This document shows positions 1-64,000 of a stretch of DNA of 64,000 bases, in pieces. The stretch spans positions 15,328 to 79,327 of the forward strand of contig CAKPOS010000007.1 of NCBI GenBank assembly GCA_934176955.1, given 5' to 3'. This DNA comes from an uncultured Bacilli bacterium. GTDB lineage: Bacteria > Bacillota_I > Bacilli_A > RF39 > UBA660. Positions within the stretch are counted from its first letter, which is position 1; every line of letters begins with the position of its first letter. A model generated the notes under the pieces. The model searched no databases. It was not told the origin of the DNA and worked only from the letters and a program-made list of their open reading frames with translations. Position numbers and translations under genes: made by a program.

Positions 1-788
1 CCATTGTTAATAGATTGTTGAGGGTTTATGTTGCTAATAAAAGGTTTGATGATTTAGTAACGGATGAATGTGATATTGATTTATTTGATAAAAATGGAGA
101 ATTAGATGATTTTGCTGATCAAAATGGAATTCAAATTAATAAAGTTATTTTTGAAAAAATAGAGTTACCTGAAAGATTAAAAAAATTGTATAATGATGCT
201 GCTGAGGAAGAACAGAGAAAGAAAGCTCAAAGTGTTAGGTTGAAGGCTGAATTAGAAAAAGCTCGATCTGATGCTCAAATTACAGATATTCATGCGGAAG
301 CTGAATCAAAGAAAATTTCTAAATTAGGAGAAGCAAAAACAAAGTCTTTAATTTATAAATTAAATAATTTAAGAGATACATTAATTGAAAAAGGGGTTTC
401 AAATGAAGAAATTGATGAAATGATAAAGACTATTTTTATGTCTGAGAATGGAAATGCTTCATTTTTTATCGGTGGCAATGATACAGCTAAAAGTGTTGGA
501 GCTGGTGTAGCTGCTGGTAGAAATTATAGTTCTAGATTAAATCAAAATCCTGAATCTGATAGAAAAGTTAGTAATTCTGAAAGACTTTTAAATGATTTAA
601 AACTAAGAATGAGTTTGAATCGTTTTTCTAAAGAAAGTTATGATGAAGTTGAAAGTTTATTAAGAAATTCTGAGACGAAAGGACGTATTGATTCTTTAGA
701 TAGGGATGGATATAATAGTTTACTTAATCAATTAATTGAAGAGGAAAGAGGGTATACTTCTTCTTCAAGAACGGGAAATGTAAAATAA
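1..788 (+). CDS. SPFH/band-7-like protein, C-terminal part; 5' end probably outside the window
   Basis: Frame is open from base 3 to the TAA at 786-788; the TTG at 15 is only the first in-window start. VIFEKIELPERLKKLY is followed by a long charged coiled-coil (EEEQRKKAQSVRLKAELEKARSDAQ), resembling SPFH C-termini. Family call from motif memory only. Confidence 0.4.
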   Translation, partial: IVNRLLRVYVANKRFDDLVTDECDIDLFDKNGELDDFADQNGIQINKVIFEKIELPERLKKLYNDAAEEEQRKKAQSVRLKAELEKARSDAQITDIHAEAESKKISKLGEAKTKSLIYKLNNLRDTLIEKGVSNEEIDEMIKTIFMSENGNASFFIGGNDTAKSVGAGVAAGRNYSSRLNQNPESDRKVSNSERLLNDLKLRMSLNRFSKESYDEVESLLRNSETKGRIDSLDRDGYNSLLNQLIEEERGYTSSSRTGNVK

Positions 789-872
789 GAAATAATTGAA
801 TTTTTATTTCTTTTTTTTTATATCTATGTTATAATTTTTTTGAGATATTTATTTGTGAAAGGTGTTTGATTT

Positions 873-1670
873 ATGAAAAAAAGTAGATTTTCTTTTGGAA
901 TAGTTTTATTTATTTTTTCTTTTTTTCTTTTTAATCCTGATGTATATGCTGCTAAAGAATTGACTTGTGTTTATGAAAAATCTGCAACTGCAAAAAAAGT
1001 TGCATTAGTACAAGATTCATCAGGTAAAATTACCATTTATAAAAATAGTAAAGATGCTGGAATTGATGGTAAAATAGAAAATAAAGATAAATATAGTGAT
1101 TGGTCTACTTCTACTGATAAAGTAGTTTATGATGATTCTATTTCTAAAGATAAAGATGGTAATTTGAAAGAATGTCCTGCTTCTAAATCTACTGCTAGAA
1201 CAGGTAGTGGTAAGGTAACTTTTTATGGTAAAGATTCTAAAGGTTCTACTGATGGTCGTGATGAATTAGTTAGTCATTCGAATAAAGCAGAGACTTTTGA
1301 AACTAATAGAAAAGCTACTGTAAAAGCATCAGAGAAATTTACTATTGATATGAAATTCGTAAAGATTACTATTTCTAGTTGTGAGGATTTATTTAAAGGT
1401 GCTGAAGATTTATTGGATATGATTAAATCCGTTATTACTATTGTTAAGATTGCTATACCGCTTATTTTAATTGTTACTGGTACTATGGATTTTGCACAAG
1501 CTATTTTTTCATCTAACGAGGACGGAATAAAAAAAGCACAGGGTAAGTTTACTAAACGTGTAATTATGGCAGTTGTTATATTTTTGATTCCTAGTGTTTT
1601 GAAGGTATTATTATCTATTGCTCATTCAATTTGGCCTGTTGTTGATGCAACATTATGTGGAATTATATAG
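873..1670 (+). CDS. Secreted T4SS protein with C-terminal VirB2/TrbC-like two-helix module
   Basis: N-terminal signal peptide (LFIFSFFLFNPDVYA/AKE). The C-terminal ~90 aa is two hydrophobic helices around a short polar loop (IAIPLILIVTGTMDFAQAIFSSNEDGIKKAQGKFTKRVIMAVVIFLIPSVLKVLL), as in Firmicute TrbC/VirB2-like proteins. Lies directly upstream of VirB6/B3/B4-like genes. Confidence 0.5.
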   Translation: MKKSRFSFGIVLFIFSFFLFNPDVYAAKELTCVYEKSATAKKVALVQDSSGKITIYKNSKDAGIDGKIENKDKYSDWSTSTDKVVYDDSISKDKDGNLKECPASKSTARTGSGKVTFYGKDSKGSTDGRDELVSHSNKAETFETNRKATVKASEKFTIDMKFVKITISSCEDLFKGAEDLLDMIKSVITIVKIAIPLILIVTGTMDFAQAIFSSNEDGIKKAQGKFTKRVIMAVVIFLIPSVLKVLLSIAHSIWPVVDATLCGII

Positions 1671-1689
1671 ATGATTAGGAGGTGTAGTT

Positions 1690-3717
1690 TTGATGATAAA
1701 TTTTGTTTTTTTGGGTTTTTTAAAATCGTGGTTGTCTGATGGTCTTGAAAAAGTTGGTGGTGCAATAATTCAAGGAATTCGGTATCTTATGTTTGCTTTG
1801 TCTACTTTTATTTATGGGTTATTAATGGATTTATACGATATGTTTTTGGCATTGTGTAATGTTCGTTTATTGAGTAATGATATTCTTCAGGAATTGTCAA
1901 GGAGAGTTGGATATATTCTTGGGGTAGTGATGTTATTTTATGTTATTTTAGGATTTATTCAATTATTATTAAATCCAGACGCAATTAATGATGGAGAAAA
2001 AGGTGCAACAGCGATTATTAAAAAAACTATTATAGTTATCGTTATGTTAGGTTCTGCTAATTTTGCTTTTGAACTTTTGTATCAAGTTCAAGTTACTGTT
2101 GTAAAAAGTAATATTATTTCAAAATTGCTATTACCATATTCAGTTACTCCTATTGTTAATGGTCAAGATACTAGCACCAGTCAGGATTCTACTCTTATTA
2201 ATAATGAAACGTTTGGATCTTTGCTTGCTGAGGAGTTGTTTTCTTCTTTTTATTCGATTGAGGAATTTAAGGAGAGTGATATTGATAGTAATGGAGATAT
2301 ATCTAGTTATGAGGATTGTCAAACAGTTGTTAATAATTTTAGGAATCAGCTTATTAATAATCGTAGTTTTGATTTAGGATATACTTGTTTAAATTCAACT
2401 ATTGTAGTTAATTTTAAAATAGATGATAGTACTAAAAGTGATGGACAGGAAACTAATGTTGTTAAATTTAATTGGTTATTGTGTCCGCTTGTTGGTTTAG
2501 TAGCGGTATATTTAATGGTAATGTATTGCTTTAAAGTTGGAATTAGAATGGTTCAATTGATGTTTTTAGAAATTATTTCTCCGATGGCGATTGTTTCTTA
2601 TTTGGCACCTAAAAAAGATACAATGTTTAGTAAATGGAAAAATATTTATATTTCTACATATATTGATGTATTTATTCGAATAGCGATTATAAATTTTGCA
2701 TTTTTCTTAGTTGCAACTGTATTTTCTGTAACGGGGGGAGATGGGTTAGAATTTCAGGGAACAGATTTTAGTTCAAATCCATTTTTTAAAGTAATTATGA
2801 TTTTATCTATTTTAACATTTGCTAAAAAGGCTCCTGAATTGGTAGGGGAGTTATTGCCGAAGAGTGCTAGTAAGTTAGGATTTGGAGCTAGTATGAAAGA
2901 AATCTTTGGGTTAGGTGCAATTACTGGAGGTATTGCAGGACTTGGTATAGGTGCTGCTGTAGGTGTACCTAGTGCATTAGGAAAAGTTGGAAGAAGTGCT
3001 GCAGTTGGTTATACTAATTCTAGAGCAAAAGGTCGAGGGGTATTTTCATCAGGTGCAATTGGCGCAGTTAGGGGTGCTGGTAGTGCATTTATGGCTCCGT
3101 TTCGGGTTGGTTCTTCTGTTGTTTCTGGTGCTGCCCGTGGAATGCAAGCCGGGCACGGTGCAAAAGGACAAATGCTTTCTGCTGCTAGGGCAGGGCAACA
3201 AGCTGCTGCTAAAGGCAATTTAGAAAGAGCTCAGCGAGTTGCTAGTGGTTCTACTAGAAGAGAACGTGCTGGGGATGCTGTAAAAGGATTTTTTGGTATT
3301 CAGGGAGGAAATCAATCAATTAGCAATAGGTTGACTATTAGTAATAATGTTAAATCTGCAGTAGAAAATGATGCTAATGTTAAAAGGCTTGATGAATTAA
3401 AAGAGGCTTATACTCATTCTGGGCGTACTGTTACAGCAAAAGATTTAGAACAATTTGATACGGCTCGTAAAAAATTAGTAGAAGCTGTTTATAATTTAAA
3501 TACTGGTGCTAGGAGAGAAAACGATGACTTTAACTTAGATCTTCCTCCTGATGTAGGAGAGTTTAATCCTAAATTTGAAGTAGATTCTGTTATTCAAAAT
3601 GCGATAAATGATAATATGAGAGTTGCTGGTAAGAACTTAAGTACATATGATGAATTTAAGGCTGATAATAAAGAACTTAAGATTCAAAATTCTCAGACAC
3701 ATGGAGAAAAAAAATAA
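1690..3717 (+). CDS. VirB6/TrbL-like polytopic T4SS membrane protein with Gly/Ala-rich and coiled C-terminal region
   Basis: AGGAGG RBS at 1677-1682. Multiple TM helices across the first ~400 aa, then a GA-rich tract (GLGAITGGIAGLGIGAAVG...). Position between VirB2-like and PrgI/VirB4-like genes. Confidence 0.55.
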   Translation: MMINFVFLGFLKSWLSDGLEKVGGAIIQGIRYLMFALSTFIYGLLMDLYDMFLALCNVRLLSNDILQELSRRVGYILGVVMLFYVILGFIQLLLNPDAINDGEKGATAIIKKTIIVIVMLGSANFAFELLYQVQVTVVKSNIISKLLLPYSVTPIVNGQDTSTSQDSTLINNETFGSLLAEELFSSFYSIEEFKESDIDSNGDISSYEDCQTVVNNFRNQLINNRSFDLGYTCLNSTIVVNFKIDDSTKSDGQETNVVKFNWLLCPLVGLVAVYLMVMYCFKVGIRMVQLMFLEIISPMAIVSYLAPKKDTMFSKWKNIYISTYIDVFIRIAIINFAFFLVATVFSVTGGDGLEFQGTDFSSNPFFKVIMILSILTFAKKAPELVGELLPKSASKLGFGASMKEIFGLGAITGGIAGLGIGAAVGVPSALGKVGRSAAVGYTNSRAKGRGVFSSGAIGAVRGAGSAFMAPFRVGSSVVSGAARGMQAGHGAKGQMLSAARAGQQAAAKGNLERAQRVASGSTRRERAGDAVKGFFGIQGGNQSISNRLTISNNVKSAVENDANVKRLDELKEAYTHSGRTVTAKDLEQFDTARKKLVEAVYNLNTGARRENDDFNLDLPPDVGEFNPKFEVDSVIQNAINDNMRVAGKNLSTYDEFKADNKELKIQNSQTHGEKK

Positions 3718-3801
3718 TTATTAATTGCAGTTTCGTTTATTAATCAAAATTTTATATAAGTATTTTATGTTTATAAGAAAATAAGAGGAGTGTGATATAT
3801 A

Positions 3802-4134
3802 GTGAATGGTTATTTAGTACCTGCTAATGCAAAGAAAGGGACTTTAATATTTAATATCTTTAGACCCTTTGACTTGATTTTGTTTTGTACTGGGGTTGCG
3901 GTTTCTATGATTTTGTTGGCAATTCTTCCTTCTGATAATTTGGTGGCTGTTACCATTGGGTTATTACCTGGTTGTGTATGTGGTTTATTGGTTTTTCCAA
4001 TTCCTAATTATCAGAATGTGATGTGTGCTTTAATTAGTATTTATAGATTTTATACTGAAAGAAGAAAGTATGTATGGAGAGGATGGTGCTTTTATGAACA
4101 ATTCAAAGATACCAACACCAAGTCAAAAAAGTAA
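3802..4134 (+). CDS. PrgI/VirB3-like small T4SS membrane protein
   Basis: GTG start after AAGAGGAG RBS. 110 aa with two TM helices and an N-terminus (YLVPANAKKGTLIFNIFRPFDLILF) like PrgI-family proteins. Its 3' end overlaps the VirB4-like gene. Confidence 0.6.
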   Translation: MNGYLVPANAKKGTLIFNIFRPFDLILFCTGVAVSMILLAILPSDNLVAVTIGLLPGCVCGLLVFPIPNYQNVMCALISIYRFYTERRKYVWRGWCFYEQFKDTNTKSKK

Positions 4135-4660
4135 ATATACAGAAGATTGGATTCCTGTTAAGGCAATTGAGAATGGTATGATTATTTTAAATAATAAGAT
4201 GAGGGTAACTGGTGTTAAAATTAGACCAAGGAATATTTTTATTCTTGATCAAGGAACACAAGACAATGTTATTATTGGATTAAAGAATTTTTATAATACT
4301 GTTGATTTTGATTTTTGGTTGATTAGTGCAGATAGGCCAGTTGATATTTCTGGTTATCTTGCTAGATTACAACTTTTATATAATCAAACTTCTAGTCCTG
4401 TTATTCGTAAAATGATTAATCAAGATATTTTGAAGGCTAATAGTTTTATGGATAATAATGTTACTGATACAGAATATTATATTTTGTTTAAGGAAAAGAA
4501 TTTAGAGATGATTCAGAAAAGGCTTCGTACGATTATTACTGGTCTTGCTAATTGTGGTTTAGATAGTGCACAAACTTCGAATGATGATTTGCGTATGATT
4601 TTGGATAATTTCTTAAATGGTGGTATGAGAACTGATTTTGGGACGGTGGTTAGTGTATGA
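4094..4660 (+). CDS. VirB4-like conjugative ATPase, N-terminal segment (separate ORF)
   Basis: ATG at 4094 is in frame with the 4070 ORF. EDWIPVKAIENGMIILNNKMRVTGVKIRPRNIF matches the characteristic N-terminus of Gram-positive VirB4/TcpF/PrgJ-type ATPases. Ends with TGA at 4658-4660, overlapping the next ATG by 4 nt. Confidence 0.6.
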   Translation: MNNSKIPTPSQKSKYTEDWIPVKAIENGMIILNNKMRVTGVKIRPRNIFILDQGTQDNVIIGLKNFYNTVDFDFWLISADRPVDISGYLARLQLLYNQTSSPVIRKMINQDILKANSFMDNNVTDTEYYILFKEKNLEMIQKRLRTIITGLANCGLDSAQTSNDDLRMILDNFLNGGMRTDFGTVVSV

Positions 4661-6441
4661 TGTTTAAAAGTGAACTTGCTCCTAAAGGAATTGAATTCCG
4701 TTCGGCTGATTTTAGTATTAGTGATAAGTATGCTACTATTTTGACTGTAGTTTCTTATCCTAGATATATTTCACATGGTTATCTTGCTAATCTTACTAAT
4801 ATGTCTGGTGTTAAATTGATTATTAAACATATGCCTTTACCATTTTCTGTTTTATCTAAAATGTTAAATAAGGAAATTGCTGATTTGAAGGCTAAGTACC
4901 AACAAGAAAAAGATGTTACTATTCAAGAGAGAATTCGTCAAGATGTGGAAAGTTTGGAATATTATATTCAGCAATTTACAGCTAGTCAAACGAAAACTTT
5001 TGATTTTCAGATGCATTTAATGGTTACTGCTGATACTAAAGATCAATTGGATAGTAAGAAGTTAGCTTTACGTAACTATTTGGATGCTATGGAAATGAGA
5101 GCTATTCCTTTACGTTTTGAACAAGAAAGAGTTTTAAAATCAATGCTTCCTATTTTTGAAAGTCAAGAAATAGAGCAAAGAATAGGTACTCCTATGCCTT
5201 CTTCTACTATGGCTGCTATGTATCCTTTTGTTTTTGATAGTATTAAGGATGAGGGATTATCTACATTGCTTGGTGTTGATTTTTCTGGTGGTGTTGTATT
5301 ATTTAATCAATTTTTATATCAAGTTCGAAAGGAAAATAATAGAAATAATGCTAATATGATTATTTTAGGTACATCTGGTTCTGGTAAAAGTACTGCTGCT
5401 AAATTGATGCTTCGTAGTCATATTCGTAATGGATATCAGATTGTTGCTATTGATCCTGAAGGTGAAATTAGTGAGATGACGAATATGTATGGTGGACAAG
5501 TTATTGATTTAGGTAAGGGTGGAGCATATGGCTTAATTAATCCTTTAGATATTGTTGTTGATGCTGATGAAGATGATATTAGGAATGGTCTTGGATATAC
5601 AGTATTAAATAGAACTTTACAGAATTTAAAGGCTTTTATGAAATATTATTCTCCTGATATTGAAGAAGATGTTTTGAATATGTTTAGTGAAGTTGTTCAA
5701 GATACTTATGCTAGGTTTGGAATTAATTTTAATTCTGATTTTAGTCGATTTACTTCTAAGGATTTTCCTATTTTTGATGATGTTTATGCTACTGTTATTG
5801 GTAGACTTCGTTCTATGACGGAAAAGACTAGGGAAAGAGATATTATGGAGAGACTTGAGATTAAGATTCGTCCTTTTACTAGGGAATTAAAGTATTATTT
5901 TAATGGTCATACTAGTGTTGATTCTGATGGAGATTTCTTAGTCTTTAATATTAAAGAACTTATGAATAGTGATGCTAATATTAGAAATGCTTTATTATTT
6001 AATGTATTAAAGTATGCTTGGGGGTTATGTTTAAATCCTTCAGTTAATACGGTGTTGTCTGTAGATGAGGCTCATGTACTTTTAAGTGCTAAAAATACAC
6101 TTGGTGCAGAATTCTTGGCTCAAGTACAAAGACGTGCTAGAAAGTATAATACTGGTACAATTATTATTACTCAACAGCCTAGTGATTTTGTTGGTGAAGA
6201 TATTATTGTTCATGGTAAGGCTATTTTTGATAATGCTTCTTATTATTTAATTATGGGATTAAAGAAACAATCTGTTGATGATTTATCAATGTTAGTTGAT
6301 TTGAATGATAATGAACGTGAGGGAATAAAGAGATATAATCAAGGTGATGCGTTATTTGTATGTGGTAGTCGTAGAATGCAAATTAATGTTGTTGTTAGTG
6401 AAGATGAATTAGAGTCATTTGGTTCAGGTGGTGGATTCTAA
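4657..6441 (+). CDS. VirB4-like conjugative ATPase, NTPase segment
   Basis: Walker A GTSGSGKST and Walker B LSVDEAHVLL, with the IIITQQPSDF motif typical of VirB4/TraE-type T4SS ATPases. Confidence 0.85.
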   Translation: MMFKSELAPKGIEFRSADFSISDKYATILTVVSYPRYISHGYLANLTNMSGVKLIIKHMPLPFSVLSKMLNKEIADLKAKYQQEKDVTIQERIRQDVESLEYYIQQFTASQTKTFDFQMHLMVTADTKDQLDSKKLALRNYLDAMEMRAIPLRFEQERVLKSMLPIFESQEIEQRIGTPMPSSTMAAMYPFVFDSIKDEGLSTLLGVDFSGGVVLFNQFLYQVRKENNRNNANMIILGTSGSGKSTAAKLMLRSHIRNGYQIVAIDPEGEISEMTNMYGGQVIDLGKGGAYGLINPLDIVVDADEDDIRNGLGYTVLNRTLQNLKAFMKYYSPDIEEDVLNMFSEVVQDTYARFGINFNSDFSRFTSKDFPIFDDVYATVIGRLRSMTEKTRERDIMERLEIKIRPFTRELKYYFNGHTSVDSDGDFLVFNIKELMNSDANIRNALLFNVLKYAWGLCLNPSVNTVLSVDEAHVLLSAKNTLGAEFLAQVQRRARKYNTGTIIITQQPSDFVGEDIIVHGKAIFDNASYYLIMGLKKQSVDDLSMLVDLNDNEREGIKRYNQGDALFVCGSRRMQINVVVSEDELESFGSGGGF

Positions 6442-6461
6442 TATAAAGTGGTGATGTATTT

Positions 6462-8720
6462 ATGAATAATGGCAAAGGTAATGTTGTCTCTGATGTTGCA
6501 AAAGGATTTGTTAAAAAGAAAATTATATTGTTCTTGTTAGGCGGAAGTGGTGGTGCCGCCTTTTCTGCAATATTAATAGCTTTACCTCTTTTTATTGCAC
6601 TTTTAGTTGTTCTTGGTATTATTTCTGGTGGAGATTCATCGAATGGCTCTACCTGTATTAGTACTGAAACTGTTAATGAAGTTTGTAAATCAATTACAGT
6701 AAATGGCGAAACAATGTCTGTTGATGATTATGTTGCTCATGTTATTACGAATGAATTTGGTGGAGCTCCTGAAGAAACTTTAAAAGCTCAGGCTATTGCT
6801 GCTAGAAGTTATGGTGTTGCAGGTGCTAAAAAGGATAGTCAAGGAAATTGTGTTATTAGTGATACGTCAGAAGGATTTCAAACTTATGCAGCAACGGCAT
6901 CTGAAAGATCTATTCAGGCGGCAAAAGATACTAGTGGAATGGTTTTGTTGAATAAGGATGGTAATGTTGCAAGAGCTGAGTATTCTTCTAATTCTTTAAC
7001 GAAAGCTTATAGTTCTTTTGGTAATACGATTACAATGTCAGAAAGAAATTTAGAGATTCCACGAGATTGGTATTCTAAGAATAAAACTTGTAGTGATGAT
7101 TCTTTAAATAAAGCTAATAGTAATAAAGATGCTTATGGTAGGACTGTTTACGGTTGTGGTCATGGTCGTGGAATGGGGCAGATTGCTGCTAAGTATTTAG
7201 CGGAAGAAAAAAACTATACTTATAGTCAAATTATTGAATATTTTTATGGTAAAGATTCTCCTTATCAGTGGACTTTGGGTTCGTCTAATAGTTCCTCATC
7301 TAATTGTGGTAGTTCTTTAACAACTTTAGATCATTATACATTGGGACATGCTGGATTAAATGTTTTAAACAGGACTCTTTCTTCATCAGAAATTTCTGAT
7401 TTAAATAGTTATTTGGAACAAGAAATTGCTAAGGCTGGTCGTGGTAGTGGTGCTGCTGTTGCAGCAGCTGGTCAAGGGCTAGTTTATTGGTTAGAGCAAA
7501 AAAAATATTATTTACAGTATCGATGGGGAGGAGGCCATAGTGGATATGGTGATGGTAATTCTACTTTTATTGGTGCTAATCCTAATTGGGGAAGTGATAA
7601 GTATGGAGTAGATAATAATGGTGGAACTAATAGAAAGTATTTGGGAATGGATTGTTCAGGTTTTGTTTCTTGGGCAACTAGAACAGCTTGTAAGTCTTCC
7701 TTTGGGTCAGAAACTTCTGATAGTTGGGAAAGTTATGGTTCTAGCATATCTCTTTCTGAAGCTCAACCTGGTGATGTTATTGCTAGTGCATCTCATATTC
7801 AATTGATTGTAAAAAATAATGGAGATGGTTCGGTATATGTTGCTGAATCGGCTGGCGCTCCTACTGATGGTTTAGTTTTTTCTAAATTAACTTCTACTGG
7901 TTCTATGGTTGTTAGTATGCAAAAATGGTATGCTAATAATTGTGAAAATATTACTCCACCTGTTAATAATTCTGGGAGTTCTGGAAATTCCTCCTCTTCA
8001 TCATCTTCATCTGATGGTAGTTTGAAAAGTCAAATTAATAGTTATCTTTCAAGTAGTGTTGCTTCTGGTACTTGGTCTGTTTATGTTAAAAACTTAAAAA
8101 CAAATAAGGTTGTTGATATAAATGCAAGTAAGAAGATGAATTCTGCTAGTTCTATTAAACTATTTGTGTTGGCTTCTGCATATGATAAAGCAAAGAGTGG
8201 TAGTGTTTCTGAAGCAAGTTTTAAGGCAAATGCAAGAAAGATGATTGTTTATAGTGATAATTCTGCTACTAATAGTGTAATTGATACTATAGGAGGAATG
8301 AGTGTTGTTAATAGTTATGTTAGAAAAAATGGTTATTCTAGTACAACATTAAATCGTAAATTTGGTGGAAGTTATACAAGTAGTGGTGTTAATAATTATA
8401 CTAGTGCTAGAGATACTGGAGTTTTATTAGAAAAGATATATAATGGTTCATTAGTTTCTAGTAGTTATTCTAAAACGATGTTAGATTTCTTAAAAAATCA
8501 AAATACTAGAAGCAAAATACCTGCTGGAGTTTCTAGTGGTACTGTTGCTAATAAAACTGGTGAAATTCCTGATCAAGGAATAGAAAATGATTCTGCTATT
8601 GTTTATACTAGTGGAGCTGATTATGTTATTTCTGTAATGTCTAATACTTCTAATTATTCCAAAGCAATTACAGATATTGCTAAAATTTCAAATATTGTCT
8701 ATAAATATTATAATAAGTAG
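6462..8720 (+). CDS. Three-domain cell-wall hydrolase: SpoIID/LytB-like + NlpC/P60 + class-A beta-lactamase/DD-peptidase-like
   Basis: N-terminal TM. SpoIID/LytB signature YVAHVITNEFGGAPEETLKAQAIAARSY. NlpC/P60 catalytic Cys GMDCSGFVSWA with downstream His (ASHIQLIV). Poly-Ser linker. C-terminal serine-hydrolase triad of motifs SSIK, SDN and KTG. Confidence 0.75.
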   Translation: MNNGKGNVVSDVAKGFVKKKIILFLLGGSGGAAFSAILIALPLFIALLVVLGIISGGDSSNGSTCISTETVNEVCKSITVNGETMSVDDYVAHVITNEFGGAPEETLKAQAIAARSYGVAGAKKDSQGNCVISDTSEGFQTYAATASERSIQAAKDTSGMVLLNKDGNVARAEYSSNSLTKAYSSFGNTITMSERNLEIPRDWYSKNKTCSDDSLNKANSNKDAYGRTVYGCGHGRGMGQIAAKYLAEEKNYTYSQIIEYFYGKDSPYQWTLGSSNSSSSNCGSSLTTLDHYTLGHAGLNVLNRTLSSSEISDLNSYLEQEIAKAGRGSGAAVAAAGQGLVYWLEQKKYYLQYRWGGGHSGYGDGNSTFIGANPNWGSDKYGVDNNGGTNRKYLGMDCSGFVSWATRTACKSSFGSETSDSWESYGSSISLSEAQPGDVIASASHIQLIVKNNGDGSVYVAESAGAPTDGLVFSKLTSTGSMVVSMQKWYANNCENITPPVNNSGSSGNSSSSSSSSDGSLKSQINSYLSSSVASGTWSVYVKNLKTNKVVDINASKKMNSASSIKLFVLASAYDKAKSGSVSEASFKANARKMIVYSDNSATNSVIDTIGGMSVVNSYVRKNGYSSTTLNRKFGGSYTSSGVNNYTSARDTGVLLEKIYNGSLVSSSYSKTMLDFLKNQNTRSKIPAGVSSGTVANKTGEIPDQGIENDSAIVYTSGADYVISVMSNTSNYSKAITDIAKISNIVYKYYNK

Positions 8721-8728
8721 GTGAATAT

Positions 8729-9427
8729 ATGAAAAATGGTAAATTTTTGTTTCTTCTTTTGATATTAATGATTTGTTCAGGATGTTCTGTTGAATATAAT
8801 TTGAATATTGATAAGGATGATAAAATTAAAGAGATTATTACTCTTTCGGCAGAAGATGGGAATGATATTGAGCAAATAGAAAAATATCAAACTTATCTTC
8901 CTATTGATAAAGATGCAGATGATGCTGGTGTTTTTGAGAAAAAAATGGATGGTGTTTCTTACTATGATCAGAAAAAAAGTACTTCTTATGATAAGTTAAA
9001 ATTTAGTTATTTGCATAATTTTGATACTTTTCAACGAGATTATATTACAAATAGTAGCTATCAATATGTTACGATTACTAAGGATGATAATCAACTTATT
9101 CTTTCTACTAGTAGGGTTAGTTCAGTATTTGAACGTTATGATAATTTAAGTTCTGTTACGATTAATATTACTTCTAGGTATAAATTAGTTGATACAAATG
9201 CAGATACACATAGTAAATATAAATATACTTGGGTTATTGACAGAGAAAATTATAATAATAAATATTTATATTTAGCATTGGATACTTCTAATCGAAAGAA
9301 AACAGCATCAGAGGAAATTAATGATATGGGTATATTTTCCTATTTGCCACTTATTTTAATTATTGTTGGTATTATTGTTATTGGTTGGTTAGTTGTTAAG
9401 AATGGAAATAAGAGGAATCAAGTTTAG
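8729..9427 (+). CDS. Probable lipoprotein with C-terminal TM anchor (T4SS accessory)
   Basis: Signal peptide ending in a Cys-containing lipobox-like LMICSGC. C-terminal hydrophobic helix LPLILIIVGIIVIGWLVV. Last gene of the co-directional T4SS block. Confidence 0.5.
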   Translation: MKNGKFLFLLLILMICSGCSVEYNLNIDKDDKIKEIITLSAEDGNDIEQIEKYQTYLPIDKDADDAGVFEKKMDGVSYYDQKKSTSYDKLKFSYLHNFDTFQRDYITNSSYQYVTITKDDNQLILSTSRVSSVFERYDNLSSVTINITSRYKLVDTNADTHSKYKYTWVIDRENYNNKYLYLALDTSNRKKTASEEINDMGIFSYLPLILIIVGIIVIGWLVVKNGNKRNQV

Positions 9428-9514
9428 ATTCTTCTTTTTCTTTTGGGGGATAATATTCACATTTTTAAGGAATTTCCATAAAATAATCATGAAAGAAGAA
9501 AAGGGGGGATATCA

Positions 9515-9595
9515 ATGAATGGTTATGGATCTTCGGCTGCTATCGTATTGGTATTATTTATTTTACTGATTATCATACTAGGAGCATGGATTTAG
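9515..9595 (+). CDS. YjcZ-like small hydrophobic peptide (26 aa), not in the ORF track
   Basis: ATG at 9515 is preceded by AAGGGGGGA. Translation MNGYGSSAAIVLVLFILLIIILGAWI ends at TAG 9593-9595. A Gly/Tyr-rich head plus the (I)VLVLFILLIIxG core matches the YjcZ sporulation-peptide family as I remember it. Confidence 0.6.
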   Translation: MNGYGSSAAIVLVLFILLIIILGAWI

Positions 9596-9614
9596 GAAAG
9601 GGGAGGTGAAGATT

Positions 9615-9734
9615 ATGTCTTCTAATTGTAATTCATCTTGTAACAATAATTGTTCAGGTGTAGGAAATGGTTTCTTAATTATAATTGTGTTATATATTTT
9701 ACTTGCAATTATATTGGGATCTTGTTTCTTTTAA
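9615..9734 (+). CDS. YjcZ-like small Cys/Asn-rich hydrophobic peptide (39 aa), not in the ORF track
   Basis: ATG at 9615 is preceded by GGGGAGGTG. Translation MSSNCNSSCNNNCSGVGNGFLIIIVLYILLAIILGSCFF ends at TAA 9732-9734. It is a tandem partner of the upstream micro-ORF. Confidence 0.55.
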   Translation: MSSNCNSSCNNNCSGVGNGFLIIIVLYILLAIILGSCFF

Positions 9735-9783
9735 TTAATAGTTAAAGTCTAGATTAGTATTTTATTTTTTTGAATTTTATTTT

Positions 9784-9818
9784 GAGATTAAAAGGTTATC
9801 TTTTGGTCTCTTTTTTTT
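9784..9818 (+). terminator. Rho-independent terminator after the micro-ORF pair
   Basis: GAGATTAAAAG / CTTTTGGTCTC stem (11 bp including two G-U pairs), 5-nt loop, then T8. Confidence 0.6.
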
Positions 9819-9840
9819 CGAAAAAAGTTAATGAAAAGTA

Positions 9841-9869
9841 TTGCAAAAAAATATAAAGCATGGCATAAT
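9841..9869 (+). promoter_or_regulatory. Sigma-A-type promoter for the XRE regulator gene
   Basis: TTGCAA (9841-9846), 17-bp spacer, TGg-CATAAT extended -10 (9861-9869). Confidence 0.5.
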
Positions 9870-9934
9870 ATTACTTGTTAGTTTAATTTGATATGTAAAA
9901 GCTTTAAAATTAAATTAAATATTTTATTAACAAT

Positions 9935-9950
9935 TGGTAATTTGTTACCA
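9935..9950. promoter_or_regulatory. Palindromic operator candidate TGGTAA-N4-TTACCA
   Basis: Perfect 6-bp inverted repeat between the predicted promoter and the XRE start codon at 9971. Confidence 0.4.
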
Positions 9951-9970
9951 GAAGTAAGCGAGGGATAAAT

Positions 9971-10324
9971 ATGTTAATTGGTAAAAGAATAAAAGATATG
10001 AGATTAGAAAAGGGTATGAGTCAACAAGAGCTAGGTGATATGATTGGAGTAACAAAGGTATCTATTTGTGGGTATGAAAATGGTACTAGAACTCCTAGTT
10101 TGGAGACTTTTTGTATATTAGCTGATATTTTTGAAACAACTACTGATTATTTACTTGGAAGAGAAGTTCCTATCGTGACAGAAGATGGTAGTGAGTATAT
10201 TGGTGCTATTTCAAGAGATGATATTGATATTATTAATGAAATTCGCCATTATCCTAATTTGTATACAAAATTGATTAAAGATGTTAAAAGATATGTTAGT
10301 TTAATTGTAAAGAAGATGAGATAA
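9971..10324 (+). CDS. XRE-family helix-turn-helix transcriptional regulator
   Basis: Classical Cro/C1 HTH: IGKRIKDMRLEKGMSQQELGDMIGVTKVSICGYENGTRTPSLETFCILADIF. Confidence 0.85.
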   Translation: MLIGKRIKDMRLEKGMSQQELGDMIGVTKVSICGYENGTRTPSLETFCILADIFETTTDYLLGREVPIVTEDGSEYIGAISRDDIDIINEIRHYPNLYTKLIKDVKRYVSLIVKKMR

Positions 10325-10347
10325 TAAGTAATTACTTATTATTTTTT
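10321..10347 (+). terminator. Rho-independent terminator
   Basis: ATAATAAGT / ACTTATTAT stem overlapping the stop codon, followed by a T-run. Confidence 0.5.
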
Positions 10348-10384
10348 CTATTTTGGTGTATAATATTCATAAGGATGTGAAATA

Positions 10385-11737
10385 ATGGAAATAAAAGAGT
10401 TATATTTAAAAAATTATTTAGGACAAGATGTAAAAGTTAATGGGTGGATTCGTAGTCATCGTAAACAAGCTCATTTTGGATTTATTGATCTTTTTGATGG
10501 TACTTGTTTTAAATCTATTCAAATTGTTTATGATGAAGCTTTGCGTAATTTTGAAGAAGTTTCTAAGTTACTAGTTGGTTCTAGTATTTGTGTTTCTGGT
10601 TTAGTGGTAGAAAGTGCTGGAAAGCAAGAGTTTGAGATTAAGGCAACTGAAATTGCTATTCTTGGTTATTGTGAAGAGACTTATCCTATTCAGCCGAAAA
10701 GACATACAAGAGAGTTTCTTCGTGATGTTGCTTATTTGAGACCTAGGACGGCTTTATTTCAAGCTATTTTTCGAATAAGAAGTGTTGCTTCTATGGCAAT
10801 TCATACTTATTTTCAAGATAGAGGTTATGTTTATTTTCATGCTCCAATTATTACGGCTAGTGATTGTGAAGGAGCAGGGGAAATGTTTCGGGTAACGACA
10901 TTAGATTTAAAGAATAAAAATTTGAAGGATGAAGATGATTTTTTTGGTAAAGTTACTGGACTTACGGTTTCTGGGCAATTAGAGGCGGAGACTTTTGCTT
11001 CTGCTTTTTCTAAATGTTATACGTTTGGACCTACTTTTAGAGCAGAGAATTCTAATACGAAGATTCATGCTTCTGAGTTTTGGATGGTAGAGCCTGAGGT
11101 TGCTTTTTGTGATTTAGATGGAATTATGGATATTGAGGAAGAATTTTTGAAGTTTATTGTTTCATATGTTTTGGAGAGATGTCCTGATGAAATTGAATTT
11201 TTGGATAAATTTGTTGAAAAAGGACTTAAAAATAAATTAGAGAGTTTATTGAATAGTCATTTTGTTAGGATTACACATAAAGAGGTTATTGATATATTGA
11301 AGAATGCTGATGTTTCGTTTGAATTTGCTCCTGAATATGGAGAGGATATTGCTAAAGAACATGAGAAGTATATTACTGAATATTTTGGAACGCCTGTATT
11401 TATTAAAGATTGGCCTCGTGATATTAAGGCATTTTATATGAAACAAAATGAGGATGGTGAAACAGTTAGAGCGGTTGATTTGGAAGTTCCTGGTGTTGGA
11501 GAATTGATTGGTGGTTCGGAGAGAGAAGCTGACTATGAAAAATTAGTGACTAGAATGAAGGAACTTGGAATGAATATAGAAGAGCTTGATTGGTATGTGA
11601 ATTTGCGTAAATTTGGTACGGTTCCTCATTCTGGATTTGGTCTTGGGTTTGAGAGACTTCTTATTTATTTAACGGGTGTTGATAATATTCGTGATGTTAT
11701 TCCTTATCCTAGAACTCCTAAATCTTGTGATTTTTAG
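10385..11737 (+). CDS. asnS: Asparagine--tRNA ligase
   Basis: 450 aa class IIb synthetase: N-terminal OB fold (VKVNGWIRSHR), FRAENSNT...EFWMVEPE motif 2 region, and C-terminal GFGLGFERL. Length and the FRAENS motif favour AsnRS over AspRS. Confidence 0.85.
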   Translation: MEIKELYLKNYLGQDVKVNGWIRSHRKQAHFGFIDLFDGTCFKSIQIVYDEALRNFEEVSKLLVGSSICVSGLVVESAGKQEFEIKATEIAILGYCEETYPIQPKRHTREFLRDVAYLRPRTALFQAIFRIRSVASMAIHTYFQDRGYVYFHAPIITASDCEGAGEMFRVTTLDLKNKNLKDEDDFFGKVTGLTVSGQLEAETFASAFSKCYTFGPTFRAENSNTKIHASEFWMVEPEVAFCDLDGIMDIEEEFLKFIVSYVLERCPDEIEFLDKFVEKGLKNKLESLLNSHFVRITHKEVIDILKNADVSFEFAPEYGEDIAKEHEKYITEYFGTPVFIKDWPRDIKAFYMKQNEDGETVRAVDLEVPGVGELIGGSEREADYEKLVTRMKELGMNIEELDWYVNLRKFGTVPHSGFGLGFERLLIYLTGVDNIRDVIPYPRTPKSCDF

Positions 11738-11743
11738 GGGAAT

Positions 11744-11803
11744 AATACTTATTTTTAACTTTATCTTGGTAAGAGATTAGGGTTAAGAATAAGTATTTTT
11801 TTT
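11744..11803 (+). terminator. Probable terminator after asnS (long interrupted hairpin + T-run)
   Basis: AATACTTATT (11744-11753) pairs with AATAAGTATT (11788-11797). An inner TTAAC/GTTAA extension is present, followed by T7. Confidence 0.45.
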
Positions 11804-11867
11804 GGAAAAAATTGGTATGATGAAATAATTTGTTTTTGGTTATATTAATAGTGATAGGAGGGAAGAG

Positions 11868-12533
11868 ATGAGAAAATTATTTTTTGCTTTTTTGGCATTG
11901 TTGGTAATGTCTGGTTGTTCTACTGATATGTCTACTTTGTCTTGTAGTAATACGACGACTTCTAATGGGGTTACGACTAAGACGAAATATGATATTGATT
12001 ATCAAAAAGAAGATGTAAAGAAATTAGTCATTACTTATGATTATGTGCAAGATAATACTAATAATGCTACAGCTAATAATAATACAGATTCTACTACGAA
12101 TAGTGATGCTGCTACAAATAATAATGGTTCTAGGAATGCTACTAATAATACGGCTAGAGAAAAGCAAGATGGGGTAGGTGCAGATACAGATGGTAATTCT
12201 AAAGAAAAAGATAGTAATGGTAATTTGAAGTCTGATGATGTTGTAGATGGTGTTGTTGGAGATGCTATTGATAGTACTATTGATGGTGTTACTAATACTA
12301 TTTTAGATTTGGCAGGTATTCGGAGTACTTATGAAAATCAGATGAATACTTATGGGAATATTGAAGGATTTTCTTATAAGGTAGATAAGGATCTTGATAA
12401 TGAGTATAAGGTTATTTATACGATTGATATGGATAAGATTAGTGATAAAGATTTGTCTACTTTTAATATTCCTTCGAAAAAATTTTCTGATTTGAAGAAG
12501 AATTATATGGATTTAGGTTATACTTGTAAATAA
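11868..12533 (+). CDS. Lipoprotein, Asn/Thr/Asp-rich
   Basis: Lipobox LLVMSGC at the end of the signal peptide; low-complexity N/T-rich middle; no enzymatic motif recognised. Confidence 0.6.
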   Translation: MRKLFFAFLALLVMSGCSTDMSTLSCSNTTTSNGVTTKTKYDIDYQKEDVKKLVITYDYVQDNTNNATANNNTDSTTNSDAATNNNGSRNATNNTAREKQDGVGADTDGNSKEKDSNGNLKSDDVVDGVVGDAIDSTIDGVTNTILDLAGIRSTYENQMNTYGNIEGFSYKVDKDLDNEYKVIYTIDMDKISDKDLSTFNIPSKKFSDLKKNYMDLGYTCK

Positions 12534-12564
12534 AAAAATGGCAAATATGAATGCCATTTTTTTG
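12534..12564. terminator. Bidirectional terminator between convergent genes
   Basis: A-run, AATGGCA / TGCCATT stem, T-run (AAAAAAATGGCAAATATGAATGCCATTTTTTT). Confidence 0.7.
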
Positions 12565-12571
12565 GTTTAAT

Positions 12572-15355
12572 TTATTCAATTGTAACGGTTCTTGTTGCTG
12601 ATTTGGTAATGGTTTCTCCATCGGTTGTAGTGTAAGAAATATGATAAGTTACTTTTAAGGTAGTTGTTTCTGTTATGGAGTTGATTGCTGTTTCTAGTGC
12701 TGATGTAGAGTTGTAAGTACTTCCGTTTACAGAATAAGTGATATTTGGTTTTATTTCTTTTCCTTTATAAGTTACTTTAATGCCATCTTCGGTGTAGTTG
12801 CCTGCGGTCATGGTTTTGTTTCCTCCGTTTAAGCTAACTTTTAAGTCGCTTGATGTGGTATCGGTATCAGTGTTATTTCCTTTAATGGATACGTTGGTAC
12901 TTACACCATTTGAGGCATTATTTTTAAAGTTTCGATATTCTACTTTGACGACAAGTGAGGAAACTGAACTGTTATTTCCATGATAGGTATAAGATTTGTC
13001 TGTTGTGAAGGCTACAAAGTTTAATCCATTTGATGTTTTTGCATATATTCCGTAGCCAATTCCACCTAGGATATTGTTGTTATAAGATAATCTTTCTTGT
13101 ACGAATTGACTGGTACTATTTCCAAATGCCGATTGACTGAAATATTTGTTTAAGTATTCTTGACTTACTACATCTGGAGTTTTATGATCCCATGTTAATT
13201 TGATGGTATTTCCTATACTGGTTGCTTTTAAGTTGGTAACATCATCTAATTTTGCAAATCTTTTTGATTCTTCAGTTGGTTCTGTTCCTGAGATAAAGTA
13301 TTCTGTTTTGATTAAGGCTTCAGGAGTGTATTGACTTGGTTTTGCTGCTGGCCATGATTCATTTTCGACTTGTGCCTGAACGACACTGGATGGTTGGTTG
13401 AATTTTTCTGTGGTAACAGGGATGTTTTTCATGATAGCAGACATTAGATTATCTTTAGGAGTACCTGCTGAATTATAATATTGTCTAGAGATGTCTTTGA
13501 ATTCATATCCGTACCATAAAGCAATGGAGTATTGTGGTGTATAGGCTACTGTCCATAGGTCGTTTACTGCACTGCCTGGTAATTTTTTTGCTTTCATGGT
13601 TGCTTCATCAAAGTTAGATGTACCAGTTTTTGCTGCTACTGTGCCTCGGTAGCTTCCAGTACCTCCACTAAATCCATAGTGAGCAGCGTATTCTAAGACG
13701 TTAGTAATTAGATACGCAGTTGAATCTTTCATGGCTTGTGTTTTTTTGTTTTCAAATTCTGTTGTTTTTCCATTACTTCTATAGGTAATAGATTTTACGG
13801 TATAAGGTTCTGTGTAATATCCTCCGTTTGCAAATGCTGCGTATGCACCAGCCATTTGTGTTGTAGTTACTCCTGGATCTAGGCCACCAATAGCATATGA
13901 TTCGTATGCTGCATTGTCTTTTAATGAAATTCCTAAACCATTAACAAAATTTACAATTTTTTTGTTTCCAACATCTTTTTGAACAGTTTGGAAAGCTTTT
14001 ACAGCGGGAACATTTCTAGAAATACTTAGTGCATCTCTTAAGGTCATTAATCCTTTATATCCAGAGTCCCAGTTATTGAATGGTGTTCCATCGGTATATT
14101 GCCATGCTTCATCAGTGAATAGTTGATAAGTAGAGAAGTTGTCGTATTCAAATCCTGGAGCGTAAGCAAAGATTGGTTTTGCTGTTGATCCTGGTTGTCT
14201 TTTTTCTTGGGTTGCAAAGTTCCATTGTCTTTCTCCTGTACGATTTCTTCCTGCTCCGATTGCTGATATTGCTCCTGTTTTAACATCGACGATAGTAATT
14301 CCTGCTTGAACTTTATCATCTTTCCATTTGTAACTTTCTCCAGCTAGAATTTTGTTAATTCCATTTTGAATGCTAGCATCCATTGTTGTATGAATTTCCA
14401 TAGATACTAAAGCTGGATCTTGGTTTGTTTTTTTCTTTACTTCTGAAACGACAGTATCAATAAATCCTTGATAGTTGTTAGCTTCACTTGTTCCAACTAA
14501 TAGGGAAGGGATATCAATTTTTGCCGCAATATCTGCTTCTTTTTGTGTAATATATCCATGTCTTACCATTAGTTTTAGAACGGTATTCATTCTTTTTTTG
14601 GTTCTTTCTGGGTTTTTATATGGGTTATCACCATTTGGAGATTGGAATAGTCCTGCGATGATGGCAGCTTCTGGTAAACTTAATTGGGAAACGGATTTTC
14701 CAAAGTAGTATTTACTGGCTTCTTCAACGCCGTAAACATTTCCTCCAAGTAAGCTATCATTAACGTAAAATTCCATGATTTCTTCTTTAGTGTATTTCTT
14801 TTCCATGAAAAATACTGATATATAAACATCTTTGAATTTACGAATGATTCCTTCAATTCCGTTTCTTTCTGTTGAGGTTAAGTTATTTTTAACGACTTGC
14901 ATGGTTAAGGTTGATGCTCCACCTGCACTAGAGTTTCCTAGTACTTGCCCAACAGAGGCTTTTAGGAATCTTGCTCCATCTACTCCATTGTGTTGGAAAA
15001 ATCTTGAATCCTCGGTTGCTACAATAGCATCGATTAATACTTGCGGTAATTTATCGTAAGTTACTGATTCTCTTTTTTCCATTCCGAGTTTTCCAATGAC
15101 ATTATTATCTTTGTCATAGATGATTGTTTGATCTTGATTGGCTAGAGCATTTGGATCAAATTTACCACAACTTGCGACAATATAAATACAAAAAGCAAAT
15201 ACGGCAAAGATTCCTACACAACCGCAAACAATTAGAAAACTAACTATTTTTTTCCACCATTTCCTTCTTTCTTTATTTCCTTTTGATTTATTAGAATGAA
15301 GTGATGTGTTCTTTTTGATTATCTTTTTTTTCTTTTTTTTGTTTATTTTTTTCAT
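12572..15355 (-). CDS. ponA: Class A penicillin-binding protein 1A (glycosyltransferase GT51 + transpeptidase) with long C-terminal extension
   Basis: GT51 motifs ATEDSRFFQHNGVD and GGSTLTMQ. Transpeptidase motifs SxxK (STAK, in GSTAKP) and KTGTS. N-terminal TM. Overlaps recU as in the Bacillus recU-ponA operon. Confidence 0.9.
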   Translation of the reverse strand: MKKINKKKKKKIIKKNTSLHSNKSKGNKERRKWWKKIVSFLIVCGCVGIFAVFAFCIYIVASCGKFDPNALANQDQTIIYDKDNNVIGKLGMEKRESVTYDKLPQVLIDAIVATEDSRFFQHNGVDGARFLKASVGQVLGNSSAGGASTLTMQVVKNNLTSTERNGIEGIIRKFKDVYISVFFMEKKYTKEEIMEFYVNDSLLGGNVYGVEEASKYYFGKSVSQLSLPEAAIIAGLFQSPNGDNPYKNPERTKKRMNTVLKLMVRHGYITQKEADIAAKIDIPSLLVGTSEANNYQGFIDTVVSEVKKKTNQDPALVSMEIHTTMDASIQNGINKILAGESYKWKDDKVQAGITIVDVKTGAISAIGAGRNRTGERQWNFATQEKRQPGSTAKPIFAYAPGFEYDNFSTYQLFTDEAWQYTDGTPFNNWDSGYKGLMTLRDALSISRNVPAVKAFQTVQKDVGNKKIVNFVNGLGISLKDNAAYESYAIGGLDPGVTTTQMAGAYAAFANGGYYTEPYTVKSITYRSNGKTTEFENKKTQAMKDSTAYLITNVLEYAAHYGFSGGTGSYRGTVAAKTGTSNFDEATMKAKKLPGSAVNDLWTVAYTPQYSIALWYGYEFKDISRQYYNSAGTPKDNLMSAIMKNIPVTTEKFNQPSSVVQAQVENESWPAAKPSQYTPEALIKTEYFISGTEPTEESKRFAKLDDVTNLKATSIGNTIKLTWDHKTPDVVSQEYLNKYFSQSAFGNSTSQFVQERLSYNNNILGGIGYGIYAKTSNGLNFVAFTTDKSYTYHGNNSSVSSLVVKVEYRNFKNNASNGVSTNVSIKGNNTDTDTTSSDLKVSLNGGNKTMTAGNYTEDGIKVTYKGKEIKPNITYSVNGSTYNSTSALETAINSITETTTLKVTYHISYTTTDGETITKSATRTVTIE

Positions 15356-15906
15356 TTTTTCACTTCCTTAATTTCAATAATTTTATTGATTATTTTTATA
15401 TAATCTAATCTTGGTGTATATTTTATTTCGATTGGGTATCCTACTTTTTGAAAATAATCTAGTGGGATAGATTTTCTTGCGCTTGTTTCAATGAATTTGA
15501 TTAAGTCTTCTCCTAATAGAAGGAAAGTTTGGTTTAAATTGGTAAATCTTACGATAAGGTAAGATATTCCTCCATAGTAGATTACTTTTTTTAGATGTTC
15601 TAGTTGGTGATTATGAATATTCGCTATGGGAAAACTGGTTTTACTTTGCGTTTCTTTTGCGTCAAATTCTAAGTATTTTCCTTTGTAAATTCCAGTATAA
15701 TCTAGTGTTGATGGTTCATTGAAATAAGCTTCTCTAATCTTATTTTTGGGATATTCTACTTGTACTACTCGTATTGGTGTTGGTTTTTTATAGACTAATG
15801 CAATGTTATTATTTTTATAATATTCATTTGTTTGATTAATGTCATTTTCTAGTGTCATCCCACGATTAGCATAAATATTATTTTTAAAGTAACTTTGTAA
15901 TCTCAA
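15352..15906 (-). CDS. recU: Holliday junction resolvase RecU
   Basis: NRGMTLENDINQTNEYY, KKPTPI, DYTGIYKGKYLEFDAKET and HQLEHL match RecU signatures. TTG start. Upstream of and overlapping ponA. Confidence 0.9.
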   Translation of the reverse strand: MRLQSYFKNNIYANRGMTLENDINQTNEYYKNNNIALVYKKPTPIRVVQVEYPKNKIREAYFNEPSTLDYTGIYKGKYLEFDAKETQSKTSFPIANIHNHQLEHLKKVIYYGGISYLIVRFTNLNQTFLLLGEDLIKFIETSARKSIPLDYFQKVGYPIEIKYTPRLDYIKIINKIIEIKEVKK

Positions 15907-16042
15907 ACATTCACCACCTTTTTTTCATTATACTATAAACGGGCTTATTTTACTATATTTTATCTTTCTATATGATTAATTATGTCAATCTTGTGTAAAG
16001 TGATTTTCTTCTCTTTTTTCTTTGCTTTACATATAGTTTAGT

Positions 16043-16810
16043 ATGAATAAGTATTTTGTTTATCCAAAGAAAAAGAAGTCAAAAAAGCATTTGTTTTCTT
16101 TTCTTTTATATCTTTTTTTCGTTTGCTTTATTTTTGCTTTTTTCTTTATTTATTATTTTCATCGTACTTTAGGTCCAGGATTAATTCGGTGTGCGGAGGA
16201 TGAGGTAGAAAAGCTTAGTGTACTAACTTTAAACAATGGAGTTAGGAAATACATGGCTAATCATGATATGGGGGATATTCTTCAAATTGTGAGAAAAGAA
16301 AATGGAGATATTTCCTTAGTTCGCTATGATACTAAAAAATTAAATCAGTTTACGATTGAACTTACGTCTTTATTGACTAAGGATTTGGATTTGCTGGTTA
16401 AGGGAAATTTTGAAGATCTTGATTTAGATATTGGGAGGATATCTAGTAATTCTTATTTGAAAGTTGATGAGGGTATTTTATTTATGATTTCTTTGGGAAG
16501 TGCTACTGGGAATAGTTTACTTGCGAATATTGGACCAAAGATTCCTCTTAATCTTAGTGTAATTGGTAATGTTCAAACTGATGTTCATAGTAAGGTTACA
16601 AATTATGGTCTTAATAATGCAATGATAGAGATTTTTGTAGATGTTCAAATGCAGATGGTTATTCAAATGCCGTTTTTGTCTAAGAAGGTTAAGATTAAAA
16701 AGTCTATTCCTCTTACGATGGAGATGGTTCAGGGAGAGATTCCTAATTATTATTTAGATAGTGAAAGTAAGGATAATTCCTCTATTAAAAATAGTGTTGG
16801 TAATCATTAA
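16043..16810 (+). CDS. yunB: Sporulation protein YunB
   Basis: N-terminal TM. The C-terminal block GNSLLANIGPKIPLNLSVIGNVQTDVHSKVTNYGLNNAMIEIFVDV...MVQGEIPNYY closely follows the YunB pattern as remembered from Bacillus. Confidence 0.7.
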   Translation: MNKYFVYPKKKKSKKHLFSFLLYLFFVCFIFAFFFIYYFHRTLGPGLIRCAEDEVEKLSVLTLNNGVRKYMANHDMGDILQIVRKENGDISLVRYDTKKLNQFTIELTSLLTKDLDLLVKGNFEDLDLDIGRISSNSYLKVDEGILFMISLGSATGNSLLANIGPKIPLNLSVIGNVQTDVHSKVTNYGLNNAMIEIFVDVQMQMVIQMPFLSKKVKIKKSIPLTMEMVQGEIPNYYLDSESKDNSSIKNSVGNH

Positions 16811-16996
16811 GATACTGATGTTGGTAAAATACTGATAGAGAATGTTGATGAGGGAATAAGCTTTAGAATAAAGAATAAGATAAAAAGTTTTATTTTTTTG
16901 AAGTAAATTGTTTAAATTTTAAAAAAAAAATGTTATGATGTTATTAGGATATGGAGGGGTAGATTAGTTGAGAAGGATATGGAGGATTTAGAATAG

Positions 16997-17695
16997 ATGA
17001 GAAGGTTTTATAAAGTTTGGCAATACCTTGGTTTATTTTTCTTTTTTCTTTTTCCTATTATTGTAAAAGCTGATATGTGTAAGGAAGAAGATGTTGCTAA
17101 TTTAAAGGTGCTTGCAGATAATATTTCTGTTCATTATGAATATTTAGATGCTGATAATGAGTCTTTAGATTGGGGAAATACCATTCCTTATGGTTATAAT
17201 TATGCAATTACAGTATCAGGACTTAGTGATGGTATGTATTTTACTAGTATTGGAGATGTTAGTCATGAATTTCATTATTCTAATACAAGTAATGGGAGTG
17301 TTACTTATTATGTTCAAGATGAAGGGACAGGATTAGATATAAGATTTTATCCTGATAATTGTTACAGTAGTTATACTATTAAGAATGTTAAAATTGATTT
17401 ACCTATTTTTAATGAGTATTATTATACAGCTGAATGTGATGAGATAAGAGATAAAAAGATAAATTTAGATGTATGTCAAAAAACAATTCCTAAAGATTTA
17501 ATTAAAGATAGTGATGATTTTTATAATTCGGTTAATAAATATTTGAAAGTTGATATTGGTGATGATGGTTCTATTTTTTATAGGATTCAATATTGGCTTT
17601 CTAGTCCTTTGATTATTATTGGTGGAATTGCGGTTATTGTTGCTATTGTTATTATTATTGTTGTGAGATATATAAAAAGGAGTCGATTAGATTGA
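16997..17695 (+). CDS. Secreted, C-terminally membrane-anchored protein (first gene of Tad-like cluster)
   Basis: Signal peptide (LGLFFFFLFPIIVKA/DM). Cys-containing ectodomain. C-terminal TM IIIGGIAVIVAIVIIIVV followed by a basic tail. Stop overlaps the next gene's TTG start. Confidence 0.5.
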   Translation: MRRFYKVWQYLGLFFFFLFPIIVKADMCKEEDVANLKVLADNISVHYEYLDADNESLDWGNTIPYGYNYAITVSGLSDGMYFTSIGDVSHEFHYSNTSNGSVTYYVQDEGTGLDIRFYPDNCYSSYTIKNVKIDLPIFNEYYYTAECDEIRDKKINLDVCQKTIPKDLIKDSDDFYNSVNKYLKVDIGDDGSIFYRIQYWLSSPLIIIGGIAVIVAIVIIIVVRYIKRSRLD

Positions 17696-20175
17696 AGAAG
17701 TTAGTGAACTATTTTGTATTTTTAATTGTGTTTTTAGTATGTATTCCGATACGTAGTGTATTTGCTGCTGCAGATTATAAGATTAGTTATGATGTTACAG
17801 AATTTAGCATTACAAAGGAAGAGATTATTTTTAAGGGATTTTCTTTTTTAGACCATATGGATAATTATGGTGGAAGAAATATGAAAACTTATATTGCGGC
17901 ATATAGTGGAGGTTGGAACAGTCAGTGGAATAATATTAATAAATGTAAGAGTTCTAAGCATTGTTATGTTGTAGAGTCAACACCTTCGAGTTCATATGAT
18001 TTATATTTTATTCGTTGTATTGGTGGTGCTTGTACAGAAAAAAATCGTGCACAAAGAGCTAGAAATTTAAAAAATGGTACAGAAAAATATGAATTAAATA
18101 CATGTAATCATTCAGGCAGTGCAAGTGGAGTTTATTATCCAGACAGTCATTGTGCTTATCACAATGTTGGTTTTGCCGTTAAGTTTGATTTTGCTAAAGT
18201 AAAAGAAAAATTTTCTAATTCAACAGTTCATTTTAGAATTATTACGAAAGTAAAAAGTTCTTCTAGTACAAAAATTGATAGTAGTGATATTGGTATTATC
18301 CCCAATTCTTGTAAAAGTGTTTTTGGTAAGAGTTGTAATACAAAGAAAGAAGATGCTAAGTATAGTTACAATTATAAAGTTACTTCTAAGGTAGAATCTG
18401 GAGGAAAAACTTACGATGTTAAAGAAAAAAGAAAAATGACTGTTACTTTAGGTGGAATATCTGATAAGGTACAATTTACTGCTGATCAAGCTTCTGGATC
18501 GTATGGAAGTGCTCAGTCTGGGAATAATTCATATGCTAATAATATTAGGGGACGTATGTTTAATTATGGTGCAACTTATACAGTAACAAATGTGGAAAAA
18601 TTTTCTAGTGGTTGGAACAATTGGAAAGGGGATAGAACTGGTACTGTTGCTGGAAGACTTTTCTATTTAGAGGGAATTAATGGTGATTCAGGTGATAAAG
18701 GTTGGGGCTGGAGTGCTTGGGTTAAGTCATCAGGTGATTTAGCGTTAAAACTTAAAGATGAAATTGATAAAACTTGTAATGGTTGTAATTGTGAAGATGG
18801 ACAAGCTGTGACTTGTGTTGGTGGAAATTGTAATTATGATGAAGAGACTTGTAAGAATGATACTACGGTTAAAGATTTAGAGACAAATAAAGATACGGCT
18901 ACTCAAAATACTTGTAAAAATGCTGAAAACGTTGTCGTTAATTATGATGAAGTGTTGCATGATACATATTATTATCCTGTTGATAAGAGCGTTATTGATT
19001 CAACTTTAGGAGATAATACTGCTGCAACTTCTAATACTGGATTGCAATCTTCAGGTGGAAATTATTGGGTTCCTATTGATTTAAGTGTTGTTGTTAATAT
19101 TAAGCAAACATTTAATGTTAAATTAAATGAAAAATTTTATGAACAAATGAGAAAAAGTGTTAAATCTGGTCAGCCTTTCTATTTTTCGGTTGATTATGAT
19201 ACTCAGCTTTCTGTTTCAGGATATAGTAGTAGGTATGATACTTCTTCTAATGAAAACTCAGGGACATCTCAATATAATACATATAATAATGTTCTTACTT
19301 TTAATGTACGTGATAATAAAACTGGTGTGATAACGGAAAGAAGGGTTCTTATTTCTTTAAAAGAAGGAGATACTATTTATAATGAGGTTGGTGGACAATC
19401 TACTTCATATGGAACAGGGGTATATCAAGATATTGTTAATAAAAATGCTTCTTATAGTATAAGTGATTCTGTTGATAAAATGACAGTTTCTTTCCCTGAT
19501 ACCAATAAACCAACTCAGATTAATAGTGGTGCAGGTATCTTTACTACTATTGATGATCTTGCTCAAAATTCTAGAATTGGAAAATATAAAGTAAATCAAG
19601 GATGGCTTAGCAATAATGGAGAAGGTAAGATTGTATATGGAAATAAGACGTCTGGTTATGATGTTACTAATGGTGATGTTAGTATGTACTATGTTTCACC
19701 AACTTGGAAAACTGGGGAAGATTTTAAAGTTAAAATTTATGGTAAATTTGGTATTCCTGGAAAAACTGATTTTACTTATGATGCTACTTGTCATTTGAAT
19801 GTTATTAATGAAATACAAGATACTAAGAAGTTAAGATATCGTTCAATTGATACTTCTACACCTTTTCCTAAAGGAGAAAGTAGTTATCCTGAGAATTGGA
19901 AAGAATATATTGATAGTAATGGTTTAAATAGAATTACAGGAAATTCATTTAGTGCTATTGGTTATCAAACTAATTTCTTTAAAAATAAGAGTGCTATTGA
20001 TGGTTTAAAGACTACTTATGGAGATTATTATTCATATAAAGATATGTCTACTGATGGTAGTGCTACTAGTTTGGTTGTTCGTAATAGAGGAATAAATGAC
20101 TTATTTTCTAAAATTAATGGTAATCATTGTAAAGGTGGATTATATGATCCATCTTGTGATAAAGTTCAAAATTGA
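17692..20175 (+). CDS. Large secreted Cys-rich protein (827 aa), possible pilus-associated adhesin
   Basis: Signal peptide (CIPIRSVFA/AADY). Many Cys, including the CNGCNCEDGQAVTCVGGNCNYDEETC cluster. No enzymatic motif recognised. Translationally coupled to the flanking cluster genes. Confidence 0.45.
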   Translation: MKKLVNYFVFLIVFLVCIPIRSVFAAADYKISYDVTEFSITKEEIIFKGFSFLDHMDNYGGRNMKTYIAAYSGGWNSQWNNINKCKSSKHCYVVESTPSSSYDLYFIRCIGGACTEKNRAQRARNLKNGTEKYELNTCNHSGSASGVYYPDSHCAYHNVGFAVKFDFAKVKEKFSNSTVHFRIITKVKSSSSTKIDSSDIGIIPNSCKSVFGKSCNTKKEDAKYSYNYKVTSKVESGGKTYDVKEKRKMTVTLGGISDKVQFTADQASGSYGSAQSGNNSYANNIRGRMFNYGATYTVTNVEKFSSGWNNWKGDRTGTVAGRLFYLEGINGDSGDKGWGWSAWVKSSGDLALKLKDEIDKTCNGCNCEDGQAVTCVGGNCNYDEETCKNDTTVKDLETNKDTATQNTCKNAENVVVNYDEVLHDTYYYPVDKSVIDSTLGDNTAATSNTGLQSSGGNYWVPIDLSVVVNIKQTFNVKLNEKFYEQMRKSVKSGQPFYFSVDYDTQLSVSGYSSRYDTSSNENSGTSQYNTYNNVLTFNVRDNKTGVITERRVLISLKEGDTIYNEVGGQSTSYGTGVYQDIVNKNASYSISDSVDKMTVSFPDTNKPTQINSGAGIFTTIDDLAQNSRIGKYKVNQGWLSNNGEGKIVYGNKTSGYDVTNGDVSMYYVSPTWKTGEDFKVKIYGKFGIPGKTDFTYDATCHLNVINEIQDTKKLRYRSIDTSTPFPKGESSYPENWKEYIDSNGLNRITGNSFSAIGYQTNFFKNKSAIDGLKTTYGDYYSYKDMSTDGSATSLVVRNRGINDLFSKINGNHCKGGLYDPSCDKVQN

Positions 20176-20191
20176 TGGAGGTGAAGTATAG

Positions 20192-20641
20192 ATGAAATAT
20201 GCTTATTTAAGTTTGGGTATAATTCTAGTTGGTATTCTGGGGTTATCATTTATTACTTTCTTTCAAAATGTTACGATTAATAATGAAAGTGAGTATTATG
20301 TTTTGAAAGAGTCGGTAGAAGCTTCTATGTATGAATCAATTGATATGAGTTATTATATGACAACAGGAAAGTTAAAAATTTTAGAAGAAAAATTTGTTGC
20401 TAATTGTACTAGAAGATTTTATTCAAGTATTGAAGGAAATAGTAATGGTTATTCTTTATCTTTCTATGATATTATGGAAAGTCCTTCTAAAGTAAGTGTA
20501 GTGGCAACTAGTAAAACGGATAATTATCAACTGGGATTTAGTTCTAATGTATCTAGTGCTGATATTCAAAATAAATTAAGTGGAATTTTGGAATTTGATC
20601 CAGATGGTGGCTATGGTTGGGATTTTTTGGAAAGTAGATAA
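20192..20641 (+). CDS. Small N-terminally anchored protein of the Tad-like cluster
   Basis: Single N-terminal TM (YLSLGIILVGILGLSFITFF) and RBS GGAGGTGAAG. Function unknown. Confidence 0.4.
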   Translation: MKYAYLSLGIILVGILGLSFITFFQNVTINNESEYYVLKESVEASMYESIDMSYYMTTGKLKILEEKFVANCTRRFYSSIEGNSNGYSLSFYDIMESPSKVSVVATSKTDNYQLGFSSNVSSADIQNKLSGILEFDPDGGYGWDFLESR

Positions 20642-20667
20642 AATAGTAAATAAAAGGAGGGATAAGA

Positions 20668-21597
20668 ATGAATTTATCTAGTTCATTAAAAAAATTTGTT
20701 AGTAATAAAAATACAATTACTATTATTGGTGTGGTTTTGTGTATTATTATCTTATATTGGGGATATAATTTTAGAATTAATCAAAAAGTTTCTTTATCAA
20801 AGGTTCCTTATGCTAATCAAACGATTCAACCTAGAACTAAAATTACTTCAGATATGATTTCTTTTATGAATGTTCCAGCATCATTTATTAAAGGTAGTTA
20901 TTATTCTAGTTCTGATCAAATTGAAGGTAAATATGCTAAGTCTGATGTTATGATAGCAGAGGGAAGTATATTTTATACTGATTTTTTGACAGATAGTTCT
21001 AATGTTTCTAATTCGGCATTTAGTAGCGTTAAATCGAATGAAACTGTAATTAGTTATAAAGTAGATATGGATGCTACTTATGCAAATAGTATGATGCCTG
21101 GAGATATTATTAATGTTTATTTGAAAGCTAAAAGTGACGATGGAACAATTATGTTTGGTAAATTTATTGGTAATGTTAAAATTTTAGATATGAAAGATGC
21201 AAATGGTCAGAGAGTATTTGAAAATACTACTGAGGCTAGGAGTCCTGCTTATATGTTATTTGCTTTACCAGAAGATATGCATTTATTATTCAGAAAAGCT
21301 CTTTATTTAAGAAATGGTTATGATGTAGAGTTAATTTTAGTTCCTAATACTGAAAAAGTGGAAAAGGATGCTGATGTTTATGTAAGTAGTAAAGATATTC
21401 AAGACTTTATTAATGATAAGACAAAGATGGTTTCTGTTGATGAAATCTTATCTAGTACAGAGGATAAGGTAAATACTACTGATAATAATGATAATAAGAC
21501 GAATGATACTGATAGTAAATCAACTAATCAATCAAATGGTACTAAAAATCAATCAAATGGTACTAAAAATCAATCAAATGGTACTAAAAATCAATAA
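20668..21597 (+). CDS. CpaB/RcpC-like Flp pilus assembly protein (paralogue 1) with C-terminal NQSNGTK repeats
   Basis: N-terminal TM, then a SAF-like segment (VPYANQTIQPRTKITSDMISFMNVPASFIKGSYY...IEGKYAKSDVMIAEGSIF). Located upstream of a CpaF-like ATPase. Confidence 0.6.
   Translation: MNLSSSLKKFVSNKNTITIIGVVLCIIILYWGYNFRINQKVSLSKVPYANQTIQPRTKITSDMISFMNVPASFIKGSYYSSSDQIEGKYAKSDVMIAEGSIFYTDFLTDSSNVSNSAFSSVKSNETVISYKVDMDATYANSMMPGDIINVYLKAKSDDGTIMFGKFIGNVKILDMKDANGQRVFENTTEARSPAYMLFALPEDMHLLFRKALYLRNGYDVELILVPNTEKVEKDADVYVSSKDIQDFINDKTKMVSVDEILSSTEDKVNTTDNNDNKTNDTDSKSTNQSNGTKNQSNGTKNQSNGTKNQ
21526..21594 (+). repeat. 21-bp tandem repeat x3.3 (AATCAATCAAATGGTACTAAA) inside the CpaB-like gene
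   Basis: Three identical units at 21526-21588 plus a partial unit, encoding (NQSNGTK)n at the C-terminus. Confidence 0.9.
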
Positions 21598-21644
21598 CAT
21601 ATGGTTATAGATAATTAAGTATTTTAATTAAAGGAGGAAATATT

Positions 21645-22490
21645 TTGAAAGATTCATTTAGAAAATTTTTAAGTAATAAGAATACAGTTACAATTGTTGG
21701 TGTTATCTTGTGTGTAATTATTTTATTTATTGGTTATTATTATCGAATAAATCAAAAAGTTGCTTTAACAAGAGTACCTTATGCTAATCAGGAGATTAAA
21801 CCTAAGACAAAGATTACGGCAAATATGATTAATTATATGAATGTTCCTGCATCTTTTCTTGTTGGTAGTTATTATAGTGCTCAAGAGGATATTGTAGGTA
21901 AATATTCTCAATATAATACAAAGATTATTGAAGGTAGTTTATTTTATAAAGATTTACTTACTACTTCTAATTTGTTACCTAATTCAGCGTTTTTAAATAT
22001 TAAGAAGAATGAGACTGTAGTTAATTATAAAGTTAATATGGATACGACTTATGCAAATAGCATGCAGCCTGATGATGTAATTAATATTTATTTTAAAGCA
22101 AAAAGTGATGATGGAACGATTATGTTTGGTAAATTTATTAGTAATATTACTATTTTAGATGTAAAAGATAGTGAAGGTAGACATGTATTTGATGATTCTT
22201 CTGAAGTTAAAACTCCTGCTTATATGATTTTTGCTTTACCAGAAGATATGCATTTATTGTTTAGAAAGGCTGTTTATTTAAGTGATAGTTATGGAGTAGA
22301 GTTAATTTTAGTACCTAATACGCAAGAACTTACTAAAGAAAATACGGTTTATGTAAATAGTAAGGATATTCAGAATTTTATTAATGAAAAGACAAAAATG
22401 GTTTCTGTTGATGAAATTTTAACTAGTACGAAGGATGAAGTTACTACCGATAGTGATACTAATAATAGTGATAGAAATGGTAATTCTTAA
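21645..22490 (+). CDS. CpaB/RcpC-like Flp pilus assembly protein (paralogue 2)
   Basis: TTG start after AAGGAGG. Collinear with and highly similar to the preceding gene (e.g. DDGTIMFGKFI and ALPEDMHLLFRKA.YL are shared). Confidence 0.6.
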   Translation: MKDSFRKFLSNKNTVTIVGVILCVIILFIGYYYRINQKVALTRVPYANQEIKPKTKITANMINYMNVPASFLVGSYYSAQEDIVGKYSQYNTKIIEGSLFYKDLLTTSNLLPNSAFLNIKKNETVVNYKVNMDTTYANSMQPDDVINIYFKAKSDDGTIMFGKFISNITILDVKDSEGRHVFDDSSEVKTPAYMIFALPEDMHLLFRKAVYLSDSYGVELILVPNTQELTKENTVYVNSKDIQNFINEKTKMVSVDEILTSTKDEVTTDSDTNNSDRNGNS

Positions 22491-22501
22491 GGAGTGGTTC
22501 G

Positions 22502-24073
22502 ATGAAAAATGAATTTACACAAGTTGATTTTGGGGCTCTTCAACCATATTTGGATAATGATGATATTACAGATATTTCTTATAGTAATGGAGGACAAGTA
22601 TGGTTAAAATCTTTATCAAAAGGTGTATATCGTGTAGAAAATCCTGCTGTCGATAATGCTTTTATGGAAAAAATGGCTTTTCAGTGCGCTAATTCTATGG
22701 GGAAATCTTTTAATATGGCTAATCCTTTTTTGGATGCTGAGAGTGCTGAACTTCGTATGAACTTTGTTCATGAATCTATTGCTAGGAATGGAATTGCAGT
22801 TTTAATTCGTAAGACACCTGCTAAGATAAGATTAGAGAAAGATAAAATTATTAAAGAGGATTATATTCGATTAGATATTCATGATTTTATTTTAAAATGT
22901 GTAGAAGGGCATTGCAATATTTTGGTAAGTGGAGAGACTGGTAGTGGTAAAACTGAATTTGTTAAGTATATGGCTGCTCATACGAAATATGATGAAAAAA
23001 TTATTACAATAGAAGATACATTGGAACTTCATTTGGATAGAATTTTTCCTGAGAGAGATATTGTTGCGATGAAGACGAATAATATTGCTAGCTATGCTGA
23101 CGTGCTTGTTACTTGTATGAGACAGAATCCAAGATGGATTTTACTTTCTGAGGTTCGTAGTGCTGAGGCTGTTATGGCGGTTAGAGATTCAATTTCTTCT
23201 GGACATAATATTTTATCTACTATTCATGCCGATAAGGCTGAATCGATTCCTAGTCGTTTATATAGTTTGTTAGAATCTAGTATTGATATGGATCAATTTT
23301 TGAGAAGTATTCATCGTTATGTTCAACTTGGGGTTCATATTAAAGGATATTATAGTAAAGAATTACAGCGATTTAAGAGAGAAGTTTCGGAAGTAGTAGA
23401 GTTTTATGTTGATGATAATAATAAACCTAAATATCAAATTATTTATAAAAGGACACCTGATGGCAAAACAGAAATTCATAATCCTACTCAATATTTACTT
23501 GGTTATTTGGAAAGTCAGGGAGTTATTATGCCACCTGATATATTAGTAAAACAAGAATTTAGAGAGCAGAGTATTTCAGATGAAAAAAATAATTTCAATA
23601 CAATGAACTATCCTTCTTCTGTTCAGTCTAATGTTGTTCAGCAAAGTAATTTAAATTCAATGAACACAAAAAATAATGTTACAAATAGTAGTAATATTAG
23701 TTCAAATGGAGAAAGAAATATGACAAATCTTGCTTCAATAAATTCTAATTTTCAAAATGGTAATGTAGGTGTGGTTGAAAATTCTCAAACTATTCATTCG
23801 AGAAATTTATCTGCAAATCAAGTGAATGGAAATAACAATAATTTTTCAAATTTTGCTTATTTAAATAATGTTGGTGTTCAAAGTAAAAGTGTTCCTTATC
23901 AAAACTCTTCTATGAATTATTCTATGGGGGCTAATAATGTTCAAAATGCGCATGCTGTGAATAGAAATAATAATTCTATCCCTGTTCGTGATAATATTTC
24001 TAGTTCTTCTTCTTTGGGTATTGTGAATTCCAATAAAATAGTGTATAATAATTCTAATGTTAATGTAGAGTGA
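22502..24073 (+). CDS. CpaF/TadA-family secretion ATPase with ~170-aa Asn/Ser-rich C-terminal tail
   Basis: Walker A SGETGSGKT, ITIEDTLEL (Asp box), RQNPRWILLSEVR (Walker B region) and STIHAD (His box) are typical of VirB11/CpaF-type hexameric ATPases. Confidence 0.85.
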   Translation: MKNEFTQVDFGALQPYLDNDDITDISYSNGGQVWLKSLSKGVYRVENPAVDNAFMEKMAFQCANSMGKSFNMANPFLDAESAELRMNFVHESIARNGIAVLIRKTPAKIRLEKDKIIKEDYIRLDIHDFILKCVEGHCNILVSGETGSGKTEFVKYMAAHTKYDEKIITIEDTLELHLDRIFPERDIVAMKTNNIASYADVLVTCMRQNPRWILLSEVRSAEAVMAVRDSISSGHNILSTIHADKAESIPSRLYSLLESSIDMDQFLRSIHRYVQLGVHIKGYYSKELQRFKREVSEVVEFYVDDNNKPKYQIIYKRTPDGKTEIHNPTQYLLGYLESQGVIMPPDILVKQEFREQSISDEKNNFNTMNYPSSVQSNVVQQSNLNSMNTKNNVTNSSNISSNGERNMTNLASINSNFQNGNVGVVENSQTIHSRNLSANQVNGNNNNFSNFAYLNNVGVQSKSVPYQNSSMNYSMGANNVQNAHAVNRNNNSIPVRDNISSSSSLGIVNSNKIVYNNSNVNVE

Positions 24074-24074
24074 G

Positions 24075-24977
24075 GTGATTAGTTTGGAAATTATTATTGT
24101 TGGTATTATATTAATTTTTATTATTACTTATCGTTCAAGTACTGGTAGTGGAGTTTATAAATTTGTTAATGAACAAAAAAATCAGTTATATGATAAATAT
24201 GCACCTTATTCTTATAAAGAAATGAGAAGAAAAATAAAGGATTTAGGTCTTGATTATACTCCGAGACAATATTTTATACAAATTGTTTTGCTTGCTGGAA
24301 TTGCTGCTGTAATTGGATATTTATATTTTTATAGTTTAATTATTTCTATTATTTATGCAGTGATTGCTATTGCTTTTGTTCCTTATATTTCGTATCTTCG
24401 TTCTAAGAGGCAATATAGTGAATTTATTTTTGAACAAATTCAAGTTTATGTTACTAATACTATTATGGAATTTGCAACTACGCAAGCTTTTATTAAATCA
24501 CTTGAAGGTGTAGTGGAATCTGGTGTTTTAGAAGATCCTGTTTTGTCTGATGTTAAGACAATGATTGCTCTTTCTTATGAAAAAGGGGATGTAAATGATT
24601 CTATAGCTTATATGAATGCTAAGTATCCTTATTTTATGGTTAAGAATATGCATCAATTGTTTTTACAAGTTACAAAAGAGGGTGCTAAAGATACAGAAGA
24701 AACATTTGATAATATGTTGACCGATATTGATGCTCTTGTAGAAGGTGTATATAGAGATAGGATGGATAGGTCTGAATTTCATAAGCAATTTTTGGTTTTT
24801 GGTGTTGCTTTATATGGAATTGTTATGTTGATTCAGCTATTATTAGGTGTAGATTCTTACATTGCTATGTTGAATAATAAACTTATTTTAGTTTTACTTC
24901 ATGCATTAGTTATTATTAATACATTATTTCTTCTTAAAGGAGAAAAATATTATAATGAGAATGTGGGGGCTGAATAA
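24075..24977 (+). CDS. TadB-like type II secretion system F-domain membrane protein
   Basis: GTG start. N-terminal TM, cytoplasmic helical domain, and paired TMs in the middle and at the C-terminus. Immediately downstream of the CpaF-like ATPase. Confidence 0.6.
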   Translation: MISLEIIIVGIILIFIITYRSSTGSGVYKFVNEQKNQLYDKYAPYSYKEMRRKIKDLGLDYTPRQYFIQIVLLAGIAAVIGYLYFYSLIISIIYAVIAIAFVPYISYLRSKRQYSEFIFEQIQVYVTNTIMEFATTQAFIKSLEGVVESGVLEDPVLSDVKTMIALSYEKGDVNDSIAYMNAKYPYFMVKNMHQLFLQVTKEGAKDTEETFDNMLTDIDALVEGVYRDRMDRSEFHKQFLVFGVALYGIVMLIQLLLGVDSYIAMLNNKLILVLLHALVIINTLFLLKGEKYYNENVGAE

Positions 24978-25771
24978 TGATAGAGATATTTCTTATTGGT
25001 GCAATTATTTTGTTTATATTTTTTTACACGGGGAAAGTTAATTCTGGTAAGTTTGTTTATGATAATAAGGATTTCTTTTATTTATTGAAAGAAAGTGATT
25101 ATGATTTTTTGCTTTATGCAAAGTATGGGGATAAGGTTTATGATCCTAATCAGGTATTTATGAAAAGAATTCGGAATGGCGTGTTAATTACTATTTTATT
25201 TATTTTTGTATTTATTTCTGATTTATCTTTTTTAAATGTAATTTTGGGACTTGTTTGTGGCTTTCTTGTTTTTAAGATGCCATATATGGATTTAAAGAAA
25301 TTTTATCGTAATCATTTGAATGAAGTTGATTCTTTATTGCCTTATTATTTAAAGGGATTAGAAGTTTTAATTCAACACTATACTGTTCCTGTTGCTCTTG
25401 CTAGAAGTATAGATGATGCTCCAGAAGTCTTTAAACCAGGATTGAAAGCAATGATTGCTAAAATTGAAGCTGGAGATTCTTCTGTTCAACCGTATATGGA
25501 TTTTGCCGCAATGTATCCTGTTAGGGATTCGGTTAGAATGATGAGATTGTTATATCGTTTAGGTCTTGGTGAGCAGGAAAAAAAGCATACTCAATTGGTT
25601 GCTTTTTCGAAGAGTGTTTCTGCTTTACAACAAAAAGCAAGAGAACAAAAATATAAAAATAGATTAGATAAGATGGAAAGTATGACTATGGTAATGTTAG
25701 TTTGTACAGGTGGTGGAGGAATGATATTACTTATCGTATCTATGTTACTTTCTTTTACAGCTGTTGCGTAG
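24977..25771 (+). CDS. TadC-like type II secretion system F-domain membrane protein
   Basis: Same topology as the preceding gene. ATG overlaps the upstream stop (TAATGA). Standard TadB/TadC pairing. Confidence 0.55.
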   Translation: MIEIFLIGAIILFIFFYTGKVNSGKFVYDNKDFFYLLKESDYDFLLYAKYGDKVYDPNQVFMKRIRNGVLITILFIFVFISDLSFLNVILGLVCGFLVFKMPYMDLKKFYRNHLNEVDSLLPYYLKGLEVLIQHYTVPVALARSIDDAPEVFKPGLKAMIAKIEAGDSSVQPYMDFAAMYPVRDSVRMMRLLYRLGLGEQEKKHTQLVAFSKSVSALQQKAREQKYKNRLDKMESMTMVMLVCTGGGGMILLIVSMLLSFTAVA

Positions 25772-25806
25772 GAGAAGAAAAATATTAATAAGGGAGGTGA
25801 GACAAA

Positions 25807-25950
25807 ATGAAAGAAGCTACAGGTGAATTAAGTATGGTAGTTGTAACTATTCTTGCAATTGCCTTGATTGCAGGGGTTGTTAAATTTTTAGTTCCTCTTG
25901 CTCAGGATTATGTTGGTAATAAGTGGGCGGATATTACAACACAAGATTAA
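25807..25950 (+). CDS. Flp/type-IV-pilin-like small protein (47 aa), not in the ORF track
   Basis: GGGAGGTGAG RBS, ATG at 25807. MKEATG/ELSMVVVTILAIALIAGVVKFLVPLAQDYVGNKWADITTQD has a short charged leader ending in Gly, then a ~20-residue hydrophobic helix. Sits right after tadC. Confidence 0.6.
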   Translation: MKEATGELSMVVVTILAIALIAGVVKFLVPLAQDYVGNKWADITTQD

Positions 25951-25986
25951 TAAATGATAGGAAGTATTGAAAGGTAGGAAATTGGC

Positions 25987-26445
25987 ATGAGAGATGCATT
26001 TGGAAGTACATTTATGTTTAAAATTATTATAATATTTATTGTTTTTTATGTGTCTTTCATGACAATTGCTGTTAGCTACGCTAAGGCTTTTCGAGTGAAA
26101 AATGGAGTTATTGATATTTTAGAACAATATCAATATGATTCTGAAGGTTCAAGAAAACAAGATGTTATTAATAAGGTTGATGAATATCTAAAGTCATTTC
26201 CTTATAATGAGGGAGATAACCAAAATGTTAAAAATCTTTGTAAAAAAGATTCTCATAATGAAAATTCTTCTGAAGAAACATTTGAAAATCAATTTACTGA
26301 AAATGGTGTTTGTATCATTAGAACTGATTTAGGAGAGAATTCTGTGTTTTATGAGGTTGTTACTTATTTAGTTATTTCTTTCCCTGTATTTAGTTATGAT
26401 TTTATAATTCCTATTCGTGGAGAAACAACAACAATTAAAAATTAG
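25987..26445 (+). CDS. Pilin-like / TadE-like minor pilin candidate (paralogue 1)
   Basis: MRDAFG/STFMFKIIIIFIVFYVSFMTIAV: a short charged leader ending in Gly, then a hydrophobic helix. The C-terminal beta-rich domain is shared with the next gene (PIRGETTTI versus PVSGETKII). Confidence 0.45.
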   Translation: MRDAFGSTFMFKIIIIFIVFYVSFMTIAVSYAKAFRVKNGVIDILEQYQYDSEGSRKQDVINKVDEYLKSFPYNEGDNQNVKNLCKKDSHNENSSEETFENQFTENGVCIIRTDLGENSVFYEVVTYLVISFPVFSYDFIIPIRGETTTIKN

Positions 26446-26456
26446 GTGGTGATTTT

Positions 26457-26894
26457 GTGAAAGATGCATTTGGTGGTTCTTTTGTTTTAAGGATAATGTT
26501 GGTATTTTTTGTTGTTTTTATTTGCTTTATGACTGCATCAATTACCATTTCTAAAACTTTCCGAATAAAAAATAATATTATTAATATTTTAGAAAGATCC
26601 AATCCTAACAGTTATAGTTCAAGTACAAGGGATAGAATTGATTCTTATCTAAGTAAAGTTTCCTATAATTATGGTAGTAATGAAAATGTGGTAAATGACT
26701 GTAGAGGTACTAGTATTTCTGGAACCGATTCAGTGGATTTAACTGATTATGGAGCTTGTATTGTAACGCATAATAGTGGTGATAGAGTGTATTATAAAGT
26801 TACTGCTTATGTAGTTGTTGATTTTCCATTATTTCATATAGGAACTGTTATTCCAGTTAGTGGAGAGACTAAGATTATTTATTTAGATAGATAA
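26457..26894 (+). CDS. Pilin-like / TadE-like minor pilin candidate (paralogue 2)
   Basis: GTG start. MKDAFG/GSFVLRIMLVFFVVFICFMTASI. Paralogue of 25987-26445. Confidence 0.45.
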   Translation: MKDAFGGSFVLRIMLVFFVVFICFMTASITISKTFRIKNNIINILERSNPNSYSSSTRDRIDSYLSKVSYNYGSNENVVNDCRGTSISGTDSVDLTDYGACIVTHNSGDRVYYKVTAYVVVDFPLFHIGTVIPVSGETKIIYLDR

Positions 26895-26904
26895 AGGTGA
26901 TATA

Positions 26905-27849
26905 ATGAATGTTATTGTTTCAAATTTGAATGGTGATAAATTTGATAATTTAAATGTTGATATTATTAAATCCATTAGTGGTGAATTTACTATTGATGAG
27001 ATTGTTCAAACTTTTTCTAATTTTTTCTTTAATAAAATGTTTTTAGATATTACTGCTATTCAAAATTATACAAATATTAATAATATTAAGCAATTATCTG
27101 TTGGACTTGATGTCAGTAAAATTATTCTTTTACTTAATAATGATCCAATTGTTAATGGTGATGGTTATATTTCTAGTTTGATTAGTATGGGAATATATAA
27201 TTTTGCTAGGACAGAAGAAGAATTAATTTATCTTTATAATAATCCAAATAGTTATCGAGATGTTGCTCATTTGCAAAAAATAGCTAATGTCCAATCTTTT
27301 AATCTTGAAAAAATAGCTAGTGATGTTAGAGTTATTGGGTTTCGAAATTTTACTAGTCATGCTGGTTCGACTTCTTTAATTTATATGTTAAAGCAGCAAT
27401 TGTCTAAACATTATTATACTGTTGCTATAGAAGTAAACAAAAAAGATTTTATGTTTTATGGAGATAAAAATATGATTTCTTGTAGTGAACGAGATATTAG
27501 TAATGTCATTTTACAATATAGAGATGCCAATGTTATATTAGTTGATTTAAATAATATGGATATTTCATCTTGTCATTCTATTTGTGGAGATATTATTTAT
27601 TTAATGGAGTCTTCTGTTTTAATGATTAATAAATTAGTAATGTTGGATAATGATTGTTTTGATAAAGTATTAAATGCAAAAGTTGTGTTAAATCGTTCAT
27701 TATTAAATCAACGTGATGTTGAACAGTTAGCCAAAGAAGCTGGAATATCGTTTTTTTCTGTATTACCTCCAATGAATGATCGAGTAGATAATTCAGAAAT
27801 ATTATTTCCTTTTTTAGAAAAATTAAAATTATATAAAAAAGTATCTTAA
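26905..27849 (+). CDS. Possible TadZ/CpaE-like ParA/MinD-fold protein with degenerate P-loop
   Basis: VIGFRNFTSHAGSTSLIYMLKQQL occupies the place of the ParA-type KGGxGKT loop and ILVDLN the place of Walker B. Last gene of the cluster. Weak, position-based call. Confidence 0.3.
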   Translation: MNVIVSNLNGDKFDNLNVDIIKSISGEFTIDEIVQTFSNFFFNKMFLDITAIQNYTNINNIKQLSVGLDVSKIILLLNNDPIVNGDGYISSLISMGIYNFARTEEELIYLYNNPNSYRDVAHLQKIANVQSFNLEKIASDVRVIGFRNFTSHAGSTSLIYMLKQQLSKHYYTVAIEVNKKDFMFYGDKNMISCSERDISNVILQYRDANVILVDLNNMDISSCHSICGDIIYLMESSVLMINKLVMLDNDCFDKVLNAKVVLNRSLLNQRDVEQLAKEAGISFFSVLPPMNDRVDNSEILFPFLEKLKLYKKVS

Positions 27850-27871
27850 CTACAGGATGTAGTTTTTTTTT
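27848..27871 (+). terminator. Rho-independent terminator ending the Tad-like cluster
   Basis: AACTACA-GGA-TGTAGTT hairpin followed by T9. Confidence 0.65.
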
Positions 27872-27946
27872 AGTTAATTATATTGTTAGGTATATTTTTC
27901 TTGTGTATACTTAGTTTAAGTAAAACATTAGTAGAGGAAGATTATA

Positions 27947-29401
27947 ATGAAGAAGTATCGTTTATTTGGAGTAATATCTATTATTTTTTTATGTATTGGG
28001 CTTACTTATAAGTATTTTCAAACTGATACATTTTATATGATTAAATTAGGAGATTTTATTTATCATCATGGGATTGATTTTTTTGATCATTATTGTTGGG
28101 TAACTAAGCTACCTTATACTTATCCTCATTGGCTTTATGACTTGTTTATTTATCTAATTTATTCTAAGTCTGGTTATTTTGGAATTTATGTAAGTACTAT
28201 TGTTACTTATATTATACTTTGTTTATTTATTTATTATGTTAGTTTAAAATTAATTAAGAATGAGTTCTTTTCCTTAGTGCTTTCTATTGTTTGTGTGTTT
28301 CGATTGTCGATGTTTGCTGTTGCTAGGGCTCAATTAATTAGTTTGATTGGTTTTGTTTTAGAATTTTATTTTATTTGTAGATTAGTTGAAACTGGCAAGA
28401 AAAAGTATTCTATCTTTTTGTTTTTGATTTGTCTATTAATTGCTAATGTACATGCGACAGTTTGGCCTTTTTTCTTTATTCTTTTTCTTCCTTTTTTTGG
28501 AGAGTATATTTGTGCAGAATATTTAAAAGTGCAAAAAAATTTTAAATTAAAAATTGAAAAAGTTTCTCATATTCGATTATTAAGTATTACCTTTGGAATT
28601 AGTTTATTTTTAGGAATTTTTTCTCCAAGTAAGATATGTTATACTTATATTTTTAGAATTATGGTAGGGGATAGTCAAAAATACTTACTTGAGCATTTTC
28701 CTTTAACCGTTATTGAACATCCTTATTTTCTTATAATGATTTTAATTTTGTGTGTGGTTTTAATTTTTACTTCTACTAAAATATATTTAAGAGAATTATT
28801 TATGATAGGTGGACTAATTTTTATGTCTTTATCTTCTATTAGGCACCTTTCTTTTTTCTATACGATTGGGATTATTGAGATTAGTATTGTTTGCATGCGT
28901 GCTCTTAATGGACTTCATGATTCTACTTTTGATATTTTAGGAAAGATACTCATTGACAATAAGGGGTTATATTGCATTCTTCTTTTAGGAATAGGTATTT
29001 TTTCTTACTATCAATTTTTAAATCATTCTAAAGAAGAATTTGTTTTAAAAAAAGATTATCCTGTTGATGCAGTTAATTATGTAAAAGAAAATTTAGATGT
29101 TAAAAATATTAAGTTATATAATGGTTACAATTATGGTAGTTATTTGTTATTTCAAGATATTCCTGTTTTTATTGATGCAAGATGTGATTTGTATTTAAAG
29201 GAATTTAATGGAATGAATTATAGTATTTTTGATGAAATGGAGGATATTCCTAAAAATTATGAGAAAATTTTTAAAAAATATGGAGTTACCCATGTTTTAA
29301 TTAGTAAGAAAGAAACATTATTTCTGATTTTAAGGAAAGATGTTCATTATAAAGTTTTATATCAAGATAAGTATTTTATTTTATTTGAGAAAAATTTTTA
29401 G
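27947..29401 (+). CDS. Polytopic membrane protein, putative GT-C-type glycosyltransferase
   Basis: About 11 predicted TM helices followed by a soluble C-terminal domain. Precedes three GT-C-like paralogues. No catalytic motif firmly recognised. Confidence 0.35.
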   Translation: MKKYRLFGVISIIFLCIGLTYKYFQTDTFYMIKLGDFIYHHGIDFFDHYCWVTKLPYTYPHWLYDLFIYLIYSKSGYFGIYVSTIVTYIILCLFIYYVSLKLIKNEFFSLVLSIVCVFRLSMFAVARAQLISLIGFVLEFYFICRLVETGKKKYSIFLFLICLLIANVHATVWPFFFILFLPFFGEYICAEYLKVQKNFKLKIEKVSHIRLLSITFGISLFLGIFSPSKICYTYIFRIMVGDSQKYLLEHFPLTVIEHPYFLIMILILCVVLIFTSTKIYLRELFMIGGLIFMSLSSIRHLSFFYTIGIIEISIVCMRALNGLHDSTFDILGKILIDNKGLYCILLLGIGIFSYYQFLNHSKEEFVLKKDYPVDAVNYVKENLDVKNIKLYNGYNYGSYLLFQDIPVFIDARCDLYLKEFNGMNYSIFDEMEDIPKNYEKIFKKYGVTHVLISKKETLFLILRKDVHYKVLYQDKYFILFEKNF

Positions 29402-29415
29402 GATTGGGTGTATAA

Positions 29416-30723
29416 ATGAGAAGATTTTTTCAATATTTATTTTTGTTTTTTTTAGCTTTTTCTTTTTTCTTTTTAATTGCTATTATTAGGCCTGTGTGGT
29501 GTGATGAAATTTGGGTATATGGTTTTAGTCATAACATATCAGAAGGAATGGTAATTTATCGAGATTTTAATGCATTACAGATGCCGTTATATTTTTTTAT
29601 ATCTAGTTTTTTTCTTTTTATTTTTGGTGATTATGTTATTAGTACTCATTTGTTCGATTGTATTTTGATTGGTCTTTTATTTTTGATGATGTATAAAAAA
29701 ATTGGAATTAAATCAATATTTATTTTATTTATTCTTACTATTGGTTATAGTGGTTATAATTTATTATCTTTATTTTTATTGATGAGTATTTTATTTTTTA
29801 TTGATGCTGGTAAATATCATGATTTTCTAATAGGACTTCTTGTTGGTTTAATTTTTATTACTAAACAGAATATTGGTATTGCTTTATTTGTTCCCTATAT
29901 TTATTATTCTAAAAAGAAATTTCGGAGTATATTTTATTTTTTCATTCCATTTTTAATTATTAGTTTTTATTTTATATTGACTTCTTCGTATTTTTCTTTT
30001 TTAGACTGTGTTTTTGGGAGTATGTTTGATTTTAATCAACAAAATAAAAAACTATTTTTTTCTTTTTTATTGATTGAATTTTTTGTTATTTGTCATTTGT
30101 TAATATTGATAAATAAAAATAGGTCTTATGATAAAAGATTATTGTATACCATGTTTTTTCAAGTTATTTCTTATCCAATTTGTGATGATAGTCATTTGTT
30201 TTTAGCATTAATTCCTTATTTTTATATTTTATTTAGTTATCCATTCGATAAGAAAAAATTCTATTTTCTGTTATTTTTTATTTTTTATTCCTTTTATTCA
30301 CTTTTTTTAAAGCCATTTGATGTTTCTTTTGAAAATAATTCTTTTTATTTAAGAAATTTATCTACTGTTAAAATGGAATTTTTAGATGATTTTTCTTATT
30401 TTTCAAAAAAATATGATTATTCCTACTTTATTGATTGGCAAGCTTATGTTTATAAAATTTATTATCGAAAGCCAATTGATCGATTTGATTTTATGCTTAG
30501 TGGAAATTGTGGATATCATGGAGTGAGAAAATTGATTAAGGAAGTTGAGAATTCTTGTCAAAAGGAAACTTGTTTATTTGTTATTTATCAAGATGATTTT
30601 AATAGTTCAATCTCTCAATGGAAGGAGATTATTGATTATGTAAAAAATCATTATTCATCTATTGAGATTGATGATGGATTTTATTTGTTAGGAAATGAGG
30701 ATTATATTCATGAAAAAGAATAA
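29416..30723 (+). CDS. GT-C-like (ArnT/PMT-like) membrane glycosyltransferase, paralogue A
   Basis: First extracytoplasmic loop carries a DE motif (VWCDEIWVYGFSHNISEGMVIYRDF). Multiple TMs. C-terminal soluble domain with a conserved GNCGYHG...C...C block. Confidence 0.45.
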   Translation: MRRFFQYLFLFFLAFSFFFLIAIIRPVWCDEIWVYGFSHNISEGMVIYRDFNALQMPLYFFISSFFLFIFGDYVISTHLFDCILIGLLFLMMYKKIGIKSIFILFILTIGYSGYNLLSLFLLMSILFFIDAGKYHDFLIGLLVGLIFITKQNIGIALFVPYIYYSKKKFRSIFYFFIPFLIISFYFILTSSYFSFLDCVFGSMFDFNQQNKKLFFSFLLIEFFVICHLLILINKNRSYDKRLLYTMFFQVISYPICDDSHLFLALIPYFYILFSYPFDKKKFYFLLFFIFYSFYSLFLKPFDVSFENNSFYLRNLSTVKMEFLDDFSYFSKKYDYSYFIDWQAYVYKIYYRKPIDRFDFMLSGNCGYHGVRKLIKEVENSCQKETCLFVIYQDDFNSSISQWKEIIDYVKNHYSSIEIDDGFYLLGNEDYIHEKE

Positions 30724-32065
30724 AAAAGATTTTGTTCGTTATCTTGCTATTTTTGTTTTAACTTTTATTGTTAGTTTTTTATATAAGGCTTTTTGTATTC
30801 CTATTACTGGGGATGAGATATGGAATTATGGATTTAGTTATAATCTTACAAAAGGGCTAATGATTTATCGGGATTTTAATTGTTTACAAACGCCGCTTTA
30901 TTTTATGATTAGTAGTTTTTTTATTCGAATTTTTGGAAATTATTTGGTTAGTGTTCATTTATTTGATTGTATTTTAATTTCTTTTTTAATGATAATGCTT
31001 TATAAAAGTATGGGATTCTATAAAAGTATTTTATTGTATACTGTTATTATTTTTAATTATTTTACTACTTATAGTTATTTTTGTATGTTTCTTTTATTTG
31101 TGATGATTTATTTGTTTGATAAAAATAAGGAGACTTGTGATGGAGTGATTTCCTTTTTATCGGGATTGATGTTGATTTCTAAACAGAGTATTGGATTACT
31201 GATGTTAATTCCTGTTTTGTTTTATAGTAAAAATAAAGTAAAGAATTTGATTATTTATTTATTGCCAATTTTTGTTTTAAGTATTTATTTGCTTTTTCGG
31301 GGTGCTTTTTTTGACTTTATTAATTATTGCTTTTTGGGGATAATTGATTTTAATGATCATAATAAGTTTTTTACCGTTTATTTTGTTATTGAAGTACTTT
31401 GCTGTATGTATTTATTGGTTAAGATTTTTCAATGTAAATTTAAGGATAAAAAATACTTATTTATCTTGATGTTTCAAGTTAATGCTTATCCTATTTTTGA
31501 TATTTCTCATTTTATTATTCCTTTTATTCCTGTTTTATATTGTATTTTAAAGGATTTTGATTTTGGGAGGTTAAGGTTTTATTATCGATTTTTAATTCTT
31601 GTTTTGTTTGTTTCTTTTCCTGTTATTTATGTTTTAAAATCTATTTTTTGTTATGATTATGTTGTTAGTTTTGATGTTAGTCATTATTTATTTTTGAGAA
31701 ATAAGGGAGATGTGAATAATGTTTTAGAAAAAGAATCAAAGGTGGTTAAGGAGTATTATCAAAAGTATGATTATTCTTTTTTGATTACTAGAAATAGTTA
31801 TGCGATTAAGCTTTATAATGATATTCCAATTGGTCAGTATGATTTATTGTTAAATGGCAATATGGGGTATCATGGTAGTCAGAGAATAGTAAAAGAAATT
31901 GATAATCTTTGTCAGAATAATTCTTGTGTGTTTTTTGTTGAGGATATGTCTAGTGAAAAAGATGGTCAATTTAGTAAGGTTATTTATTATTATGTATTGA
32001 ATCAATATCATCGAATTGCAGGGAATGGTAGTTTCTTTGTTTATGATAATCAAAAGAAAGAATAG
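30710..32065 (+). CDS. GT-C-like membrane glycosyltransferase, paralogue B
   Basis: ATG at 30710 (MKKNKKDF), in frame with the 30695 ORF. ITGDEIWNYGFSYNLTKGLMIYRDF; collinear with paralogues A and C. Confidence 0.45.
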   Translation: MKKNKKDFVRYLAIFVLTFIVSFLYKAFCIPITGDEIWNYGFSYNLTKGLMIYRDFNCLQTPLYFMISSFFIRIFGNYLVSVHLFDCILISFLMIMLYKSMGFYKSILLYTVIIFNYFTTYSYFCMFLLFVMIYLFDKNKETCDGVISFLSGLMLISKQSIGLLMLIPVLFYSKNKVKNLIIYLLPIFVLSIYLLFRGAFFDFINYCFLGIIDFNDHNKFFTVYFVIEVLCCMYLLVKIFQCKFKDKKYLFILMFQVNAYPIFDISHFIIPFIPVLYCILKDFDFGRLRFYYRFLILVLFVSFPVIYVLKSIFCYDYVVSFDVSHYLFLRNKGDVNNVLEKESKVVKEYYQKYDYSFLITRNSYAIKLYNDIPIGQYDLLLNGNMGYHGSQRIVKEIDNLCQNNSCVFFVEDMSSEKDGQFSKVIYYYVLNQYHRIAGNGSFFVYDNQKKE

Positions 32066-32082
32066 AAAGAGAGGTGATTTAG

Positions 32083-33429
32083 ATGAAGAAAAAAGAATTT
32101 TTAAAGTTGTTGCTTCTTTTTGCTATCTTTTTTATGATAAGTTTTTGTTATGGGGTGTTTTTTCTTCCTTTGAATGGTGATGAGATTTGGAATTATGGTT
32201 TTAGTTATAATATAGCAAAGGGATTGGTAATTTATCGTGATTTTAATGTTATGGTTACACCACTTTACTTTTTTCTTAGTAGTATTTTTATCCATTTATT
32301 TGGAATTTATTTGATTAGTATCCATTTGTTTGATTGTATATTAATTGGTTTTTTAGCAATTATTTTGTATAAGAGATTAGGGTTATATAAGTTGCTGTTA
32401 TTATATCCACTTATTATTATTTATTATTTTCCTTCTTATAATTATTTTTCTATGTTTCTTTTATTTGTGATTATTTATTTGTTAGATAGTCATGATAATA
32501 AATATTATGATGTTGTTTCGTTTCTTGCAGGTCTTATTTTCATTTCTAAACAAAGTATTGGAATGTTTTTGTTAATTCCTGTTTTGTTTTATAGTAAAAA
32601 TAGGTTAAAGAGTTTAGTTATCTATCTTATTCCTTTTTTTATTGTTAGTTTTTATCTTTTTATTCAAGGCGCTTTCTTTGAGTTTATTAATTATTGTTTT
32701 TTAGGGATGTTTGATTTTGGAAAGAGTAATTTAGAATTTAGTATTTTTTTCTGGTTAGAGGGTTTTTTATGTTTATATTTGATTATTCAAATGGTAAAGG
32801 GAAAGTTTAGAGATAAAAAATACTTATTTATCTTGATGTTTCAAGTTAATGCTTATCCTATATTTGATATGAATCATTTTGTTGTTTGTTTGGTGCCGGT
32901 TATTTATTGTGTGGTAAAAGAGTTTAATTTTATGCGATTGAGATTCTATTATCGATTCCTTTTGCTAGGGTGTGTTTGGAGTATTTTTGTAATCTATGTT
33001 TTAAAACTTATCTTTAGTTTGGATTATCGTATTAGTTTGGAAAGTGATAAATTTTGGTATTTGAGGAATAATAGTGGGAATGATATTTCTTTGAAAAAAG
33101 AGTCAGAGATAGTTGAAAAATATTATTCAAAGTATGATTATTTTTTTATTATAGGGAGTGGTAGTTATGCAATTAAGCTTTATAGTGGTATTCCGATTGG
33201 TCAATATGATTTGCTAGCTGATGGTAATTTAGGATATTATGGAGAAGAAAGGGTTATTGGAGAAATTGATTCTCTTTGTGGTAGTCATTCTTGTGGTTTT
33301 TTTGTGGAGAAACAGGAGTTTAAAAAATATAGTCAATTTAGCAAAAAAATTTATGATTATGTTTTAAGTCATTACAAAAAAATGTGGGGAAATGAATTTA
33401 TTTTTATTTATGATAATCAAAATACTTAA
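32083..33429 (+). CDS. GT-C-like membrane glycosyltransferase, paralogue C
   Basis: LNGDEIWNYGFSYNIAKGLVIYRDF. Shares a near-identical DNA stretch with paralogue B (AGATAAAAAATACTTATTTATCTTGATGTTTCAAGTTAATGCTTATCCTAT at ~31447 and ~32810). Confidence 0.45.
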   Translation: MKKKEFLKLLLLFAIFFMISFCYGVFFLPLNGDEIWNYGFSYNIAKGLVIYRDFNVMVTPLYFFLSSIFIHLFGIYLISIHLFDCILIGFLAIILYKRLGLYKLLLLYPLIIIYYFPSYNYFSMFLLFVIIYLLDSHDNKYYDVVSFLAGLIFISKQSIGMFLLIPVLFYSKNRLKSLVIYLIPFFIVSFYLFIQGAFFEFINYCFLGMFDFGKSNLEFSIFFWLEGFLCLYLIIQMVKGKFRDKKYLFILMFQVNAYPIFDMNHFVVCLVPVIYCVVKEFNFMRLRFYYRFLLLGCVWSIFVIYVLKLIFSLDYRISLESDKFWYLRNNSGNDISLKKESEIVEKYYSKYDYFFIIGSGSYAIKLYSGIPIGQYDLLADGNLGYYGEERVIGEIDSLCGSHSCGFFVEKQEFKKYSQFSKKIYDYVLSHYKKMWGNEFIFIYDNQNT

Positions 33430-33515
33430 GTTATTTTACCTATTGAGTAAAGTACTAGATAAGTATTTTAATTTTTTTTAAATCATGATATACTTAGAAT
33501 AAATAAGGAGGAATT

Positions 33516-33980
33516 ATGAAAAAGAGAATCATAATAGAAGAAGAAAATAATCCTAAGGAAAGTACTTTTCAACGAATTGTTCATCATCCATTTTTTGAGT
33601 GGCTACTGTATATGGTAGGGTATACGATTGTGTTAATTACGGTGTCGGTTTTATTTCAAAATCATTTTTATATTAATCCTAAGCATTTTGGAGTTTATGC
33701 GTTTTTGGCATCTGTTATTATTTATGTTTTGAATCAGACGATAAAGCCTATTTTGGTTTATGTTACTTTGCCAATTACGGCAATTACGATGGGGTTATTT
33801 TATCCTATTATTAATGTTTTAATTTTATATCTTGCTAGTTTTCTTTTAGGGAGTAATTTTCAAATTCATGGAATTATTTTGCCATTTTTGATTGCTATTT
33901 TGATTTCTATTTTAAATATGTTTATGGAAGGAATGATTATTAAGCCAATTATTTACAAAAGGAGAGTGAAGGATGAATAG
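33516..33980 (+). CDS. DUF360/YvlD-like (phage holin family 4-like) membrane protein
   Basis: 154 aa with four TM helices and the GY..V......F pattern. Upstream of and overlapping lgt. Confidence 0.45.
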   Translation: MKKRIIIEEENNPKESTFQRIVHHPFFEWLLYMVGYTIVLITVSVLFQNHFYINPKHFGVYAFLASVIIYVLNQTIKPILVYVTLPITAITMGLFYPIINVLILYLASFLLGSNFQIHGIILPFLIAILISILNMFMEGMIIKPIIYKRRVKDE

Positions 33981-34779
33981 GGTATTAGTTCAGATTGGTC
34001 CGATTACTGTTTATTGGTATTCTTTTTTGATATTAGTTGCAGTGATTGTTGGCTATCAAATTGTTGTTTCTTATAGTAGGAAGATTAGTTATAAGACGAA
34101 TGAAATTATGGATATGGTGTTATATCTTGTGATTTTTTCTATTATTGGGGCTAGAGCGTATTATGTTATTTTTAATTTTTCTCTTTATCAAGATGATTTG
34201 TTATCTATTTTTATGATATGGAAGGGTGGTCTTGCAATTTATGGGGGAGTTATTGCGGGTATTCTTTATATTTTGTATTATTGTAAGAAGAAGAATTTAA
34301 ATTTTCTTCGGGTACTGGATATTTATTCTTTGTCTTTATTGTTAGGGCAAGCTATTGGTCGATGGGGAAATTTTTTTAATCAAGAAGCTTATGGTGGAAA
34401 GACTACATTAGCTGCTTTGAAGTCGTTGCATTTGCCTCAATTTATTATTGATGGAATGTATATTGATGGTTTTTATCGTCAACCAACTTTTTTATATGAG
34501 TCTATTTGGTGTTTGATTGGTGTATTTATATTAATTCGTATTCGTAAAAAGTATGAGAATCAGTTTGGGAGACAAGTTTCTTTTTATTTAATTTGGTATG
34601 GGATAGGAAGACTTTTTATTGAGGGACTTCGGAGTGATTCTTTATATTTGGGAATATTTAGAGTTAGTCAACTTGTTTCTGTTGCTATGGTAGTTATCGG
34701 TTGCTTTTTGTCCTTTCGGATAAAACATCGTGGGGGAGTTCAAAATAAAATAATAGGAGGAGAAGATGGAAGAATATAA
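33973..34779 (+). CDS. lgt: Prolipoprotein diacylglyceryl transferase
   Basis: YWYSFLI, WKGGLAIYGGVIAG and GRWGNFFNQEAYG are Lgt signatures. Confidence 0.9.
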   Translation: MNRVLVQIGPITVYWYSFLILVAVIVGYQIVVSYSRKISYKTNEIMDMVLYLVIFSIIGARAYYVIFNFSLYQDDLLSIFMIWKGGLAIYGGVIAGILYILYYCKKKNLNFLRVLDIYSLSLLLGQAIGRWGNFFNQEAYGGKTTLAALKSLHLPQFIIDGMYIDGFYRQPTFLYESIWCLIGVFILIRIRKKYENQFGRQVSFYLIWYGIGRLFIEGLRSDSLYLGIFRVSQLVSVAMVVIGCFLSFRIKHRGGVQNKIIGGEDGRI

Positions 34780-35647
34780 AGTTATTGTTATTGGGGCTGG
34801 TATTAGTGGTATTTCTTGTGCAATTTATTTGAAGCGTGCTGGTATTTCTACTTTGTTGATTGAAAATAATGCTCCTGGTGGTCAGTTGAATAAAATTAGT
34901 AGTATTGAAAATTATCCTGGTTATGAAGAGGTTAGTGGTTCTGATTTAATAATGAATTTGTATTCTCAGGTGATGAAGACTGGGGTTTGTTTTGTTAGTG
35001 ATGAGATTAAAAAAATTGATTACAAGAAGAAACAAGTGATGACTAAAGATAAGTGCTATGGGTTTACTTATTTGGTTTTTGCTACAGGTAGGAGAGAGAG
35101 GCTTTTACATCTTAATCATGAAGAGAAACTTTTAGGAAGAGGAATTAGTTTGTGTGCTACTTGTGATGGTGCCTTTTATCGTGGGCTTGATGTGATGGTT
35201 GTTGGGGGAGGAAGTAGTGCTGTTAGTGAGGCACTTTATTTATCCAATATTTGTCATCATGTTTATTTGGTTTATCGAAAAAGTACTTTAAGGGCTGAGG
35301 ATATTTTAAAAAAGCGTCTTTCTTTGAAAGAGAATGTTACGATTTTATATGATGAGGAAATTTTGAAGTATTTATATGATGAGGAAAAGGTGACTGGGGT
35401 TTTATTAAAGAGCGGGAAAGAGATTCAAGTTGCGGGAATTTTTTTGGCAGTTGGTTCTATTCCTAATAGTGAGTTATTTACTGGTAAAAAAAGAGATGGC
35501 TATATTATTGTTGATCAAAATGGGAAAAGTAGTATTCCTGATGTTTATGCTTGTGGAGATGTTATTTCGAAAGAGGTATATCAATTGGTGACAGCTAGTC
35601 ATGATGGGGTTATGGTTGCTAGTGATATTATTAAGAAATGTGTTTAG
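34766..35647 (+). CDS. trxB: Thioredoxin-disulfide reductase
   Basis: FAD site VIVIGAGISG, redox-active CATCDG, NADPH site VVGGGSSAVSEA, C-terminal ACGDV. Confidence 0.85.
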   Translation: MEEYKVIVIGAGISGISCAIYLKRAGISTLLIENNAPGGQLNKISSIENYPGYEEVSGSDLIMNLYSQVMKTGVCFVSDEIKKIDYKKKQVMTKDKCYGFTYLVFATGRRERLLHLNHEEKLLGRGISLCATCDGAFYRGLDVMVVGGGSSAVSEALYLSNICHHVYLVYRKSTLRAEDILKKRLSLKENVTILYDEEILKYLYDEEKVTGVLLKSGKEIQVAGIFLAVGSIPNSELFTGKKRDGYIIVDQNGKSSIPDVYACGDVISKEVYQLVTASHDGVMVASDIIKKCV

Positions 35648-35660
35648 GAAGTGATTTTTT

Positions 35661-36194
35661 GTGTTTCAGAAAAATTTTAGTTTGAGTACGGTTTTAATGG
35701 GGATTTTGTATTTTGTTTTGGGGATTGTTTTTATTGCGGCTACGGATGAATTACTGAAGACTTTTAATTATATTTTAGTTTGTATTTGTGCTGTGATTGG
35801 GGTTGTTCAAATTTTAGCGTTTTTTTTAGAGAAAGATTATCAGAAGAATAATTATACGGATTTATTAATTGGGGTTGTTTTTATTTGGGTTAGTTTAGTT
35901 TTATATATTTATTATGGCTTTATGATCAATATTTTACCTATTTTGTTTAGTTTATATTTGTTTGTTATGGCAATTGAAATGTGGGTAAGATATGTTCATT
36001 TAAAAGAGTTTGTTAATATTCGAAGAGGAAAGTATTTGTTTCTTGGATTTGTAGCAATTGTTGTTGGATTATTGCTTATCTTTAATCCAGGAGGGGTTAT
36101 TTTAACTTATTTAAAAGTTACTGGGGTTTATTTAATTTTAGTATCTTTATTATATTTTTCGTTGTGTTTTCATTTTCTTAAGAATCGGTCATGA
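35661..36194 (+). CDS. DUF308/HdeD-like small polytopic membrane protein
   Basis: GTG start. Six hydrophobic helices in 177 aa. No other motif. Confidence 0.35.
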   Translation: MFQKNFSLSTVLMGILYFVLGIVFIAATDELLKTFNYILVCICAVIGVVQILAFFLEKDYQKNNYTDLLIGVVFIWVSLVLYIYYGFMINILPILFSLYLFVMAIEMWVRYVHLKEFVNIRRGKYLFLGFVAIVVGLLLIFNPGGVILTYLKVTGVYLILVSLLYFSLCFHFLKNRS

Positions 36195-36238
36195 TATTAG
36201 TTCATAAAGTTTATTGATTTGAATAAGATAAAGTAAGA

Positions 36239-36277
36239 GTTAGTCAAAAAATAATTTGGTTTGATTAACTTTTTTTG
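36239..36277 (+). terminator. Rho-independent terminator
   Basis: GTTAGTCAAA / TTTGATTAAC stem (one G-U pair) followed by T7. Confidence 0.55.
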
Positions 36278-36293
36278 TTTACTACCAAGATAA

Positions 36294-36307
36294 CGAACAA
36301 TTGTTCT
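36294..36307. promoter_or_regulatory. LexA (Cheo/SOS) box candidate CGAACAATTGTTCT
   Basis: Matches the Bacillus-type GAAC-N4-GTTC consensus. Embedded in a longer palindrome AGATAACGAACA/TGTTCTTTATCT. Lies 7 bp upstream of the -35 of the yqeG operon promoter. Confidence 0.45.
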
Positions 36308-36314
36308 TTATCTG

Positions 36315-36343
36315 TTGACTTTGAGAAAATAAAATGATAAAAT
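36315..36343 (+). promoter_or_regulatory. Sigma-A promoter of the yqeG-yqeH-mrnC-rlmB cluster
   Basis: TTGACT (36315-36320), 17-bp spacer, TGaTAAAAT extended -10 (36335-36343). Confidence 0.6.
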
Positions 36344-36381
36344 CTATGATGTGTGTATGAAGAAGAAAGAGGGGGAATGAG

Positions 36382-36900
36382 ATGAAAAAATTTATCCCAA
36401 AAATGTATCAAGAAAGTATTTATCAAATTGATTATCTCTCTTTAAAAAAAAGAGGGGTAAAGTTACTTTTATTTGATTTAGATAATACCTGTGTTGGCTA
36501 TCATGAAAAAAATCCTACGGTAGAATTAAAAAAGTTATTTAAAAAGTTAAAAAAACTTGATTTTACGGTAATTATTTTTTCTAATGCGCCTAAAAAAAGA
36601 CTTGTTCCTTTTCAAGAGTTGGGAGTAGTTTGTCACCATTCTTCGATGAAACCGTTTACTTATCACTTTAAAAAGGTGATGAAAAGGTATCATTTTAAAA
36701 AAGAAGAAGTATGTATTATCGGGGATCAATTGTTTACTGATATTTGTGGGGGAAATAAAGCAGGTATTGTTACTTGTTTAGTTGATCCTGTTACTGAGGA
36801 AGATTTTATTTTTACCAAAATTCTTCGAGCAATGGAAGGATTTGTTTTCTTTCGATTTGCTAATCATGATATCTTAAAAAAGGGGGAGTATTATGAGTAA
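36382..36900 (+). CDS. yqeG: YqeG-family HAD-IIIA phosphatase
   Basis: DxDxT motif LLFDLDNT, later IGDQLFTDI. Synteny with yqeH immediately downstream, as in Bacillus. Confidence 0.8.
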   Translation: MKKFIPKMYQESIYQIDYLSLKKRGVKLLLFDLDNTCVGYHEKNPTVELKKLFKKLKKLDFTVIIFSNAPKKRLVPFQELGVVCHHSSMKPFTYHFKKVMKRYHFKKEEVCIIGDQLFTDICGGNKAGIVTCLVDPVTEEDFIFTKILRAMEGFVFFRFANHDILKKGEYYE

Positions 36901-37870
36901 ATGTCGTGGTTGTGGTGTTTTATTGCAAGATTCTTCACCACTTGAACTTGGCTATACTATGGATATTCAGAGCTATTTATGTGAAAGATGTTTTCGTCTT
37001 AAACATTATGGGGAATATAGAAATGTTTCTTTAACGAATGATGATTATAAAAAGATTATTGCTTCAATTCCTAAAGATGGTTTGGTTTTGTATGTAACAG
37101 ATATTTTATCTTTGGATTTGGATTTTCTTTCTTTTTTTGAAAATGTTTTGTTAGTGGTTACGAAAAGGGATATTATGCCGAAGAGTTTAAATGAAGAGAA
37201 GACTAGAAATTACTTTTTAAAGAGATATTCTAATATTTTGGATGTTGTTGTTGTAAGTAGTATAAAAAATTATCATTTGGATTTATTGTATAAACAAATT
37301 CTTACTTATGTTAAGGATAGAGTTTATTTGGTTGGAAATACAAATTCTGGGAAAAGTACACTTTTAAATCAATTTATTCATGATTACGGTGAAGGAGAAG
37401 GAATGATTACTACTAGTATGTATCCTTCGACGACTTTGAATGAGGTAAGAATTGATTTTCCTGATTTTACATTGATTGATACTCCTGGGTTACTTGGTAA
37501 AGGAAATCTTGTCCATCTTTTAGATAAGAAGGAATTAAAGATGGTAACGCCTAGAAAAGAGATTCGACCTAAGAGTTGTCAAGTAGAGGGTAAAGGTAGT
37601 CTATTGGTTGGGGATTTTGTACGAATAGATTATGAAGCTATGAAAAGAAGTAGTTTTGTGATTTATGTTTCTAATGACGTTCCTATTCGATTTGCTAATT
37701 ATGAAAAAAATATTTATCGGGATAGAAGATGTGTTCAGTATTTTGTGGACAAGGGTAAAGATATTGTTATTCCTGGTCTTGGTTTTATTAAATTTATGGG
37801 GAATTTTACGATAACTTTATATTTACCTTATGAGGTAGATGCGAAGGTGAGGGATAGTTTTATTGCATGA
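36893..37870 (+). CDS. yqeH: Ribosome biogenesis GTPase YqeH (circularly permuted)
   Basis: N-terminal zinc-finger CRGCGVLLQ...CERC, G4 TKRD located before G1 GNTNSGKST, and G3 DTPG. Confidence 0.8.
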   Translation: MSKCRGCGVLLQDSSPLELGYTMDIQSYLCERCFRLKHYGEYRNVSLTNDDYKKIIASIPKDGLVLYVTDILSLDLDFLSFFENVLLVVTKRDIMPKSLNEEKTRNYFLKRYSNILDVVVVSSIKNYHLDLLYKQILTYVKDRVYLVGNTNSGKSTLLNQFIHDYGEGEGMITTSMYPSTTLNEVRIDFPDFTLIDTPGLLGKGNLVHLLDKKELKMVTPRKEIRPKSCQVEGKGSLLVGDFVRIDYEAMKRSSFVIYVSNDVPIRFANYEKNIYRDRRCVQYFVDKGKDIVIPGLGFIKFMGNFTITLYLPYEVDAKVRDSFIA

Positions 37871-38253
37871 AAAATGTAGAAGATGTTCGTTTGATTAATG
37901 TGATTGCACTTGCTTATTTGGGAGATGCAATTTATGAGGTGTATATTCGTGAGTCTTTGATTCGACTTGGTATTGTTCGGGTAGAAGAATTGCAAAAAAA
38001 GGCAGTTTTTTATGTATCTGCTAAAGGACAAGCTAGTATTTTGAAGCGTTTGCTTGATGAAAATAAGCTTACTTCAGAAGAGATTGATATTGTGAAAAGA
38101 GGTAGAAATTATAAGAGAAGTAGTCATCCTAAGCATACGGATATTTTGACTTATAAATTATCTACTGGCTTTGAGACTTTAATTGGTTATTTGTATTTGT
38201 CTAAGAATGAAGAGAGGTTAGCAGAAATATTTGATTATATCGAGGTGAAATAA
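37867..38253 (+). CDS. mrnC: Mini-ribonuclease 3
   Basis: ALAYLGDAIYEVYIR RNase III-like signature, and FETLIGYLY. 128 aa. Confidence 0.85.
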   Translation: MKNVEDVRLINVIALAYLGDAIYEVYIRESLIRLGIVRVEELQKKAVFYVSAKGQASILKRLLDENKLTSEEIDIVKRGRNYKRSSHPKHTDILTYKLSTGFETLIGYLYLSKNEERLAEIFDYIEVK

Positions 38254-38963
38254 TGTATATATATGGTAAAAATGTGGCAAAAGAGGCTTTAAGAAGTGAT
38301 GATGAAATTTTAAAGGTTTATTTAAGTCGGAATTTTCATGATGAAGAAGTTTTTCAATTGATTCGAAAGAGAAAGATAAAAATTACTTTTTTAGATAGTC
38401 AAGTGATGGATAAGAAGGTAGATGGTCATCATCAAGGGATTATTTTAGAAATTTCGGAAGTAAAGACTTATTCTTTGGATAATTTTTTAGAAAGTATCCA
38501 TGATAAGGATAGGGTTCTTATCGTTATGTTGGATCATTTAGAAGATCCACATAATTTTGGAGCAATTATTCGTACTGCTGAAGCTTTAGGGGTAGATGCT
38601 ATTATTATTCCTAATGATCGAAGTGTTACGGTAAATTCTACTGTGGTTAAAATTTCTGCTGGAGCAATTAGTTATATGAAGATTGTTCGTGTAGCAAATT
38701 TGGGAAGTGCTATTTCTAAGTTAAAAAAGCATGATTTTTGGATTGTTGGTACGGATATGGATGGTGAAGATTATTCTAAGATAAATTATCCAGAAAGAAC
38801 TTGTCTTATTATTGGAAATGAAGGTAAGGGGATTTCTAATATTATTAGGAAGAATTGTGATTTTATTGCTAGTATTCCCATGAGTGGTAAGATTAATAGT
38901 TTGAATGCTTCTGTTTCTTGTGGAATAGTTTTATCAGAAATAGTTTTATCAAGGAGAAGATAA
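38253..38963 (+). CDS. rlmB: 23S rRNA (guanosine-2'-O)-methyltransferase RlmB (SpoU/TrmH family)
   Basis: LEDPHNFGAIIRTAEALG, IGNEGKGIS and SLNASV motifs. mrnC-rlmB synteny. Confidence 0.8.
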   Translation: MYIYGKNVAKEALRSDDEILKVYLSRNFHDEEVFQLIRKRKIKITFLDSQVMDKKVDGHHQGIILEISEVKTYSLDNFLESIHDKDRVLIVMLDHLEDPHNFGAIIRTAEALGVDAIIIPNDRSVTVNSTVVKISAGAISYMKIVRVANLGSAISKLKKHDFWIVGTDMDGEDYSKINYPERTCLIIGNEGKGISNIIRKNCDFIASIPMSGKINSLNASVSCGIVLSEIVLSRRR

Positions 38964-39559
38964 TGCAAGAGTTGAATGATTATGAACTTGTTGGTTTAGC
39001 TCAAGAGAATAATGAAGAAGCAGCTGAAATTCTTTATCGTAAATATCAGCCTTTAATTTTGAAAAAGAGTAATAAGTATTTTAAGTATATGCAAAATAAG
39101 GGGATTGAACTCAATGATTTGATTCAGGAGTGTACGATTGGCTTTGAGGAAGCTATTCAGAGATTTAATCAAGATGATCGGAGCAGTTTTTATACTTTTG
39201 CGAGTATTTGTATGGATAGGCAATTGATGAGTGAATTAACTAGGCAAAATCGAGATAAATATCGTTTTTTAAATGAGGCAGTTCCTCTTGATACTATTGA
39301 TAATGAAGAAGATGTTAGTTTAATTAATTGTATAGGGGATAACCGGAATAATCCAGAAGAGGGTCTTTTGCTAGATGAAAATTTTAAGGAGATTTATTTT
39401 AAGATAGCGACAAAGCTTACTGATTTTGAGGAATGTGTTTTTCGGCTTCGGTTACAGGATTTTGATTATTATGAGATTGCTAGTATATTAGATAAAGATA
39501 AGAAGAGTATTGATAATGCTATTCAAAGGATTAAGGGAAAAATTAAGGAAATTATTTAA
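38963..39559 (+). CDS. sigH: Sigma-70 family sigma factor, SigH-like by position
   Basis: ATG at 38963 overlaps the rlmB stop (TAATG). Region 2 ([15 protein letters not shown]...[17 protein letters not shown]) and region 4 HTH ([25 protein letters not shown]). Sits where sigH lies after rlmB in Bacillus. Confidence 0.6.
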
Positions 39560-39590
39560 AAAATACTGATATAGATTGGGGGAAAAGGAT

Positions 39591-42416
39591 ATGGATAAGA
39601 TTGTTGTAAAAGGTGCTAGGGTTAATAATTTAAAGAATATTGATGTAGAAATCCCTAAGAATAAGTTAGTTGTGATTACTGGGGTTAGTGGTTCTGGGAA
39701 GAGTTCACTTGCTTTTGATACGATTTATGCTGAGGGACAAAGAAGATACGTTGAATCGTTGTCGGCTTATGCTAGGCAATTTTTGGGAAATACAGAACGC
39801 GTAGATGTTGATAGTATTGAGGGATTGTCTCCTTCTATTAGTATTGATCAGAAGACTACAAATAATAATCCAAGAAGTACGGTTGGTACAGTTACTGAGA
39901 TTTATGATTATTTGCGTCTTTTGTTTGCAAGAATTGGTGTTCCTTATTGTCCAAATCATCATGTTCCAATTTCTAGTCAAAGTATTGAGGAAATGGTCAA
40001 TAAAGTACTTAGTTATGAAGAGGGTACGAAAATTATGGTTTCTTCTCCTGTGGTTAAAGGAGAGAAAGGGACTCATCAAGAGACTTTAGATATGTTGAGA
40101 CGGGATGGATATGTTCGAGTTAAGATTGATGGAGAAATTTATGATTTGTCTAGTGAAATTAATTTAGAAAAAAATAAAAAGCATACGATTTATGTTATTG
40201 TTGACCGACTTGTTGTTAAAGATTCTATTCGAAGTAGACTTTATGAAGCTATGGAAGTTGCAACGAATTTAAGTCATGGTAAAGTGGTTGTTGATGTTAT
40301 TGGTAAGGGTGAGGTCTTATTTAGTGAAAATTTTGCTTGTCCTTATTGTGATTATTCTTTAGAGGAATTAGAACCTAGAATATTTTCTTTTAATGCTCCT
40401 TATGGAGCTTGTCCTGAATGTAAGGGACTTGGTGTTCAATATAAGATTGATGTTGATTTAGTGATTCCTGATAAAAATAAGTCAATTAGTGATGGGGCAA
40501 TTACGACAATTACTGTAGATGATGAAAATAATATTATAATGACACAACTTAGGACAGTTAGTGATTATTATGGTATAGATTTAAATAAAAAGATTAAAGA
40601 TTTAACGAAGAATGAGTTAGATATTATTTTGTATGGTTCTCCTGATGTTTTAGAGTATCATTATGTTTCTAAAAATGGAAATACTAGAGTTTCGCGAGAT
40701 TACTTCGAGGGAATTATTACTAATTTAGAAAGAAGATATATTGAGACAAAGAGTGGTTGGATTAGAGAATGGATTGAGAGGTTTATGATGGAACTTCCTT
40801 GCCCACATTGTGGGGGTTCAAGACTTAAACCTAGTGTTTTGTCTGTTCTTATTGATGGAAAGAATATTTTTGAAGTAACGAATCTTTCTATTCGTGATTT
40901 AAGAAACTTTATTGATGGATTAACCCTTACTAAAGAGCAAGCAGAAATTTCAGAAATATTAGTAAAAGAAATTTTGTCTCGTTTGGATTTCTTGATGAAT
41001 GTTGGGTTGGACTATTTAACTTTATCTAGAAGTGCTGGTACTTTATCTGGTGGAGAAAGTCAAAGAATACGATTAGCAACGCAGATTGGTTCTAGATTGA
41101 CTGGTGTTTTATATGTTCTTGATGAACCTAGTATTGGTCTTCATCAACGAGATAATCGTAAACTTATTGATTCTTTATTGAAGATGAGAGATTTGGGAAA
41201 TTCTTTAATCGTTGTAGAGCATGATACGGATACGATGCTTGCAGCTGATTATTTGATTGATATTGGTCCTCTTGCTGGAGAAAATGGAGGATTGGTTATG
41301 GCTTGTGGTACCCCAGAAGAAGTGATGGCTGATGAGAATAGTTTAACAGGAAAATATTTAACGGGAGAGTATAAAATTGAAATCCCTAAAAAGCGAAGAA
41401 AAGGAAATAAAAAATACTTAACGATTAAAGGAGCAATGGAGCATAACTTAAAAAATATTCAAGTAAAAATTCCTCTTGGAACATTGACTTGTGTAACGGG
41501 AGTTAGTGGCTCTGGAAAGAGTACCTTAGTGAATGAAATTTTGTATAAGGCACTGGCTAATCAGCTATATCGTTCAAAGGAAAAGCCAGGAAAATATAAG
41601 GATATAAAGGGATTAGAGAATATTGATAAGGTTGTTCAAATTACCCAAAATCCAATTGGAAGAACGCCTCGAAGTAATCCTGCTACTTATGTTGGTGTAT
41701 TTGATGATATTCGAGATATTTTTGCTGAGACGAGAGAGGCAAAGATAAGAGGCTATGACAAGGGAAGATTTTCTTTTAATGTTAAAGGAGGAAGATGTGA
41801 AGCTTGTTGGGGTGATGGTGTTAAGAAAATTGAGATGCATTTTTTGCCTGATGTTTACGTTGCTTGTGAGGTGTGTGGGGGGACGAGATATAATCAGGAA
41901 ACTTTACAAATTAAGTATAAAGACAAAAGTATTTATGATGTTTTAAATATGCGTGTCGATGAAGCTTTAGAATTTTTTGAAAATCATGCTAAAGTGAGAA
42001 ATAAATTACAAGTGCTTCATGATGTTGGATTAGGTTATGTTCAATTGGGACAACCAGCACCAACTTTATCTGGTGGAGAGGCGGCTAGAGTGAAGTTAGC
42101 AAAAGAGTTACAAAAGAAGGCAACTGGGAAAAGTTTATTTATTTTAGATGAACCTACTACTGGTCTTCATTCTCATGATATTAAGAAGTTATTAAAGATA
42201 TTAGAACGGATTGTTGATAATGGAGATACGGTTCTTGTTATTGAACATAATTTAGATGTTATTAAGGTAGCAGACTATCTTATTGATTTAGGACCTGAAG
42301 GTGGAGATTTAGGTGGTAATGTTGTTGCTACGGGAACACCAGAAGAGGTTAGTCAGGTACCAGAATCTTATACGGGGGAATTTTTGAAGGAGATATTAGA
42401 AAAAGATAAATCCTAG
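39591..42416 (+). CDS. uvrA: Excinuclease ABC subunit A
   Basis: ATG at 39591 after GGGGGA. Two ABC modules ([20 protein letters not shown]; [16 protein letters not shown]) and zinc-finger CxxC pairs. Confidence 0.95.
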
Positions 42417-42477
42417 GAAATTCTCTTTTTTGGGAATTTTAGATGTTTAAGTATTTTAAGGGAATAAGTGATAAATA

Positions 42478-43350
42478 ATGAAAGAAATATTGGATTATTT
42501 AAATTATTTGCAGGTGGTAAAGAAGTATTCTGAATGTACGATTTTGGGATATAAAGAGGATTTGTTAGAGTTATATGATTTTAAGAATGATGTATTGTGC
42601 TATGGTGAGGAAGATGTTCGAGATTATTTAGAGTACTTATATAGTAGGGGACTATCTAGAAATACGATTTCTAGGAAACTTAGTTCGATTCGTAGTTTTT
42701 ATCGTTATATGGAAGATGAGGGAAAGGTTTTTTTCAATTATTTTAAAGAAGTTTCTAATCCTAAGAAAAATGGGCGGTTGCCTAAGTATGCTCATGATAA
42801 TGATTTAGAAAAAATGTTTCATGCTTTTCCTATGGATGATGCTTATGGGCAAAGGAATACATTAATTTTGGAAATGCTTTACGCGACTGGTGTTCGAGTT
42901 AGTGAGTTGGTTAATATTCGGATTAGGGATATTAATTTGTATGATAAAACGATTCATATTTTGGGGAAAGGGCGTAAAGAGAGAATAGTTTTCTTTGGTA
43001 GTTATTGTGAAGATGTATTAAGAAAATATATAGATGATGGTTATTTGAAACTTAATCAAAAGGGAAAAGATTATTTATTTTTAAATAAAAATGGAGAGAG
43101 ATTGTCTAGTCGCTATGTTAGGGAAGTGATTGATAGGGCAGTTTTACGATGCGGAGTAGATTATCATATTTCTCCTCATATGTTGAGGCATACTTTTGCT
43201 ACGGATATGTTGAATAATGGGGCTGATTTGATGACCGTAAAAGAATTGTTAGGGCATAGCTCGGTTAATACGACAGGAATTTATACTCATGTTAGTAATG
43301 AGAGATTGAAAAGTGTTTATGAATTTGCACATCCTCGGGGGAAGGAATAA
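42478..43350 (+). CDS. Xer-type tyrosine site-specific recombinase (XerC/XerD family)
   Basis: 290 aa. ATGVRVSEL (Arg I), HMLRHTFAT (H-x-x-R), LGHSSVNTTGIYTHV (catalytic Tyr). Confidence 0.8.
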   Translation: MKEILDYLNYLQVVKKYSECTILGYKEDLLELYDFKNDVLCYGEEDVRDYLEYLYSRGLSRNTISRKLSSIRSFYRYMEDEGKVFFNYFKEVSNPKKNGRLPKYAHDNDLEKMFHAFPMDDAYGQRNTLILEMLYATGVRVSELVNIRIRDINLYDKTIHILGKGRKERIVFFGSYCEDVLRKYIDDGYLKLNQKGKDYLFLNKNGERLSSRYVREVIDRAVLRCGVDYHISPHMLRHTFATDMLNNGADLMTVKELLGHSSVNTTGIYTHVSNERLKSVYEFAHPRGKE

Positions 43351-43536
43351 TGTAACAAACAAATTTTTTTCAATTCTTTGATTTCAATGTTAATTAATAG
43401 TTTTCTTGCTTGTTTCTTATTAATTAAATAAAATTTAACTGAATTAACTTTGATGATAATAGTTGATGAAAAAATCCAAAAAAATAAAATACTAAAATGA
43501 CTTGCTTTTTTTTTATTTTTATATTATGATGATTAT

Positions 43537-43642
43537 GGCATAAGAAATTATGCTCACTCCATACGGAATAAAATGTAGGAGTGTATTCAACCAAAACCCC
43601 CTGAAATCCCAGCCGAGAGGCTGGGATACTTTGTTTATAAGG
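43537..43642 (+). ncRNA. Candidate ~100-nt small RNA whose 3' terminator hairpin is the integration target
   Basis: TTGCTT (43502-43507), 17 bp, TATGAT (43525-43530). Downstream there is no ORF but three hairpins: GCATA..TATGC, CACTCC..GGAGTG and ATCCCAGCC-GAGA-GGCTGGGAT, followed by ACTTTGTTT. Identity unknown. Confidence 0.3.
43597..43642 (+). repeat. att copy A (attL of element E1)
   Basis: CCCCCTGAAAT + 9-bp-stem GAGA-loop hairpin + ATACTTTGTTTATAAGG. The same 46-bp architecture recurs at 53972 and 63946. Confidence 0.8.
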
Positions 43643-43668
43643 ACTCCAAGCCATTTCATATATGTATT

Positions 43669-43689
43669 AGGTACCCAAATAGGTACCCA
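43669..43689 (+). repeat. E1 arm-type repeats, left end (2 x AGGTACCCA, 12-bp phasing)
   Basis: AGGTACCCA at 43669 and 43681, just outside the integrase stop codon. Confidence 0.7.
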
Positions 43690-43691
43690 TT

Positions 43692-44807
43692 TTAATTTAG
43701 TTTGTCGATAATGTCGATAATTTCATTCATTTTATTTTTAAATAGATGGGAATAAGTATTTAATGTCTCATCTATTTTTGTATGCCCTAGATATTTTGCA
43801 ACTACGTTTATACTTGCATTACTATTAATTAGTAATGATGCACAACTATGTCTAAAATCATGAATTCTTATTTGTTTAACTCCTGCTAGTTTACAATTTC
43901 TATTTTTACGACTTCTAATTCTACCGTTAGTAATTGGATCAGTATCTCCAAATACATACCACTTATTATTAAATCCATAATGTTTTTCTGAAACTTTATA
44001 TAAATCTTTTAAATCTTCAAGTAATACTTTAGGTATAGGAATTTCTCTTATGCTAGATTTTGTTTTAGGTGTAGTTACCATATAAGGTTTATTTTCATCA
44101 CCTTGAGTAGCAACTACATTTTTATTAACTCTTAAATAACTATTACCAAAATCTATATCATTCCAAGTAAGACCTCTAAGTTCACCTCTACGAAGACCAC
44201 AATAATATAAAGTTTCGTACATTGTTTTATATAAAATATCTTCTTCTACAGATATAAAACTTTTAAACTCTTCATAAGTAAAGAATAACATTTCTTTAGG
44301 CATTTCATTTGGATTAGTAAAATTAGTCATTTTATTGTAAGTAGTAGTAAAGTTAAAGTTATACCATTTACTAGCATAGTTTAATAATTCTTTAAAGAAT
44401 TTAAATAGATGATTTTTATGATTAGTTGTATAACCATAAGAATTAATTTCTTTTTTCCACTTTTCAAAATGTTCTATATTGAAATCTTTTAATTTAACAT
44501 TTTCTAAATTTTTAAAGAATTTTTGTCTATCTCTATAAGTTTTTAAAGTAGTAAATTTAACTTTATCTTCTTTATAAGCATAAAACAAAGTATATAAATC
44601 TTTAAAAGTCATATTACGATTATTATCAGCTCTTTCTGTATTAAGAGTAAGAAACTCTCTTTCAGCATTTAAAGCTTCCGTTTTAGTAAAAAACTTCTTT
44701 GACTTATATTTTCTTCTTGTGCCATCTAAATTCTTTACATAGTCATAAAATATCCATTTACGGCCATCTTTTGTCCATTCTGATTTATCTAATAATTTAA
44801 CTGCCAT
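43692..44807 (-). CDS. int: Tyrosine integrase with N-terminal arm-binding domain (E1)
   Basis: YCGLRRGEL (Arg I), HDFRHSCASLLI (H-x-x-R), LGHTKIDETLNTYSHL (Tyr). The N-terminal ~60 aa (WTKDGRKWIFYDYVKNLDGTRRKYKSKKFFTKTEA) looks like an arm-type DNA-binding domain. Confidence 0.9.
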   Translation of the reverse strand: MAVKLLDKSEWTKDGRKWIFYDYVKNLDGTRRKYKSKKFFTKTEALNAEREFLTLNTERADNNRNMTFKDLYTLFYAYKEDKVKFTTLKTYRDRQKFFKNLENVKLKDFNIEHFEKWKKEINSYGYTTNHKNHLFKFFKELLNYASKWYNFNFTTTYNKMTNFTNPNEMPKEMLFFTYEEFKSFISVEEDILYKTMYETLYYCGLRRGELRGLTWNDIDFGNSYLRVNKNVVATQGDENKPYMVTTPKTKSSIREIPIPKVLLEDLKDLYKVSEKHYGFNNKWYVFGDTDPITNGRIRSRKNRNCKLAGVKQIRIHDFRHSCASLLINSNASINVVAKYLGHTKIDETLNTYSHLFKNKMNEIIDIIDKLN

Positions 44808-45786
44808 AGTATTCCTCCTTTAAATCTAAATCATCGCTATCAAATTCTAAAGGTTCCTTATATTTAGCAGTATATAATCTTTCTGTTGCAGTTCGTTTAT
44901 TTTCTATTACAAGACCATTTCTTTCTAGTTCTTTTTTATAACTGGCAAGTAACTTACCGAAAGTTGATGGAATAACATTTAATTTTAACTTATTAACCAT
45001 ATCAGATGCTGTAAAAGTAAATTCTTTCATACTAATTGCATATCTAAAGAAAGTCATAATATTTTCATTCCATACTTCATCAGCAAAGTTATCAATATCA
45101 AGTATCAAGTTTTCATTTCTTTTCAGTACGTAATCTTTACTAGGGTAATCTCTGCTTTCATACTTTAAGTAAAAAGTAGATTTAATATTCTCGTCTTGTT
45201 TTAAAGCAATTTTACCATCTACACAGGTATCAATAGCAGTACTACCTAAAGATTTGCCTTTACGATTTAAATGATGAACTATAATAATAGCAACGTTATA
45301 ATTATTACAAAGTTTTCTTAACTGTGGAAATATATTTTGACTCATATCTTGATAATTATTTAAATCATAATTATTACCAAAATTAATTCCATTAAACATA
45401 TCTATAAATACTAATTTGCCATTATACTTTTCACTAAACTCAGCAATTTCTTTTTCAACTTTTAAGATACTTATTTGAGTTAAATTATCCTCAGGAAAAG
45501 TATAAAAGAAATCTTTATCATTTAAATCTAATTCCATAAACTTGATTCTACTAATAGTCTCTGATGGATTCATTTCTGTACTTAAATATAAAACAGGAGT
45601 TTTATTAGTCTTTAAATTTAGAAAAGGAAATCCATTAGCAACAGAGTTTGCTATTTGGAGAGCAATAGCAGATTTACCAACTTTAGCTTCTCCAAGTAAA
45701 CAATATAAACCATTTTCTCTAATCATATCTTCAATAATATAATTAATATCGACAATACTACATTTTAATTCTTCAATTGTTTTCAT
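44797..45786 (-). CDS. RepA-like RecA-fold ATPase (AAA_25-type), E1 replication/mobilisation protein
   Basis: Walker A GEAKVGKS, Walker B LVFIDMF, then IIVHHLNRKG typical of RepA/DnaB-C-like P-loop proteins. Overlaps the integrase start. Confidence 0.65.
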   Translation of the reverse strand: MKTIEELKCSIVDINYIIEDMIRENGLYCLLGEAKVGKSAIALQIANSVANGFPFLNLKTNKTPVLYLSTEMNPSETISRIKFMELDLNDKDFFYTFPEDNLTQISILKVEKEIAEFSEKYNGKLVFIDMFNGINFGNNYDLNNYQDMSQNIFPQLRKLCNNYNVAIIIVHHLNRKGKSLGSTAIDTCVDGKIALKQDENIKSTFYLKYESRDYPSKDYVLKRNENLILDIDNFADEVWNENIMTFFRYAISMKEFTFTASDMVNKLKLNVIPSTFGKLLASYKKELERNGLVIENKRTATERLYTAKYKEPLEFDSDDLDLKEEYYGS

Positions 45787-45798
45787 ATAATTTCCTTC

Positions 45799-46035
45799 CT
45801 ATAAATTTTCTTTAGCCATCTTTTCTAAATAATTAATATTTATTTTTAATTTATTAACGACTTCAATCATTGGTAATCTGTTGTTTGGTAGAGTGTAGCC
45901 TTTAAGTATAAGTTCATCTTTTATTTCACGTCTTAACTTAACAGCATTATTCTTACCAATCTCTGCAAGCTTCATCAAATCATTTATATCACACCATTGC
46001 TTGCTAATTAATTTTAAAGTTTCTCTAGCGTTCAT
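45799..46035 (-). CDS. Small DNA-binding protein, possible excisionase/regulator (E1)
   Basis: 78 aa. Paralogue of 57042-57293 in E2 (ETLKLI.KQWC...D.MKL...G.N.A.K...EIK). Position between the rep-like gene and the divergent XRE gene. Confidence 0.35.
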   Translation of the reverse strand: MNARETLKLISKQWCDINDLMKLAEIGKNNAVKLRREIKDELILKGYTLPNNRLPMIEVVNKLKININYLEKMAKENL

Positions 46036-46125
46036 ATAAAATTGTTCCTCCTTTCGTTTAAACTCTAGATAAAAATGATAACCTTTTATCTATGTAAGTG
46101 ATTACCAACTAAAGAAAGAAATTAT

Positions 46126-46204
46126 ATTGTGAGTATACTCACAATTACATATTATCATATAAAAATAATTTAAGTCAATACTTTTTGTGAGTTTAGTGAC
46201 AAAA
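46126..46204. promoter_or_regulatory. E1 switch region: 20-bp perfect palindrome plus related imperfect palindrome
   Basis: ATTGTGAGTATACTCACAAT (46126-46145) and TTTTGTGAGTTTAGTGACAAAA (46183-46204) lie in the divergent intergenic region. Downstream promoter TTGTTG-17-TGgTAAAAT (46209-46237) for the XRE gene. Confidence 0.5.
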
Positions 46205-46270
46205 TCTATTGTTGATTAATCTGATTTATGGTAAAATTAATATATAAAAAGCAAAAAGAGGTGTACTTTA

Positions 46271-46795
46271 ATGAAAGATAAAACTTTGGCTAGTGTTGTA
46301 AAAGAAGCTAGAGAAAAATTAGGTATTTCACAAAGAGAATTATCTAGAAGAACAGGTATTGATAATAATACAGTTGCTAAGATAGAAAAAGGAGAAAGAA
46401 AAAAGCCTAATATTTTATCATTAAGAAAATTAAGCGTTGTTTTAAATCTTGATTATAGAAACTTGATGGAATTATGTGATTATAGTAAAGAAGAAATAAA
46501 AGCAATTGCAGATAACAATTACTATAGTTTAGCAATTAGAAATAAAGATGCTTCAATATTAATGATGGAAGACTTAATAAATCTTGTACAAGAACAAAAA
46601 TATATTAAGTTAGTTTTAAAAGAGTTATTAGAAAATTGTGATGTTAATAATTTGAAATGTTTATCAGAACTTTCTAAAAAAGAAAAAACACAAGTAATAA
46701 AAAAACTAAATGAATTTATTGATGAGAATACTAAATCAATAGAAAATCATCAAAACTCAATTGAAAATTTAAATGGAATGTTAGGTAATAATTAA
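46271..46795 (+). CDS. XRE-family HTH regulator (E1 repressor candidate)
   Basis: HTH AREKLGISQRELSRRTGIDNNTVAKIEKGERK. C-terminal coiled region. Paralogue of 57739-58260. Confidence 0.8.
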   Translation: MKDKTLASVVKEAREKLGISQRELSRRTGIDNNTVAKIEKGERKKPNILSLRKLSVVLNLDYRNLMELCDYSKEEIKAIADNNYYSLAIRNKDASILMMEDLINLVQEQKYIKLVLKELLENCDVNNLKCLSELSKKEKTQVIKKLNEFIDENTKSIENHQNSIENLNGMLGNN

Positions 46796-46810
46796 TTTTT
46801 TCAGTCAGTA

Positions 46811-46872
46811 ATGACAGTATGACACTTATATAGATACTGTCAGTGGCTCTCGTACTGTTGTCACACTGTCAT
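46811..46872 (+). other. Conserved long hairpin H (E1 copy)
   Basis: ATGACAGTATGACAC ... GTTGTCACACTGTCAT arms around a ~30-nt loop. Homologous to 63737-63797 in E2, including loop bases (GGCTCTCGTAC versus GACTCTCATAC). Confidence 0.6.
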
Positions 46873-46875
46873 AGA

Positions 46876-46948
46876 GTTATTGTCTAGCAAGCAATGAATT
46901 TCTACTCCTGTATGAAATTCTAACGTGGGAATTATCCCAAACCCTTAA
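46876..46948. repeat. Left inverted repeat (IR-L) of the E1 cargo cassette
   Basis: Reverse complement aligns with 52986-53058. The inner 22 bp GGGAATTATCCCAAACCCTTAA matches TTAAGGGTTTGGGATAATCCCC except for one substitution (T for C). Outer parts are roughly three-quarters identical by eye. Confidence 0.75.
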
Positions 46949-46975
46949 AAGAAAATATTACAAAGAAAAAAGGAG

Positions 46976-47338
46976 ATGAAAAATAATATGAAATTGATTA
47001 AAAAGGAACAAGCAGAAATATTGAAAAATAGTGACACAAGTTCACTGTTAGAATACTCGATAGCATTAGATGAGAAAGATTTAGATTTTTGTGTAAATAC
47101 TATCACAGGAAGATATCCTGAAAAAGGTTATTGTACAAATGAAGAATGTAAAGAAATATGCTATATTCTCGAAGGTGAAGGATATATAAATAGAAAAGAT
47201 GAAACTATTAAATTTAAACAAGGTGATGTAATCTTTATAGACAAAAAAGATATTTATTTTTGGAAAGGTAATTGTAAAATAATAATGATATGCTCACCCG
47301 CATGGTATAAACAACAATGTAGGTTAATTGCTGAATGA
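46976..47338 (+). CDS. Cupin-fold small protein
   Basis: 120 aa. The EICYILEGEGYI...FKQGDVIFIDK pattern resembles a cupin barrel. No metal-ligand His pair is obvious. Confidence 0.45.
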   Translation: MKNNMKLIKKEQAEILKNSDTSSLLEYSIALDEKDLDFCVNTITGRYPEKGYCTNEECKEICYILEGEGYINRKDETIKFKQGDVIFIDKKDIYFWKGNCKIIMICSPAWYKQQCRLIAE

Positions 47339-47368
47339 TTTATAAAATGTTTTTGGGAGGAAATAAAG

Positions 47369-48682
47369 GTGAAAGAAAAATTAATTAATAATTTCTTAAG
47401 AATATCCAAAATACCAAGGGAATCAGGAAATGAGGAACATATAGCAAACTTTTTTGTTAATATTGCTAAGGAAAACAATTTAGAATATGTAAAAGATAAA
47501 AATAACAACGTATTAATTAAGAAGAAAGGAAACACTGATAGTGAACCAATTGCATTTCATTCTCACTTGGATATGGTATGTGTAAAATCAAAAGATAGTA
47601 ATCATAATTTTAAGAAAGATGGAATTGATGTCATAATTAATGGCGACAAAGTTACAGCTAATAATACTTCATTAGGAGCTGATCAGGGTGTGGGTTTAGC
47701 TATTATGCTAACGCTAATAGAGGACAAAGAAACGGAACACCCAAATTTAGAATTTCTTTTTACTACAGAAGAAGAAACAACTTTTAATGGAGTAGTTGCA
47801 TTTCCGTTTTCTCTTGTCGAGAGTAAAAGTATAATTAACTTGGATAGCGATAAAGATGATGCTATTTTTGTTGGAGCATATGGCGATATATGTAATGAAT
47901 ATGTATTTAAAGGAAAGTTGATTGAAAATACACTGCCCAGCTATAAAATTTTAATTGAAGACTTACCTGGTGGAAATTCTGGTAATAATGTTGAATTGTC
48001 TGAAAGAAATGCTATAACTACTATGGCTAAATTATTGAGTAATAAAGAAATCTATATAGCAAATATAAATGGCGGTACATCCGATAATGATATAGCTACA
48101 TCTTGTGAAGTAATAATTAGTACAAATCTTAATGTTAATGATATTTTCAGTGAAGTTGGTGTGAAAGTGACTGAAACAGATAACAAATTTACGTTTTCTA
48201 GGCAAGATACAGATTACATATTAAAACAAATATTGCAGTTAAAATGTGGATTTATTTCTTCTGAAAAGGCATCGGCTAATCTTGGGTTAATTAGTACAGG
48301 AAATGATGAGGTAAAAATTTATTATGTAATCAGAAGTATGGATGAAAAAGAATTAGAGGAAATTAGCAATAACAGTAAAAAATTAAATAATAACTTTATT
48401 GTGTCCGAAGTATATAGAGATTCTGTATGGGAAGTAAATAAAGACTCTAAACTAACTGAAAAATATAAAGAAATATATCATATGGAATATTCAGAATATC
48501 CTATAGAAAGTATTGTTCCTGGTGGTAATGAGTGTTCTGCAATTAAAAATAGAATTAAGGAAGTTGATATAATTTCAATTGGATGTAATATGGAAAATAT
48601 ACATACTACCGAAGAAATTACTTATGTTAGTTCGTGGGTAAAAATATATAATTTATTGTTAAATTTAATTAAATCAATATAA
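47369..48682 (+). CDS. pepD: M20C-family dipeptidase (PepD / Xaa-His dipeptidase-like)
   Basis: GTG start. FLRISKIPRESGNEEHIANF...NVLIKKKG...HSHLDMV, GADQGVG and TTEEET follow the PepD pattern. Confidence 0.65.
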   Translation: MKEKLINNFLRISKIPRESGNEEHIANFFVNIAKENNLEYVKDKNNNVLIKKKGNTDSEPIAFHSHLDMVCVKSKDSNHNFKKDGIDVIINGDKVTANNTSLGADQGVGLAIMLTLIEDKETEHPNLEFLFTTEEETTFNGVVAFPFSLVESKSIINLDSDKDDAIFVGAYGDICNEYVFKGKLIENTLPSYKILIEDLPGGNSGNNVELSERNAITTMAKLLSNKEIYIANINGGTSDNDIATSCEVIISTNLNVNDIFSEVGVKVTETDNKFTFSRQDTDYILKQILQLKCGFISSEKASANLGLISTGNDEVKIYYVIRSMDEKELEEISNNSKKLNNNFIVSEVYRDSVWEVNKDSKLTEKYKEIYHMEYSEYPIESIVPGGNECSAIKNRIKEVDIISIGCNMENIHTTEEITYVSSWVKIYNLLLNLIKSI

Positions 48683-48709
48683 ATTTTGAAATAAAGGAAG
48701 GTTAAAGAT

Positions 48710-49855
48710 ATGGATAAAGTAAAGATTCTATGGAGTGGTATAACAGGAAGAACTGGTAAAGAGGCATTCCAATTATCAAAGGAAAGTGATAGTGTAGAAA
48801 TCGTAGCAGGTATATGTAGGAATGATAGTAATTTTTATAATTATGATGAACTAGATAAAATAACTGAAGATTTTGATGTTATTGTGGATTTTTCTCATAA
48901 AGATAGTTTTGATAAAGTATTAAGTTATGCTTTGAAAGTTGGTAAACCAATTATAATTGGAACTGCAGGATTAACTGAAGAACAAATGAATGCTTTTGAA
49001 GAAGCTTCTAAAATTATACCTGTATTTAGAGGTGGAAATTTTAGATTTGATGTTAAGAATTTTATCGATCAAGTTGTTGCGTATGCAAGAACTTGTGAAG
49101 AAAATAATATAGAGTTAATTGAAACGCATTATAAAACTAAAAAAGTACCAAGTGAAACAGCAAAAGTTGTTGCTAAAAGAGTTTTAGATGAAACTGGTAA
49201 GAATGTGGAAATAAAATCATTTTTAGAATATGATGAGCTAATAAATGATTGGAAAGTTGCAGATTTACATTGTAGAGTTGTAGGATTTAAAGAATTAGCT
49301 AGAGATGTTTTAAATATTGCTGTAATGATGAAAAATAAGAAAGCAGATGGAATTTATGATTTAGATAGATTATTTAGAGAAAGAAATATAGATGATTTAT
49401 ATAAATTCTTAATTGAAGCGAAGAAACAAACTTATGCAAATGAAAATGTAAAAAAAGTAAATCCTTCAAGAAAAGGTTCTCATGATTATCATTATGAAAA
49501 TGATAAGATGATGTATCATGATACTTATTTTGGTGGAACTAAATTTATGGGGGAAGAAGTTGTATATTTTAATAATGAGACTCCAATTTGGGGAATGAAC
49601 TATTATGGTGTTACTATTGATGAAACACTTAGTGAGGAAGCTATGGATAAAGCATTAAGACCTGCATTAATGATGGTTGGAGAAGATACTAATGTAATAC
49701 CAGTAAGAGGTCCAAGAAATTATCAAAATGGTGAATATAAATATAATTTTTCAGTAACTGGAAATTTAGAAAACTTTGAAGGATGCGAAACAATTCATAA
49801 AGGAAAAACAAAAGTTTATGAGTTAAAATGTCATGGTGGAATAATTAAAAGATAG
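48710..49855 (+). CDS. DapB-like reductase fused to a DUF5680-like C-terminal domain
   Basis: DapB motifs GITGRTGKE, VDFSHKDS, IIGTAGLTEEQ and ETHYKTKKVPSETA. The C-terminal ~150 aa (TYANE...HDYHYENDKMMYHDTYFGGTKFMGEEVVYFNNETPIWGMNYYG) resembles DUF5680 as I recall it. Confidence 0.5.
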   Translation: MDKVKILWSGITGRTGKEAFQLSKESDSVEIVAGICRNDSNFYNYDELDKITEDFDVIVDFSHKDSFDKVLSYALKVGKPIIIGTAGLTEEQMNAFEEASKIIPVFRGGNFRFDVKNFIDQVVAYARTCEENNIELIETHYKTKKVPSETAKVVAKRVLDETGKNVEIKSFLEYDELINDWKVADLHCRVVGFKELARDVLNIAVMMKNKKADGIYDLDRLFRERNIDDLYKFLIEAKKQTYANENVKKVNPSRKGSHDYHYENDKMMYHDTYFGGTKFMGEEVVYFNNETPIWGMNYYGVTIDETLSEEAMDKALRPALMMVGEDTNVIPVRGPRNYQNGEYKYNFSVTGNLENFEGCETIHKGKTKVYELKCHGGIIKR

Positions 49856-49866
49856 GAGAAATATTT

Positions 49867-50553
49867 ATGAAAAAAACAATAGCAATTACAGGTGGTAGTG
49901 ATGGTTTAGGTAAAGCTATTGCCAGAAGACTTAATGCTGAGAATAATGTTATTATAATTTCAAAGGATGAAGAAAGTTTAATTAAAACTGCTGAAGAAAT
50001 TAATTGTGATTATTATGTTTGCGATGTAACTGATTATAAACAAGTAAATAATACAATAAACGATATTTTAGACAAAAATAATAAAATAGATATATTAATA
50101 AATAATGCAGGAATTTGGTTAGCAGGAGATTTGACCGAAACTGATTATGAAAGAATAAGTAATTGTATTGACGTTAATACAAAAGGGCCTATATATATGA
50201 CAAAAGCAGTATTGCCAAGTATGTATGAAAATAAAGAAGGATTAATTATAAATGTATGTTCACAAGCAAGTTTTGATAGTGATGACTTCTCAACTGTATA
50301 TAATGCATCTAAGTGGGCTATGAGAGGATTTAATCGTTCTATACAAAAAGATGTAAGTAAAAAAGGGGTAAAAGTAACTGGTTTTTATCCTGGGTTTATG
50401 CAAACAGATATATTTAAAAAAGCAGGTAATGACTATGATACTTCAACAGGTTTGGAAGTAGAAAAAGTGGCAAAAGCAATAGAATTTATTGTAAATTGCG
50501 ATGAAGATGTTATTATTCCAGAATTTGGAATTAAAGATATAGAAAATTATTAG
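49867..50553 (+). CDS. Short-chain dehydrogenase/reductase (SDR)
   Basis: TGGSDGLGKAIA cofactor motif, NNAG, catalytic YNASK. Confidence 0.85.
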   Translation: MKKTIAITGGSDGLGKAIARRLNAENNVIIISKDEESLIKTAEEINCDYYVCDVTDYKQVNNTINDILDKNNKIDILINNAGIWLAGDLTETDYERISNCIDVNTKGPIYMTKAVLPSMYENKEGLIINVCSQASFDSDDFSTVYNASKWAMRGFNRSIQKDVSKKGVKVTGFYPGFMQTDIFKKAGNDYDTSTGLEVEKVAKAIEFIVNCDEDVIIPEFGIKDIENY

Positions 50554-50584
50554 AGTAGTTTGATTTATAAATCAGGAGGTTTAA

Positions 50585-51505
50585 ATGGGTAATAAAACTG
50601 TGAAAAAAAAGCAATATGAAAGCTTCAATCTATATTATTTAAATCTGAGCAAAGTATATGAAATATCAATGATGATTAATAATATTATTGTATCTTCATA
50701 TGAAAGAGAAACTGGAAATAGTACAACTAAAAGGAAGTATAAAAAATCATCACTTGATGGACAAATTGATTCTAAATATTTGGCTAGCGTAAAATCAATA
50801 TTAGAAACAGGTAGTTCTAAAGAAAAAGTAACATCTTCAAAAGTTACAGAAAAATTAGATGTTAAAACGACAAAATCAATTTTATTGAAAATGATTAAAA
50901 ACAAATCTAAACAAGTGGAATTTTTAGATAAATGTGATGAGGGAGAATTAGTTTTGTTGAAAAATGTTAAATTATCAATTTTAGATAAAGATAATTTAAG
51001 ACAAATGTTACTTTTAAAGAGAGATGCCTTAAAAGGAATACAAGTTGAAGGAATTGAAATTAATAATATTATAAACTCTATGATAAATGACTATTCATAT
51101 ATTTTGTCCGGAAGTATTAAAGATGAATCTGGAACACAACAATTTATTATTAAAATACCATTTGAAATAGAAAATGAGTTTGAAAACAATTATAGTGTAG
51201 ATGATATTATTCTAGGTAATGTTTCTGTAATTGGTATATATAAAAATAAAAATACAATTGAGGACATAACTAACAATACATTAAATTATTTTTCAAGAGC
51301 AGATTTCATAAATAGTAATGAAAGTAAATATATAAAAAGTGGTAAACAAAATACACAAGACACTAATAATTTTGATGGTATAAAAGAGGCTCATTACATA
51401 GATGTAATAGGAATTATTCAAGAAATAAAATTTGATGATGATGTTAAAGTTGGATTATGGGCTAGATTTAAAGCATTTTTGGAGAAAAAGAAAAATGAGA
51501 AGTAA
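50585..51505 (+). CDS. Hypothetical protein, partner of the ClpB-like AAA+ gene (possible DolA-like)
   Basis: 306 aa with no recognisable catalytic motif. Its 3' end overlaps the start of the AAA+ gene by 11 nt, implying co-translation. Confidence 0.35.
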   Translation: MGNKTVKKKQYESFNLYYLNLSKVYEISMMINNIIVSSYERETGNSTTKRKYKKSSLDGQIDSKYLASVKSILETGSSKEKVTSSKVTEKLDVKTTKSILLKMIKNKSKQVEFLDKCDEGELVLLKNVKLSILDKDNLRQMLLLKRDALKGIQVEGIEINNIINSMINDYSYILSGSIKDESGTQQFIIKIPFEIENEFENNYSVDDIILGNVSVIGIYKNKNTIEDITNNTLNYFSRADFINSNESKYIKSGKQNTQDTNNFDGIKEAHYIDVIGIIQEIKFDDDVKVGLWARFKAFLEKKKNEK

Positions 51506-52970
51506 ACTTTATTATTATAGAGATAAAAATGAATTTGATAGATTTTATAATGAGAGCGACAAAAAAATTGTTCCATTTGAATTTGTAGAAACAAAAAAAA
51601 TAATAGAAGAAGAATCTGGCTATATTATAGATATAACTAATATGGTATCATTTACTGATTCTAATCAATCAAATATCTATTCTGCCATAATTAATTTAAA
51701 GGATTTGGATGAAACAAATCAAATAATAATAAATAAAGATTGGTCAGAAAAAGCTTTGTATTTATTTCCAACAATTTTTGAACAAGCAGTTCCAATCTTT
51801 GATGAAGAAATTACTAAAGAAATTTGCTTAGAAAGTTTTAAAAGAACTCTTTGGTATTATAATGAATCTCAATATGAAAGTTTGCTAAAACATATCGAAG
51901 AAAACAAAATAATAATAACAAATTTTGCAACTTTACAAAAATATAATAATTATGACTATGAAATTTTGCTAGACTTAACAAGTACAATTGATAGTATAAA
52001 AGGAAGTCAGCAATTAATCTTTTTATTAGAACAATTTTTTGTCACTGCCAATACAAACATAAAAGCAATTATAAACTCCAATAGACTTGATGAAATAAAA
52101 GAAACATTGAGGCTCACATTTAAAGAATATAAAAACATTTCAGATTTATATTCGAATATTACTGATAAAAATAATAAATCTTCAGAAATAAAAGAACCAG
52201 TAAGAATTATTGATTTAAATAAAAAGGAAATTTCACAATTGTTTAATAATATAAGTAATAGCTTGATAGGACACGTGGAATTTAAAAATTATTTAATATC
52301 CCAATTAGAAAAGTTTGTAGTTTTAAATAAAATTGGAGAGCGCAAAGTGTTTTCAATGTTTTTATTAGGAAAACCAGGATTAGGTAAAACAGAAATTGGC
52401 AAAATAATTAGTAAATCGTTAAATGAGGATTCTAACGTTATAAAAATAAATTTTGGGAATTACTCAAGCCAAGATGCTCTTAATAGTTTAATTGGCAGTC
52501 CGGCAGGATATATAGGATGTGAAGGTGGAGAATTAGGGAAAAAAGTTAATTCAAATAAAGTTGGAGTTATAATTTGCGATGAATTTGAAAAAGCGGATTC
52601 AGAAATAAAAAACTTTTTTCTCGAATTATTAGAAGATGGAAAATTTACAGATTCAATGAGCAGGGAATATGATATAAATGGTTATATAGTAATATTTACA
52701 TCAAATATAAAAAATGAAAATGAATTTAAAAGTAAGATATCTCCTGAATTTGAGTCGAGAGTAAACTTAATTTGTGAATTTACACCACTAACATATGAAG
52801 AAAAAGCACAATATGTAAGATCCCAAATAAATAGATGTTTAGAAAAAATGAAAAAGAATGATATAAATATTAATTTCAAAGCAAGTGATGTAGATGTTAT
52901 TTTTAGTGATACAGATGATTTGAGAGAGATAAAAAACAGAATTTTAAATAAAATATCTGAATTACTTTAA
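51495..52970 (+). CDS. AAA+ ATPase with ClpA/ClpB D2-type (AAA_2) module and unknown ~280-aa N-terminal domain (possible DolB-like)
   Basis: ATG at 51495 (MRSKLYYY). LIGHVEFKNYL..., Walker A FLLGKPGLGKTEIGK, LIGSPAGYIGCEGGELG, Walker B VIICDEFEKADSEIKNFFLELLEDGKFTDS and IVIFTSN reproduce the ClpB D2 motif order. Confidence 0.75.
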   Translation: MRSKLYYYRDKNEFDRFYNESDKKIVPFEFVETKKIIEEESGYIIDITNMVSFTDSNQSNIYSAIINLKDLDETNQIIINKDWSEKALYLFPTIFEQAVPIFDEEITKEICLESFKRTLWYYNESQYESLLKHIEENKIIITNFATLQKYNNYDYEILLDLTSTIDSIKGSQQLIFLLEQFFVTANTNIKAIINSNRLDEIKETLRLTFKEYKNISDLYSNITDKNNKSSEIKEPVRIIDLNKKEISQLFNNISNSLIGHVEFKNYLISQLEKFVVLNKIGERKVFSMFLLGKPGLGKTEIGKIISKSLNEDSNVIKINFGNYSSQDALNSLIGSPAGYIGCEGGELGKKVNSNKVGVIICDEFEKADSEIKNFFLELLEDGKFTDSMSREYDINGYIVIFTSNIKNENEFKSKISPEFESRVNLICEFTPLTYEEKAQYVRSQINRCLEKMKKNDININFKASDVDVIFSDTDDLREIKNRILNKISELL

Positions 52971-52985
52971 ATAGTTCAATGTTAA

Positions 52986-53058
52986 TTAAGGGTTTGGGAT
53001 AATCCCCATATATGAATTGTTGCGGGAGTAAGAATTCAGTGCTGGCACAGACAACAAT
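52986..53058. repeat. Right inverted repeat (IR-R) of the E1 cargo cassette
   Basis: See IR-L. TTAAGGGTTTGGGATAATCCCC at 52986-53007, then GGAGTAAGAATTCAGTGCTGGCACAGACAACAAT aligning with the reverse complement of 46876-46910. Confidence 0.75.
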
Positions 53059-53079
53059 TTACTCCCTTAAAGACATTTA

Positions 53080-53112
53080 AAGCACTGCCTGAAAAAAGAT
53101 AGTGCTTATTTT
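53080..53112. terminator. Hairpin terminator between convergent genes
   Basis: AAGCACT ... AGTGCTT stem followed by ATTTTTT. Confidence 0.45.
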
Positions 53113-53424
53113 TTAATTAAAATTAATCATTTTAAATTTAGTGATATCTATGATTTTTAAATTGTATTTTATTCTTAAAATTAGTTCTATTTGCGGTATT
53201 AACTTATCAATATTACATCTAACATTAAATACATCAATTGCAGAGTTGATATGATTACGAAGTGGGCAATCTGATAAACAATTTCTGCTATGTCCATTTG
53301 CTAGATAAAATGCTATTGTATCAGGTATAACAAAGTTAATAAGATATTCATTATAATTGTTATAAAATGGTAATAATATTTTTTCAAATTCTTTATCAGT
53401 TATATCTTCTTTGCCTTTAATCAT
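53113..53424 (-). CDS. Hypothetical protein (E1)
   Basis: 103-aa ORF whose start overlaps the stop of the TnpV-like gene by 4 nt (ATGA). No motif recognised. Confidence 0.4.
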   Translation of the reverse strand: MIKGKEDITDKEFEKILLPFYNNYNEYLINFVIPDTIAFYLANGHSRNCLSDCPLRNHINSAIDVFNVRCNIDKLIPQIELILRIKYNLKIIDITKFKMINFN

Positions 53425-53783
53425 ATTTCATCTCCATAGACGATTTCTCTTAAAACTATTTTTTCAGCAATGTTTTTACAAGTATTCATTTTTTGAATCC
53501 ATAACATTTGATTTTTAGCTTTTAATTTTTCAGTAATAGTACCATCGAATTCTATTAGTTCATTTATTAAATAATTAACTTTATTTCCTGCTTCTGTACT
53601 TACTGAAAAAAGATGTTCATTTAATTTATCTTTCATTAGTAATTCTTGATATAATGCCTTCTTATGATTCTTTAAATATTCTAATCTTAATAATCCATAT
53701 TTATTTAATTGTTTGTTTTCTTTTTCAGCAAGTGCTAAATCAGGCAAGTAATAATCTCCATATTTTTTATAATTTATTTTCAT
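53421..53783 (-). CDS. tnpV: TnpV-family protein
   Basis: YKKYGDYYLPDL..., KYGLLRLEYLKNHKKALYQELLMKDKLNEHL, and QMLWIQKMNTCKNIAEKIVLREIVY follow the TnpV pattern of clostridial transposons, from memory. Confidence 0.6.
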   Translation of the reverse strand: MKINYKKYGDYYLPDLALAEKENKQLNKYGLLRLEYLKNHKKALYQELLMKDKLNEHLFSVSTEAGNKVNYLINELIEFDGTITEKLKAKNQMLWIQKMNTCKNIAEKIVLREIVYGDEI

Positions 53784-53836
53784 AATTACAAATCCTTTCT
53801 TTAGTGAAGAATATTAGTAGTATTGTTTTTAATTTT

Positions 53837-53857
53837 AGGTACCCATTTAGGTACTCA
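53837..53857 (+). repeat. E1 arm-type repeats, right end (AGGTACCCA + AGGTACTCA, 12-bp phasing)
   Basis: Same 9-mer, orientation and phasing as at 43669-43689. Confidence 0.7.
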
Positions 53858-53971
53858 ATTACTAAAATCTCTTAAAATTATATAAATTTTTATAATTAGA
53901 ATTAATTTATAATTGCTTAAAATATAAGGATTTAATTAGCAATAATTTATTTTATATATGAAAGATTTTGG

Positions 53972-54017
53972 CCCCCTGAAATTCCCCTCGAGAGAGGGGA
54001 ATACTTTTGTTTATAGG
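53972..54017 (+). repeat. att copy B (junction E1/E2)
   Basis: CCCCCTGAAAT + ATTCCCCTC-GAGA-GAGGGGAAT hairpin + ACTTTTGTTTATAGG. Confidence 0.8.
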
Positions 54018-54043
54018 GGATTTTTAACTATTTTGGATTTATC

Positions 54044-54085
54044 TAGATACCATACTAGATACCAAATATTAGTTTTTAGATACTA
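54044..54085 (+). repeat. E2 arm-type repeats, left end (TAGATACCA x2 + TAGATACTA)
   Basis: 9-mers at 54044, 54056 and 54077. Confidence 0.7.
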
Positions 54086-54108
54086 AATATTTTTTTATTT
54101 GAGTTTAT

Positions 54109-55041
54109 TTAAATACTTAGATTTAAATTATCCATAGTATTTTTTACATCAGTTAGATTATTTGGAAACATATGAGCATATGTGTCTAATGTTTCTTTAG
54201 TACTAGCATGTCCTAAATATTTTGATACAGTTGTTACTGGTTGACCAGTATTTATTAGTAAAGAAGCACAACTATGTCTAAAAGAGTGTAGTGGAATTCT
54301 TCGGATATCTGCATTTTTAGCAATTCTACCATTAATTCTAGACATCATTTTGAAGGTTAATGGTTCATGTTCACCGAAAATAAACCATTTGTCATTGAAG
54401 CCATAGTACTTCTTTTTTTCATTGTATAAATTTACTAAATCATTATATAAAACTTCAGTAAGAGGTAAAGTCCTAATACTTTTAGATGTTTTAGGTGGAG
54501 TTAGTTCATAATATTTTTGACTATCCTTAACACTATTAGCTTGTTTAGTAATAGATACTAACTTATTATTCCAATCTATATCAGACCATTGAAGTCCGCG
54601 ACATTCACCACGACGTAATCCATAATAATATAACATTTCAAACATTGTTTTATCATTTAAACTAGTAGTTCCTGTTATATATTTTTGAAATTCTTCAAAA
54701 GTGTAAACATCGTTTTCTTTTTTCATTTCATTAGGGTCTTTAAAAAACTCTATTTTTTTATAAAATTTCATTAGATTGATATCATACATTTTCATTCCCC
54801 AATTAAGAATAATCTTTAAGAACTTTTGAACATCATTTCTAGTAGAGCATTTAATGGGTTTATTCCATAAATCTTGTTGGAACTTATGATATAGATTTCC
54901 ATCCATATCTTTTAATTTAACATTTTCAAAATCAGCAAAATACCTTCTTCTTTTTAAATATGTTTCCATTGTTCTTCTTCGAACCTTATTTTTTTGAGAT
55001 TCAATATATTGGTCAGTTAGAGTACCAAATGTCATATCCAT
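54109..55041 (-). CDS. int: Tyrosine integrase lacking the N-terminal arm-binding domain (E2)
   Basis: YYGLRRGEC, HSFRHSCASLLI, LGHASTKETLDTYAHM. Met1 aligns with about residue 64 of the E1 integrase (both then share ENVKLKD). Confidence 0.85.
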   Translation of the reverse strand: MDMTFGTLTDQYIESQKNKVRRRTMETYLKRRRYFADFENVKLKDMDGNLYHKFQQDLWNKPIKCSTRNDVQKFLKIILNWGMKMYDINLMKFYKKIEFFKDPNEMKKENDVYTFEEFQKYITGTTSLNDKTMFEMLYYYGLRRGECRGLQWSDIDWNNKLVSITKQANSVKDSQKYYELTPPKTSKSIRTLPLTEVLYNDLVNLYNEKKKYYGFNDKWFIFGEHEPLTFKMMSRINGRIAKNADIRRIPLHSFRHSCASLLINTGQPVTTVSKYLGHASTKETLDTYAHMFPNNLTDVKNTMDNLNLSI

Positions 55042-55821
55042 ATCTCCACCAATTTCTTCTCTAAATAGATTGTGAATCCTTTAGATTTGATAAATTCATT
55101 ATAATCATCTTGAAGTAGAGTATAAGATGCATTACCATCTTTTTGTTTCCAAAATTGATTTGAATTTAGAAATTTACCTTTAACAGTTTCATAAATATTT
55201 TTACCATTCTTATCTTTCTTTTGAATAGGTACTAATTTCTTTTCTCCTTTTTTATTAGTTATTTTGTGTTTTACTTGATGACCATTTTCATCTAGTTCAA
55301 ACACCTTTCTTTTAACTTCATTAACTACTGGAGTAAAATATATATACATATGTGGTGTAGATTCATCAAGATGTTATATTTTCACTACCTACATATTCTT
55401 TAATAAAATTTAAACTTTCGTCAAAGAACATTTTTATTTCAGCTGGTAAATTATGATTTTCATCTATAATTACATGTCTAATTGGTTTACCAGCATTATC
55501 TCCAGTTTTATAAACTTCTCCAGTATCTTTAAATTCCATACCATAATGTTCAAAAAATTCTTGACCACTTGATATAATTAATCCATTTAAAACCTTTGTG
55601 CTTTTTTTATTTGGATTATAGTTTATATTATTAGAATAAAGATAATCAAATGTTGAACTTGCTAGAGTAGGTCCATCATAATTTATTAATTCTATATTAT
55701 ATGGAGTTCTAGTACTATCATATTTACCAGAACCTTTTCTTTCCTTTAATTCTTTATCAAGTCCACCAATATCTGATGCTTTAAACTTTTCTAATCGTAG
55801 TGCTTGTTTTTCTGAGTACAT
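55032..55821 (-). pseudogene. mob: MobV-family relaxase, frameshifted and 3'-truncated
   Basis: N-terminal ORF (55366-55821) has RLEKFKASDIGGLDKELKER...YNIEL. The metal motif HLDESTPHM is encoded at 55347-55373 in a different frame, continuing into ORF 55032-55349. Total is only ~256 aa. Confidence 0.75.
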
Positions 55822-56075
55822 TTATTTTGACCTCCTTTCAATGCTTGTTTTAAAATAATACTCTATCTCACTAGGGCATAATATATGCCCAACCGTGAGC
55901 TAAGGAATATTCCTTAGAATCCTTTATGCTTGTAATAGCTAGAACCAATACCTAATAAATAGGTAATGGCATTCGCTATCACAAGATTAATTAAACGATA
56001 TACCATATCATTTAATTAATGGATAATGAATTTACTATCGCCACTTCCAACCTTACAGGTCAGAACGTGCCACGT
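55822..56075. other. Structured non-coding region, candidate oriT of E2
   Basis: Noticeably more G+C than its surroundings. Nested hairpin CTCAC-TA-GGGCAT-AATAT-ATGCCC-AACC-GTGAG, perfect palindrome CTAAGGAATATTCCTTAG, and TACCT..AGGTA. Immediately 5' of the relaxase relic. Confidence 0.4.
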
Positions 56076-57026
56076 TTATTCATTATTTTCGGAAGGTTCT
56101 TCATAAGAACAATGCCATAATCTTTCGTTAGCAGTTCTTTTACTTGTTATATGAAGACCTTCTTTTTCAAGCAATTGTAGGTTTCTTTGAATTAAACCTC
56201 CAAGTTGTGTTGGTGTTAATAAAATATTTGTTTTAGATAAGATATCTGATATAGTGTAATCAAAATCTTTCTTAGCAACTGCATATTTTATAAATAGAAG
56301 TAGATTATAATCGGTTTCATCATCAGTATTTTCATCTATAACACTAAATGTTTGATTTTCATTTCTTTTCAAATTTAATTCTAATCTACTAAAATCCCTA
56401 CCTTTATAATCTAAAGTTAGTTTATTACAATTACTTTTTGACTCTTTTAATTTCATAATTCCAGATGCATCAGCAGTTAGTCCGACACTACCCATAATTC
56501 CATTACTTTTATTTAAGTGATGTGTAACAAATAATGTGCAGTTATATTTTCTACATATTTCTTTAAACTTTTTAAATACAACATTATTTATTTCTTGATA
56601 ATCATTTTGATTATAGTTACTATCAAATTTAATGTCTTTAAACATATCAATTATTACGAATAAAGGTTCTTTATCAAAGGTTAATTCATGAATGTCTCTT
56701 TCAATATCTCTGATATAAAAATCTGGAATATCATCTATGTCTATAATGTGAAGTTTATCTACATTAGGTTTCAAATTCATTAATTTAAATCGGTCTTATA
56801 ATTGATTTATATCGCCCTCTGTGGTAATATATAAGACATGAGAGGGATTTACTTTGAATCCTAAAAAATCTTCTCCAGTAGTAAGAGAGAAGGCAAGTTG
56901 CTGAGCAAACATTGACTTGCCAACCTTAGGATGAGATACAAGTAGATAAACTCCATTTGATATCATTAGGTTTTCGACGATGATATCTTTTTTTATGCTT
57001 TTATTTACTTCGTTTATTTGTTTCAA
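56076..57026 (-). pseudogene. RepA-like RecA-fold ATPase interrupted by one in-frame TAA (E2)
   Basis: ORFs 56796-57026 (Walker A HPKVGKS) and 56076-56780 are in the same frame, separated only by the TAA at 56796-56798 (...DINQL*DRFKLMNLKP...). Collinear with the intact E1 gene 44797-45786. Confidence 0.8.
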
Positions 57027-57041
57027 TTTGTATCTCCTTTC

Positions 57042-57293
57042 TTACATGTTTTTAATTAATTGTTTACTAGAAACTCTAGATTCTAAATAAGAAATATCTA
57101 TATCAAAGAAAGCTACAACTTCTTTAGTTGGTACAACAGACTTTGGAATAAGATAACCTTGTTTTTCAAGCTTTTCTTTTATTTCCTTTTTAGCCTTTAG
57201 TGCAGAATTTCTTCCTAGATGTCCAAGTTTCATAATATCTTCTAGAGTGCACCATTGTTTAGCTATTAATTTTAATGTTTCTTCTGCAGACAT
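57042..57293 (-). CDS. Small DNA-binding protein, possible excisionase/regulator (E2)
   Basis: Paralogue of 45799-46035. Confidence 0.35.
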   Translation of the reverse strand: MSAEETLKLIAKQWCTLEDIMKLGHLGRNSALKAKKEIKEKLEKQGYLIPKSVVPTKEVVAFFDIDISYLESRVSSKQLIKNM

Positions 57294-57323
57294 TTTTATC
57301 CTTCTTTCTAAATTTTTTAATAA

Positions 57324-57575
57324 TTATTTTTGTGGTGATACATAAACGTAATATGTATCATCTAATGAATTATAGATAATATATTTTTTCTTTCTTAATT
57401 CTCTAAATGCTAGAGCAACATCTTTTTTACTATCATTACTAAGAGAGTAGAGGTCAGTATTTTCAAGTTCATCATTAGATCTAACTAATAGAGAGTTAAG
57501 CATACCTATAGCGCTAACTGACAAATCTTTAGGTATTACATATTCATTAGTAGTTTGTTTCTTTAGTAATTTCAT
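57324..57575 (-). CDS. Hypothetical small protein (83 aa)
   Basis: ATG at 57575 is preceded by an AGGAGGA RBS (57581-57588). The longer 108-aa track ORF has no RBS. Confidence 0.4.
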   Translation of the reverse strand: MKLLKKQTTNEYVIPKDLSVSAIGMLNSLLVRSNDELENTDLYSLSNDSKKDVALAFRELRKKKYIIYNSLDDTYYVYVSPQK

Positions 57576-57598
57576 ACAAGTCCTCCTTTCTATAATTA

Positions 57599-57667
57599 TG
57601 TCCGATATTAAGGACAATTCAAATATAGCATTGTCCGAAAAAGATGTCAATACTTTTTGTCCGAAAA
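57599..57667. promoter_or_regulatory. E2 switch region: three TGTCCGA sites (one within the inverted repeat TGTCC-N8-GGACA)
   Basis: TGTCCGATATTAAGGACA (57599-57616). TTGTCCGAAAA at 57631 and 57657 (26-bp phasing). Downstream promoter TAGACA-17-TGcTAAAAT (57670-57698). Confidence 0.5.
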
Positions 57668-57738
57668 TATAGACAAATTGATAAAAAAGTGCTAAAATTA
57701 AATTGTGAAGGAAGAAAAGGGAAGAAAGAAGTGATTAA

Positions 57739-58260
57739 ATGAACTCAGAAGAACTTAAGAATTTAATTGAATCTGCAAGAGTAGAAAAAGGCATTTCTCA
57801 AAGAGAACTAGCTAAATTAACTGGTATAAGTAGAAGTACATTAAATGATTTAATTAATGGAAAAATAAAAAAAGTAGATATTGATGATCTACGAAAGATT
57901 GCTGAAACATTAGATATGTCTTTACAAAAATTATTAAAGGTTGCAGGTTATGATGAAATGCTTTTCTATTTTTCTAAAGATAAATATGCAAATAAATCTA
58001 GTAAAGATTTAAAAGAAATGATTAAAAATTATGAAGAATCTCAAAGAAATTTATTAGATTTCGATACTGAAAAAAGAAAAAAAGTAAGTGATGCAAGACA
58101 AAAACTATTTTATACAATAGAACACTTACAAATAATGAAAGATAATAAGGATAGCTTATATACAATAGATAAAGCAATTGAAGATATACAATATGCCTTT
58201 GATGAATTAGAATTTGCAGAACATAAATACGATTATAGTAAATTGCCAAAGAAAAACTAA
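57739..58260 (+). CDS. XRE-family HTH regulator (E2 repressor candidate)
   Basis: HTH ARVEKGISQRELAKLTGISRSTLNDLINGKIKK. Confidence 0.8.
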   Translation: MNSEELKNLIESARVEKGISQRELAKLTGISRSTLNDLINGKIKKVDIDDLRKIAETLDMSLQKLLKVAGYDEMLFYFSKDKYANKSSKDLKEMIKNYEESQRNLLDFDTEKRKKVSDARQKLFYTIEHLQIMKDNKDSLYTIDKAIEDIQYAFDELEFAEHKYDYSKLPKKN

Positions 58261-58270
58261 AGGAGATGAG

Positions 58271-58852
58271 ATGATGAATGTTATCAAATTTAATTTAGAT
58301 GATCTTGAAAAACAAGAAACAGGTTTTTCATATTATTTATTAGGGAGAAGTTATGATTTAGAAGAAAACGATGCTACACAGGATTACAATAAAGCATTAG
58401 AATATTATTTAAAAGGTTTTAATATTGATTATCCATTATGCACTTATTCTTTAGGAATTTCTTATGAACTAGGATTAGGAGAATTATTAGAAATAGATAA
58501 AAATAAAGCAAAAGAACTTTTGAATAAGGCTTATCCTAAAATAATTGAATTAATAAATAATCCTGATATATCTGATGTAGAAAGAATTTATGCTAAATTT
58601 GTGTTAGGTGCTTATTACTATTTTGGACTAGGAAATATTGAAAGAGATTATAATAAAGCATTTAAAACTATTAAAGAATGTGCAGATAATGGACATATTG
58701 CTGCAATTTATGATTTAGGTGCTAATTTTTACTATAATGGAAATGGCACTGAAGTTAATTATGAATTAGCAGATTATTATTTAAATATTGCTAAAGAAAA
58801 TGGTTTAAAAAGAGCAATAGACTTATGTAACTCTAGACATAAAACTAAATAA
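58271..58852 (+). CDS. Sel1-like (SLR/TPR) repeat protein
   Basis: ATG at 58271 after AAGGAG. Repeated A..YY.KG......A.Y.LG..Y..G.G units (e.g. YNKALEYYLKGFNIDYPLCTYSLGISYELGLG). Confidence 0.65.
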   Translation: MMNVIKFNLDDLEKQETGFSYYLLGRSYDLEENDATQDYNKALEYYLKGFNIDYPLCTYSLGISYELGLGELLEIDKNKAKELLNKAYPKIIELINNPDISDVERIYAKFVLGAYYYFGLGNIERDYNKAFKTIKECADNGHIAAIYDLGANFYYNGNGTEVNYELADYYLNIAKENGLKRAIDLCNSRHKTK

Positions 58853-58867
58853 AATGGAGGTCAAATA

Positions 58868-59404
58868 ATGCCTAAAATAAATTTAAATAATCTTGAAATT
58901 AGAACTTGTAATAGTAACGATGTTAAAGATATTTATAATATTCAAGAAATAGTAATTAATAACTTTAAAAAAGAAGAAAAAGGGTATTTTTTACCTTTTA
59001 CTGAAGAATGGTATTTAAGAATTGTAAATAATCCTGATAAAGACGGTGAAATATATGGAGCATTTTGTAATAATAAAATGATTGCATGGATATTTTTATC
59101 AGTATCAACACGAATGGAACAAATTAAAAGTTTTATTCCTGATATTGATGGAAAATGTGCTGACATTGATGGAGTTATAGTTTTACCTGAATATAGGGGA
59201 AATGCGCTTCAAAAAATACTTGTAAATTATTTAGAAAGTAAAGCAAAAGAAAAAGGTATTACAAATATAGTTGCAGAAGTTACTTTTGGAAATGATTTCA
59301 GTTTAAATAATTTGCAATCTTTAGGTTATGAAATAAAGACTTGGTATCAAAAAGATGAAAATATAAAAAGACACATTTTGCTAAAGAAGTTAAAAAATGA
59401 TTAA
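58868..59404 (+). CDS. GNAT-family N-acetyltransferase
   Basis: Motif A GVIVLPEYRGNALQKILVNYLESKAKEKG. Confidence 0.75.
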   Translation: MPKINLNNLEIRTCNSNDVKDIYNIQEIVINNFKKEEKGYFLPFTEEWYLRIVNNPDKDGEIYGAFCNNKMIAWIFLSVSTRMEQIKSFIPDIDGKCADIDGVIVLPEYRGNALQKILVNYLESKAKEKGITNIVAEVTFGNDFSLNNLQSLGYEIKTWYQKDENIKRHILLKKLKND

Positions 59405-60314
59405 AATAAACGAGATAAATAGTAATATTGAAAATTTAAAGAAATCTTTACCAAGTTTAGAAATTGATAGTGTATTTTTAGAGCAAGGTGGAAAAATAGA
59501 AAAATTGTTTTATAAAGATGAGAGTTTACATGAACTAAGAAGTTGTGCTAAATTGCTTGTAGCAATGGCTATTGGTATAGCAATTGATAAAGAGATGATA
59601 ACACTAGACACACCAATTTATCCTTCTATTAAAAATATTGTTAATGTTACAAATAAAAGTAATTTAGAAAAAATAAAGCAATGGACTGTAAGAAATCTAT
59701 TAACTCATACAACAGGATATGAAAAACAAATGATGTCGGAAAACTATATAAAAAATATTGATAAAAATAAATTATTAGATTATGCTCTTAACTATGATAT
59801 TCCATACAATGTTGATACTAGGTTTGCTTACAATAATGTTGAACCATTTATTTTGTCAGTATTTTTTCAAGAATCATTTAATATTAATTTAACAGATTTT
59901 ATTAAAGAAAATATATTTGATAAATTAGAAATTGTTGATTATAAATGGGAAAATTATGGAAAATACTGTCCGGCTTCAACTGGACTTTATCTTAATCATA
60001 GTGATTTTCATAAGATTGGTAAATTACTATTAAATGGTGGAAAATATAATAATATCCAAGTTGTTCCTGAAAAGTGGATAAATCAAATGTGTATATTACA
60101 ACTTGAAACACCTTCAGCATATAAACCAGAAAGATTGTTACCTAAAATTGGTGTTGGCTATTATACTTTTATTTCAAGAGATGGCTATGTATTTAGAGAT
60201 GGATCTAATGGTCAATATATTATAATTAATAAAGAAAAAAATCTTTTAATAACTATTATGTCTACAGAAAAAGATATGAAAAATGTAACTGAAATTTTAA
60301 GAAATATGATATAA
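59397..60314 (+). CDS. Beta-lactamase-related serine hydrolase (class C/PBP4*-like)
   Basis: SxxK (SCAK) near the N-terminus, YxN (YNN), LLTHTTGY. Confidence 0.6.
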   Translation: MIKINEINSNIENLKKSLPSLEIDSVFLEQGGKIEKLFYKDESLHELRSCAKLLVAMAIGIAIDKEMITLDTPIYPSIKNIVNVTNKSNLEKIKQWTVRNLLTHTTGYEKQMMSENYIKNIDKNKLLDYALNYDIPYNVDTRFAYNNVEPFILSVFFQESFNINLTDFIKENIFDKLEIVDYKWENYGKYCPASTGLYLNHSDFHKIGKLLLNGGKYNNIQVVPEKWINQMCILQLETPSAYKPERLLPKIGVGYYTFISRDGYVFRDGSNGQYIIINKEKNLLITIMSTEKDMKNVTEILRNMI

Positions 60315-60355
60315 ACTACATGTAAGTTTATCATTTTGCATATGGGAGGTGTAAT

Positions 60356-61099
60356 ATGAGAATTGATTTTCATTGTCATACAAAAGCAGTAAAAAGCGGT
60401 GAAAATAAAACGAGGAATATAAATGCTACAGATTTTAAAGAAGCAATAAAAGATGCTAGAGTTAAAATGGTTGCTATTACAAATCATAATTCTTTTGATA
60501 AAAACCAATTTGATGAATTTTATAAGAAAGTTAACAATGATTTTATTCTATTACCAGGTATAGAATTAGATACAATTGGTATTAAGAATGAAAAAGGTCA
60601 TATTGTTATAGTGTATGATGATAAAGATTTAAACACTTTTGATAATAAAGTTAGTAAATTATTAGAAGGAACTAACCCGGATACTTTCACAATTGATATA
60701 GAAAAGTTGATCGAATTTATAAATAATATTAATTGTATAGTATTAGCTCATTATTTTAAACCCGATGCTTTAGATATTGAATCAATAAATTACATAAAAG
60801 AAAAAATAACAGATAATTTTAGATTGTTTTATGAACCAAGTAATTATAGAACATTAGGCATAATGATAAATCACAATTTTAGGGCTTTAAAAGGAACAGA
60901 TATTGTTGATTGGAAAGACTATGGGAAGCAAGAATTTGCTAACATTAAATTAGATATTGATTCATATAAACAATTTATTAAATTTTTAAAGAAAGATAAA
61001 ACGGTAATAGAAAGTCTTTTAAATAAACAAACAAAGTATAGTGTTGACATCGGATATAAAGTGATGGTCATGAATTTGTTGATTTATATGATGACGTGA
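60356..61099 (+). CDS. PHP-domain phosphoesterase/nuclease (N-terminal half of a Ppl/TrlF-like protein)
   Basis: MRIDFHCHTKAV...MVAITNHNSFD and LAHYF follow the PHP His/Asp motif order. Its last ~14 codons look out of frame relative to the downstream ATPase. Confidence 0.7.
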   Translation: MRIDFHCHTKAVKSGENKTRNINATDFKEAIKDARVKMVAITNHNSFDKNQFDEFYKKVNNDFILLPGIELDTIGIKNEKGHIVIVYDDKDLNTFDNKVSKLLEGTNPDTFTIDIEKLIEFINNINCIVLAHYFKPDALDIESINYIKEKITDNFRLFYEPSNYRTLGIMINHNFRALKGTDIVDWKDYGKQEFANIKLDIDSYKQFIKFLKKDKTVIESLLNKQTKYSVDIGYKVMVMNLLIYMMT

Positions 61100-62457
61100 A
61101 TGTGTTTTTTGGTACAAAAGGAACTGGAAAATCTGTCAGTTTAGAAAAAATTGAAAAATATTTCAAAGATAATGGAAAGAAAACAAGTTCTTATTCTCCA
61201 AATGATAATAAAGATAAACTTGATCAAAGATTAAAAATATTAGATGATGAAAGAAAAATGTCTTCTTATGATAGGAATAATTATTCTTATGAGTTTTCAG
61301 ATATTAATGAATGGACAGAACCAGATGTTACTCAGTTTATTGATTATATAAATTATGTAAAATATAAGGATCAAAATGCTAATAAAAAGCGAATGAAAAT
61401 AGTTGAGATAAGAAATGTGTTAGGATATAATAATAAAATATTACAAACCAGCAAACAGGACTTTGAAAACTTAAATACGGTAATGAATTTATTGAATAAT
61501 ATTGATATAAAAAAATATATCGTCCAAGAAAAAGAAGGACAATTGATAAAATTAACTAATGAATTATTGGAAAGCATAAAAGAAGCATATTCTTATAATT
61601 TTGATGAAAAAACATCAATTAAACTTACTAATAATGCCGTAAGTAAAATTAAAACAATTGTCGAGAAGAAAACCGAAACAAAAACTATTCCAAATGAAAC
61701 TGGATTTATCAATTTTGCAAAAAAGCATTTTTCCTTAGAAATTAGTATTAACAAAATATTAGATGGCTTTAAATTTGAATATGTATCTAATCCTGAGTAT
61801 ATAGGAAAACTTGAAGAAGAAAAATTATTATATAAAAAGACCATGATAACTATGCTAAATGATTCTAGTAAATCAGATGATGGATTTAAAGGTATAAATA
61901 ATTTAAAAGAAATAAAAGGAATTCTAAAAGCTATAAAAAATGATGTTTATAATGACAATCTTGCTGAGGATATTAGCAACTATAAAGAAAAATATGAGCA
62001 GAATTTATCGTTAGATGATTTTATAGGGATTACAAAGAAATTTGTTGTAGATGGTAAAGACTATAAGCCTTCAACCGGAGAAGCAACTATGATTGTTCTT
62101 AACGATGCACTTGATGATAAATATGACATTTATATTTTAGATGAGCCAGAAAAAAGTTTGGGAAACAATTATGTTAGTGACGTTTTGGTTTCAAGATTAA
62201 ACGATTTAGCAAAAATGAAAAAAGTCGTAGTTGTAGCAACTCACAATGCTAATGTTGCAGTTAGAACCATGCCATATAGATCAATTTTGAAAGTCTATGA
62301 TAATGGCGAATATAAAACATTTATAGGCAATCCATATGTTAATAAATTAGTAAATATTAAAGATGAAAATGACTATAAAGATTGGAAAGAAGAGAGTATT
62401 AGAATACTAGAGGGTGGAAAAGAAGCTTTTGAGGAAAGAATTGATATTTATGCTTAA
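61096..62457 (+). CDS. ABC/SMC-like ATPase (C-terminal half of a Ppl/TrlF-like protein)
   Basis: Walker A GTKGTGKS only 6 codons after the nominal GTG start. Long helical insert. PSTGE (signature-like), Walker B IYILDEPEKSLG, and ATHN (H-loop). Confidence 0.7.
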   Translation: MNVFFGTKGTGKSVSLEKIEKYFKDNGKKTSSYSPNDNKDKLDQRLKILDDERKMSSYDRNNYSYEFSDINEWTEPDVTQFIDYINYVKYKDQNANKKRMKIVEIRNVLGYNNKILQTSKQDFENLNTVMNLLNNIDIKKYIVQEKEGQLIKLTNELLESIKEAYSYNFDEKTSIKLTNNAVSKIKTIVEKKTETKTIPNETGFINFAKKHFSLEISINKILDGFKFEYVSNPEYIGKLEEEKLLYKKTMITMLNDSSKSDDGFKGINNLKEIKGILKAIKNDVYNDNLAEDISNYKEKYEQNLSLDDFIGITKKFVVDGKDYKPSTGEATMIVLNDALDDKYDIYILDEPEKSLGNNYVSDVLVSRLNDLAKMKKVVVVATHNANVAVRTMPYRSILKVYDNGEYKTFIGNPYVNKLVNIKDENDYKDWKEESIRILEGGKEAFEERIDIYA

Positions 62458-62821
62458 TGAAAGAATTAATCTAATAGATGCAACTCTTACAAGAAATGAT
62501 ATTGAACAAATAGTTATTAGGTTTAATATTGATAGTAATAACTATGACTTAAACTTACAGAGTAATAATTCTGAAGACATAAAAAAGGTGTTTTTAGAAT
62601 TATCAAGGATAATTAGAATTACACCTATTAAAATAGAACTAAAGATAAATGAAAATATTGATGAAAAAAAAGATAATTTATTTATAGAAACAGCATATGA
62701 GTATATTAATCAGTTAAATGATGAAATGCTTGAATTGGAAAATGATGATGATTTGAAGACCATTAGAAATTTTATTAATAATGGCAATGAAAATAAAGGA
62801 GAGGACAATAATGAAAAATAA
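62450..62821 (+). CDS. Small acidic protein coupled to the ATPase
   Basis: ATG at 62450 overlaps the ATPase stop by 8 nt. 123 aa, Asp/Glu/Asn-rich C-terminus. No motif recognised. Confidence 0.45.
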   Translation: MLNERINLIDATLTRNDIEQIVIRFNIDSNNYDLNLQSNNSEDIKKVFLELSRIIRITPIKIELKINENIDEKKDNLFIETAYEYINQLNDEMLELENDDDLKTIRNFINNGNENKGEDNNEK

Positions 62822-63365
62822 TTATTTACTAATACATGGTAGTTTTGGAAGCCCATTTGTGAATTGGTTTCCATATTTGAGAAGAGAAATTGAAAACAAA
62901 AATTTAGAAGTATATACTCCAGATTTTCCAACAGGAGTTGGATATCAAAATTATGTAAATTGGTCAAAAATATTGAAATGCTATCTAGATGCAGGAATAA
63001 TAAATGAAAATACAACTATATTTGCTCATTCGATTGCACCTGTATTTATTTGCAAGTTCTTAATTGAAAACAAAGTAAAAGTTAAAAGATTAGTATTTGT
63101 ATGTGGATTTAACAATTATTTAGGAATAAATGAAGAATACGATGCGGTAAATGAAAGTATGTTTTTAGATAATTTAGGAGATGTAAAAAAATATTGTTCT
63201 GATATTGTTTGTTATTATTCTGATAATGATCCTTATGTTAAATATGATGGGGAAAAAGAATTTGCTGATGCCATAACAAATAATCAAATAATAATAAAAG
63301 ATGGTGGACATTTAAATTCTGAATCTGGATACTCAGAATTTGCGGATTTATTAAAATATTTATAA
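62811..63365 (+). CDS. YdeN/RBBP9-like alpha/beta serine hydrolase
   Basis: ATG at 62811. LLIHGSFGSPFVNWF, nucleophile elbow FAHSIA, DGGHLN. Confidence 0.6.
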   Translation: MKNNYLLIHGSFGSPFVNWFPYLRREIENKNLEVYTPDFPTGVGYQNYVNWSKILKCYLDAGIINENTTIFAHSIAPVFICKFLIENKVKVKRLVFVCGFNNYLGINEEYDAVNESMFLDNLGDVKKYCSDIVCYYSDNDPYVKYDGEKEFADAITNNQIIIKDGGHLNSESGYSEFADLLKYL

Positions 63366-63382
63366 TCTGAAAGGAATAAAAT

Positions 63383-63730
63383 ATGAATAGAGATTTTGCT
63401 GAACAGTGGCTTAATGATTTAAAAAAATATTGGTTTAATAAAGATATTGAAAGTGCAGTTTCATTATTTAACAAAACAACATTCTATCAAGAAACACCAT
63501 TCATGAATCCGTATACTACTATAGAAGAAATTAATCAAGAATGGCAACATATAAAAAATGAGAATATACAAGATATAGAAATAAATATATTAGCAATAGA
63601 TGAAAATATATTAATTGCACATTAGATATTAAAACAAAATGATAAAGATTATGATGGAATTTATGAAATAAAATTTAATAATAATTCAGAATGTATATAT
63701 TTTAAAAGTTGGGAAATGGTAAATGAATAA
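63383..63730 (+). pseudogene. NTF2/SnoaL-like small protein with an in-frame TAG
   Basis: The 80-aa ORF stops at TAG 63623-63625, but the same frame continues for 34 more codons (ILKQNDKDYDGIYEIKFNNNSECIYFKSWEMVNE) to TAA 63728-63730, completing a typical NTF2-like beta-sheet. Confidence 0.6.
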
Positions 63731-63736
63731 GAAAAA

Positions 63737-63805
63737 ATGACACAGTGACACTATAAATGCATGTGGGGGACTCTCATACAATGTGTCACTGTGTCATTTT
63801 TGTTT
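63737..63805 (+). terminator. Conserved long hairpin H (E2 copy), terminator-like
   Basis: Perfect 15-bp arms ATGACACAGTGACAC / GTGTCACTGTGTCAT, 31-nt loop, then TTTTGTTTT. Confidence 0.6.
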
Positions 63806-63807
63806 TC

Positions 63808-63829
63808 CAGATACCAAATCTAGATACTA
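63808..63829 (+). repeat. E2 arm-type repeats, right end (CAGATACCA + TAGATACTA)
   Basis: Same 9-mer family and orientation as at 54044-54085. Confidence 0.65.
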
Positions 63830-63945
63830 ATTGCAAAAAATAAAGTTATTTTAATAAACTTTAGTAAATTTAACAAAATTAAAAAGCCTTATAATATAAG
63901 ACTTTAACTAATTATTAAATTGTTACGAACTGATATTAAGATTTT

Positions 63946-63992
63946 CCCCTGAAATTCTCCTCGAGAGAGGGGAATACTTTTGTTTATAAGGG
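63946..63992 (+). repeat. att copy C (right end of E2)
   Basis: CCCCTGAAAT + ATTCTCCTC-GAGA-GAGGGGAAT hairpin + ACTTTTGTTTATAAGG. The flanking GGATTTTTAA matches the left end of E2. Confidence 0.8.
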
Positions 63993-64000
63993 ATTTTTAA

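Follow-up and report, generated by a model that had tools for sequence, protein, structure and literature searches.

Gene content and borders of the locus

Within the window (the whole 64,000-nucleotide stretch of DNA analysed here), positions 16997-27849 hold 12 co-directional open reading frames (ORFs) on the + strand, referred to below as g1 to g12. With their borders, they are as follows.

16911-16939, +: candidate sigma-70-type promoter (TTTAAA, 17 nt, TG-TATGAT), from a consensus scan alone, within the 186-bp gap before g1
16997-17695, +: g1, type I membrane protein of 232 aa; by translation, a signal peptide, 4 Cys and a C-terminal transmembrane (TM) anchor
17692-20175, +: g2, secreted Cys-rich protein of 827 aa; signal peptide, 19 Cys, no wall or membrane anchor
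20192-20641, +: g3, DUF5411 protein of 149 aa with an N-terminal TM helix (Pfam DUF5411, E 4.6e-37)
20668-21597, +: g4, CpaB/RcpC-like; N-terminal TM, SAF and RcpC-like regions, low-complexity tail
21645-22490, +: g5, second CpaB-like paralogue, 64% identical to g4
22502-24073, +: g6, TadA/CpaF/VirB11-superfamily secretion ATPase (Pfam T2SSE, 2.6e-25)
24075-24977, +: g7, polytopic all-helical membrane protein, TadB-like platform subunit by profile-profile match
24977-25771, +: g8, TadC-like by position, paralogous to g7 and homologous to pLS20 gene 39
25807-25950, +: g9, 47-aa pilin-like protein, N-terminus MKEATG/ELSMVVVTIL...
25987-26445, +: g10, larger pilin-like protein, N-terminus MRDAFG/STF...
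26457-26894, +: g11, paralogue of g10 (37% identical), N-terminus MKDAFG/GSF...
26905-27849, +: g12, TadZ-like two-domain protein; receiver/flavodoxin-like N-domain, ParA/MinD-class C-domain
27850-27871, +: weak terminator-like hairpin, CTACA-GGA-TGTAG, then nine T, by direct reading of the sequence

The sequence-only reading had described eleven co-directional genes, mostly overlapping or closely spaced. Every ORF that it listed lies on one strand where it had been placed, and the spacing is as described (successive gaps from g1 to g12 of -4, 16, 26, 47, 11, 1, -1, 35, 36, 11 and 10 bp, hence -4 to +47 bp, the first being a 4-bp overlap of the g2 start with the g1 stop); the count, however, is 12. 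The order and strand of g3-g12 are kept in 80 loci fetched from other species, and the arrangement is therefore not a chance pattern of ORFs. An atypical composition had also been suggested, which the GC content (0.25-0.31, with similar flanks) does not bear out. Promoter-like sites are no commoner in the region than in shuffled sequence, so that the candidate promoter of g1 is weak evidence. The "clean terminator" placed at 27848 proved to be a hairpin (27850-27862) with a 5-bp stem and 2 G-C pairs followed by nine T, which fell below the criteria of the terminator scan and was not called.

Upstream of the cpaB genes, three large exported proteins with no recognisable domains had been proposed. 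Of these, g1 matches no Pfam family, but g3 is small and carries DUF5411. The cassette does belong to the unit: g1-g2-g3 stands ahead of cpaB in almost every related locus, and stop codons there often overlap the next start. In nearly all of them a protein of 208-264 aa with 4-8 Cys stands at the g1 position ahead of a large protein, and the positional equivalents of g2 span 414-1134 aa with 8-35 Cys; two g2 orthologues gave weak VWA-domain matches. g1 is a hypervariable partner of g2: in one strain with an ATPase core 98% identical, g1 reaches only 49% identity; g2 itself is 30% identical in the closest strain. We consider g2 a candidate adhesin or displayed cargo, and its place in the operon is that of the Tie adhesin of pLS20.

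Relationships of the assembly and pilin-like proteins

As had been proposed, g4 and g5 are CpaB homologues: g4 matches TIGR03177 (pilus_cpaB, E 6e-7) and Pfam SAF and RcpC (about 1e-3), and its profile aligns with a PGAP-annotated Thermoanaerobacterium CpaB (hhalign 96.1%, E 3.6e-9). The duplication is indeed unusual, occurring in 5 of 80 related loci, and is genus-specific. The assignment of g6 as a CpaF/TadA ATPase stands at the level of the TadA/CpaF/VirB11 superfamily, with Walker A, Asp box, Walker B and His box intact; it has an Asn-, Ser- and Gln-rich tail of 178 aa. Its best solved relatives are CpaF (5.9e-19) and then archaeal GspE, VirB11 and FlaI, and its top NCBIfam match is VirB11 (113 bits). 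Scores against TadA/CpaF, VirB11 and FlaI lie far above those against ComGA, GspE and PilB; g6 therefore does not group with a competence or type II secretion system, an outcome that would have spoken for a machine of known function. Together with the pLS20-type p37 ATPases it forms one clade (100% bootstrap), and placement with VirB11 or with TadA receives 5-6% bootstrap either way.

For the platform proteins, TadB and TadC had been named. A widened g7 profile matches monoderm TadB (94.4%, E 9e-8, 195 columns), ten unrelated membrane proteins used as negative controls giving at most 1.1%. g8 is TadC-like by position and through its paralogy with g7 (widened g7 against widened g8 profile, 94.5%); it has no direct significant match to TadC, the link running solely via g7. 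This indirect link counts against the reading that we favour below, as do two further observations: Pfam T2SSF matches neither g7 nor g8 nor distant g7 relatives (g7 has no Pfam match at all), and the AlphaFold model of g7 is too poor for use (pLDDT 49.6). g12 had been described as a ParA-fold protein with a degenerate P-loop, and its model (pLDDT 81.7) agrees: the predicted ParA/MinD fold is joined to a receiver-like domain, the Walker A lysine is lost (FRNFTSHAGSTS), and a Foldseek search of the PDB returned ParA (3cwq, E 2.9e-5) as well as HypB, UreG, MipZ, MinD, BcsQ and PleD. A sequence-level search of g12 gave no match to ParA or TadZ; it is at the level of the modelled fold that a TadZ-like identity is supported.

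A leader of six residues, M-[KR]-[DE]-[AS]-x-G, is common to g9, g10 and g11, and its invariant terminal Gly is followed by a hydrophobic helix. The g9 motif (M-K-E-[AST]-[TS]-G-E) occurs exactly once in 74 of 75 related loci, and the g10-type motif (M-[RK]-[DE]-[AS]-[FVY]-G-[GS]) in 69 of the 75, in one or two copies. Many g9 orthologues carry a C-terminal Cys pair; g9 has a faint match to archaeal Pilin_N (E 0.025) and g10 matches no Pfam family. The pilin-like character claimed for these ORFs thus extends to the common leader but not to the Flp motif G/XXXXEY, which none of the three has; the pilin-like leader, including that of g9, has no Glu at +5, in contrast to genuine Flp pilins of monoderms fetched for comparison, which do carry G/XXXXE[YFW]. 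Cleavage and polymerisation of g9-g11 are therefore only putative. The absence of a prepilin peptidase was borne out, neither the window nor 2.88 Mb of relatives' neighbourhoods yielding an A24-type motif, and it too counts against the reading favoured below.

In gene set the locus resembles genuine monoderm Tad loci, which run cpaB-tadZ-tadA-tadB-tadC-flp; it differs from them in missing the Flp motif and a linked TadV peptidase. Yet g3, g6, g7 and g8 are homologues of the pLS20 conjugation genes 36-39. g3 matches p36 (BLASTP E 9.5e-7; 94.1% against the p36 family by profile comparison), and p36 itself matches DUF5411 (E 1.4e-5); the widened g7 profile matches the p38 family (97.5%), and g8 matches p39 of Paraclostridium (85.7%) and Peribacillus (89.9%) by hhalign. 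A module of the 36-39 type lies behind a thioester or isopeptide adhesin on plasmids of Bacillus, Paraclostridium and Peribacillus. In pLS20 the adhesin Tie is required for mating, above all in liquid, genes 36 and 38-41 are given as "unknown", and p37 is both annotated as VirB11 and discussed as such (PMC8557374). The cluster may be a counterpart of this adhesin-plus-"VirB11" block (genes 34-41). In favour of Tad ancestry, p40 matches DUF4320 (E 0.006), and in a Thermoanaerobacterium Tad locus this family is annotated on the gene adjoining the one for an Flp-like pilin; the small proteins p40 and p41 of the pLS20 type have no Gly leader, which counts against a filament-based reading.

Linkage to a type IV secretion system and inheritance

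The window also holds genes of a type IV secretion system (T4SS, 15-9427), and other neighbours of the locus.

873-1670, +: secreted protein with a C-terminal VirB2-like two-TM hairpin, by tblastn of the C-terminus against VirB2-like proteins (124 and 146 aa) from related clusters
1690-3717, +: VirB6/TrbL-like polytopic protein, hypervariable (Pfam TrbL_4, 1.3e-7)
3802-4134, +: 110-aa two-TM protein in the VirB3/TcpE position, kept between VirB6 and VirB4 in related clusters
4070-6441, +: split VirB4-type ATPase (196-aa N-terminal part, 4070-4660; 594-aa ATPase, 4657-6441)
6462-9427, +: cell-wall hydrolase of 752 aa and lipoprotein-like anchored protein of 232 aa, by Pfam
16043-16810, +: YunB-domain protein directly upstream of g1 (Pfam Spore_YunB, 7.8e-26)
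27947-33429, +: four tandem paralogues of 484, 435, 456 and 448 aa with 7-9 predicted TM and an N-terminal DE(I)W motif

NCBIfam VirB4_plasma (the Mbov_0397 ICE ATPase) matches the ATPase at 1.7e-108 and the N-terminal part at 2.5e-15, and the protein is 21% identical to the VirB4 of pLS20 (E 9e-27). The VirB6-like protein matches the mycoplasma-ICE families MMCAP2_0566 (2.5e-11) and Mbov_0396 (6e-10), and an orthologue of the 110-aa protein shows a faint TcpE match. The hydrolase combines SpoIID, NlpC/P60 and beta-lactamase-like domains, and it and the anchored protein follow VirB4 in related clusters too. A spore-former context had been read from the YunB-domain gene and the SpoIID-domain hydrolase; both are present, but both look associated with the secretion cluster, and in one related locus (L096) a YunB-domain homologue closely follows VirD4 at the opposite end of the supercluster.

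Relatives of the cluster were found in at least 435 species, and VirB4 relatives in at least 560 stretches, of which 80 loci (71-99% identical) were kept. Both modules are captured in 61 loci, and in every one of these the T4SS lies directly downstream and co-directional, with VirB2/3/6/4-like genes and the wall hydrolase; VirD4 is present in 51 of the 62 related loci with room for it. The divergent monoderm Tad-type machine of the sequence-only reading is Tad-related, but instead of standing alone it is, across the lineage, the upstream half of a supercluster running into a Gram-positive T4SS. Against joint function count the 21 of 52 Tad-centred loci in which no T4SS genes occur within the 5.6-6.7 kb captured downstream, the arrangement in the window itself, where the T4SS lies 7.5 kb upstream of the Tad-like genes with housekeeping genes between, the lack of VirD4 in the window, and the lack of a relaxase in any cluster.

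Pairwise identities of g6, g7 and g8 track those of the housekeeping neighbour TrmL (Spearman 0.81-0.83, compared with 0.87 for TrmL against QueH), and g6 is more conserved than TrmL. Because it co-diverges with its housekeeping neighbours, the cluster is chromosomal and not recently mobile; it is probably a fixed chromosomal feature throughout a lineage of uncultured gut bacteria. The surface proteins g1, g2 and the VirB6-like protein, by contrast, are hypervariable: these and the VirB2-fusion protein fall to 30-59% identity in comparisons of strains with ATPases 98-99% identical, and in one such strain the VirB6-like protein is 40% identical and VirB4 99%.

A proposed filament and adhesin module and its alternatives

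On balance we favour, with some reserve, the view that the products of the 12 genes form a module of Tad origin that assembles a filament, displays an adhesin and works with the T4SS; the locus is probably the pilus-and-adhesin half of a larger machine for DNA or protein transfer, similar to that of the pLS20 operon. In such a machine, a hexameric TadA/VirB11-class g6 would dock on a membrane platform of the paralogous TadB/TadC-like g7 and g8, a complex that the TadZ-like pseudo-ATPase g12 may position or scaffold. g6 would then power the extraction from the membrane and the polymerisation of the tiny pilin g9, its leader and those of g10 and g11 presumably being cleaved; g10 and g11, and perhaps also g3 with its DUF5411 domain, would prime the fibre or form its tip, and the CpaB-like g4 and g5 would be the conduit through the cell wall. 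The short fibre so formed might expose or anchor the fast-evolving Cys-rich pair g1-g2, g2 being displayed on it as a contact-making adhesin, and contact would allow transfer of DNA or protein by the linked T4SS (VirB2-, VirB3-, VirB6- and VirB4-like proteins and wall hydrolase, with VirD4 in relatives). A functional parallel is offered by IncI plasmids, whose thin type IVb pilus serves in liquid mating. Pili are apparently missing from Gram-positive conjugation systems (PMC11730352), which counts against this view.

The same report would suit a machine with no filament at all, in which the T4SS would simply use g6 as its third, VirB11-type ATPase. In that case g7, g8 and the small hydrophobic proteins would serve in the inner membrane as subunits for the channel or for assembly, and g1 and g2 would be ordinary adhesins secreted through Sec. 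The annotation of p37 as VirB11, the top NCBIfam match of g6, its evenly poor bootstrap placement, the missing peptidase and the lack of Glu at +5 all fit. We nevertheless think it unlikely, both for the ATPase and membrane subunits and for the exported pair: a canonical VirB11 needs no TadB/C-type partners, CpaB or TadZ, all of which are here, and a Gly-ending leader in three proteins of differing size is a hallmark of a common processing or assembly signal. Those same CpaB, TadA-class, TadB-like and TadZ-like proteins, in a gene set like that of genuine monoderm Tad loci, could instead make a stand-alone Tad/Flp-type adhesion pilus for host mucus or other surfaces, the T4SS being a mere neighbour. 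The locus has its own upstream gap and weak terminator and lies apart from the T4SS in the window; even so, this seems improbable to us, given that g3, g6, g7 and g8 are closest to conjugation-operon and not Tad genes, that the T4SS is directly downstream wherever both modules were captured, and that the Flp motif of genuine monoderm pilins is wanting.

Quite unlikely, in our judgement, is an organelle for DNA uptake (competence) or release, with a Tad-like fibre catching DNA, as in Micrococcus luteus, and the T4SS carrying it through the envelope, as ComB does in Helicobacter. If true, its user would be a gut bacterium with a small genome. In its favour, vertical inheritance has kept the supercluster fixed in a lineage with at least one chromosome of 1.46 Mb, the cluster is without relaxase or integrase, and Tad-dependent transformation has been documented in another monoderm (PMC4322843). 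Most relatives, however, have VirD4, a coupling protein that typically goes with export, and a large hypervariable adhesin-like cassette is unexpected for DNA capture. That the cluster is a mobile integrative conjugative element, or its decaying remnant, merely common in these metagenome-assembled genomes, appears very improbable. Its T4SS proteins match mycoplasma ICE families, flanking genes vary between genera, and the rearrangement in the window resembles a circular permutation; yet divergence follows the housekeeping neighbours, core genes are more conserved than those neighbours, the TrmL flank recurs in 30 of 65 loci, GC content is like that of the surroundings, the ORFs are intact, and no integrase, relaxase or transposase adjoins the cluster.

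The four tandem paralogues downstream of g12, whose sole match is a faint one to GT87 (E 0.0024), are candidate GT-C-type glycosyltransferases and, judging from sequence, may be an optional part of the supercluster. In 15 related loci a homologue begins about 50-180 bp past the point where the g12 match stops; L015, L016 and L125 have it between g12 and the first T4SS gene, and so has L014, where it is farther from g12.

Gene content and protein affinities of the Tad-like locus

The Tad-like locus comprises twelve co-directional ORFs (g1 to g12, + strand, 16997-27849) spaced at -4 to +47 bp; the sequence-only reading described each gene correctly but arrived at a total of eleven. The first product, g1, has a signal peptide at one end and a TM anchor at its C terminus; g2 is an 827-aa protein with 19 Cys residues and a signal peptide, without an anchor. 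g3 has a single N-terminal TM helix and is a strong member of the Pfam family DUF5411. The CpaB-like proteins g4 and g5 share 64% identity, and g4 ends in four NQSNGTK repeats (21480-21597). There follow the ATPase (g6), two platform-like proteins (g7 and g8), three pilin-like proteins (g9 to g11), of which g10 and g11 are 37% identical, and the TadZ-like g12. Two other features ascribed to the locus did not survive closer inspection. Its supposedly atypical nucleotide composition was not apparent, the GC content being low throughout the window (0.22 to 0.36) and the same in the locus as in its flanks, and the "clean terminator" amounts to a weak hairpin with a 5-bp stem and a run of nine T, on which the scan made no call. 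Scans for tRNAs and Rfam elements gave none in the window, and RNA genes or tRNAs as integration sites were rejected.

In g6 the Walker A motif, Asp box, Walker B motif and His box are all intact, and membership of the superfamily is clear (Pfam T2SSE, 2.6e-25). Among solved structures the best match is CpaF (5.9e-19), followed by archaeal GspE, VirB11 and FlaI. Among NCBIfam models VirB11 leads with 113 bits, ahead of the TadA family with 101, and TrbB and FlaI also match; ComGA (74 bits), GspE (53 bits), PilB (44 bits) and PilT all fall far lower. Similarly, g6 scored 49 bits against E. coli HofB, versus 84 to 166 bits against TadA, VirB11 and p37, the product of gene 37 in the conjugation operon of Bacillus subtilis plasmid pLS20. 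The caveat attached to the original assignment, that the ATPase might group with a competence or T2SS-like system, is thus not borne out, and we rejected an identity as a ComG-type competence pilus or a type II secretion system because the scores favor VirB11/TadA. In a neighbor-joining tree of 15 sequences, g6 and p37 (33% identity) formed a joint clade with 100% bootstrap support, but the affiliation of this clade with TadA or VirB11 received 5 to 6% either way. g6 is no closer to CpaF than to VirB11 and, unlike the CpaF of Tad systems, has no N-terminal extension. It also bears a 178-aa tail (23540-24073) of which 49% is Asn, Ser and Gln; tail length varies among the orthologues, which total 359 to 536 aa.

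The CpaB-like proteins g4 and g5 gave weak, mutually consistent matches to TIGR03177 (6e-7) and to SAF and RcpC (about 1e-3), and a profile of their family aligned with the annotated CpaB of Thermoanaerobacterium (hhalign 96.1%, E = 3.6e-9). Judged by these profiles, both are members of the CpaB/RcpC family. The platform-like proteins were less forthcoming. Pfam gave no match to g7 or g8, and T2SSF was also absent from ten distant relatives of g7; as a calibration, genuine monoderm TadB and TadC proteins reach just E = 0.03 to 0.1 on Pfam T2SSF, with one at 4.9e-8. The g7 family counts more than 8,000 clusters at 90% identity, all unannotated, and is narrow, with 319 representatives at 50% identity. 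Adding distant representatives to the g7 profile made possible an hhalign link to TadB: the widened profile matched two monoderm TadB proteins at 94.4% (E = 9e-8) over 195 co-linear columns, and ten unrelated polytopic proteins used as controls reached at most 1.1% against it. The widened g7 profile also matched that of g8 at 94.5%, consistent with paralogy, a signal that the narrow g7 and g8 profiles did not give. g8 had no significant match to TadC, and its link to Tad is therefore indirect. Profiles of CpaB, g7, g8 and g12 found no match among PDB sequences, and an AlphaFold model of g7 built on a shallow alignment (pLDDT 49.6) was not used.

For g12, an AlphaFold model built from 67 sequences (pLDDT 81.7) predicts a flavodoxin/receiver-like domain at the N terminus and a SIMIBI-class domain at the C terminus. 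Foldseek retrieved ParA, HypB, UreG, MipZ, MinD and BcsQ, with PleD for the N-domain. As modeled, g12 would thus have the same two-domain layout as the receiver-ParA protein TadZ/CpaE of Tad systems. No sequence family matched it, however: 37 orthologues had no Pfam ParA family, and there was no sequence-level match to TadZ. g12 further differs from TadZ in that its gene stands at the end of the operon and its Walker A motif (KN-T-HAG[AS]T) has lost the lysine, GK[ST] being replaced by G[AS]T.

In 74 of 75 loci the pilin-like g9 or its orthologue has the N terminus M-K-E-[AST]-[TS]-G-E with a hydrophobic helix behind it. For g10 and g11 the corresponding start is M-[RK]-[DE]-[AS]-[FVY]-G-[GS], seen in 69 of the 75, and they share the M[KR][DE][AS]xG leader of g9. 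A six-residue leader with an invariant Gly as its last residue is thus common to three proteins of different size, which is how a shared class-III-type signal would look. The g9 family reads MKE[AST][TS]G/E[VL][SN]MTV, and g9 and its 74 orthologues lack Glu-Tyr at +5/+6, so that the G/XXXXEY motif is absent; in contrast, G/xxxxE[YFW] is present in the Flp proteins from two genuine Tad loci of monoderms that were fetched for comparison. g10 and g11 were matched neither by Pfam TadE nor by DUF4320, and gave no significant profile match to p40 (pLS20 gene 40), DUF4320 or TadE-like proteins. An A24 prepilin peptidase, looked for as G-x-[GA]-D-x-[KR] within multi-TM ORFs, was absent from the window and from 2.88 Mb of neighborhoods in relatives. 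As a member of the Tad/Flp family the locus thus qualifies by its CpaB and falls short on the Flp pilin motif and the linked peptidase.

The linked type IV secretion module

A complete-looking Gram-positive T4SS module without VirD4 occupies 15-9427 of the window. It includes a VirB3-position two-TM protein and a SpoIID/NlpC-P60 wall hydrolase, and its VirB4 ATPase, VirB6-like channel protein and wall hydrolase all lie within 1690-8720. The parts with individual coordinates are as follows.

873-1670: secreted protein ending in a VirB2-like hairpin (VirB2-fusion protein)
1690-3717: VirB6/TrbL-like protein
4070-4660: N-terminal part of VirB4, 196 aa, equivalent to NCBIfam model positions 96-276
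4657-6441: ATPase part of VirB4, 594 aa, equivalent to positions 296-893 of the same model

The best NCBIfam scores of the VirB4-like (1.7e-108) and VirB6-like (2.5e-11) proteins are to mycoplasma ICE families (Mbov_0396/0397 and MMCAP2_0566). Unlike in the mycoplasma ICEs, VirB4 here is split into two overlapping ORFs, and the split is conserved across the lineage. Mycoplasma ICEs are mobile and encode a DDE transposase, and we know of no Tad-like module in them.

This VirB4 has relatives in at least 560 stretches of the species-genome collection; 80 loci were kept (71 to 99% identical), nearly all from the same lineage. In every locus that captured both modules (61 of 61), the T4SS stands immediately downstream of the Tad-like module and in the same orientation, and VirD4 (T4SS-DNA_transf, 1e-52) follows in 51 of the 62 loci with room for it. 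Unlike most related genera, the clade of the window has a changed order: its T4SS is found 7.5 kb upstream, asnS, ponA and recU stand between the modules, and VirD4 is missing. A YunB-domain gene lies just before g1 here (16043-16810) and at the far end of the cluster, after VirD4, in one relative of another genus (L096, 16037-16771), which suggests a rearrangement akin to a circular permutation. With this YunB homologue at the end of the joined cluster, and a SpoIID-domain hydrolase within it, the earlier inference of a spore-former context is weakened.

Directly beyond g12 are four tandem paralogues (27947-33429) with seven to nine predicted TM helices and a conserved N-terminal DE(I)W motif, for which a faint GT87 match was the sole match. 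They look like GT-C glycosyltransferases. A homologue follows g12 directly in 15 related loci and lies between the Tad-like and T4SS modules in four; given the latter placement, these proteins may glycosylate the pilins or adhesins. Immediately after them (33516-34779) come a four-TM holin-family protein and Lgt, which are kept beside the locus in close relatives.

Distribution, inheritance and variability

g6 has relatives in genomes of at least 435 species. Almost all of these are MAGs of uncultured gut "Bacilli", "Mycoplasmatota" or "Tenericutes"; Clostridium sp. CAG:302, Clostridium sp. CAG:914 and Candidatus Onthousia are among the relatives, as is a single complete chromosome of 1.46 Mb. 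Genes g3 to g12 are syntenic in 80 fetched loci, with g1 and g2 recognized mostly by position, size and Cys content. In the 31 loci sharing a TrmL flank, the pairwise identities of g6, g7 and g8 track those of TrmL (Spearman 0.81 to 0.83), close to the benchmark between the housekeeping proteins TrmL and QueH (0.87). g6 is in fact the more conserved, with a mean identity of 88.5% versus 76% for TrmL. A recent mobile element was rejected on these grounds, since divergence tracks that of housekeeping genes. A search of 160 loci gave no homologue of MobL, Pfam scans covering one full cluster gave no relaxase family, and neither a relaxase nor an integrase was found in the clusters. A XerC/D-like tyrosine recombinase elsewhere in the window (42478-43350) appears to be a housekeeping gene.

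The exposed parts of both modules behave differently from this conserved core.

Identity of exposed proteins between strains with nearly identical core proteins
g1 (+), anchored secreted protein: 49%, between strains with g6 and VirB4 98-99% identical
g2 (+), Cys-rich secreted protein: 30%, between strains with g6 and VirB4 98-99% identical
1690-3717, VirB6-like protein: 40% against the related locus L088, VirB4 being 99% identical
873-1670, VirB2-fusion protein: 59% against L088, VirB4 being 99% identical

The drop in the VirB6-like and VirB2-fusion proteins in L088 mirrors the hypervariability of g1 and g2. Taken together, the identity correlations and the divergent surface parts make the machine a fixed chromosomal trait under purifying selection, whose exposed parts diversify fast.

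Known relatives of the system and its possible function

The best matches of g6 in the plasmid collection were "VirB11" (gene 37) of pLS20-family plasmids and of similar Paraclostridium and Peribacillus plasmids. These plasmids encode, in order, a thioester/isopeptide adhesin, small genes, a 125- to 129-aa protein with an N-terminal TM helix, and the ATPase, followed by proteins of 267 to 281, 240 to 247, 120 and 47 aa and then by VirD4, VirB6 and VirB4. The module studied here runs parallel to this: candidate adhesin, DUF5411-like protein (p36 in pLS20), ATPase (p37), two platform-like proteins (p38 and p39) and small hydrophobic proteins, one of 47 aa. g3 matches p36 (BLASTP, 9.5e-7; profile, 94.1%), which itself matches DUF5411 (E = 1.4e-5); g7 matches p38 (profile, 97.5%) and g8 matches p39 (profile, 86 to 90%). 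A DUF5411-like protein stands ahead of a p37-type ATPase in both, with one or two cpaB genes inserted between them here; in the relatives capturing both modules, the unit would also take in VirD4, VirB6 and VirB4, as in pLS20. On homology, the core four proteins (g3, g6, g7 and g8) are of the pLS20 type, from which the locus departs in mobility and relaxase: the plasmid pLS20 is mobile and encodes a relaxase, whereas the cluster here is chromosomal and vertically inherited. In addition, pLS20 has neither CpaB nor a TadZ-like protein, the thioester-domain adhesin that it encodes is not related to g2, and its small proteins do not carry the M[KR][DE][AS]xG leader. The study of the pLS20 family names only Tie (the gene-34 adhesin) and a "putative VirB11", leaving genes 36 and 38 to 41 as unknown, and reports that Tie is required for mating, particularly in liquid (PMC8557374).

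With Tad/Flp systems, including monoderm loci such as those of Thermoanaerobacterium pMU3262 and the Mycoplasmatota zrk4 plasmid, the locus shares CpaB, an ATPase of the TadA/CpaF/VirB11 superfamily, two paralogous platform-like proteins and a tiny pilin-like protein accompanied by larger ones. It differs in having no G/XXXXEY motif or linked TadV, in going unmatched by Pfam T2SSF and TadE, and in its linkage to a T4SS. A further likeness is to the "secretion-related operon" that Miller et al. predicted in Roseburia, Ruminococcus and Eubacterium, where gene-context embedding predicted an uncharacterized "membrane machinery" of CpaF, PilC and DUF5411 in gut Clostridia (PMC9523054). That operon, which we compared by description, likewise combines a CpaF-type ATPase, a PilC/GspF-like protein, DUF5411 and an adhesin/invasin-like protein, and it too belongs to gut Firmicutes and is experimentally uncharacterized; its hosts are Clostridia, however, and neither a T4SS link nor homology to pLS20 was reported there (PMC9523054).

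The locus would work in the manner of a Tad pilus joined with a T4SS of the conjugation type, and bridges two known kinds of system. The reading that we favor, with a confidence slightly above even, is that of a Tad-derived filament and adhesin-display module working with the T4SS. Its weaknesses are the missing peptidase, the noncanonical pilin motif, the indirect g8 link, the failed g7 model and the separation of the modules in the window. In 21 of 52 Tad-centered loci, no T4SS gene lies within the 5.6 to 6.7 kb captured downstream; 11 of the 21 have a detectable GT-C-like homologue there, downstream of g12 and in most cases directly after it. Given the invariable order of the loci that capture both modules, we consider a Tad pilus acting on its own in adhesion unlikely. 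We think it similarly improbable that g6 is a VirB11-type energizer serving no filament, a reading that accords with the VirB11 score and has to be weighed against CpaB, the TadB-like g7 and the common pilin leader.

Lower still in our estimation is a DNA-uptake or DNA-release organelle. The absence of a relaxase from the clusters would suit it, and the VirD4 gene that most relatives carry speaks against it. A mobile or decaying ICE is very unlikely indeed: the affinity to mycoplasma ICEs and the rearrangement in the window are what it would account for, and the housekeeping-like divergence and the lack of an integrase in the clusters are what it would have to explain.

Beyond the favored reading of a filament working with the T4SS, one speculative and still doubtful possibility is that pLS20-type Gram-positive T4SSs in general build a Tad-derived surface filament ("VirB11" plus TadB/C-like proteins) that carries the mating adhesin and constitutes the "missing" pilus of Gram-positive conjugation. 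In the lineage of uncultured gut Bacilli studied here, filament and T4SS would then have become a domesticated core apparatus, inherited vertically, for contact-dependent exchange with other cells, its exposed parts under strong diversifying selection. Gram-positive conjugation is thought to be pilus free, and mating-pair formation in it is largely unknown (PMC11730352). If the "VirB11" block were a Tad-derived filament module, it would give a concrete, testable answer to how mating pairs form, with a genetically tractable model, and would explain DUF5411. A contact-dependent machine of 25 to 30 kb under strong purifying selection, with relatives across so many species of small-genome uncultured Bacilli and with rapidly diversifying surface parts, suggests that some cell-cell or cell-host interaction is important to this group. 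In evolutionary terms it would stand midway from classical Tad loci to the VirB11 of diderm T4SSs, which is reduced to the ATPase.

A parallel to such an arrangement is the IncI1 plasmid R64, whose pil genes encode a thin type IVb pilus with a PilV tip adhesin beside a conjugative T4SS. The logic is the same as that proposed here, in that variable adhesins pick the partner cell, chiefly for liquid mating. The R64 pilus differs in being of the T4b class (PilQ/PilR), plasmid borne and from a diderm host, and in that its adhesin is varied by a shufflon and not by sequence divergence.

Two observations from related loci bear on the secreted proteins. In L032 (3446-8629), and upstream in L077 and L079, two tandem g1-g2 cassettes or extra Cys-rich secreted proteins precede the DUF5411 gene, so that adhesins may diversify by duplication of the cassette. 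In L035 a membrane-anchored thioredoxin-like CxxC protein (4948-5457, - strand) is encoded divergently just upstream of g1. Homologues occur in 49 related loci, including L035, and none in the window; the protein is a plausible disulfide-forming partner for g1, g2 and the pilin C termini.

Follow-up and report, generated by a model that had tools for sequence, protein, structure and literature searches.

A probable tandem array of IME-family elements behind a predicted small RNA gene in an uncultured Bacilli lineage

RESULTS

The DNA analyzed here (the window) is a stretch of 64,000 nucleotides from an uncultured Bacilli bacterium. Downstream of uvrA-xerC it contains an unannotated, conserved, predicted sRNA gene, which is followed by element E1, element E2, and the start of a third unit, each preceded by a copy of a short att core (Table 1). 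At its other end, at 1 to 9.4 kb, the window harbors a conjugation module with T4SS-type genes.

Table 1. Features of the sRNA locus and of the elements behind it (window coordinates)
Feature	Position	Strand	Evidence or remark
sRNA promoter-like -35/-10	43497-43530	+	Consensus scan match ATGACT-17-TATATT; putative function
sRNA body, ~70 nt	43537-43605	+	Fold z-score -4.5; homologue set
sRNA hairpin P1	43537-43554	+	
sRNA hairpin P2	43555-43583	+	
sRNA single-stranded C-rich tail TATTCAACCAAAACCCCCTGAA	43584-43605	+	
att copy 1 core CCCCCTGAA, attL of E1	43597-43605	+	Only sequence common to all junctions; strand exchange must occur here
E1-borne terminator ATCCCAGCC-GAGA-GGCTGGGAT plus T-tract, now ending sRNA	43606-43637	+	Terminator scan match
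E1 left arm-type repeats, 2 x AGGTACCCA	43669-43689	+	Copies at 43669, 43681; 12-bp spacing
E1 tyrosine integrase, 371 aa, full length	43692-44807	-	Pfam Phage_integrase, E 1e-26
E1 AAA_25/DnaB_C-like ATPase, putative replication helicase	44797-45786	-	Pfam AAA_25, 1e-22; PHROG primase/helicase families
E1 78-aa conserved backbone protein	45799-46035	-	Homologue at same position in every family member
E1 XRE-type regulator, divergent from backbone operon	46271-46795	+	Pfam HTH_3, 7e-14
E1 cargo block within 33-nt inverted repeat	46916-53018	+	Cupin, M20 peptidase, DapB_N-DUF5680, SDR, PDC-M37A, PDC-M37B (Pfam, PADLOC)
PDC-M37A	50585-51505	+	PADLOC, 4e-76
PDC-M37B	51432-52970	+	PADLOC, 4e-132
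E1 right-end genes: 103-aa ORF, TnpV (120 aa)	53113-53783	-	Pfam TnpV, 9e-34
E1 right arm-type repeats AGGTACCCA, AGGTACTCA	53837-53857	+	At 53837, 53849; 12-bp spacing; last copy 1 mismatch
att copy 2 core CCCCCTGAA, junction of E1 right end and E2 left end	53972-53980	+	
E2 left arm	53981-54085	+	Own hairpin and 3 arm repeats
E2 terminator hairpin ATTCCCCTC-GAGA-GAGGGGAAT	53981-54002	+	
E2 left TAGATACCA-type arm repeats, x3	54044-54085	+	At 54044, 54056, 54077
E2 integrase, N-terminally truncated, 310 aa	54109-55041	-	Pfam Phage_integrase, E 7e-26; catalytic domain present, arm-binding domain deleted
E2 MobV (Mob_Pre) relaxase pseudogene	55032-55821	-	Pfam Mob_Pre, 5e-06; C-terminus deleted, frameshift (three-frame translation)
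E2 AAA_25 pseudogene, Q77 to stop	56076-57026	-	Two ORFs, both matching AAA_25
E2 83-aa homologue of E1 78-aa protein, and 108-aa ORF	57042-57650	-	
E2 XRE-type regulator	57739-58260	+	Pfam HTH_3, 2e-15
E2 cargo	58214-63625	+	Sel1-repeat protein, GNAT, beta-lactamase-fold protein, split PHP + ATPase, 135-aa ORF, Ser_hydrolase, 80-aa ORF (Pfam, PADLOC, NCBIfam)
E2 split PHP + ATPase, PDC-M49A/TrlF-like	60356-62457	+	
E2 right arm-type repeats CAGATACCA, TAGATACTA	63808-63829	+	At 63808, 63821; same repeats in L222
att copy 3, core CCCCTGAA (63946-63953), and left arm of third, E2-type remnant	63946-64000	+	

The gene in front of the elements probably specifies an independently transcribed small RNA with two covarying hairpins, a C-rich tail, and a terminator. 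A TTGCTT...TATTATGAT block upstream of it is kept in sister species. Homologues were gathered by an exact search with the tail 20-mer, which is present in at least 120 metagenome contigs. This yielded 89 distinct bodies. Their P1 and P2 stems come in about 60 different versions, and the tail is the same in all, an invariance that is partly built in because the search used the exact 20-mer. P2 formed a perfect stem of 6 bp or more in 84 of the 89 bodies versus 23% of shuffles; the median fold z-score was -4.3, and the tail was unpaired in 84 of the 89. Each of the six outer P2 pairs occurred as 4 to 6 pair types in an alignment-free stem analysis. Since RNAalifold detected no consensus structure on the raw MAFFT alignment of the homologues, the covariation evidence rests on this stem analysis. 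A search for a target of the sRNA identified none.

Two candidate identities of the landing site were rejected. ARAGORN found 0 tRNA or tmRNA genes in the 64-kb window, which speaks against an att core inside such a gene, as in a tRNA/tmRNA-targeting island. Membership of the sRNA in an Rfam 15 family was discarded because no covariance-model match came near the gathering score: the window gave no gathering-level match, and at E ≤ 10 the sRNA locus and 15 homologous loci gave chance-level matches only.

An earlier, sequence-only reading of this DNA had described a 46-bp module at 43597, 53972, and 63946. A degenerate pattern of the module indeed matched exactly three times in the window (at 43599, 53974, and 63947; 0 expected from shuffles), but what all junctions have in common as att core is confined to the 8 to 9 bp (C)CCCCTGAA, and the hairpin next to it is borne by the elements. 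The core with its leading C forms the last 9 nt of the sRNA body. The E1 hairpin accompanies E1-type elements in other hosts. A left arm identical to that of E2 lies directly behind the sRNA in L024, L114, and L202, and a variant of this arm type (GTTCCCTC-GAGA-GAGGGAAC) is present in L213 and L222. In another assembly, the E1 right end runs through CCCCCTGAA into GAGGAATCGAAAGATTCCTC, a quite different hairpin. A terminator-like hairpin begins 102 of 104 distinct core-joined sequences, with 44 different stems and 62 GNRA loops. Because the hairpin is carried in each element's own arm, the sRNA would keep a terminator whichever element has inserted. Second att copies were detected 0.2 to 10 kb downstream in 13 loci.

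As had been proposed, each of the first two intervals starts with a minus-strand tyrosine integrase. Both proteins match PF00589, and the motifs GLRRGE, H(D/S)FRHSCAS, and TY(S/A)H are visible in them; a catalytic domain with the R...HxxR...Y signature places them in the tyrosine recombinase superfamily. The arm repeats at both ends are element specific, AGGTACCCA for E1 and TAGATACCA-like for E2, in agreement with the same reading. The two backbones proved to be collinear and diverged (identities between E1 and E2: Int, about 41%; AAA_25, about 33%; 78/83-aa protein, about 50%; XRE, about 35%), with the correction that mob and AAA_25 of E2 are pseudogenes and its Int is truncated. The idea that distinct integrases use one core was borne out by at least three lineages, 40 to 52% identical, at CCCCCTGAA. 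As judged from its members, an intact element of the family is arranged as int, MobV relaxase, a helicase-like AAA_25 gene, a small conserved protein, a divergent XRE gene, and variable cargo that is often defense related. The sequence-only reading had not recognized the sRNA gene as the target, the element-borne hairpin, the defects of E2, the lack of a relaxase in E1, or the presence of more than two units.

The E1 integrase shows a weak Arm-DNA-bind_4 match and falls into phrog_1 (integrase), and its nearest solved structure is Tn1549 Int. The 78-aa protein had no match in family searches; we can only guess that it is an excisionase or a regulator. No relaxase was found among the ORFs of E1, and no oriT was identified in the element. 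E1 is apparently a functional branch without a relaxase, bearing a PDC-M37 defense candidate.

E2 derives from an Int-MobV-AAA_25-XRE mobilizable element and has decayed. Alignment to a full-length 372-aa relative revealed that its integrase is short of the N-terminal ~57 to 62 residues, and mapping against L114 revealed an 848-bp deletion that removes both the arm-binding N-terminus of Int and the C-terminus of Mob. MobV is intact (460 to 470 aa) in L013, L114, and L222. In L015 the AAA_25 gene is intact (316 aa), and one C-to-T substitution relative to it accounts for the nonsense codon of E2; the split PHP + ATPase gene of E2 has a counterpart in L222 that forms one ORF of 700 aa. The Int arm-binding domain, mob, and AAA_25 are thus lost or broken, and E2 has retained its arm repeats and the att copies on both sides, a pattern that marks it as approaching the state of a CIME (cis-mobilizable element). 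Its decay is incomplete, because the catalytic domain of the integrase is still an open ORF.

Beyond att copy 3, two contigs (L001 and L002) contain an E2-type arm and then a truncated XRE gene; the source contig of the window ends about 35 nt past it. Judging from these contigs, the array comprises at least three units, and the unit after att copy 3 is a still smaller remnant. The proposal of two elements stacked in tandem on one att site therefore holds as to tandem units at a shared core, but not as to their number, since the array continues past position 64000.

A comparison of occupancy across assemblies revealed varied occupants. Seven assemblies have E2 behind E1; in L013 and L019, the place of E2 is taken by another element, which is intact. 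In sister species, other elements are located directly behind the same sRNA, and in L222 an intact E2-type element adjoins recG-sRNA. In L221, an E1 backbone with 95% DNA identity follows another sRNA body, and the host flank is unrelated. The 95 to 100% conservation of this backbone across hosts with different sRNA bodies and cargo points to recent transfer. Of 73 metagenomic sRNA loci, 16 carry an integrase of the family no more than 700 nt away, and another 16 carry remnants. The GC content of the elements is 25.5%, versus 29.0% for the host. Neither a strictly empty attB of the same species nor a circular attP junction was recovered. Together with the defense cargo detected by PADLOC, the alternative occupants at the same junctions support the earlier suggestion of an accretion hotspot at which accessory and defense cargo collects.

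DISCUSSION

The region is very probably a tandem array of at least three units of one IME family, inserted by tyrosine integrases at a single 8- to 9-bp core that ends a conserved sRNA body, with terminator swap, accretion, and decay. The elements have their own integrase (full length in E1, catalytic domain only in E2) and are bounded by direct att repeats at a specific target, and the same core is used in other hosts. As to the relaxase, it is the intact relatives of E2 that encode Mob_Pre; in the window, mob of E2 is a pseudogene and E1 has none. T4SS families were not detected among the ORFs of E1 or E2. Classification as an ICE was rejected because a complete T4SS and a coupling protein are absent from 43606 to 63945. 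The full-length MobV of the intact E2 relatives and the conjugation module in the window strengthen assignment to the IMEs. Of the earlier label "IME- or satellite-like," without capsid or T4SS genes, the first half is supported and the second is not.

That second half would make the units PICI-like phage satellites, packaged by a helper phage and not mobilized by conjugation. The layout is satellite-like (about 10 kb, terminal integrase, XRE-type regulator, helicase-like replication protein), and the missing relaxase of E1 would fit. However, the annotated ORFs contain no terS (terminase small subunit), capsid-remodeling, or packaging-interference genes according to Pfam, PHROG, and NCBIfam, and intact family members encode a Mob_Pre relaxase of 460 to 494 aa. 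Moreover, IMG/VR yielded no match to the sRNA tail or to the E1 integrase, and the best phage integrase is only 33% identical, so we regard a satellite origin as very unlikely. We consider it less probable still that the order E1-E2 is an assembly chimera in which alternative occupants from different strains were joined via the shared repeat. Many related contigs do break at this locus, and the break of the source contig about 35 nt after att copy 3 looks repeat induced. But the arrangement E1-att2-E2 is found in at least seven independent assemblies from different samples and assemblers (metaSPAdes NODE, MEGAHIT k141, and other scaffolds), including a 207-kb contig, and this recurrence argues against a chimera. 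Furthermore, att copies 1 and 2 are identical over about 9 bases before different hairpins begin, which is too short to mislead k-mers of 55 to 141.

Is the array a fossil, a static defense island in which all units including E1 are immobile? The four inactivating lesions of E2, the reduction of the third unit to a stub, and the position of E1 next to xerC in all conspecific contigs recovered are in line with this. Since the backbone ORFs of E1 are intact as well as conserved across hosts and the position after E1 varies between strains, we consider general immobility unlikely. Finally, it is hardly credible that the repeats are copies of a common intergenic terminator or REP-like sequence and the flanked segments ordinary variable chromosome, even though the repeated module includes a terminator hairpin. 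There are just three copies in 64 kb, the first two each with an integrase and matching arm repeats at both unit ends and the third with an E2-type arm and a remnant, and the same units lie behind the same sRNA core in unrelated hosts. Elsewhere, the repeats occur downstream of the sRNA gene, in contrast to the dispersed intergenic family that the sequence-only reading had named as its counterargument.

For the IME array, we propose that strand exchange takes place between the sRNA body and its terminator. In the arm on its integrase side, each element has a terminator hairpin of its own right beside the core, rich in GC and in most cases closed by a GNRA loop, so that integration would swap the terminator and not destroy the gene, comparable to the restoration of the tRNA 3' end by tRNA-targeting islands. 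Every new element would add a core copy for the next insertion, leading to accretion. The elements are presumed to excise and integrate, the AAA_25 protein may serve postexcision replication, and transfer could occur by hijacking a conjugative pore, for which the conjugation module in the window is a candidate.

Tandem accretion and decay of IMEs is a known phenomenon, and the array agrees with the published model (PMC5704250, section 2.3; PMC5357655); what is new is this family of IMEs and the sRNA that it targets. In streptococcal IMEs, integrases with 21 to 69% identity share one site, and some elements, such as IMESag-rpsI, have a MobV relaxase (PMC5704250; PMC5357655). The array resembles these IMEs in its unit size of about 10 kb, in having a tyrosine integrase at the end nearest the target, in the use of one site by distantly related integrases (here 40 to 52%), in its frequent decayed partners, and in the direct att repeats between units. 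In contrast, the host belongs to a lineage of gut Bacilli that is uncultured, the elements target a noncoding sRNA and not a protein or tRNA gene, the backbone includes a helicase-like AAA_25 gene, E1 lacks a relaxase, and the E1 and E2 proteins are only remotely related to characterized ones.

Integration into a small stable RNA gene is shared with other systems. Genomic islands and prophages use the 3' end of tRNA or tmRNA genes as an insertion site and rebuild it. The elements described here likewise insert in the 3' part of such a gene, with an adjacent integrase gene, element-supplied 3' sequence, and arrays at one gene; however, the crossover would lie after the functional body, only the terminator is replaced, and the replacement hairpins differ freely. 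Horizontally acquired DNA is also said to occur at enterobacterial sRNA loci, for example, at the ryeA/ryeB (SraC/SdsR) hot spot of Salmonella. There, too, an sRNA gene is a recurrent insertion point for different mobile elements, but the phylum, the sRNA, and the element type are different, while here one IME family uses a precise shared core. RsaE/RoxS are trans-acting sRNAs of Firmicutes with C-rich motifs. Like them, the sRNA at our locus is short and combines hairpins with an exposed C-run and an intrinsic terminator, but it has no sequence or Rfam similarity to them.

We see about an even chance that this ~70-nt RNA, together with its terminator, is the founding member of an undescribed riboregulator family that is widespread in uncultured gut and rumen Bacilli, that its 3' end is a dedicated landing pad for the IME family, and that its locus is the main anchor of the clade for defense and accessory islands. 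If so, each incoming element would rewrite the terminator of the sRNA and thereby possibly alter its stability or level.

A shared core within three att copies

A 46-bp module occurring three times had been proposed in the sequence-only reading as the att site of two ~10-kb elements, E1 and E2, stacked in tandem. Indeed, a degenerate pattern of this module had exactly three matches across the 64 kb of the window (43599, 53974, and 63947; chance expectation, none), and the three copies were alignable across ~46 nt. As had also been claimed, a minus-strand Phage_integrase ORF follows each of att copies 1 and 2, and each unit is bracketed at both ends by its own 9-mers, all in a single orientation within a set. 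The E1 9-mer AGGTACCCA is located at 43669 and 43681 at one end and at 53837 and 53849 at the other; the TAGATACCA-like 9-mers of E2 are at 54044, 54056, and 54077 and at 63808 and 63821.

The module as a whole is not the core, however. A different assembly from this species has ...GATTTTGGCCCCCTGAA|GAGGAATCGAAAGATTCCTC at the right end of E1, and the hairpin there is unrelated to that of the window. Since the hairpins differ in this assembly and between sister species, the core is limited to (C)CCCCTGAA, which is all that the junctions have in common. On this comparison, strand exchange must fall within (C)CCCCTGAA. Both the hairpin and the TTTATAAGG stretch are part of each element's integrase-proximal arm, and their likeness in E1 and E2 reflects homologous arms. 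Compensatory stem changes between the E1 and E2 hairpins reflect selection for the hairpin. Thus, the three copies stood, and the hairpin had to be reassigned from the att site to the element arm.

The target is a predicted sRNA gene

The interval between the xerC-type gene and att copy 1 contains a promoter-like site and is predicted to fold into two hairpins (P1 and P2) followed by the unpaired tail TATTCAACCAAAACCCCCTGAA (z-score, -4.5). The att core is the final part of this tail. ARAGORN (tRNA/tmRNA) and Rfam searches at the target RNA gave no match, and no member of a diverse set of these sRNAs was recognized by Rfam. In sister species (XerC 68 to 88% identical), the sRNA is almost unaltered and ...CCCCCTGAA is followed by a GC-rich hairpin and a T-tract, which differ in each species.

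An exact-match scan with a tail 20-mer, a search that partly imposes tail invariance, found at least 120 metagenome contigs; IMG/VR contained none. Among the matches listed, 89 distinct RNA bodies shared the layout of two hairpins, tail, and terminator, with ~60 different sequences per stem. Abutting the tail, 84/89 bodies had a perfect stem of 6 bp or longer (23% of shuffled controls); the tail was unpaired in 84/89, and the median fold z-score was -4.3. The six outer P2 pairs were each represented by 4 to 6 pair types, and compatibility between stems of unlike sequence was rare (9% paired fully). RNAalifold on a raw MAFFT alignment of 88 bodies gave no consensus structure because the variable hairpins were misaligned; alignment-free stem statistics were used instead as support for the stems. 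Furthermore, of 104 distinct contexts of the core, 102 have a terminator-like hairpin that begins no more than 4 nt from it; these hairpins represent 44 different stems and include 62 loops of the GNRA type. These comparisons argue that the target is a real, conserved predicted RNA gene, and they lend strong comparative support to a new RNA family absent from Rfam.

Across the window plus 2.4 Mb of fetched loci, tail-complementary sequences were limited to chance-level matches of 9 to 12 nt. One locus (L159) carries, on the same contig at ~6217 and ~400 nt 3' of its sRNA, an inverted tail copy (19/20; AAGGGGGTTTTGGTTGAATA), which may be either a second sRNA-like copy, convergent with the first, or what is left of an inverted att site.

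Organization of E1 and decay of E2

Features of the window that bear on the array
Feature	Position	Remarks
TrbL_4/VirB6-like membrane protein	1690-3717	Conjugation module
VirB4/TraG-P-loop ATPase	4657-6441	Conjugation module
SpoIID + NlpC/P60 + beta-lactamase2 cell-wall hydrolase	6462-8720	Conjugation module
uvrA	39576-42416	5' of att copy 1
xerC/xerD-type gene	42478-43350	Housekeeping; 5' of att copy 1
E1	43606-53971	Backbone ORFs all open
E1 PDC-M37A/B pair	50585-52970	Two adjacent genes, E 4e-76 and 4e-132; candidate anti-phage system
E2	53981-63945	Decayed copy of L114/L222 type; four lesions
E2 PHP-domain ORF (247 aa) + ABC-like ATPase ORF (453 aa)	60356-62457	Jointly match PDC-M49A and TrlF family

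In intact relatives (drawn from loci L013, L114, L137, L165, L196, L220, and L222), the order is int (372 to 381 aa), Mob_Pre/MobV relaxase (460 to 494 aa), AAA_25 helicase-like gene (~316 to 329 aa), small conserved protein (78 to 85 aa), divergent XRE regulator, and variable cargo. Judged by gene content, this is the architecture of an integrative mobilizable element (IME). The claim of collinear but diverged backbones held: gene order is the same in E1 and E2, identities are ~41% (Int), ~33% (AAA_25), ~50% (small protein), and ~35% (XRE), and the cargo is unrelated.

E1 lacks the relaxase, and so do the close relatives of E1 found in L176 and L221. A ClpB-like AAA_2 domain is present in the E1 PDC-M37B protein, which is also similar to DolB. 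A 33-nt inverted repeat (46916-46948/52986-53018; 18 nt perfect, ATTATCCCAAACCCTTAA) exactly encloses the 6-kb cargo of E1, with TnpV just outside, at the right end of the element. Among all fetched loci, this repeat was found in E1 copies only; it could delimit a nested cassette or be a terminator pair.

In E2, an 848-bp deletion removed Int residues 1 to ~57 (the arm-binding domain) and ~197 C-terminal Mob residues, mob carries a frameshift, and AAA_25 has a nonsense codon at Q77 relative to the intact L015 gene. The fourth lesion splits the PDC-M49A/TrlF-like gene; since L222 has a single 700-aa ORF, the window's copy is probably broken. Reading the split genes with code 4 (Mollicutes) was dropped, as long host ORFs stay open in table 11; the AAA_25 stop, a TAA arising from a C-to-T change, also opposes it.

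In two further-reaching contigs, att copy 3 is followed by another E2-type arm and then directly by a truncated XRE gene; this is a third, remnant unit. Past the window, its own contig ends ~35 nt further on, at the att copy 3 repeat. Exact-protein look-ups aimed at the right end of the array gave short contigs only. Searching for homologues of the E2 GNAT protein missed the protein on the 207-kb contig, one of those with the E1-E2 junction; it led to L222, where recG-sRNA is directly followed by an intact E2-type element (GNAT 99% identical) and then by a further att copy and a remnant.

Occupancy of the site

Alternative occupancy was observed. The E1-E2 junction recurs in at least seven independent assemblies, while in L013 and L019 the E1 right end is joined to a different, intact element instead of E2; in L013, a third element of full-length E2 type comes next. 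The first position holds an E2-type element (L024), another type (L023), or a fourth type (L130) in sister species. In L221, the E1 backbone (95% identical DNA) is found with an unrelated host flank and sRNA body and different cargo. The GC content is 25.5% in the elements versus 29.0% in the host. Readings of the array as a phage satellite, an assembly chimera, or a generic repeat were each contradicted by specific tests. The reading as elements stacked at a shared site was supported and sharpened: one core is used by at least three integrase lineages, each unit has arm-type repeats at both ends, the terminators are borne by the elements, and both accretion and decay are seen.

For 73 sRNA loci from metagenomes, 1.5 kb or more of downstream sequence was available. 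A family integrase lies within 700 nt of the sRNA in 16 of them, backbone remnants are present in 16, and 41 have neither. Many of these 41 carry defense-type genes immediately downstream, as read from ORF translations. A second core-hairpin copy is present 0.2 to 10 kb downstream in 13 loci. In L103, L136, L150, L210, and L215, att-bounded segments behind the sRNA are just 0.2 to 1.6 kb long, which suggests that islands decay to miniature remnants retaining both core-hairpin copies.

No empty attB was found among conspecific contigs, all of which contain E1, and no attP junction among the fetched loci. Nearest to an empty site is L022, from a sister species (XerC 88% identical; 9992-11900), in which the sRNA is inverted and located 1.8 kb from xerC; the locus resembles the rearranged remains of an earlier island. 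Two genes between xerC and this sRNA were read from sequence as restriction-endonuclease-like, and integrase is absent. In five GTDB loci of related MAGs, the contig ends 0.3 to 1 kb past xerC: the break lies just beyond the sRNA gene in L023, L024, L027, and L028, and L025 has no sRNA core. Stacked repeats may break short-read assemblies at the sRNA locus.

Proposed mechanism and relation to known systems

We propose that integrase-mediated recombination joins attP to the 3' end of the sRNA inside CCCCCTGAA. After integration, the sRNA would be ended by the element's hairpin, the displaced terminator would be shifted to the far end of the array, and any core copy could be used by later arrivals. 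The predicted E1 attP junction is GATTTTGGCCCCCTGAA|ATCCCAGCC, and loss of E1 would leave sRNA tail|ATTCCCCTC. Transfer would depend on the MobV relaxase and a conjugative pore provided in trans, and the AAA_25 protein would support replication of the excised circle. E2 would now be movable only with help, by integrase in trans or in cis within a composite. The 78-aa protein, for which a family search gave no match, is at a guess a directionality factor or regulator. A Gram-positive-type conjugation module occupies 1-9427, the window beginning within it; this module could be the helper for MobV elements.

Streptococcal IMEs have a mean size of ~10 kb, accrete in tandem at a single target, use same-site integrases just 21 to 69% identical, and frequently have decayed partners (CIMEs) (PMC5357655; PMC5704250 section 2.3). 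The array fits this published accretion/decay model, but its host lineage and target are different, and its proteins are remote from characterized ones. The best phage integrase match was 33% identical, and the nearest solved structure is Tn1549 Int. The relaxase had essentially no relative in PLSDB and the AAA_25 protein none in the PDB; relatives in IMG/VR and PLSDB were none or negligible. The logic of target use resembles that of tRNA/tmRNA-targeting islands, although the target here is neither (ARAGORN) and only the terminator is swapped.

The phenomenon itself, IME accretion and decay, is ordinary; what is new is the IME family and the sRNA that it targets. The array offers a clean natural series of mobilizable-island accretion and decay (intact element, internally deleted copy, and stub) and a possible practical account of broken MAG contigs at the sRNA locus in this clade. 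The uncharacterized Int-MobV-AAA_25-XRE family carries candidate defense systems (PDC-M37 and PDC-M49-like) among uncultured gut Bacilli. The main interest lies in the unannotated sRNA family, which is now open to modeling, searching, and testing, and in its use as an anchor for islands.

Follow-up and report, generated by a model that had tools for sequence, protein, structure and literature searches.

The six cargo genes of the integrative element E1, carried on the 64,000-nt stretch of DNA analysed here (the window), are enclosed by a pair of inverted repeats, and it was asked what these repeats are. An earlier note had described imperfect repeats of ~73 bp, and that description was borne out. 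By gapped local alignment, the reverse complement of positions 46876–46948 matched positions 52986–53058 in 57 of 74 columns (77%) with 4 gap columns and a score of 58, far above chance; the best inverted-alignment score among 2963 random pairs of 160-nt window segments was 38. The arms align only with indels, the ungapped match being 43 of 73 positions. Their inner 22-mers (GGGAATTATCCCAAACCCTTAA and TTAAGGGTTTGGGATAATCCCC) are identical at 21 of 22 positions, the single substitution seen before, and at up to 3 mismatches these were the only two matches in the 64-kb window (0 expected, 100 shuffles). A covariance model (R1) set the boundaries slightly outside those first reported; R1 and an nhmmer profile returned no copies in the window beyond the two of E1, in agreement with the earlier statement that the neighbouring element E2 has none. 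Each arm is a diverged copy of the same conserved backbone module of ~84 nt; neither marks the end of a transposon or invertible segment. The parts of E1 are as follows.

43579–43650, no strand: E1 left end (attL region), with repeat CCCCCTGAAAT, a hairpin and TACTTTGTTTATA, also present at 53971–54020
43692–44807, minus: E1 tyrosine integrase (Phage_integrase family; weak XerA/C/D and integron-integrase NCBIfam matches)
44797–45786, minus: AAA_25/DnaB_C-like replication helicase-type protein (Pfam AAA_25, 1e-22), its phage relatives annotated as primase/helicase
45799–46035, minus: 78-aa protein in the Xis position, without family match, kept in all integrase-type relatives
46271–46795, plus: XRE-family HTH regulator (Pfam HTH_3, 7e-14), the last backbone gene before the left arm
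46811–46866, plus: candidate cargo promoter ATGACA-16-GATACT (promoter scan), flanked by TGACA-GTA-TGACA and TGTCA-CAC-TGTCA repeats
46867–46950, plus: left arm, one ~84-nt module copy (R1 89.8 bits, E 5e-17), its tip (..TCCCAAACCCT) pointing at the cargo
46976–50553, plus: cargo part 1, encoding a cupin, an M20 peptidase, a DapB_N+DUF5680 protein and a short-chain dehydrogenase (Pfam), without PADLOC match
50585–52970, plus: cargo part 2, the candidate defence pair PDC-M37 A (306 aa) and B (Clp-like AAA_2 ATPase), PADLOC matches at 4e-76 and 4e-132
52984–53066, minus: right arm, a second, diverged module copy (R1 79.1 bits, E 1e-14) containing the 5' box GGGAGTA, its tip pointing at the cargo
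53078–53113, no strand: bidirectional terminator-like hairpin AAGCACTGCC..GATAGTGCTT with a T-run on the plus strand, read from the sequence
53113–53424, minus: 103-aa backbone protein without family match (poor AF2 model, pLDDT 61)
53421–53783, minus: TnpV-family protein (Pfam TnpV, 9e-34)
53971–54020, no strand: E1 right end (attR) and left end of the tandem element E2, placed by the end of L064 homology and the repeat

Homology of the related locus L064 with E1 (95%) begins at 43579 and ends at 53980. The promoter/operator block at 46811–46866, which may drive transcription of the cargo, is common to E1, L064, L067, L069 and L071 (alignment A3) and to L084 (sequence), and the terminator-like hairpin outside the right arm is also conserved in L060, L064, L067, L071 and L084. 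In integrase-type elements the gene for the 103-aa protein is always paired with that for TnpV, the backbone gene preceding the module in both element families; the AF2 model of TnpV (pLDDT 85) has no PDB fold match. The arms enclose all six cargo genes. None of these matches a recombinase or transposase family, as the earlier note had it; five have matches to other Pfam families, and the sole match of the 306-aa protein is to the PADLOC candidate PDC-M37A. The PDC-M37 pair also adjoins the right arm in L060–63, with 78% nucleotide identity between E1 and L060.

With R1, 27 distinct versions of the module (~84 nt) were recovered. The carriers are small integrative elements with a TnpV gene, found in gut metagenomes and falling into two families, one with a tyrosine integrase, like E1, and one with a Tn4451-like serine recombinase. 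Half of the carriers have the exact TnpX–TnpV–(accessory genes) layout of the mobilisable transposons Tn4451/Tn4453 (TnpX serine recombinase), with the cargo directly after tnpV (PMC3158075); the serine-type carriers differ from Tn4451/Tn4453 in lacking the TnpZ Mob protein, and E1 differs in using a tyrosine integrase. A scan of 185,579 species genomes yielded 3 true copies, each within an element of this kind. The module was absent from distant TnpV loci on plasmids, has no similarity to plasmid sequences and matches no Rfam family.

In 4 of the 5 integrase-type lineages with both bay edges in view, two inward-pointing copies bracket the cargo bay. The four bracketed bays (E1, L064–66, L067–68 and L084–89) hold four unrelated gene sets, mostly for defence, and the search for other cargos between the same arms was thus positive. 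The module occurs singly in other relatives, some of which have the right arm alone; the left copy has been lost in one lineage (L069–76), so at least one copy is dispensable. Each copy follows a backbone gene and points in the same direction as that gene, which is TnpV (with or without the 103-aa gene) or, for the left copy, XRE; L027, with a DUF3848 gene upstream, is the sole locus where the upstream gene is not of the backbone. The tip always points at variable genes. Judged by these positions, the module is part of the element backbone and not of the cargo.

Read 5' to 3', the module consists of the box GGGAGTA, ATTGTCTAGC(C/A)AGCA(C/A)TGAA, a 10-bp hairpin, a small hairpin TGGGA-loop-TCCCA and a tail A-A/T-N-CCCT; in the left arm the hairpins are GAATTTC-TAC-TCCT-GTA-T-GAAATTC, then TGGGA-ATTA-TCCCA. 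The box and the loop TACTCCC are inverted copies of one 7-mer. The model has 15 pairs; 88% of their cells are paired, and in 6 of them both sides have changed, a level of pairing reached by 0 of 500 shuffles and by none of the slid controls (23–55%). Compensatory changes in the first hairpin include GAATTT/AAATTC versus GAAAAC/GTTTTC (L067 right) and GT/AC versus AT/AT. The loop of the second hairpin varies from ~1 to 5 nt, depending on how the stem is drawn, which fits pairing of nucleic acid rather than a duplex binding site of fixed spacing. The module is most likely a cis-acting structured DNA site under purifying selection. The earlier remark that the arms are best conserved at their inner ends holds insofar as the tail is invariant (TCCCA-A-CCCT), but this is a property of the module and not of the relationship between left and right arm.

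One cargo swap, E1 versus L064, was dissected in detail. Their identity is 95% as far as 46948 and 94% from 52988 onward, with nothing in common between, so that close relatives (94–95% in the backbone) differ in the whole cargo bay and their homology breaks off precisely at the tips of both arms. The left arm is 97% identical and its flank 78–90%; the right arm and spacer are 70–80% identical and the sequence from 53101 onward 95–98%. The exchanged block contained the arms, with crossovers in XRE and near the terminator; such crossovers in flanking backbone point to homologous recombination between family members. The two arms of E1 are 68% identical to each other, and the left arm is 80–86% identical to the right arms of other elements, which argues that the palindrome as such is not maintained. 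On this evidence each arm is held by purifying selection and not by a requirement for complementarity to its partner. The earlier idea that the arms delimit a cargo cassette stands, and the cassette is swappable. Phage-satellite and ICE defence hotspots (P4/P2, SXT) likewise occupy a fixed site of a conserved mobile backbone, at which one defence system gives way to another, unrelated one. The P4/P2 and SXT hotspots are bounded by conserved genes and are not known to be flanked by paired inverted structured repeats.

Among the alternatives to the reading preferred below, it is possible, though doubtful, that the module acts as an RNA boundary element affecting mRNA stability, processing or read-through between backbone and cargo, the forward arm being a structured 5' leader and the reverse-complemented right arm of integrase-type elements a 3' trailer of the cargo operon. 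The covariation in the hairpins would suit this, as would the position of the left arm between the conserved promoter/operator block and the first cargo gene, and of the right arm between the terminator and the last cargo stop codon (2–58 nt away). Also in its favour, serine-type elements have a perfect TATAAT ~12 nt upstream of the conserved module core TAGCCAGC and a NikA-like start codon ~20 nt after the module. RNA elements work in one orientation, however, whereas the module is equally conserved when co-directional with the downstream genes (L029, L081, L105) or convergent with them (E1-type right arms, L098), which favours a role at the DNA level. The first cargo genes are wholly different, the L084 cargo has its own promoter past the arm, and neither a U-tract for intrinsic termination nor, as stated, an Rfam match was found. 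The serine-recombinase element L098 (2347–5433) apparently holds only a 90-aa ORF, the recombinase, TnpV, the arm and a NikA-like gene, so that the module is kept even with no cargo to express.

It is improbable that TnpV, the 103-aa protein or a repressor uses the module, in duplex or cruciform form, as a binding-site array or insulator that separates backbone from cargo regulation. The site does always lie directly downstream of TnpV or XRE, TnpV has been proposed to be Xis-like (PMC3158075), and the box/loop 7-mer resembles half-sites of the palindrome TGTGAGTATACTCACA in the E1 regulatory region (46128–46143) and a palindrome right before the L098 arm. A protein site in duplex DNA would nevertheless not be expected to show stem covariation and variable loop lengths, the window has no enrichment of the 8-mer TGNGAGTA, box/loop mismatches are uncompensated, and TnpV has no recognisable DNA-binding fold match.

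There is likewise little probability that the modules are dedicated recombination sites, recognised folded or as duplex, at whose CCCT tip the integrase or a host or helper recombinase crosses over, whole cassettes being exchanged between inverted sites (cf. pdif). Family-wide homology does stop sharply right after CCCT in both arms, and there are junctions at the module 5' end too: the 580-bp block common to L027 and L029 starts at the arm, and gene insertions lie immediately outside the right arm in L059 and L069. The dif modules of Acinetobacter plasmids also place recombinase-less cargo between inversely oriented sites and are shuffled among backbones (PMC13141974, PMC6449649), but those are 28-bp XerC-spacer-XerD sites that come in arrays, as against ~84 nt with covarying hairpins and one bay per element here. 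Integron attC sites, to which the module may be likened, mark the boundaries of cassettes and, as imperfect palindromes, function in the folded single-stranded state; they occur one per cassette, whereas the module is backbone-specific with two inverted copies, and a cassette array is absent. Neither a dif-like core nor the attC core GTTRRRY is evident by eye in the arms. The sole dissectable recent swap used flanking homology, with crossovers outside the arms and not at the tips. Junctions at both ends of the module better fit a conserved island in variable DNA than a single crossover point. Inverted sites should invert, yet inversion products were not seen.

None of the three mechanisms put forward in the earlier note is supported. 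The first, a hairpin-targeting insertion that placed the cargo at the apex of a long palindrome already present, is very unlikely. The E1 tips would join as CCCTTAA|TTAAGGG and cargo always begins right at the tips, but no scan turned up an uninterrupted palindrome, cargo already abuts this tip in elements with a single arm, complementarity between the arms is not preserved, and the tip-adjacent TTAA is not common to other elements (CCCTCAAT, CCCTTTTAT, CCCTAATA). The other two, a non-autonomous transposon with the arms as its terminal inverted repeats and an invertible 6-kb segment, can hardly be credited: a gene block without internal recombinase does lie between inverted repeats, but the arms stay at orthologous backbone sites (after XRE, after TnpV-103aa) as the cargo changes, conservation peaks at the inner and not the outer ends, the right arm occurs alone in relatives, no target duplication flanks the arms, the scan of species genomes gave no dispersed copies, and cargo orientation is identical in 16/16 loci showing both arms.

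The reading preferred here, tentatively, is that the module may be an oriT-like site acting in cis as folded single-stranded DNA, with the cargo becoming the leading region. Its hairpins lie 5' and its conserved tail 3', and a NikA-like ribbon-helix-helix gene starts ~20 nt past the tip in L027, L029, L080–83, L098 and L106 (borderline Pfam scores of 26–33 bits, cut-off 27). A further hint is that L098, apparently without cargo, retains the module. No relaxase gene is encoded in elements of either family, and neighbouring tandem elements carry Mob_Pre genes or remnants. Relaxase-less islands with oriT alone, and with defence genes concentrated beside it, have been described (iOriTs; bioRxiv 10.64898/2026.01.13.699239). 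Like these and the oriT-nikA origins (R64; staphylococcal oriT mimics with SmpO), E1-type elements have an integrase without relaxase or mating genes, and a short, conserved non-coding stretch whose hairpins lie 5' to a conserved tail, with defence genes adjoining it; some carriers share the adjacent ribbon-helix-helix accessory gene of the oriT-nikA origins (PMC8136818). The module differs from known oriTs in having no sequence similarity to them and two inverted copies per element; it would be unusual for one small element to carry an inverted pair of oriTs. Also against an oriT, a relaxase gene, nick site or helper element with matching sequence was not found, the left copy has been lost in L069–76, the NikA-like proteins could also be plain repressors, and the left arms and most serine-type arms occupy the position of a 5' leader, for which a role as RNA would account too. 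If the module is such an oriT-like site, the relaxase of a helper element would nick the single-stranded tail 3' of the hairpin, and two inverted copies would let either strand be launched. Mobilisation of these relaxase-less elements would then deliver the defence cargo to the recipient ahead of the rest.

E1, the integrative element at 43.6-54.0 kb, carries its cargo between two inverted copies (arms) of a module of ~84 nt. Read from left to right, the element comprised the following features.

43594-43645 and 53971-54020: repeated att sequence, made up of CCCCCTGAAAT, a GC-rich hairpin and TACTTTGTTTATA
Left backbone, - strand: integrase, AAA_25 helicase-like gene and 78-aa gene
46126-46145: perfect palindrome ATTGTGAGTATACTCACAAT in the divergent region between the 78-aa and XRE genes
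Left backbone, + strand: XRE regulator gene
46811-46866: TGACA/TGTCA repeats on either side of TATAGATAC, a conserved promoter-like block that lies 3' of XRE
46867-46950, + strand: left arm
46976-50553, + strand: four cargo genes (cupin, M20 peptidase, DapB_N+DUF5680 fusion, short-chain dehydrogenase)
50585-52970, + strand: two cargo genes (306-aa protein, Clp-like AAA_2 ATPase)
52984-53066, - strand: right arm
Right backbone, - strand: 103-aa gene, then TnpV gene

The inverted repeat reported in the earlier note was confirmed by gapped alignment, in which 46876-46948 matched the reverse complement of 52986-53058 at 57 of 74 columns with 4 gap columns; ungapped, the arms matched at 43 of 73 positions only. 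Random inverted pairs of window segments (2963) scored 38 at best, as compared to 58 for the arms; the GC content of the window is low (~25-30%). The inner 22-mers are one base apart, and with up to 3 mismatches allowed neither has any further match in the window. Their near-identity is as first described, but it reflects an invariant tail of the module, also found in L027 and L083, two of the loci of relatives fetched for comparison. Scanning of the window with R1, a covariance model of the module, returned the two arms only, and thus E2, the tandem neighbour element, has no copy, as had been noted.

From its 5' end, the module is composed of a GGGAGTA box, which is degenerate in left arms; a nearly invariant part, ATTGTCTAGC(C/A)AGCA(C/A)TGAA; hairpin 1, with an outer stem of 6 bp and an inner stem of 3-4 bp; a spacer of ~6 nt; hairpin 2, TGGGA-loop-TCCCA; and a tail, A-(A/T)-N-CCCT, the CCCT end of which (the tip) faces the cargo. 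The outer stem of hairpin 1 showed a compensatory change from GAATTT/AAATTC to GAAAAC/GTTTTC in the right arm of L067, and the inner stem was found as GTAC/GTAC, GT/AC, AT/AT or GTC/GAC, with differing loops; hairpin 2 has an invariant stem and a loop of variable length. In the R1 alignment 88% of cells were paired and both sides had changed in 6 of 15 pairs, figures that are somewhat inflated by the fitting of this alignment to the structure; the pairing statistic was reached by none of 500 shuffles, and slid controls gave 23-55%. An independent MAFFT alignment gave 84% of cells paired and 5 pairs changed on both sides. Comparison of G-T with A-C cells gave no decision on the folding strand. 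The module is more conserved than the surrounding coding DNA and the covarying hairpin is kept.

In most right arms and serine-type arms, the GGGAGTA box exactly complements TACTCCC, the loop of hairpin 1 (A8 columns 1-7 and 38-44). This match might stand for an alternative pairing or a repeated protein site; pairing of box with loop was considered and rejected, the mismatches being uncompensated. Also rejected were a tiny left-arm ORF, MNFYSCMKF, which L067 has only in interrupted form and which right arms lack, and a conserved -10 element within the module, which was inconsistent across variants. A consensus promoter scan performed no better than shuffles, and an Rfam 15 scan of 42000-59000 with E up to 1 produced no match. 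The AF2 model of TnpV was good (pLDDT 85) and had no PDB fold match, nor did the protein match solved structures by sequence; the single-sequence AF2 model of the 103-aa protein was too poor for searching, and this protein has no similarity to DUF3848 proteins or to the NikA-like ribbon-helix-helix proteins described below.

R1 recognises 27 distinct versions of the module in total. When 185,579 species genomes (GTDB) were scanned for exact copies of ATTATCCCAAACCCTTAA, an 18-mer from the tip, 20 single hits resulted; in 17 there was no similarity past the 18-mer (chance matches), and three (L021, L027, L029) span the whole arm. These three loci have one arm copy each, placed 3' of a TnpV or DUF3848 gene and followed ~20 nt later by a NikA-like gene and then by restriction-modification genes. 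Further contigs were reached via relatives of TnpV and XRE. Eight more copies came from IMG/VR, scanned with TAGCCAGCACTGAATTT; seven of them have a TnpV-sized ORF just upstream (the exception being L096). Upstream genes were scanned in L098 and L105 and encode a TnpX-like serine recombinase and TnpV; those of L104 match in size, and among the copies yielded by further look-ups, L081 and L106 share the recombinase-TnpV layout. The exact 18-mer used on the GTDB genomes had no hits in IMG/VR and 28 in JGI metagenomes, and as none of the latter extends past the 18-mer they are attributed to chance. No relatives were found in IMG/VR by protein-seeded scans (TnpV, NikA-like protein, TnpV alignment). 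In distant plasmid TnpV loci (L077-79) cargo follows tnpV and there is no module; a blastn search of 72,556 plasmids with both arms returned nothing or chance matches only, and tblastn of the NikA-like protein against plasmids returned nothing.

L027 (4449-5020) and L029 (1558-2138), otherwise unrelated in context, share a 580-bp block at 91% identity containing the arm, the NikA-like gene, a terminator and a promoter; the start of the block coincides exactly with the arm's 5' end, and the block thus behaves as a portable leader placed ahead of restriction-modification cargo. At 2347-5433 of L098 is an apparently cargo-less Tn4451-like element (90-aa ORF, serine recombinase, TnpV, module, NikA-like gene), which ends ~16 nt from a convergent Peptidase_C1 gene, has a palindrome, TGTGAGTACGTACTCACA, similar to that at 46126-46145 immediately before the arm, and adjoins a second element with NT5C/nucleoside-hydrolase and HD-domain genes.

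Other cargos between the same arms, for which the earlier note proposed to look, were found in three groups of loci; two further groups show the right arm.

L064-66 (XRE 89% identity), same backbone: M.HpaII/R.HpaII, ASCH, AAA_13 and a 234-aa gene; the inverted pair of arms occupies the positions it has in E1
L067-68 (XRE 60% identity): Dcm/Eco47II, ASCH and a 730-aa gene; both arms
L084-89 (TnpV 68% identity): Dcm, a 370-aa gene, ASCH and YobI-ATPase; both arms in L084-87 and L089
L060-63: right arm adjoining a PDC-M37 pair as in E1, then DUF3800, MmeI and AAA_21; far end outside the fetched DNA
L069-76: right arm only; left arm deleted, with a degenerate 5' remnant in the alignment

In E1 itself, the genes at 50585-52970 match the candidate defence system PDC-M37 A/B (PADLOC, 4e-76 and 4e-132) and, more weakly, DolB, and the pair is 78% identical in nucleotide sequence to its counterpart in L060. 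The four-gene set at 46976-50553 had no PADLOC match and is the exception in a bay whose other contents are defence systems. Among all 22 contigs that encode an identical XRE protein, the 10 places shown had the same cargo in the same orientation and are therefore uninformative on variation. In L005, a variant of E1, ORFs of 210, 200 and 95 aa (6256-7833) replace the dehydrogenase and PDC-M37A genes, with the arms and the rest unchanged, which indicates that cargo also changes piecemeal within the bay. Genes also occur outside the right arm: an RVT_1 reverse transcriptase of 398 aa (L059, 8686-10500) is inserted between the right arm and the 103-aa gene, with ~600 nt of non-coding DNA upstream, and is possibly a retron or defence reverse transcriptase; a 219-aa gene (L069, 16390-17049) is inserted just outside the right arm, between it and the 103/99-aa gene.

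E1 and L064 are 95% identical over 43579-46948 and 94% identical over 52988-53980 and have nothing in common between, so that the element ends are fixed and homology is lost exactly at the two tips. In a sliding comparison, identity was 78-90% over 46530-46890, 97% in the left arm, 70-80% over 52986-53100 (right arm and spacer), and 95-98% outside. These values show that the exchange took in more than the cargo and place the crossovers within XRE and close to the terminator, as would be expected of a swap by homologous recombination between family members. The near-identity of the left arms of E1 and L064 (98% in a pairwise comparison) is attributed to constraint. The left arm of E1 shares 80-86% of positions with right arms from other elements and 68% with its own right arm, and hence nothing keeps the arms of one element complementary. 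Judged from these comparisons, the module is a part of the backbone and the palindrome is incidental.

The three explanations of the repeats offered in the earlier note did not hold. Inversion of the segment was not seen in any of the 16 loci showing both arms (L001-6, L064-66, L067-68, L084-87, L089), in all of which the cargo is co-directional with XRE, as judged from assemblies, which could hide a minority form; no dedicated invertase lies beside the segment, the sole recombinase being the E1 integrase, 2 kb off, and there is no serine invertase. Insertion of cargo at the apex of a palindrome is not needed, given that no empty palindrome was found and that single-arm elements have variable genes at the same tip. 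Transposon ends were excluded on every defining feature tested: the arms hold their backbone positions while the cargo differs, the right arm also occurs alone, no target-site duplication is present, the sequences just outside the arms (..CATAGAG and TTACTCCC..) having nothing in common, and a dispersed MITE-like repeat is contradicted by the presence of two copies in 64 kb and of three true loci in the GTDB genomes, each single and in a related element.

The att sequence of E1 resembles the terminator, or the 3' end, of some small gene, and E1 and E2 occupy one attachment site in tandem. In other strains a different element (integrase and full Mob_Pre, L002) takes the position of E2, and E1-like elements are also integrated beside recG (L064, L069, L084). 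E2 looks decayed in this strain (55366-57026): its AAA_25 gene is split into ORFs of 76 and 234 aa, where L003, L005 and L006 have an intact 316 aa, and its Mob_Pre is reduced to a 151-aa fragment.

The module always reads in the same direction as the gene that precedes it (TnpV or XRE; in L027, the DUF3848 gene). Relative to the genes that follow, it is co-directional or convergent, depending on the element. Since both arrangements would not be tolerated by an RNA element, a cis-acting role at the DNA level fits best. A leader or trailer role in RNA is unlikely. Covariation with variable loops suggests that the module would act as a folded single strand, i.e. in transfer or replication intermediates. 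Our best single guess is an oriT-like site, a tentative reading that, its well-supported structural part included, falls somewhat short of probable. It is suggested by the lack of a relaxase gene in every element examined; by the accessory-type NikA-like gene right past the tip in several elements (L027, L029, L080-83, L098, L106, with borderline scores; none in E1); by the serine-recombinase element that seemingly holds little beyond recombinase, TnpV, module and NikA-like gene; and by the Mob_Pre genes or remnants in the tandem neighbours of E1. In architecture only, the module resembles an oriT in having inverted repeats (hairpins 1 and 2) 5' of a conserved putative nick region (tail TCCCA-A-CCCT). 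A candidate nick would lie in or next to ..TCCCAAACCC|T, and with the hairpins 5' of it the cargo would form the leading region whichever arm was used, in agreement with the clustering of defence genes reported next to the oriTs of relaxase-less islands (bioRxiv 10.64898/2026.01.13.699239). Neither a nick site nor a helper was found, nor any sequence resemblance to a known oriT.

A protein-binding array, to which the possible repeated protein site formed by box and loop would be relevant, is improbable. About as improbable is a true recombination site, against which the E1/L064 crossovers in XRE and near the terminator argue, and the same low standing is given to its extension, in which the module would be the recognition site of an undescribed cassette-loading system that captures or exchanges foreign (mostly defence) gene blocks at the CCCT tip, and would resemble an integron attachment site built into small tyrosine- and serine-recombinase elements, with TnpV as the site-binding factor. 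Unlike integron attC sites, the junction here (..TCCCAAACCCT) has by eye no GTTRRRY at the tip, and the E1 integrase gave weak partial matches to integron integrases, far below cut-off. In dif modules, inversely oriented 28-bp sites (XerC-6 bp-XerD) flank the cargo; the module described here measures 84 nt and contains two hairpins, and inspection by eye revealed no dif-like 11-6-11 site.

The cargo-hotspot idea, TnpV elements and oriT-only islands were already known; in the literature searched there was no description of the module, nor of paired inverted structured repeats bounding a cargo bay. Small integrative islands carrying defence systems are abundant in gut bacteria. The family defined here has a fixed cargo bay whose edges are marked by a conserved structured 84-nt sequence common to elements with unrelated integration enzymes. 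Were the module a recombination site, it would represent a new cassette-capture system. Were it an oriT, it would explain the spread of relaxase-less islands and the placement of defence genes beside the module, and R1 would provide a sequence handle by which these islands, and also their helpers, could be found. In both cases the module is of practical use for marking where backbone gives way to cargo on metagenomic contigs.
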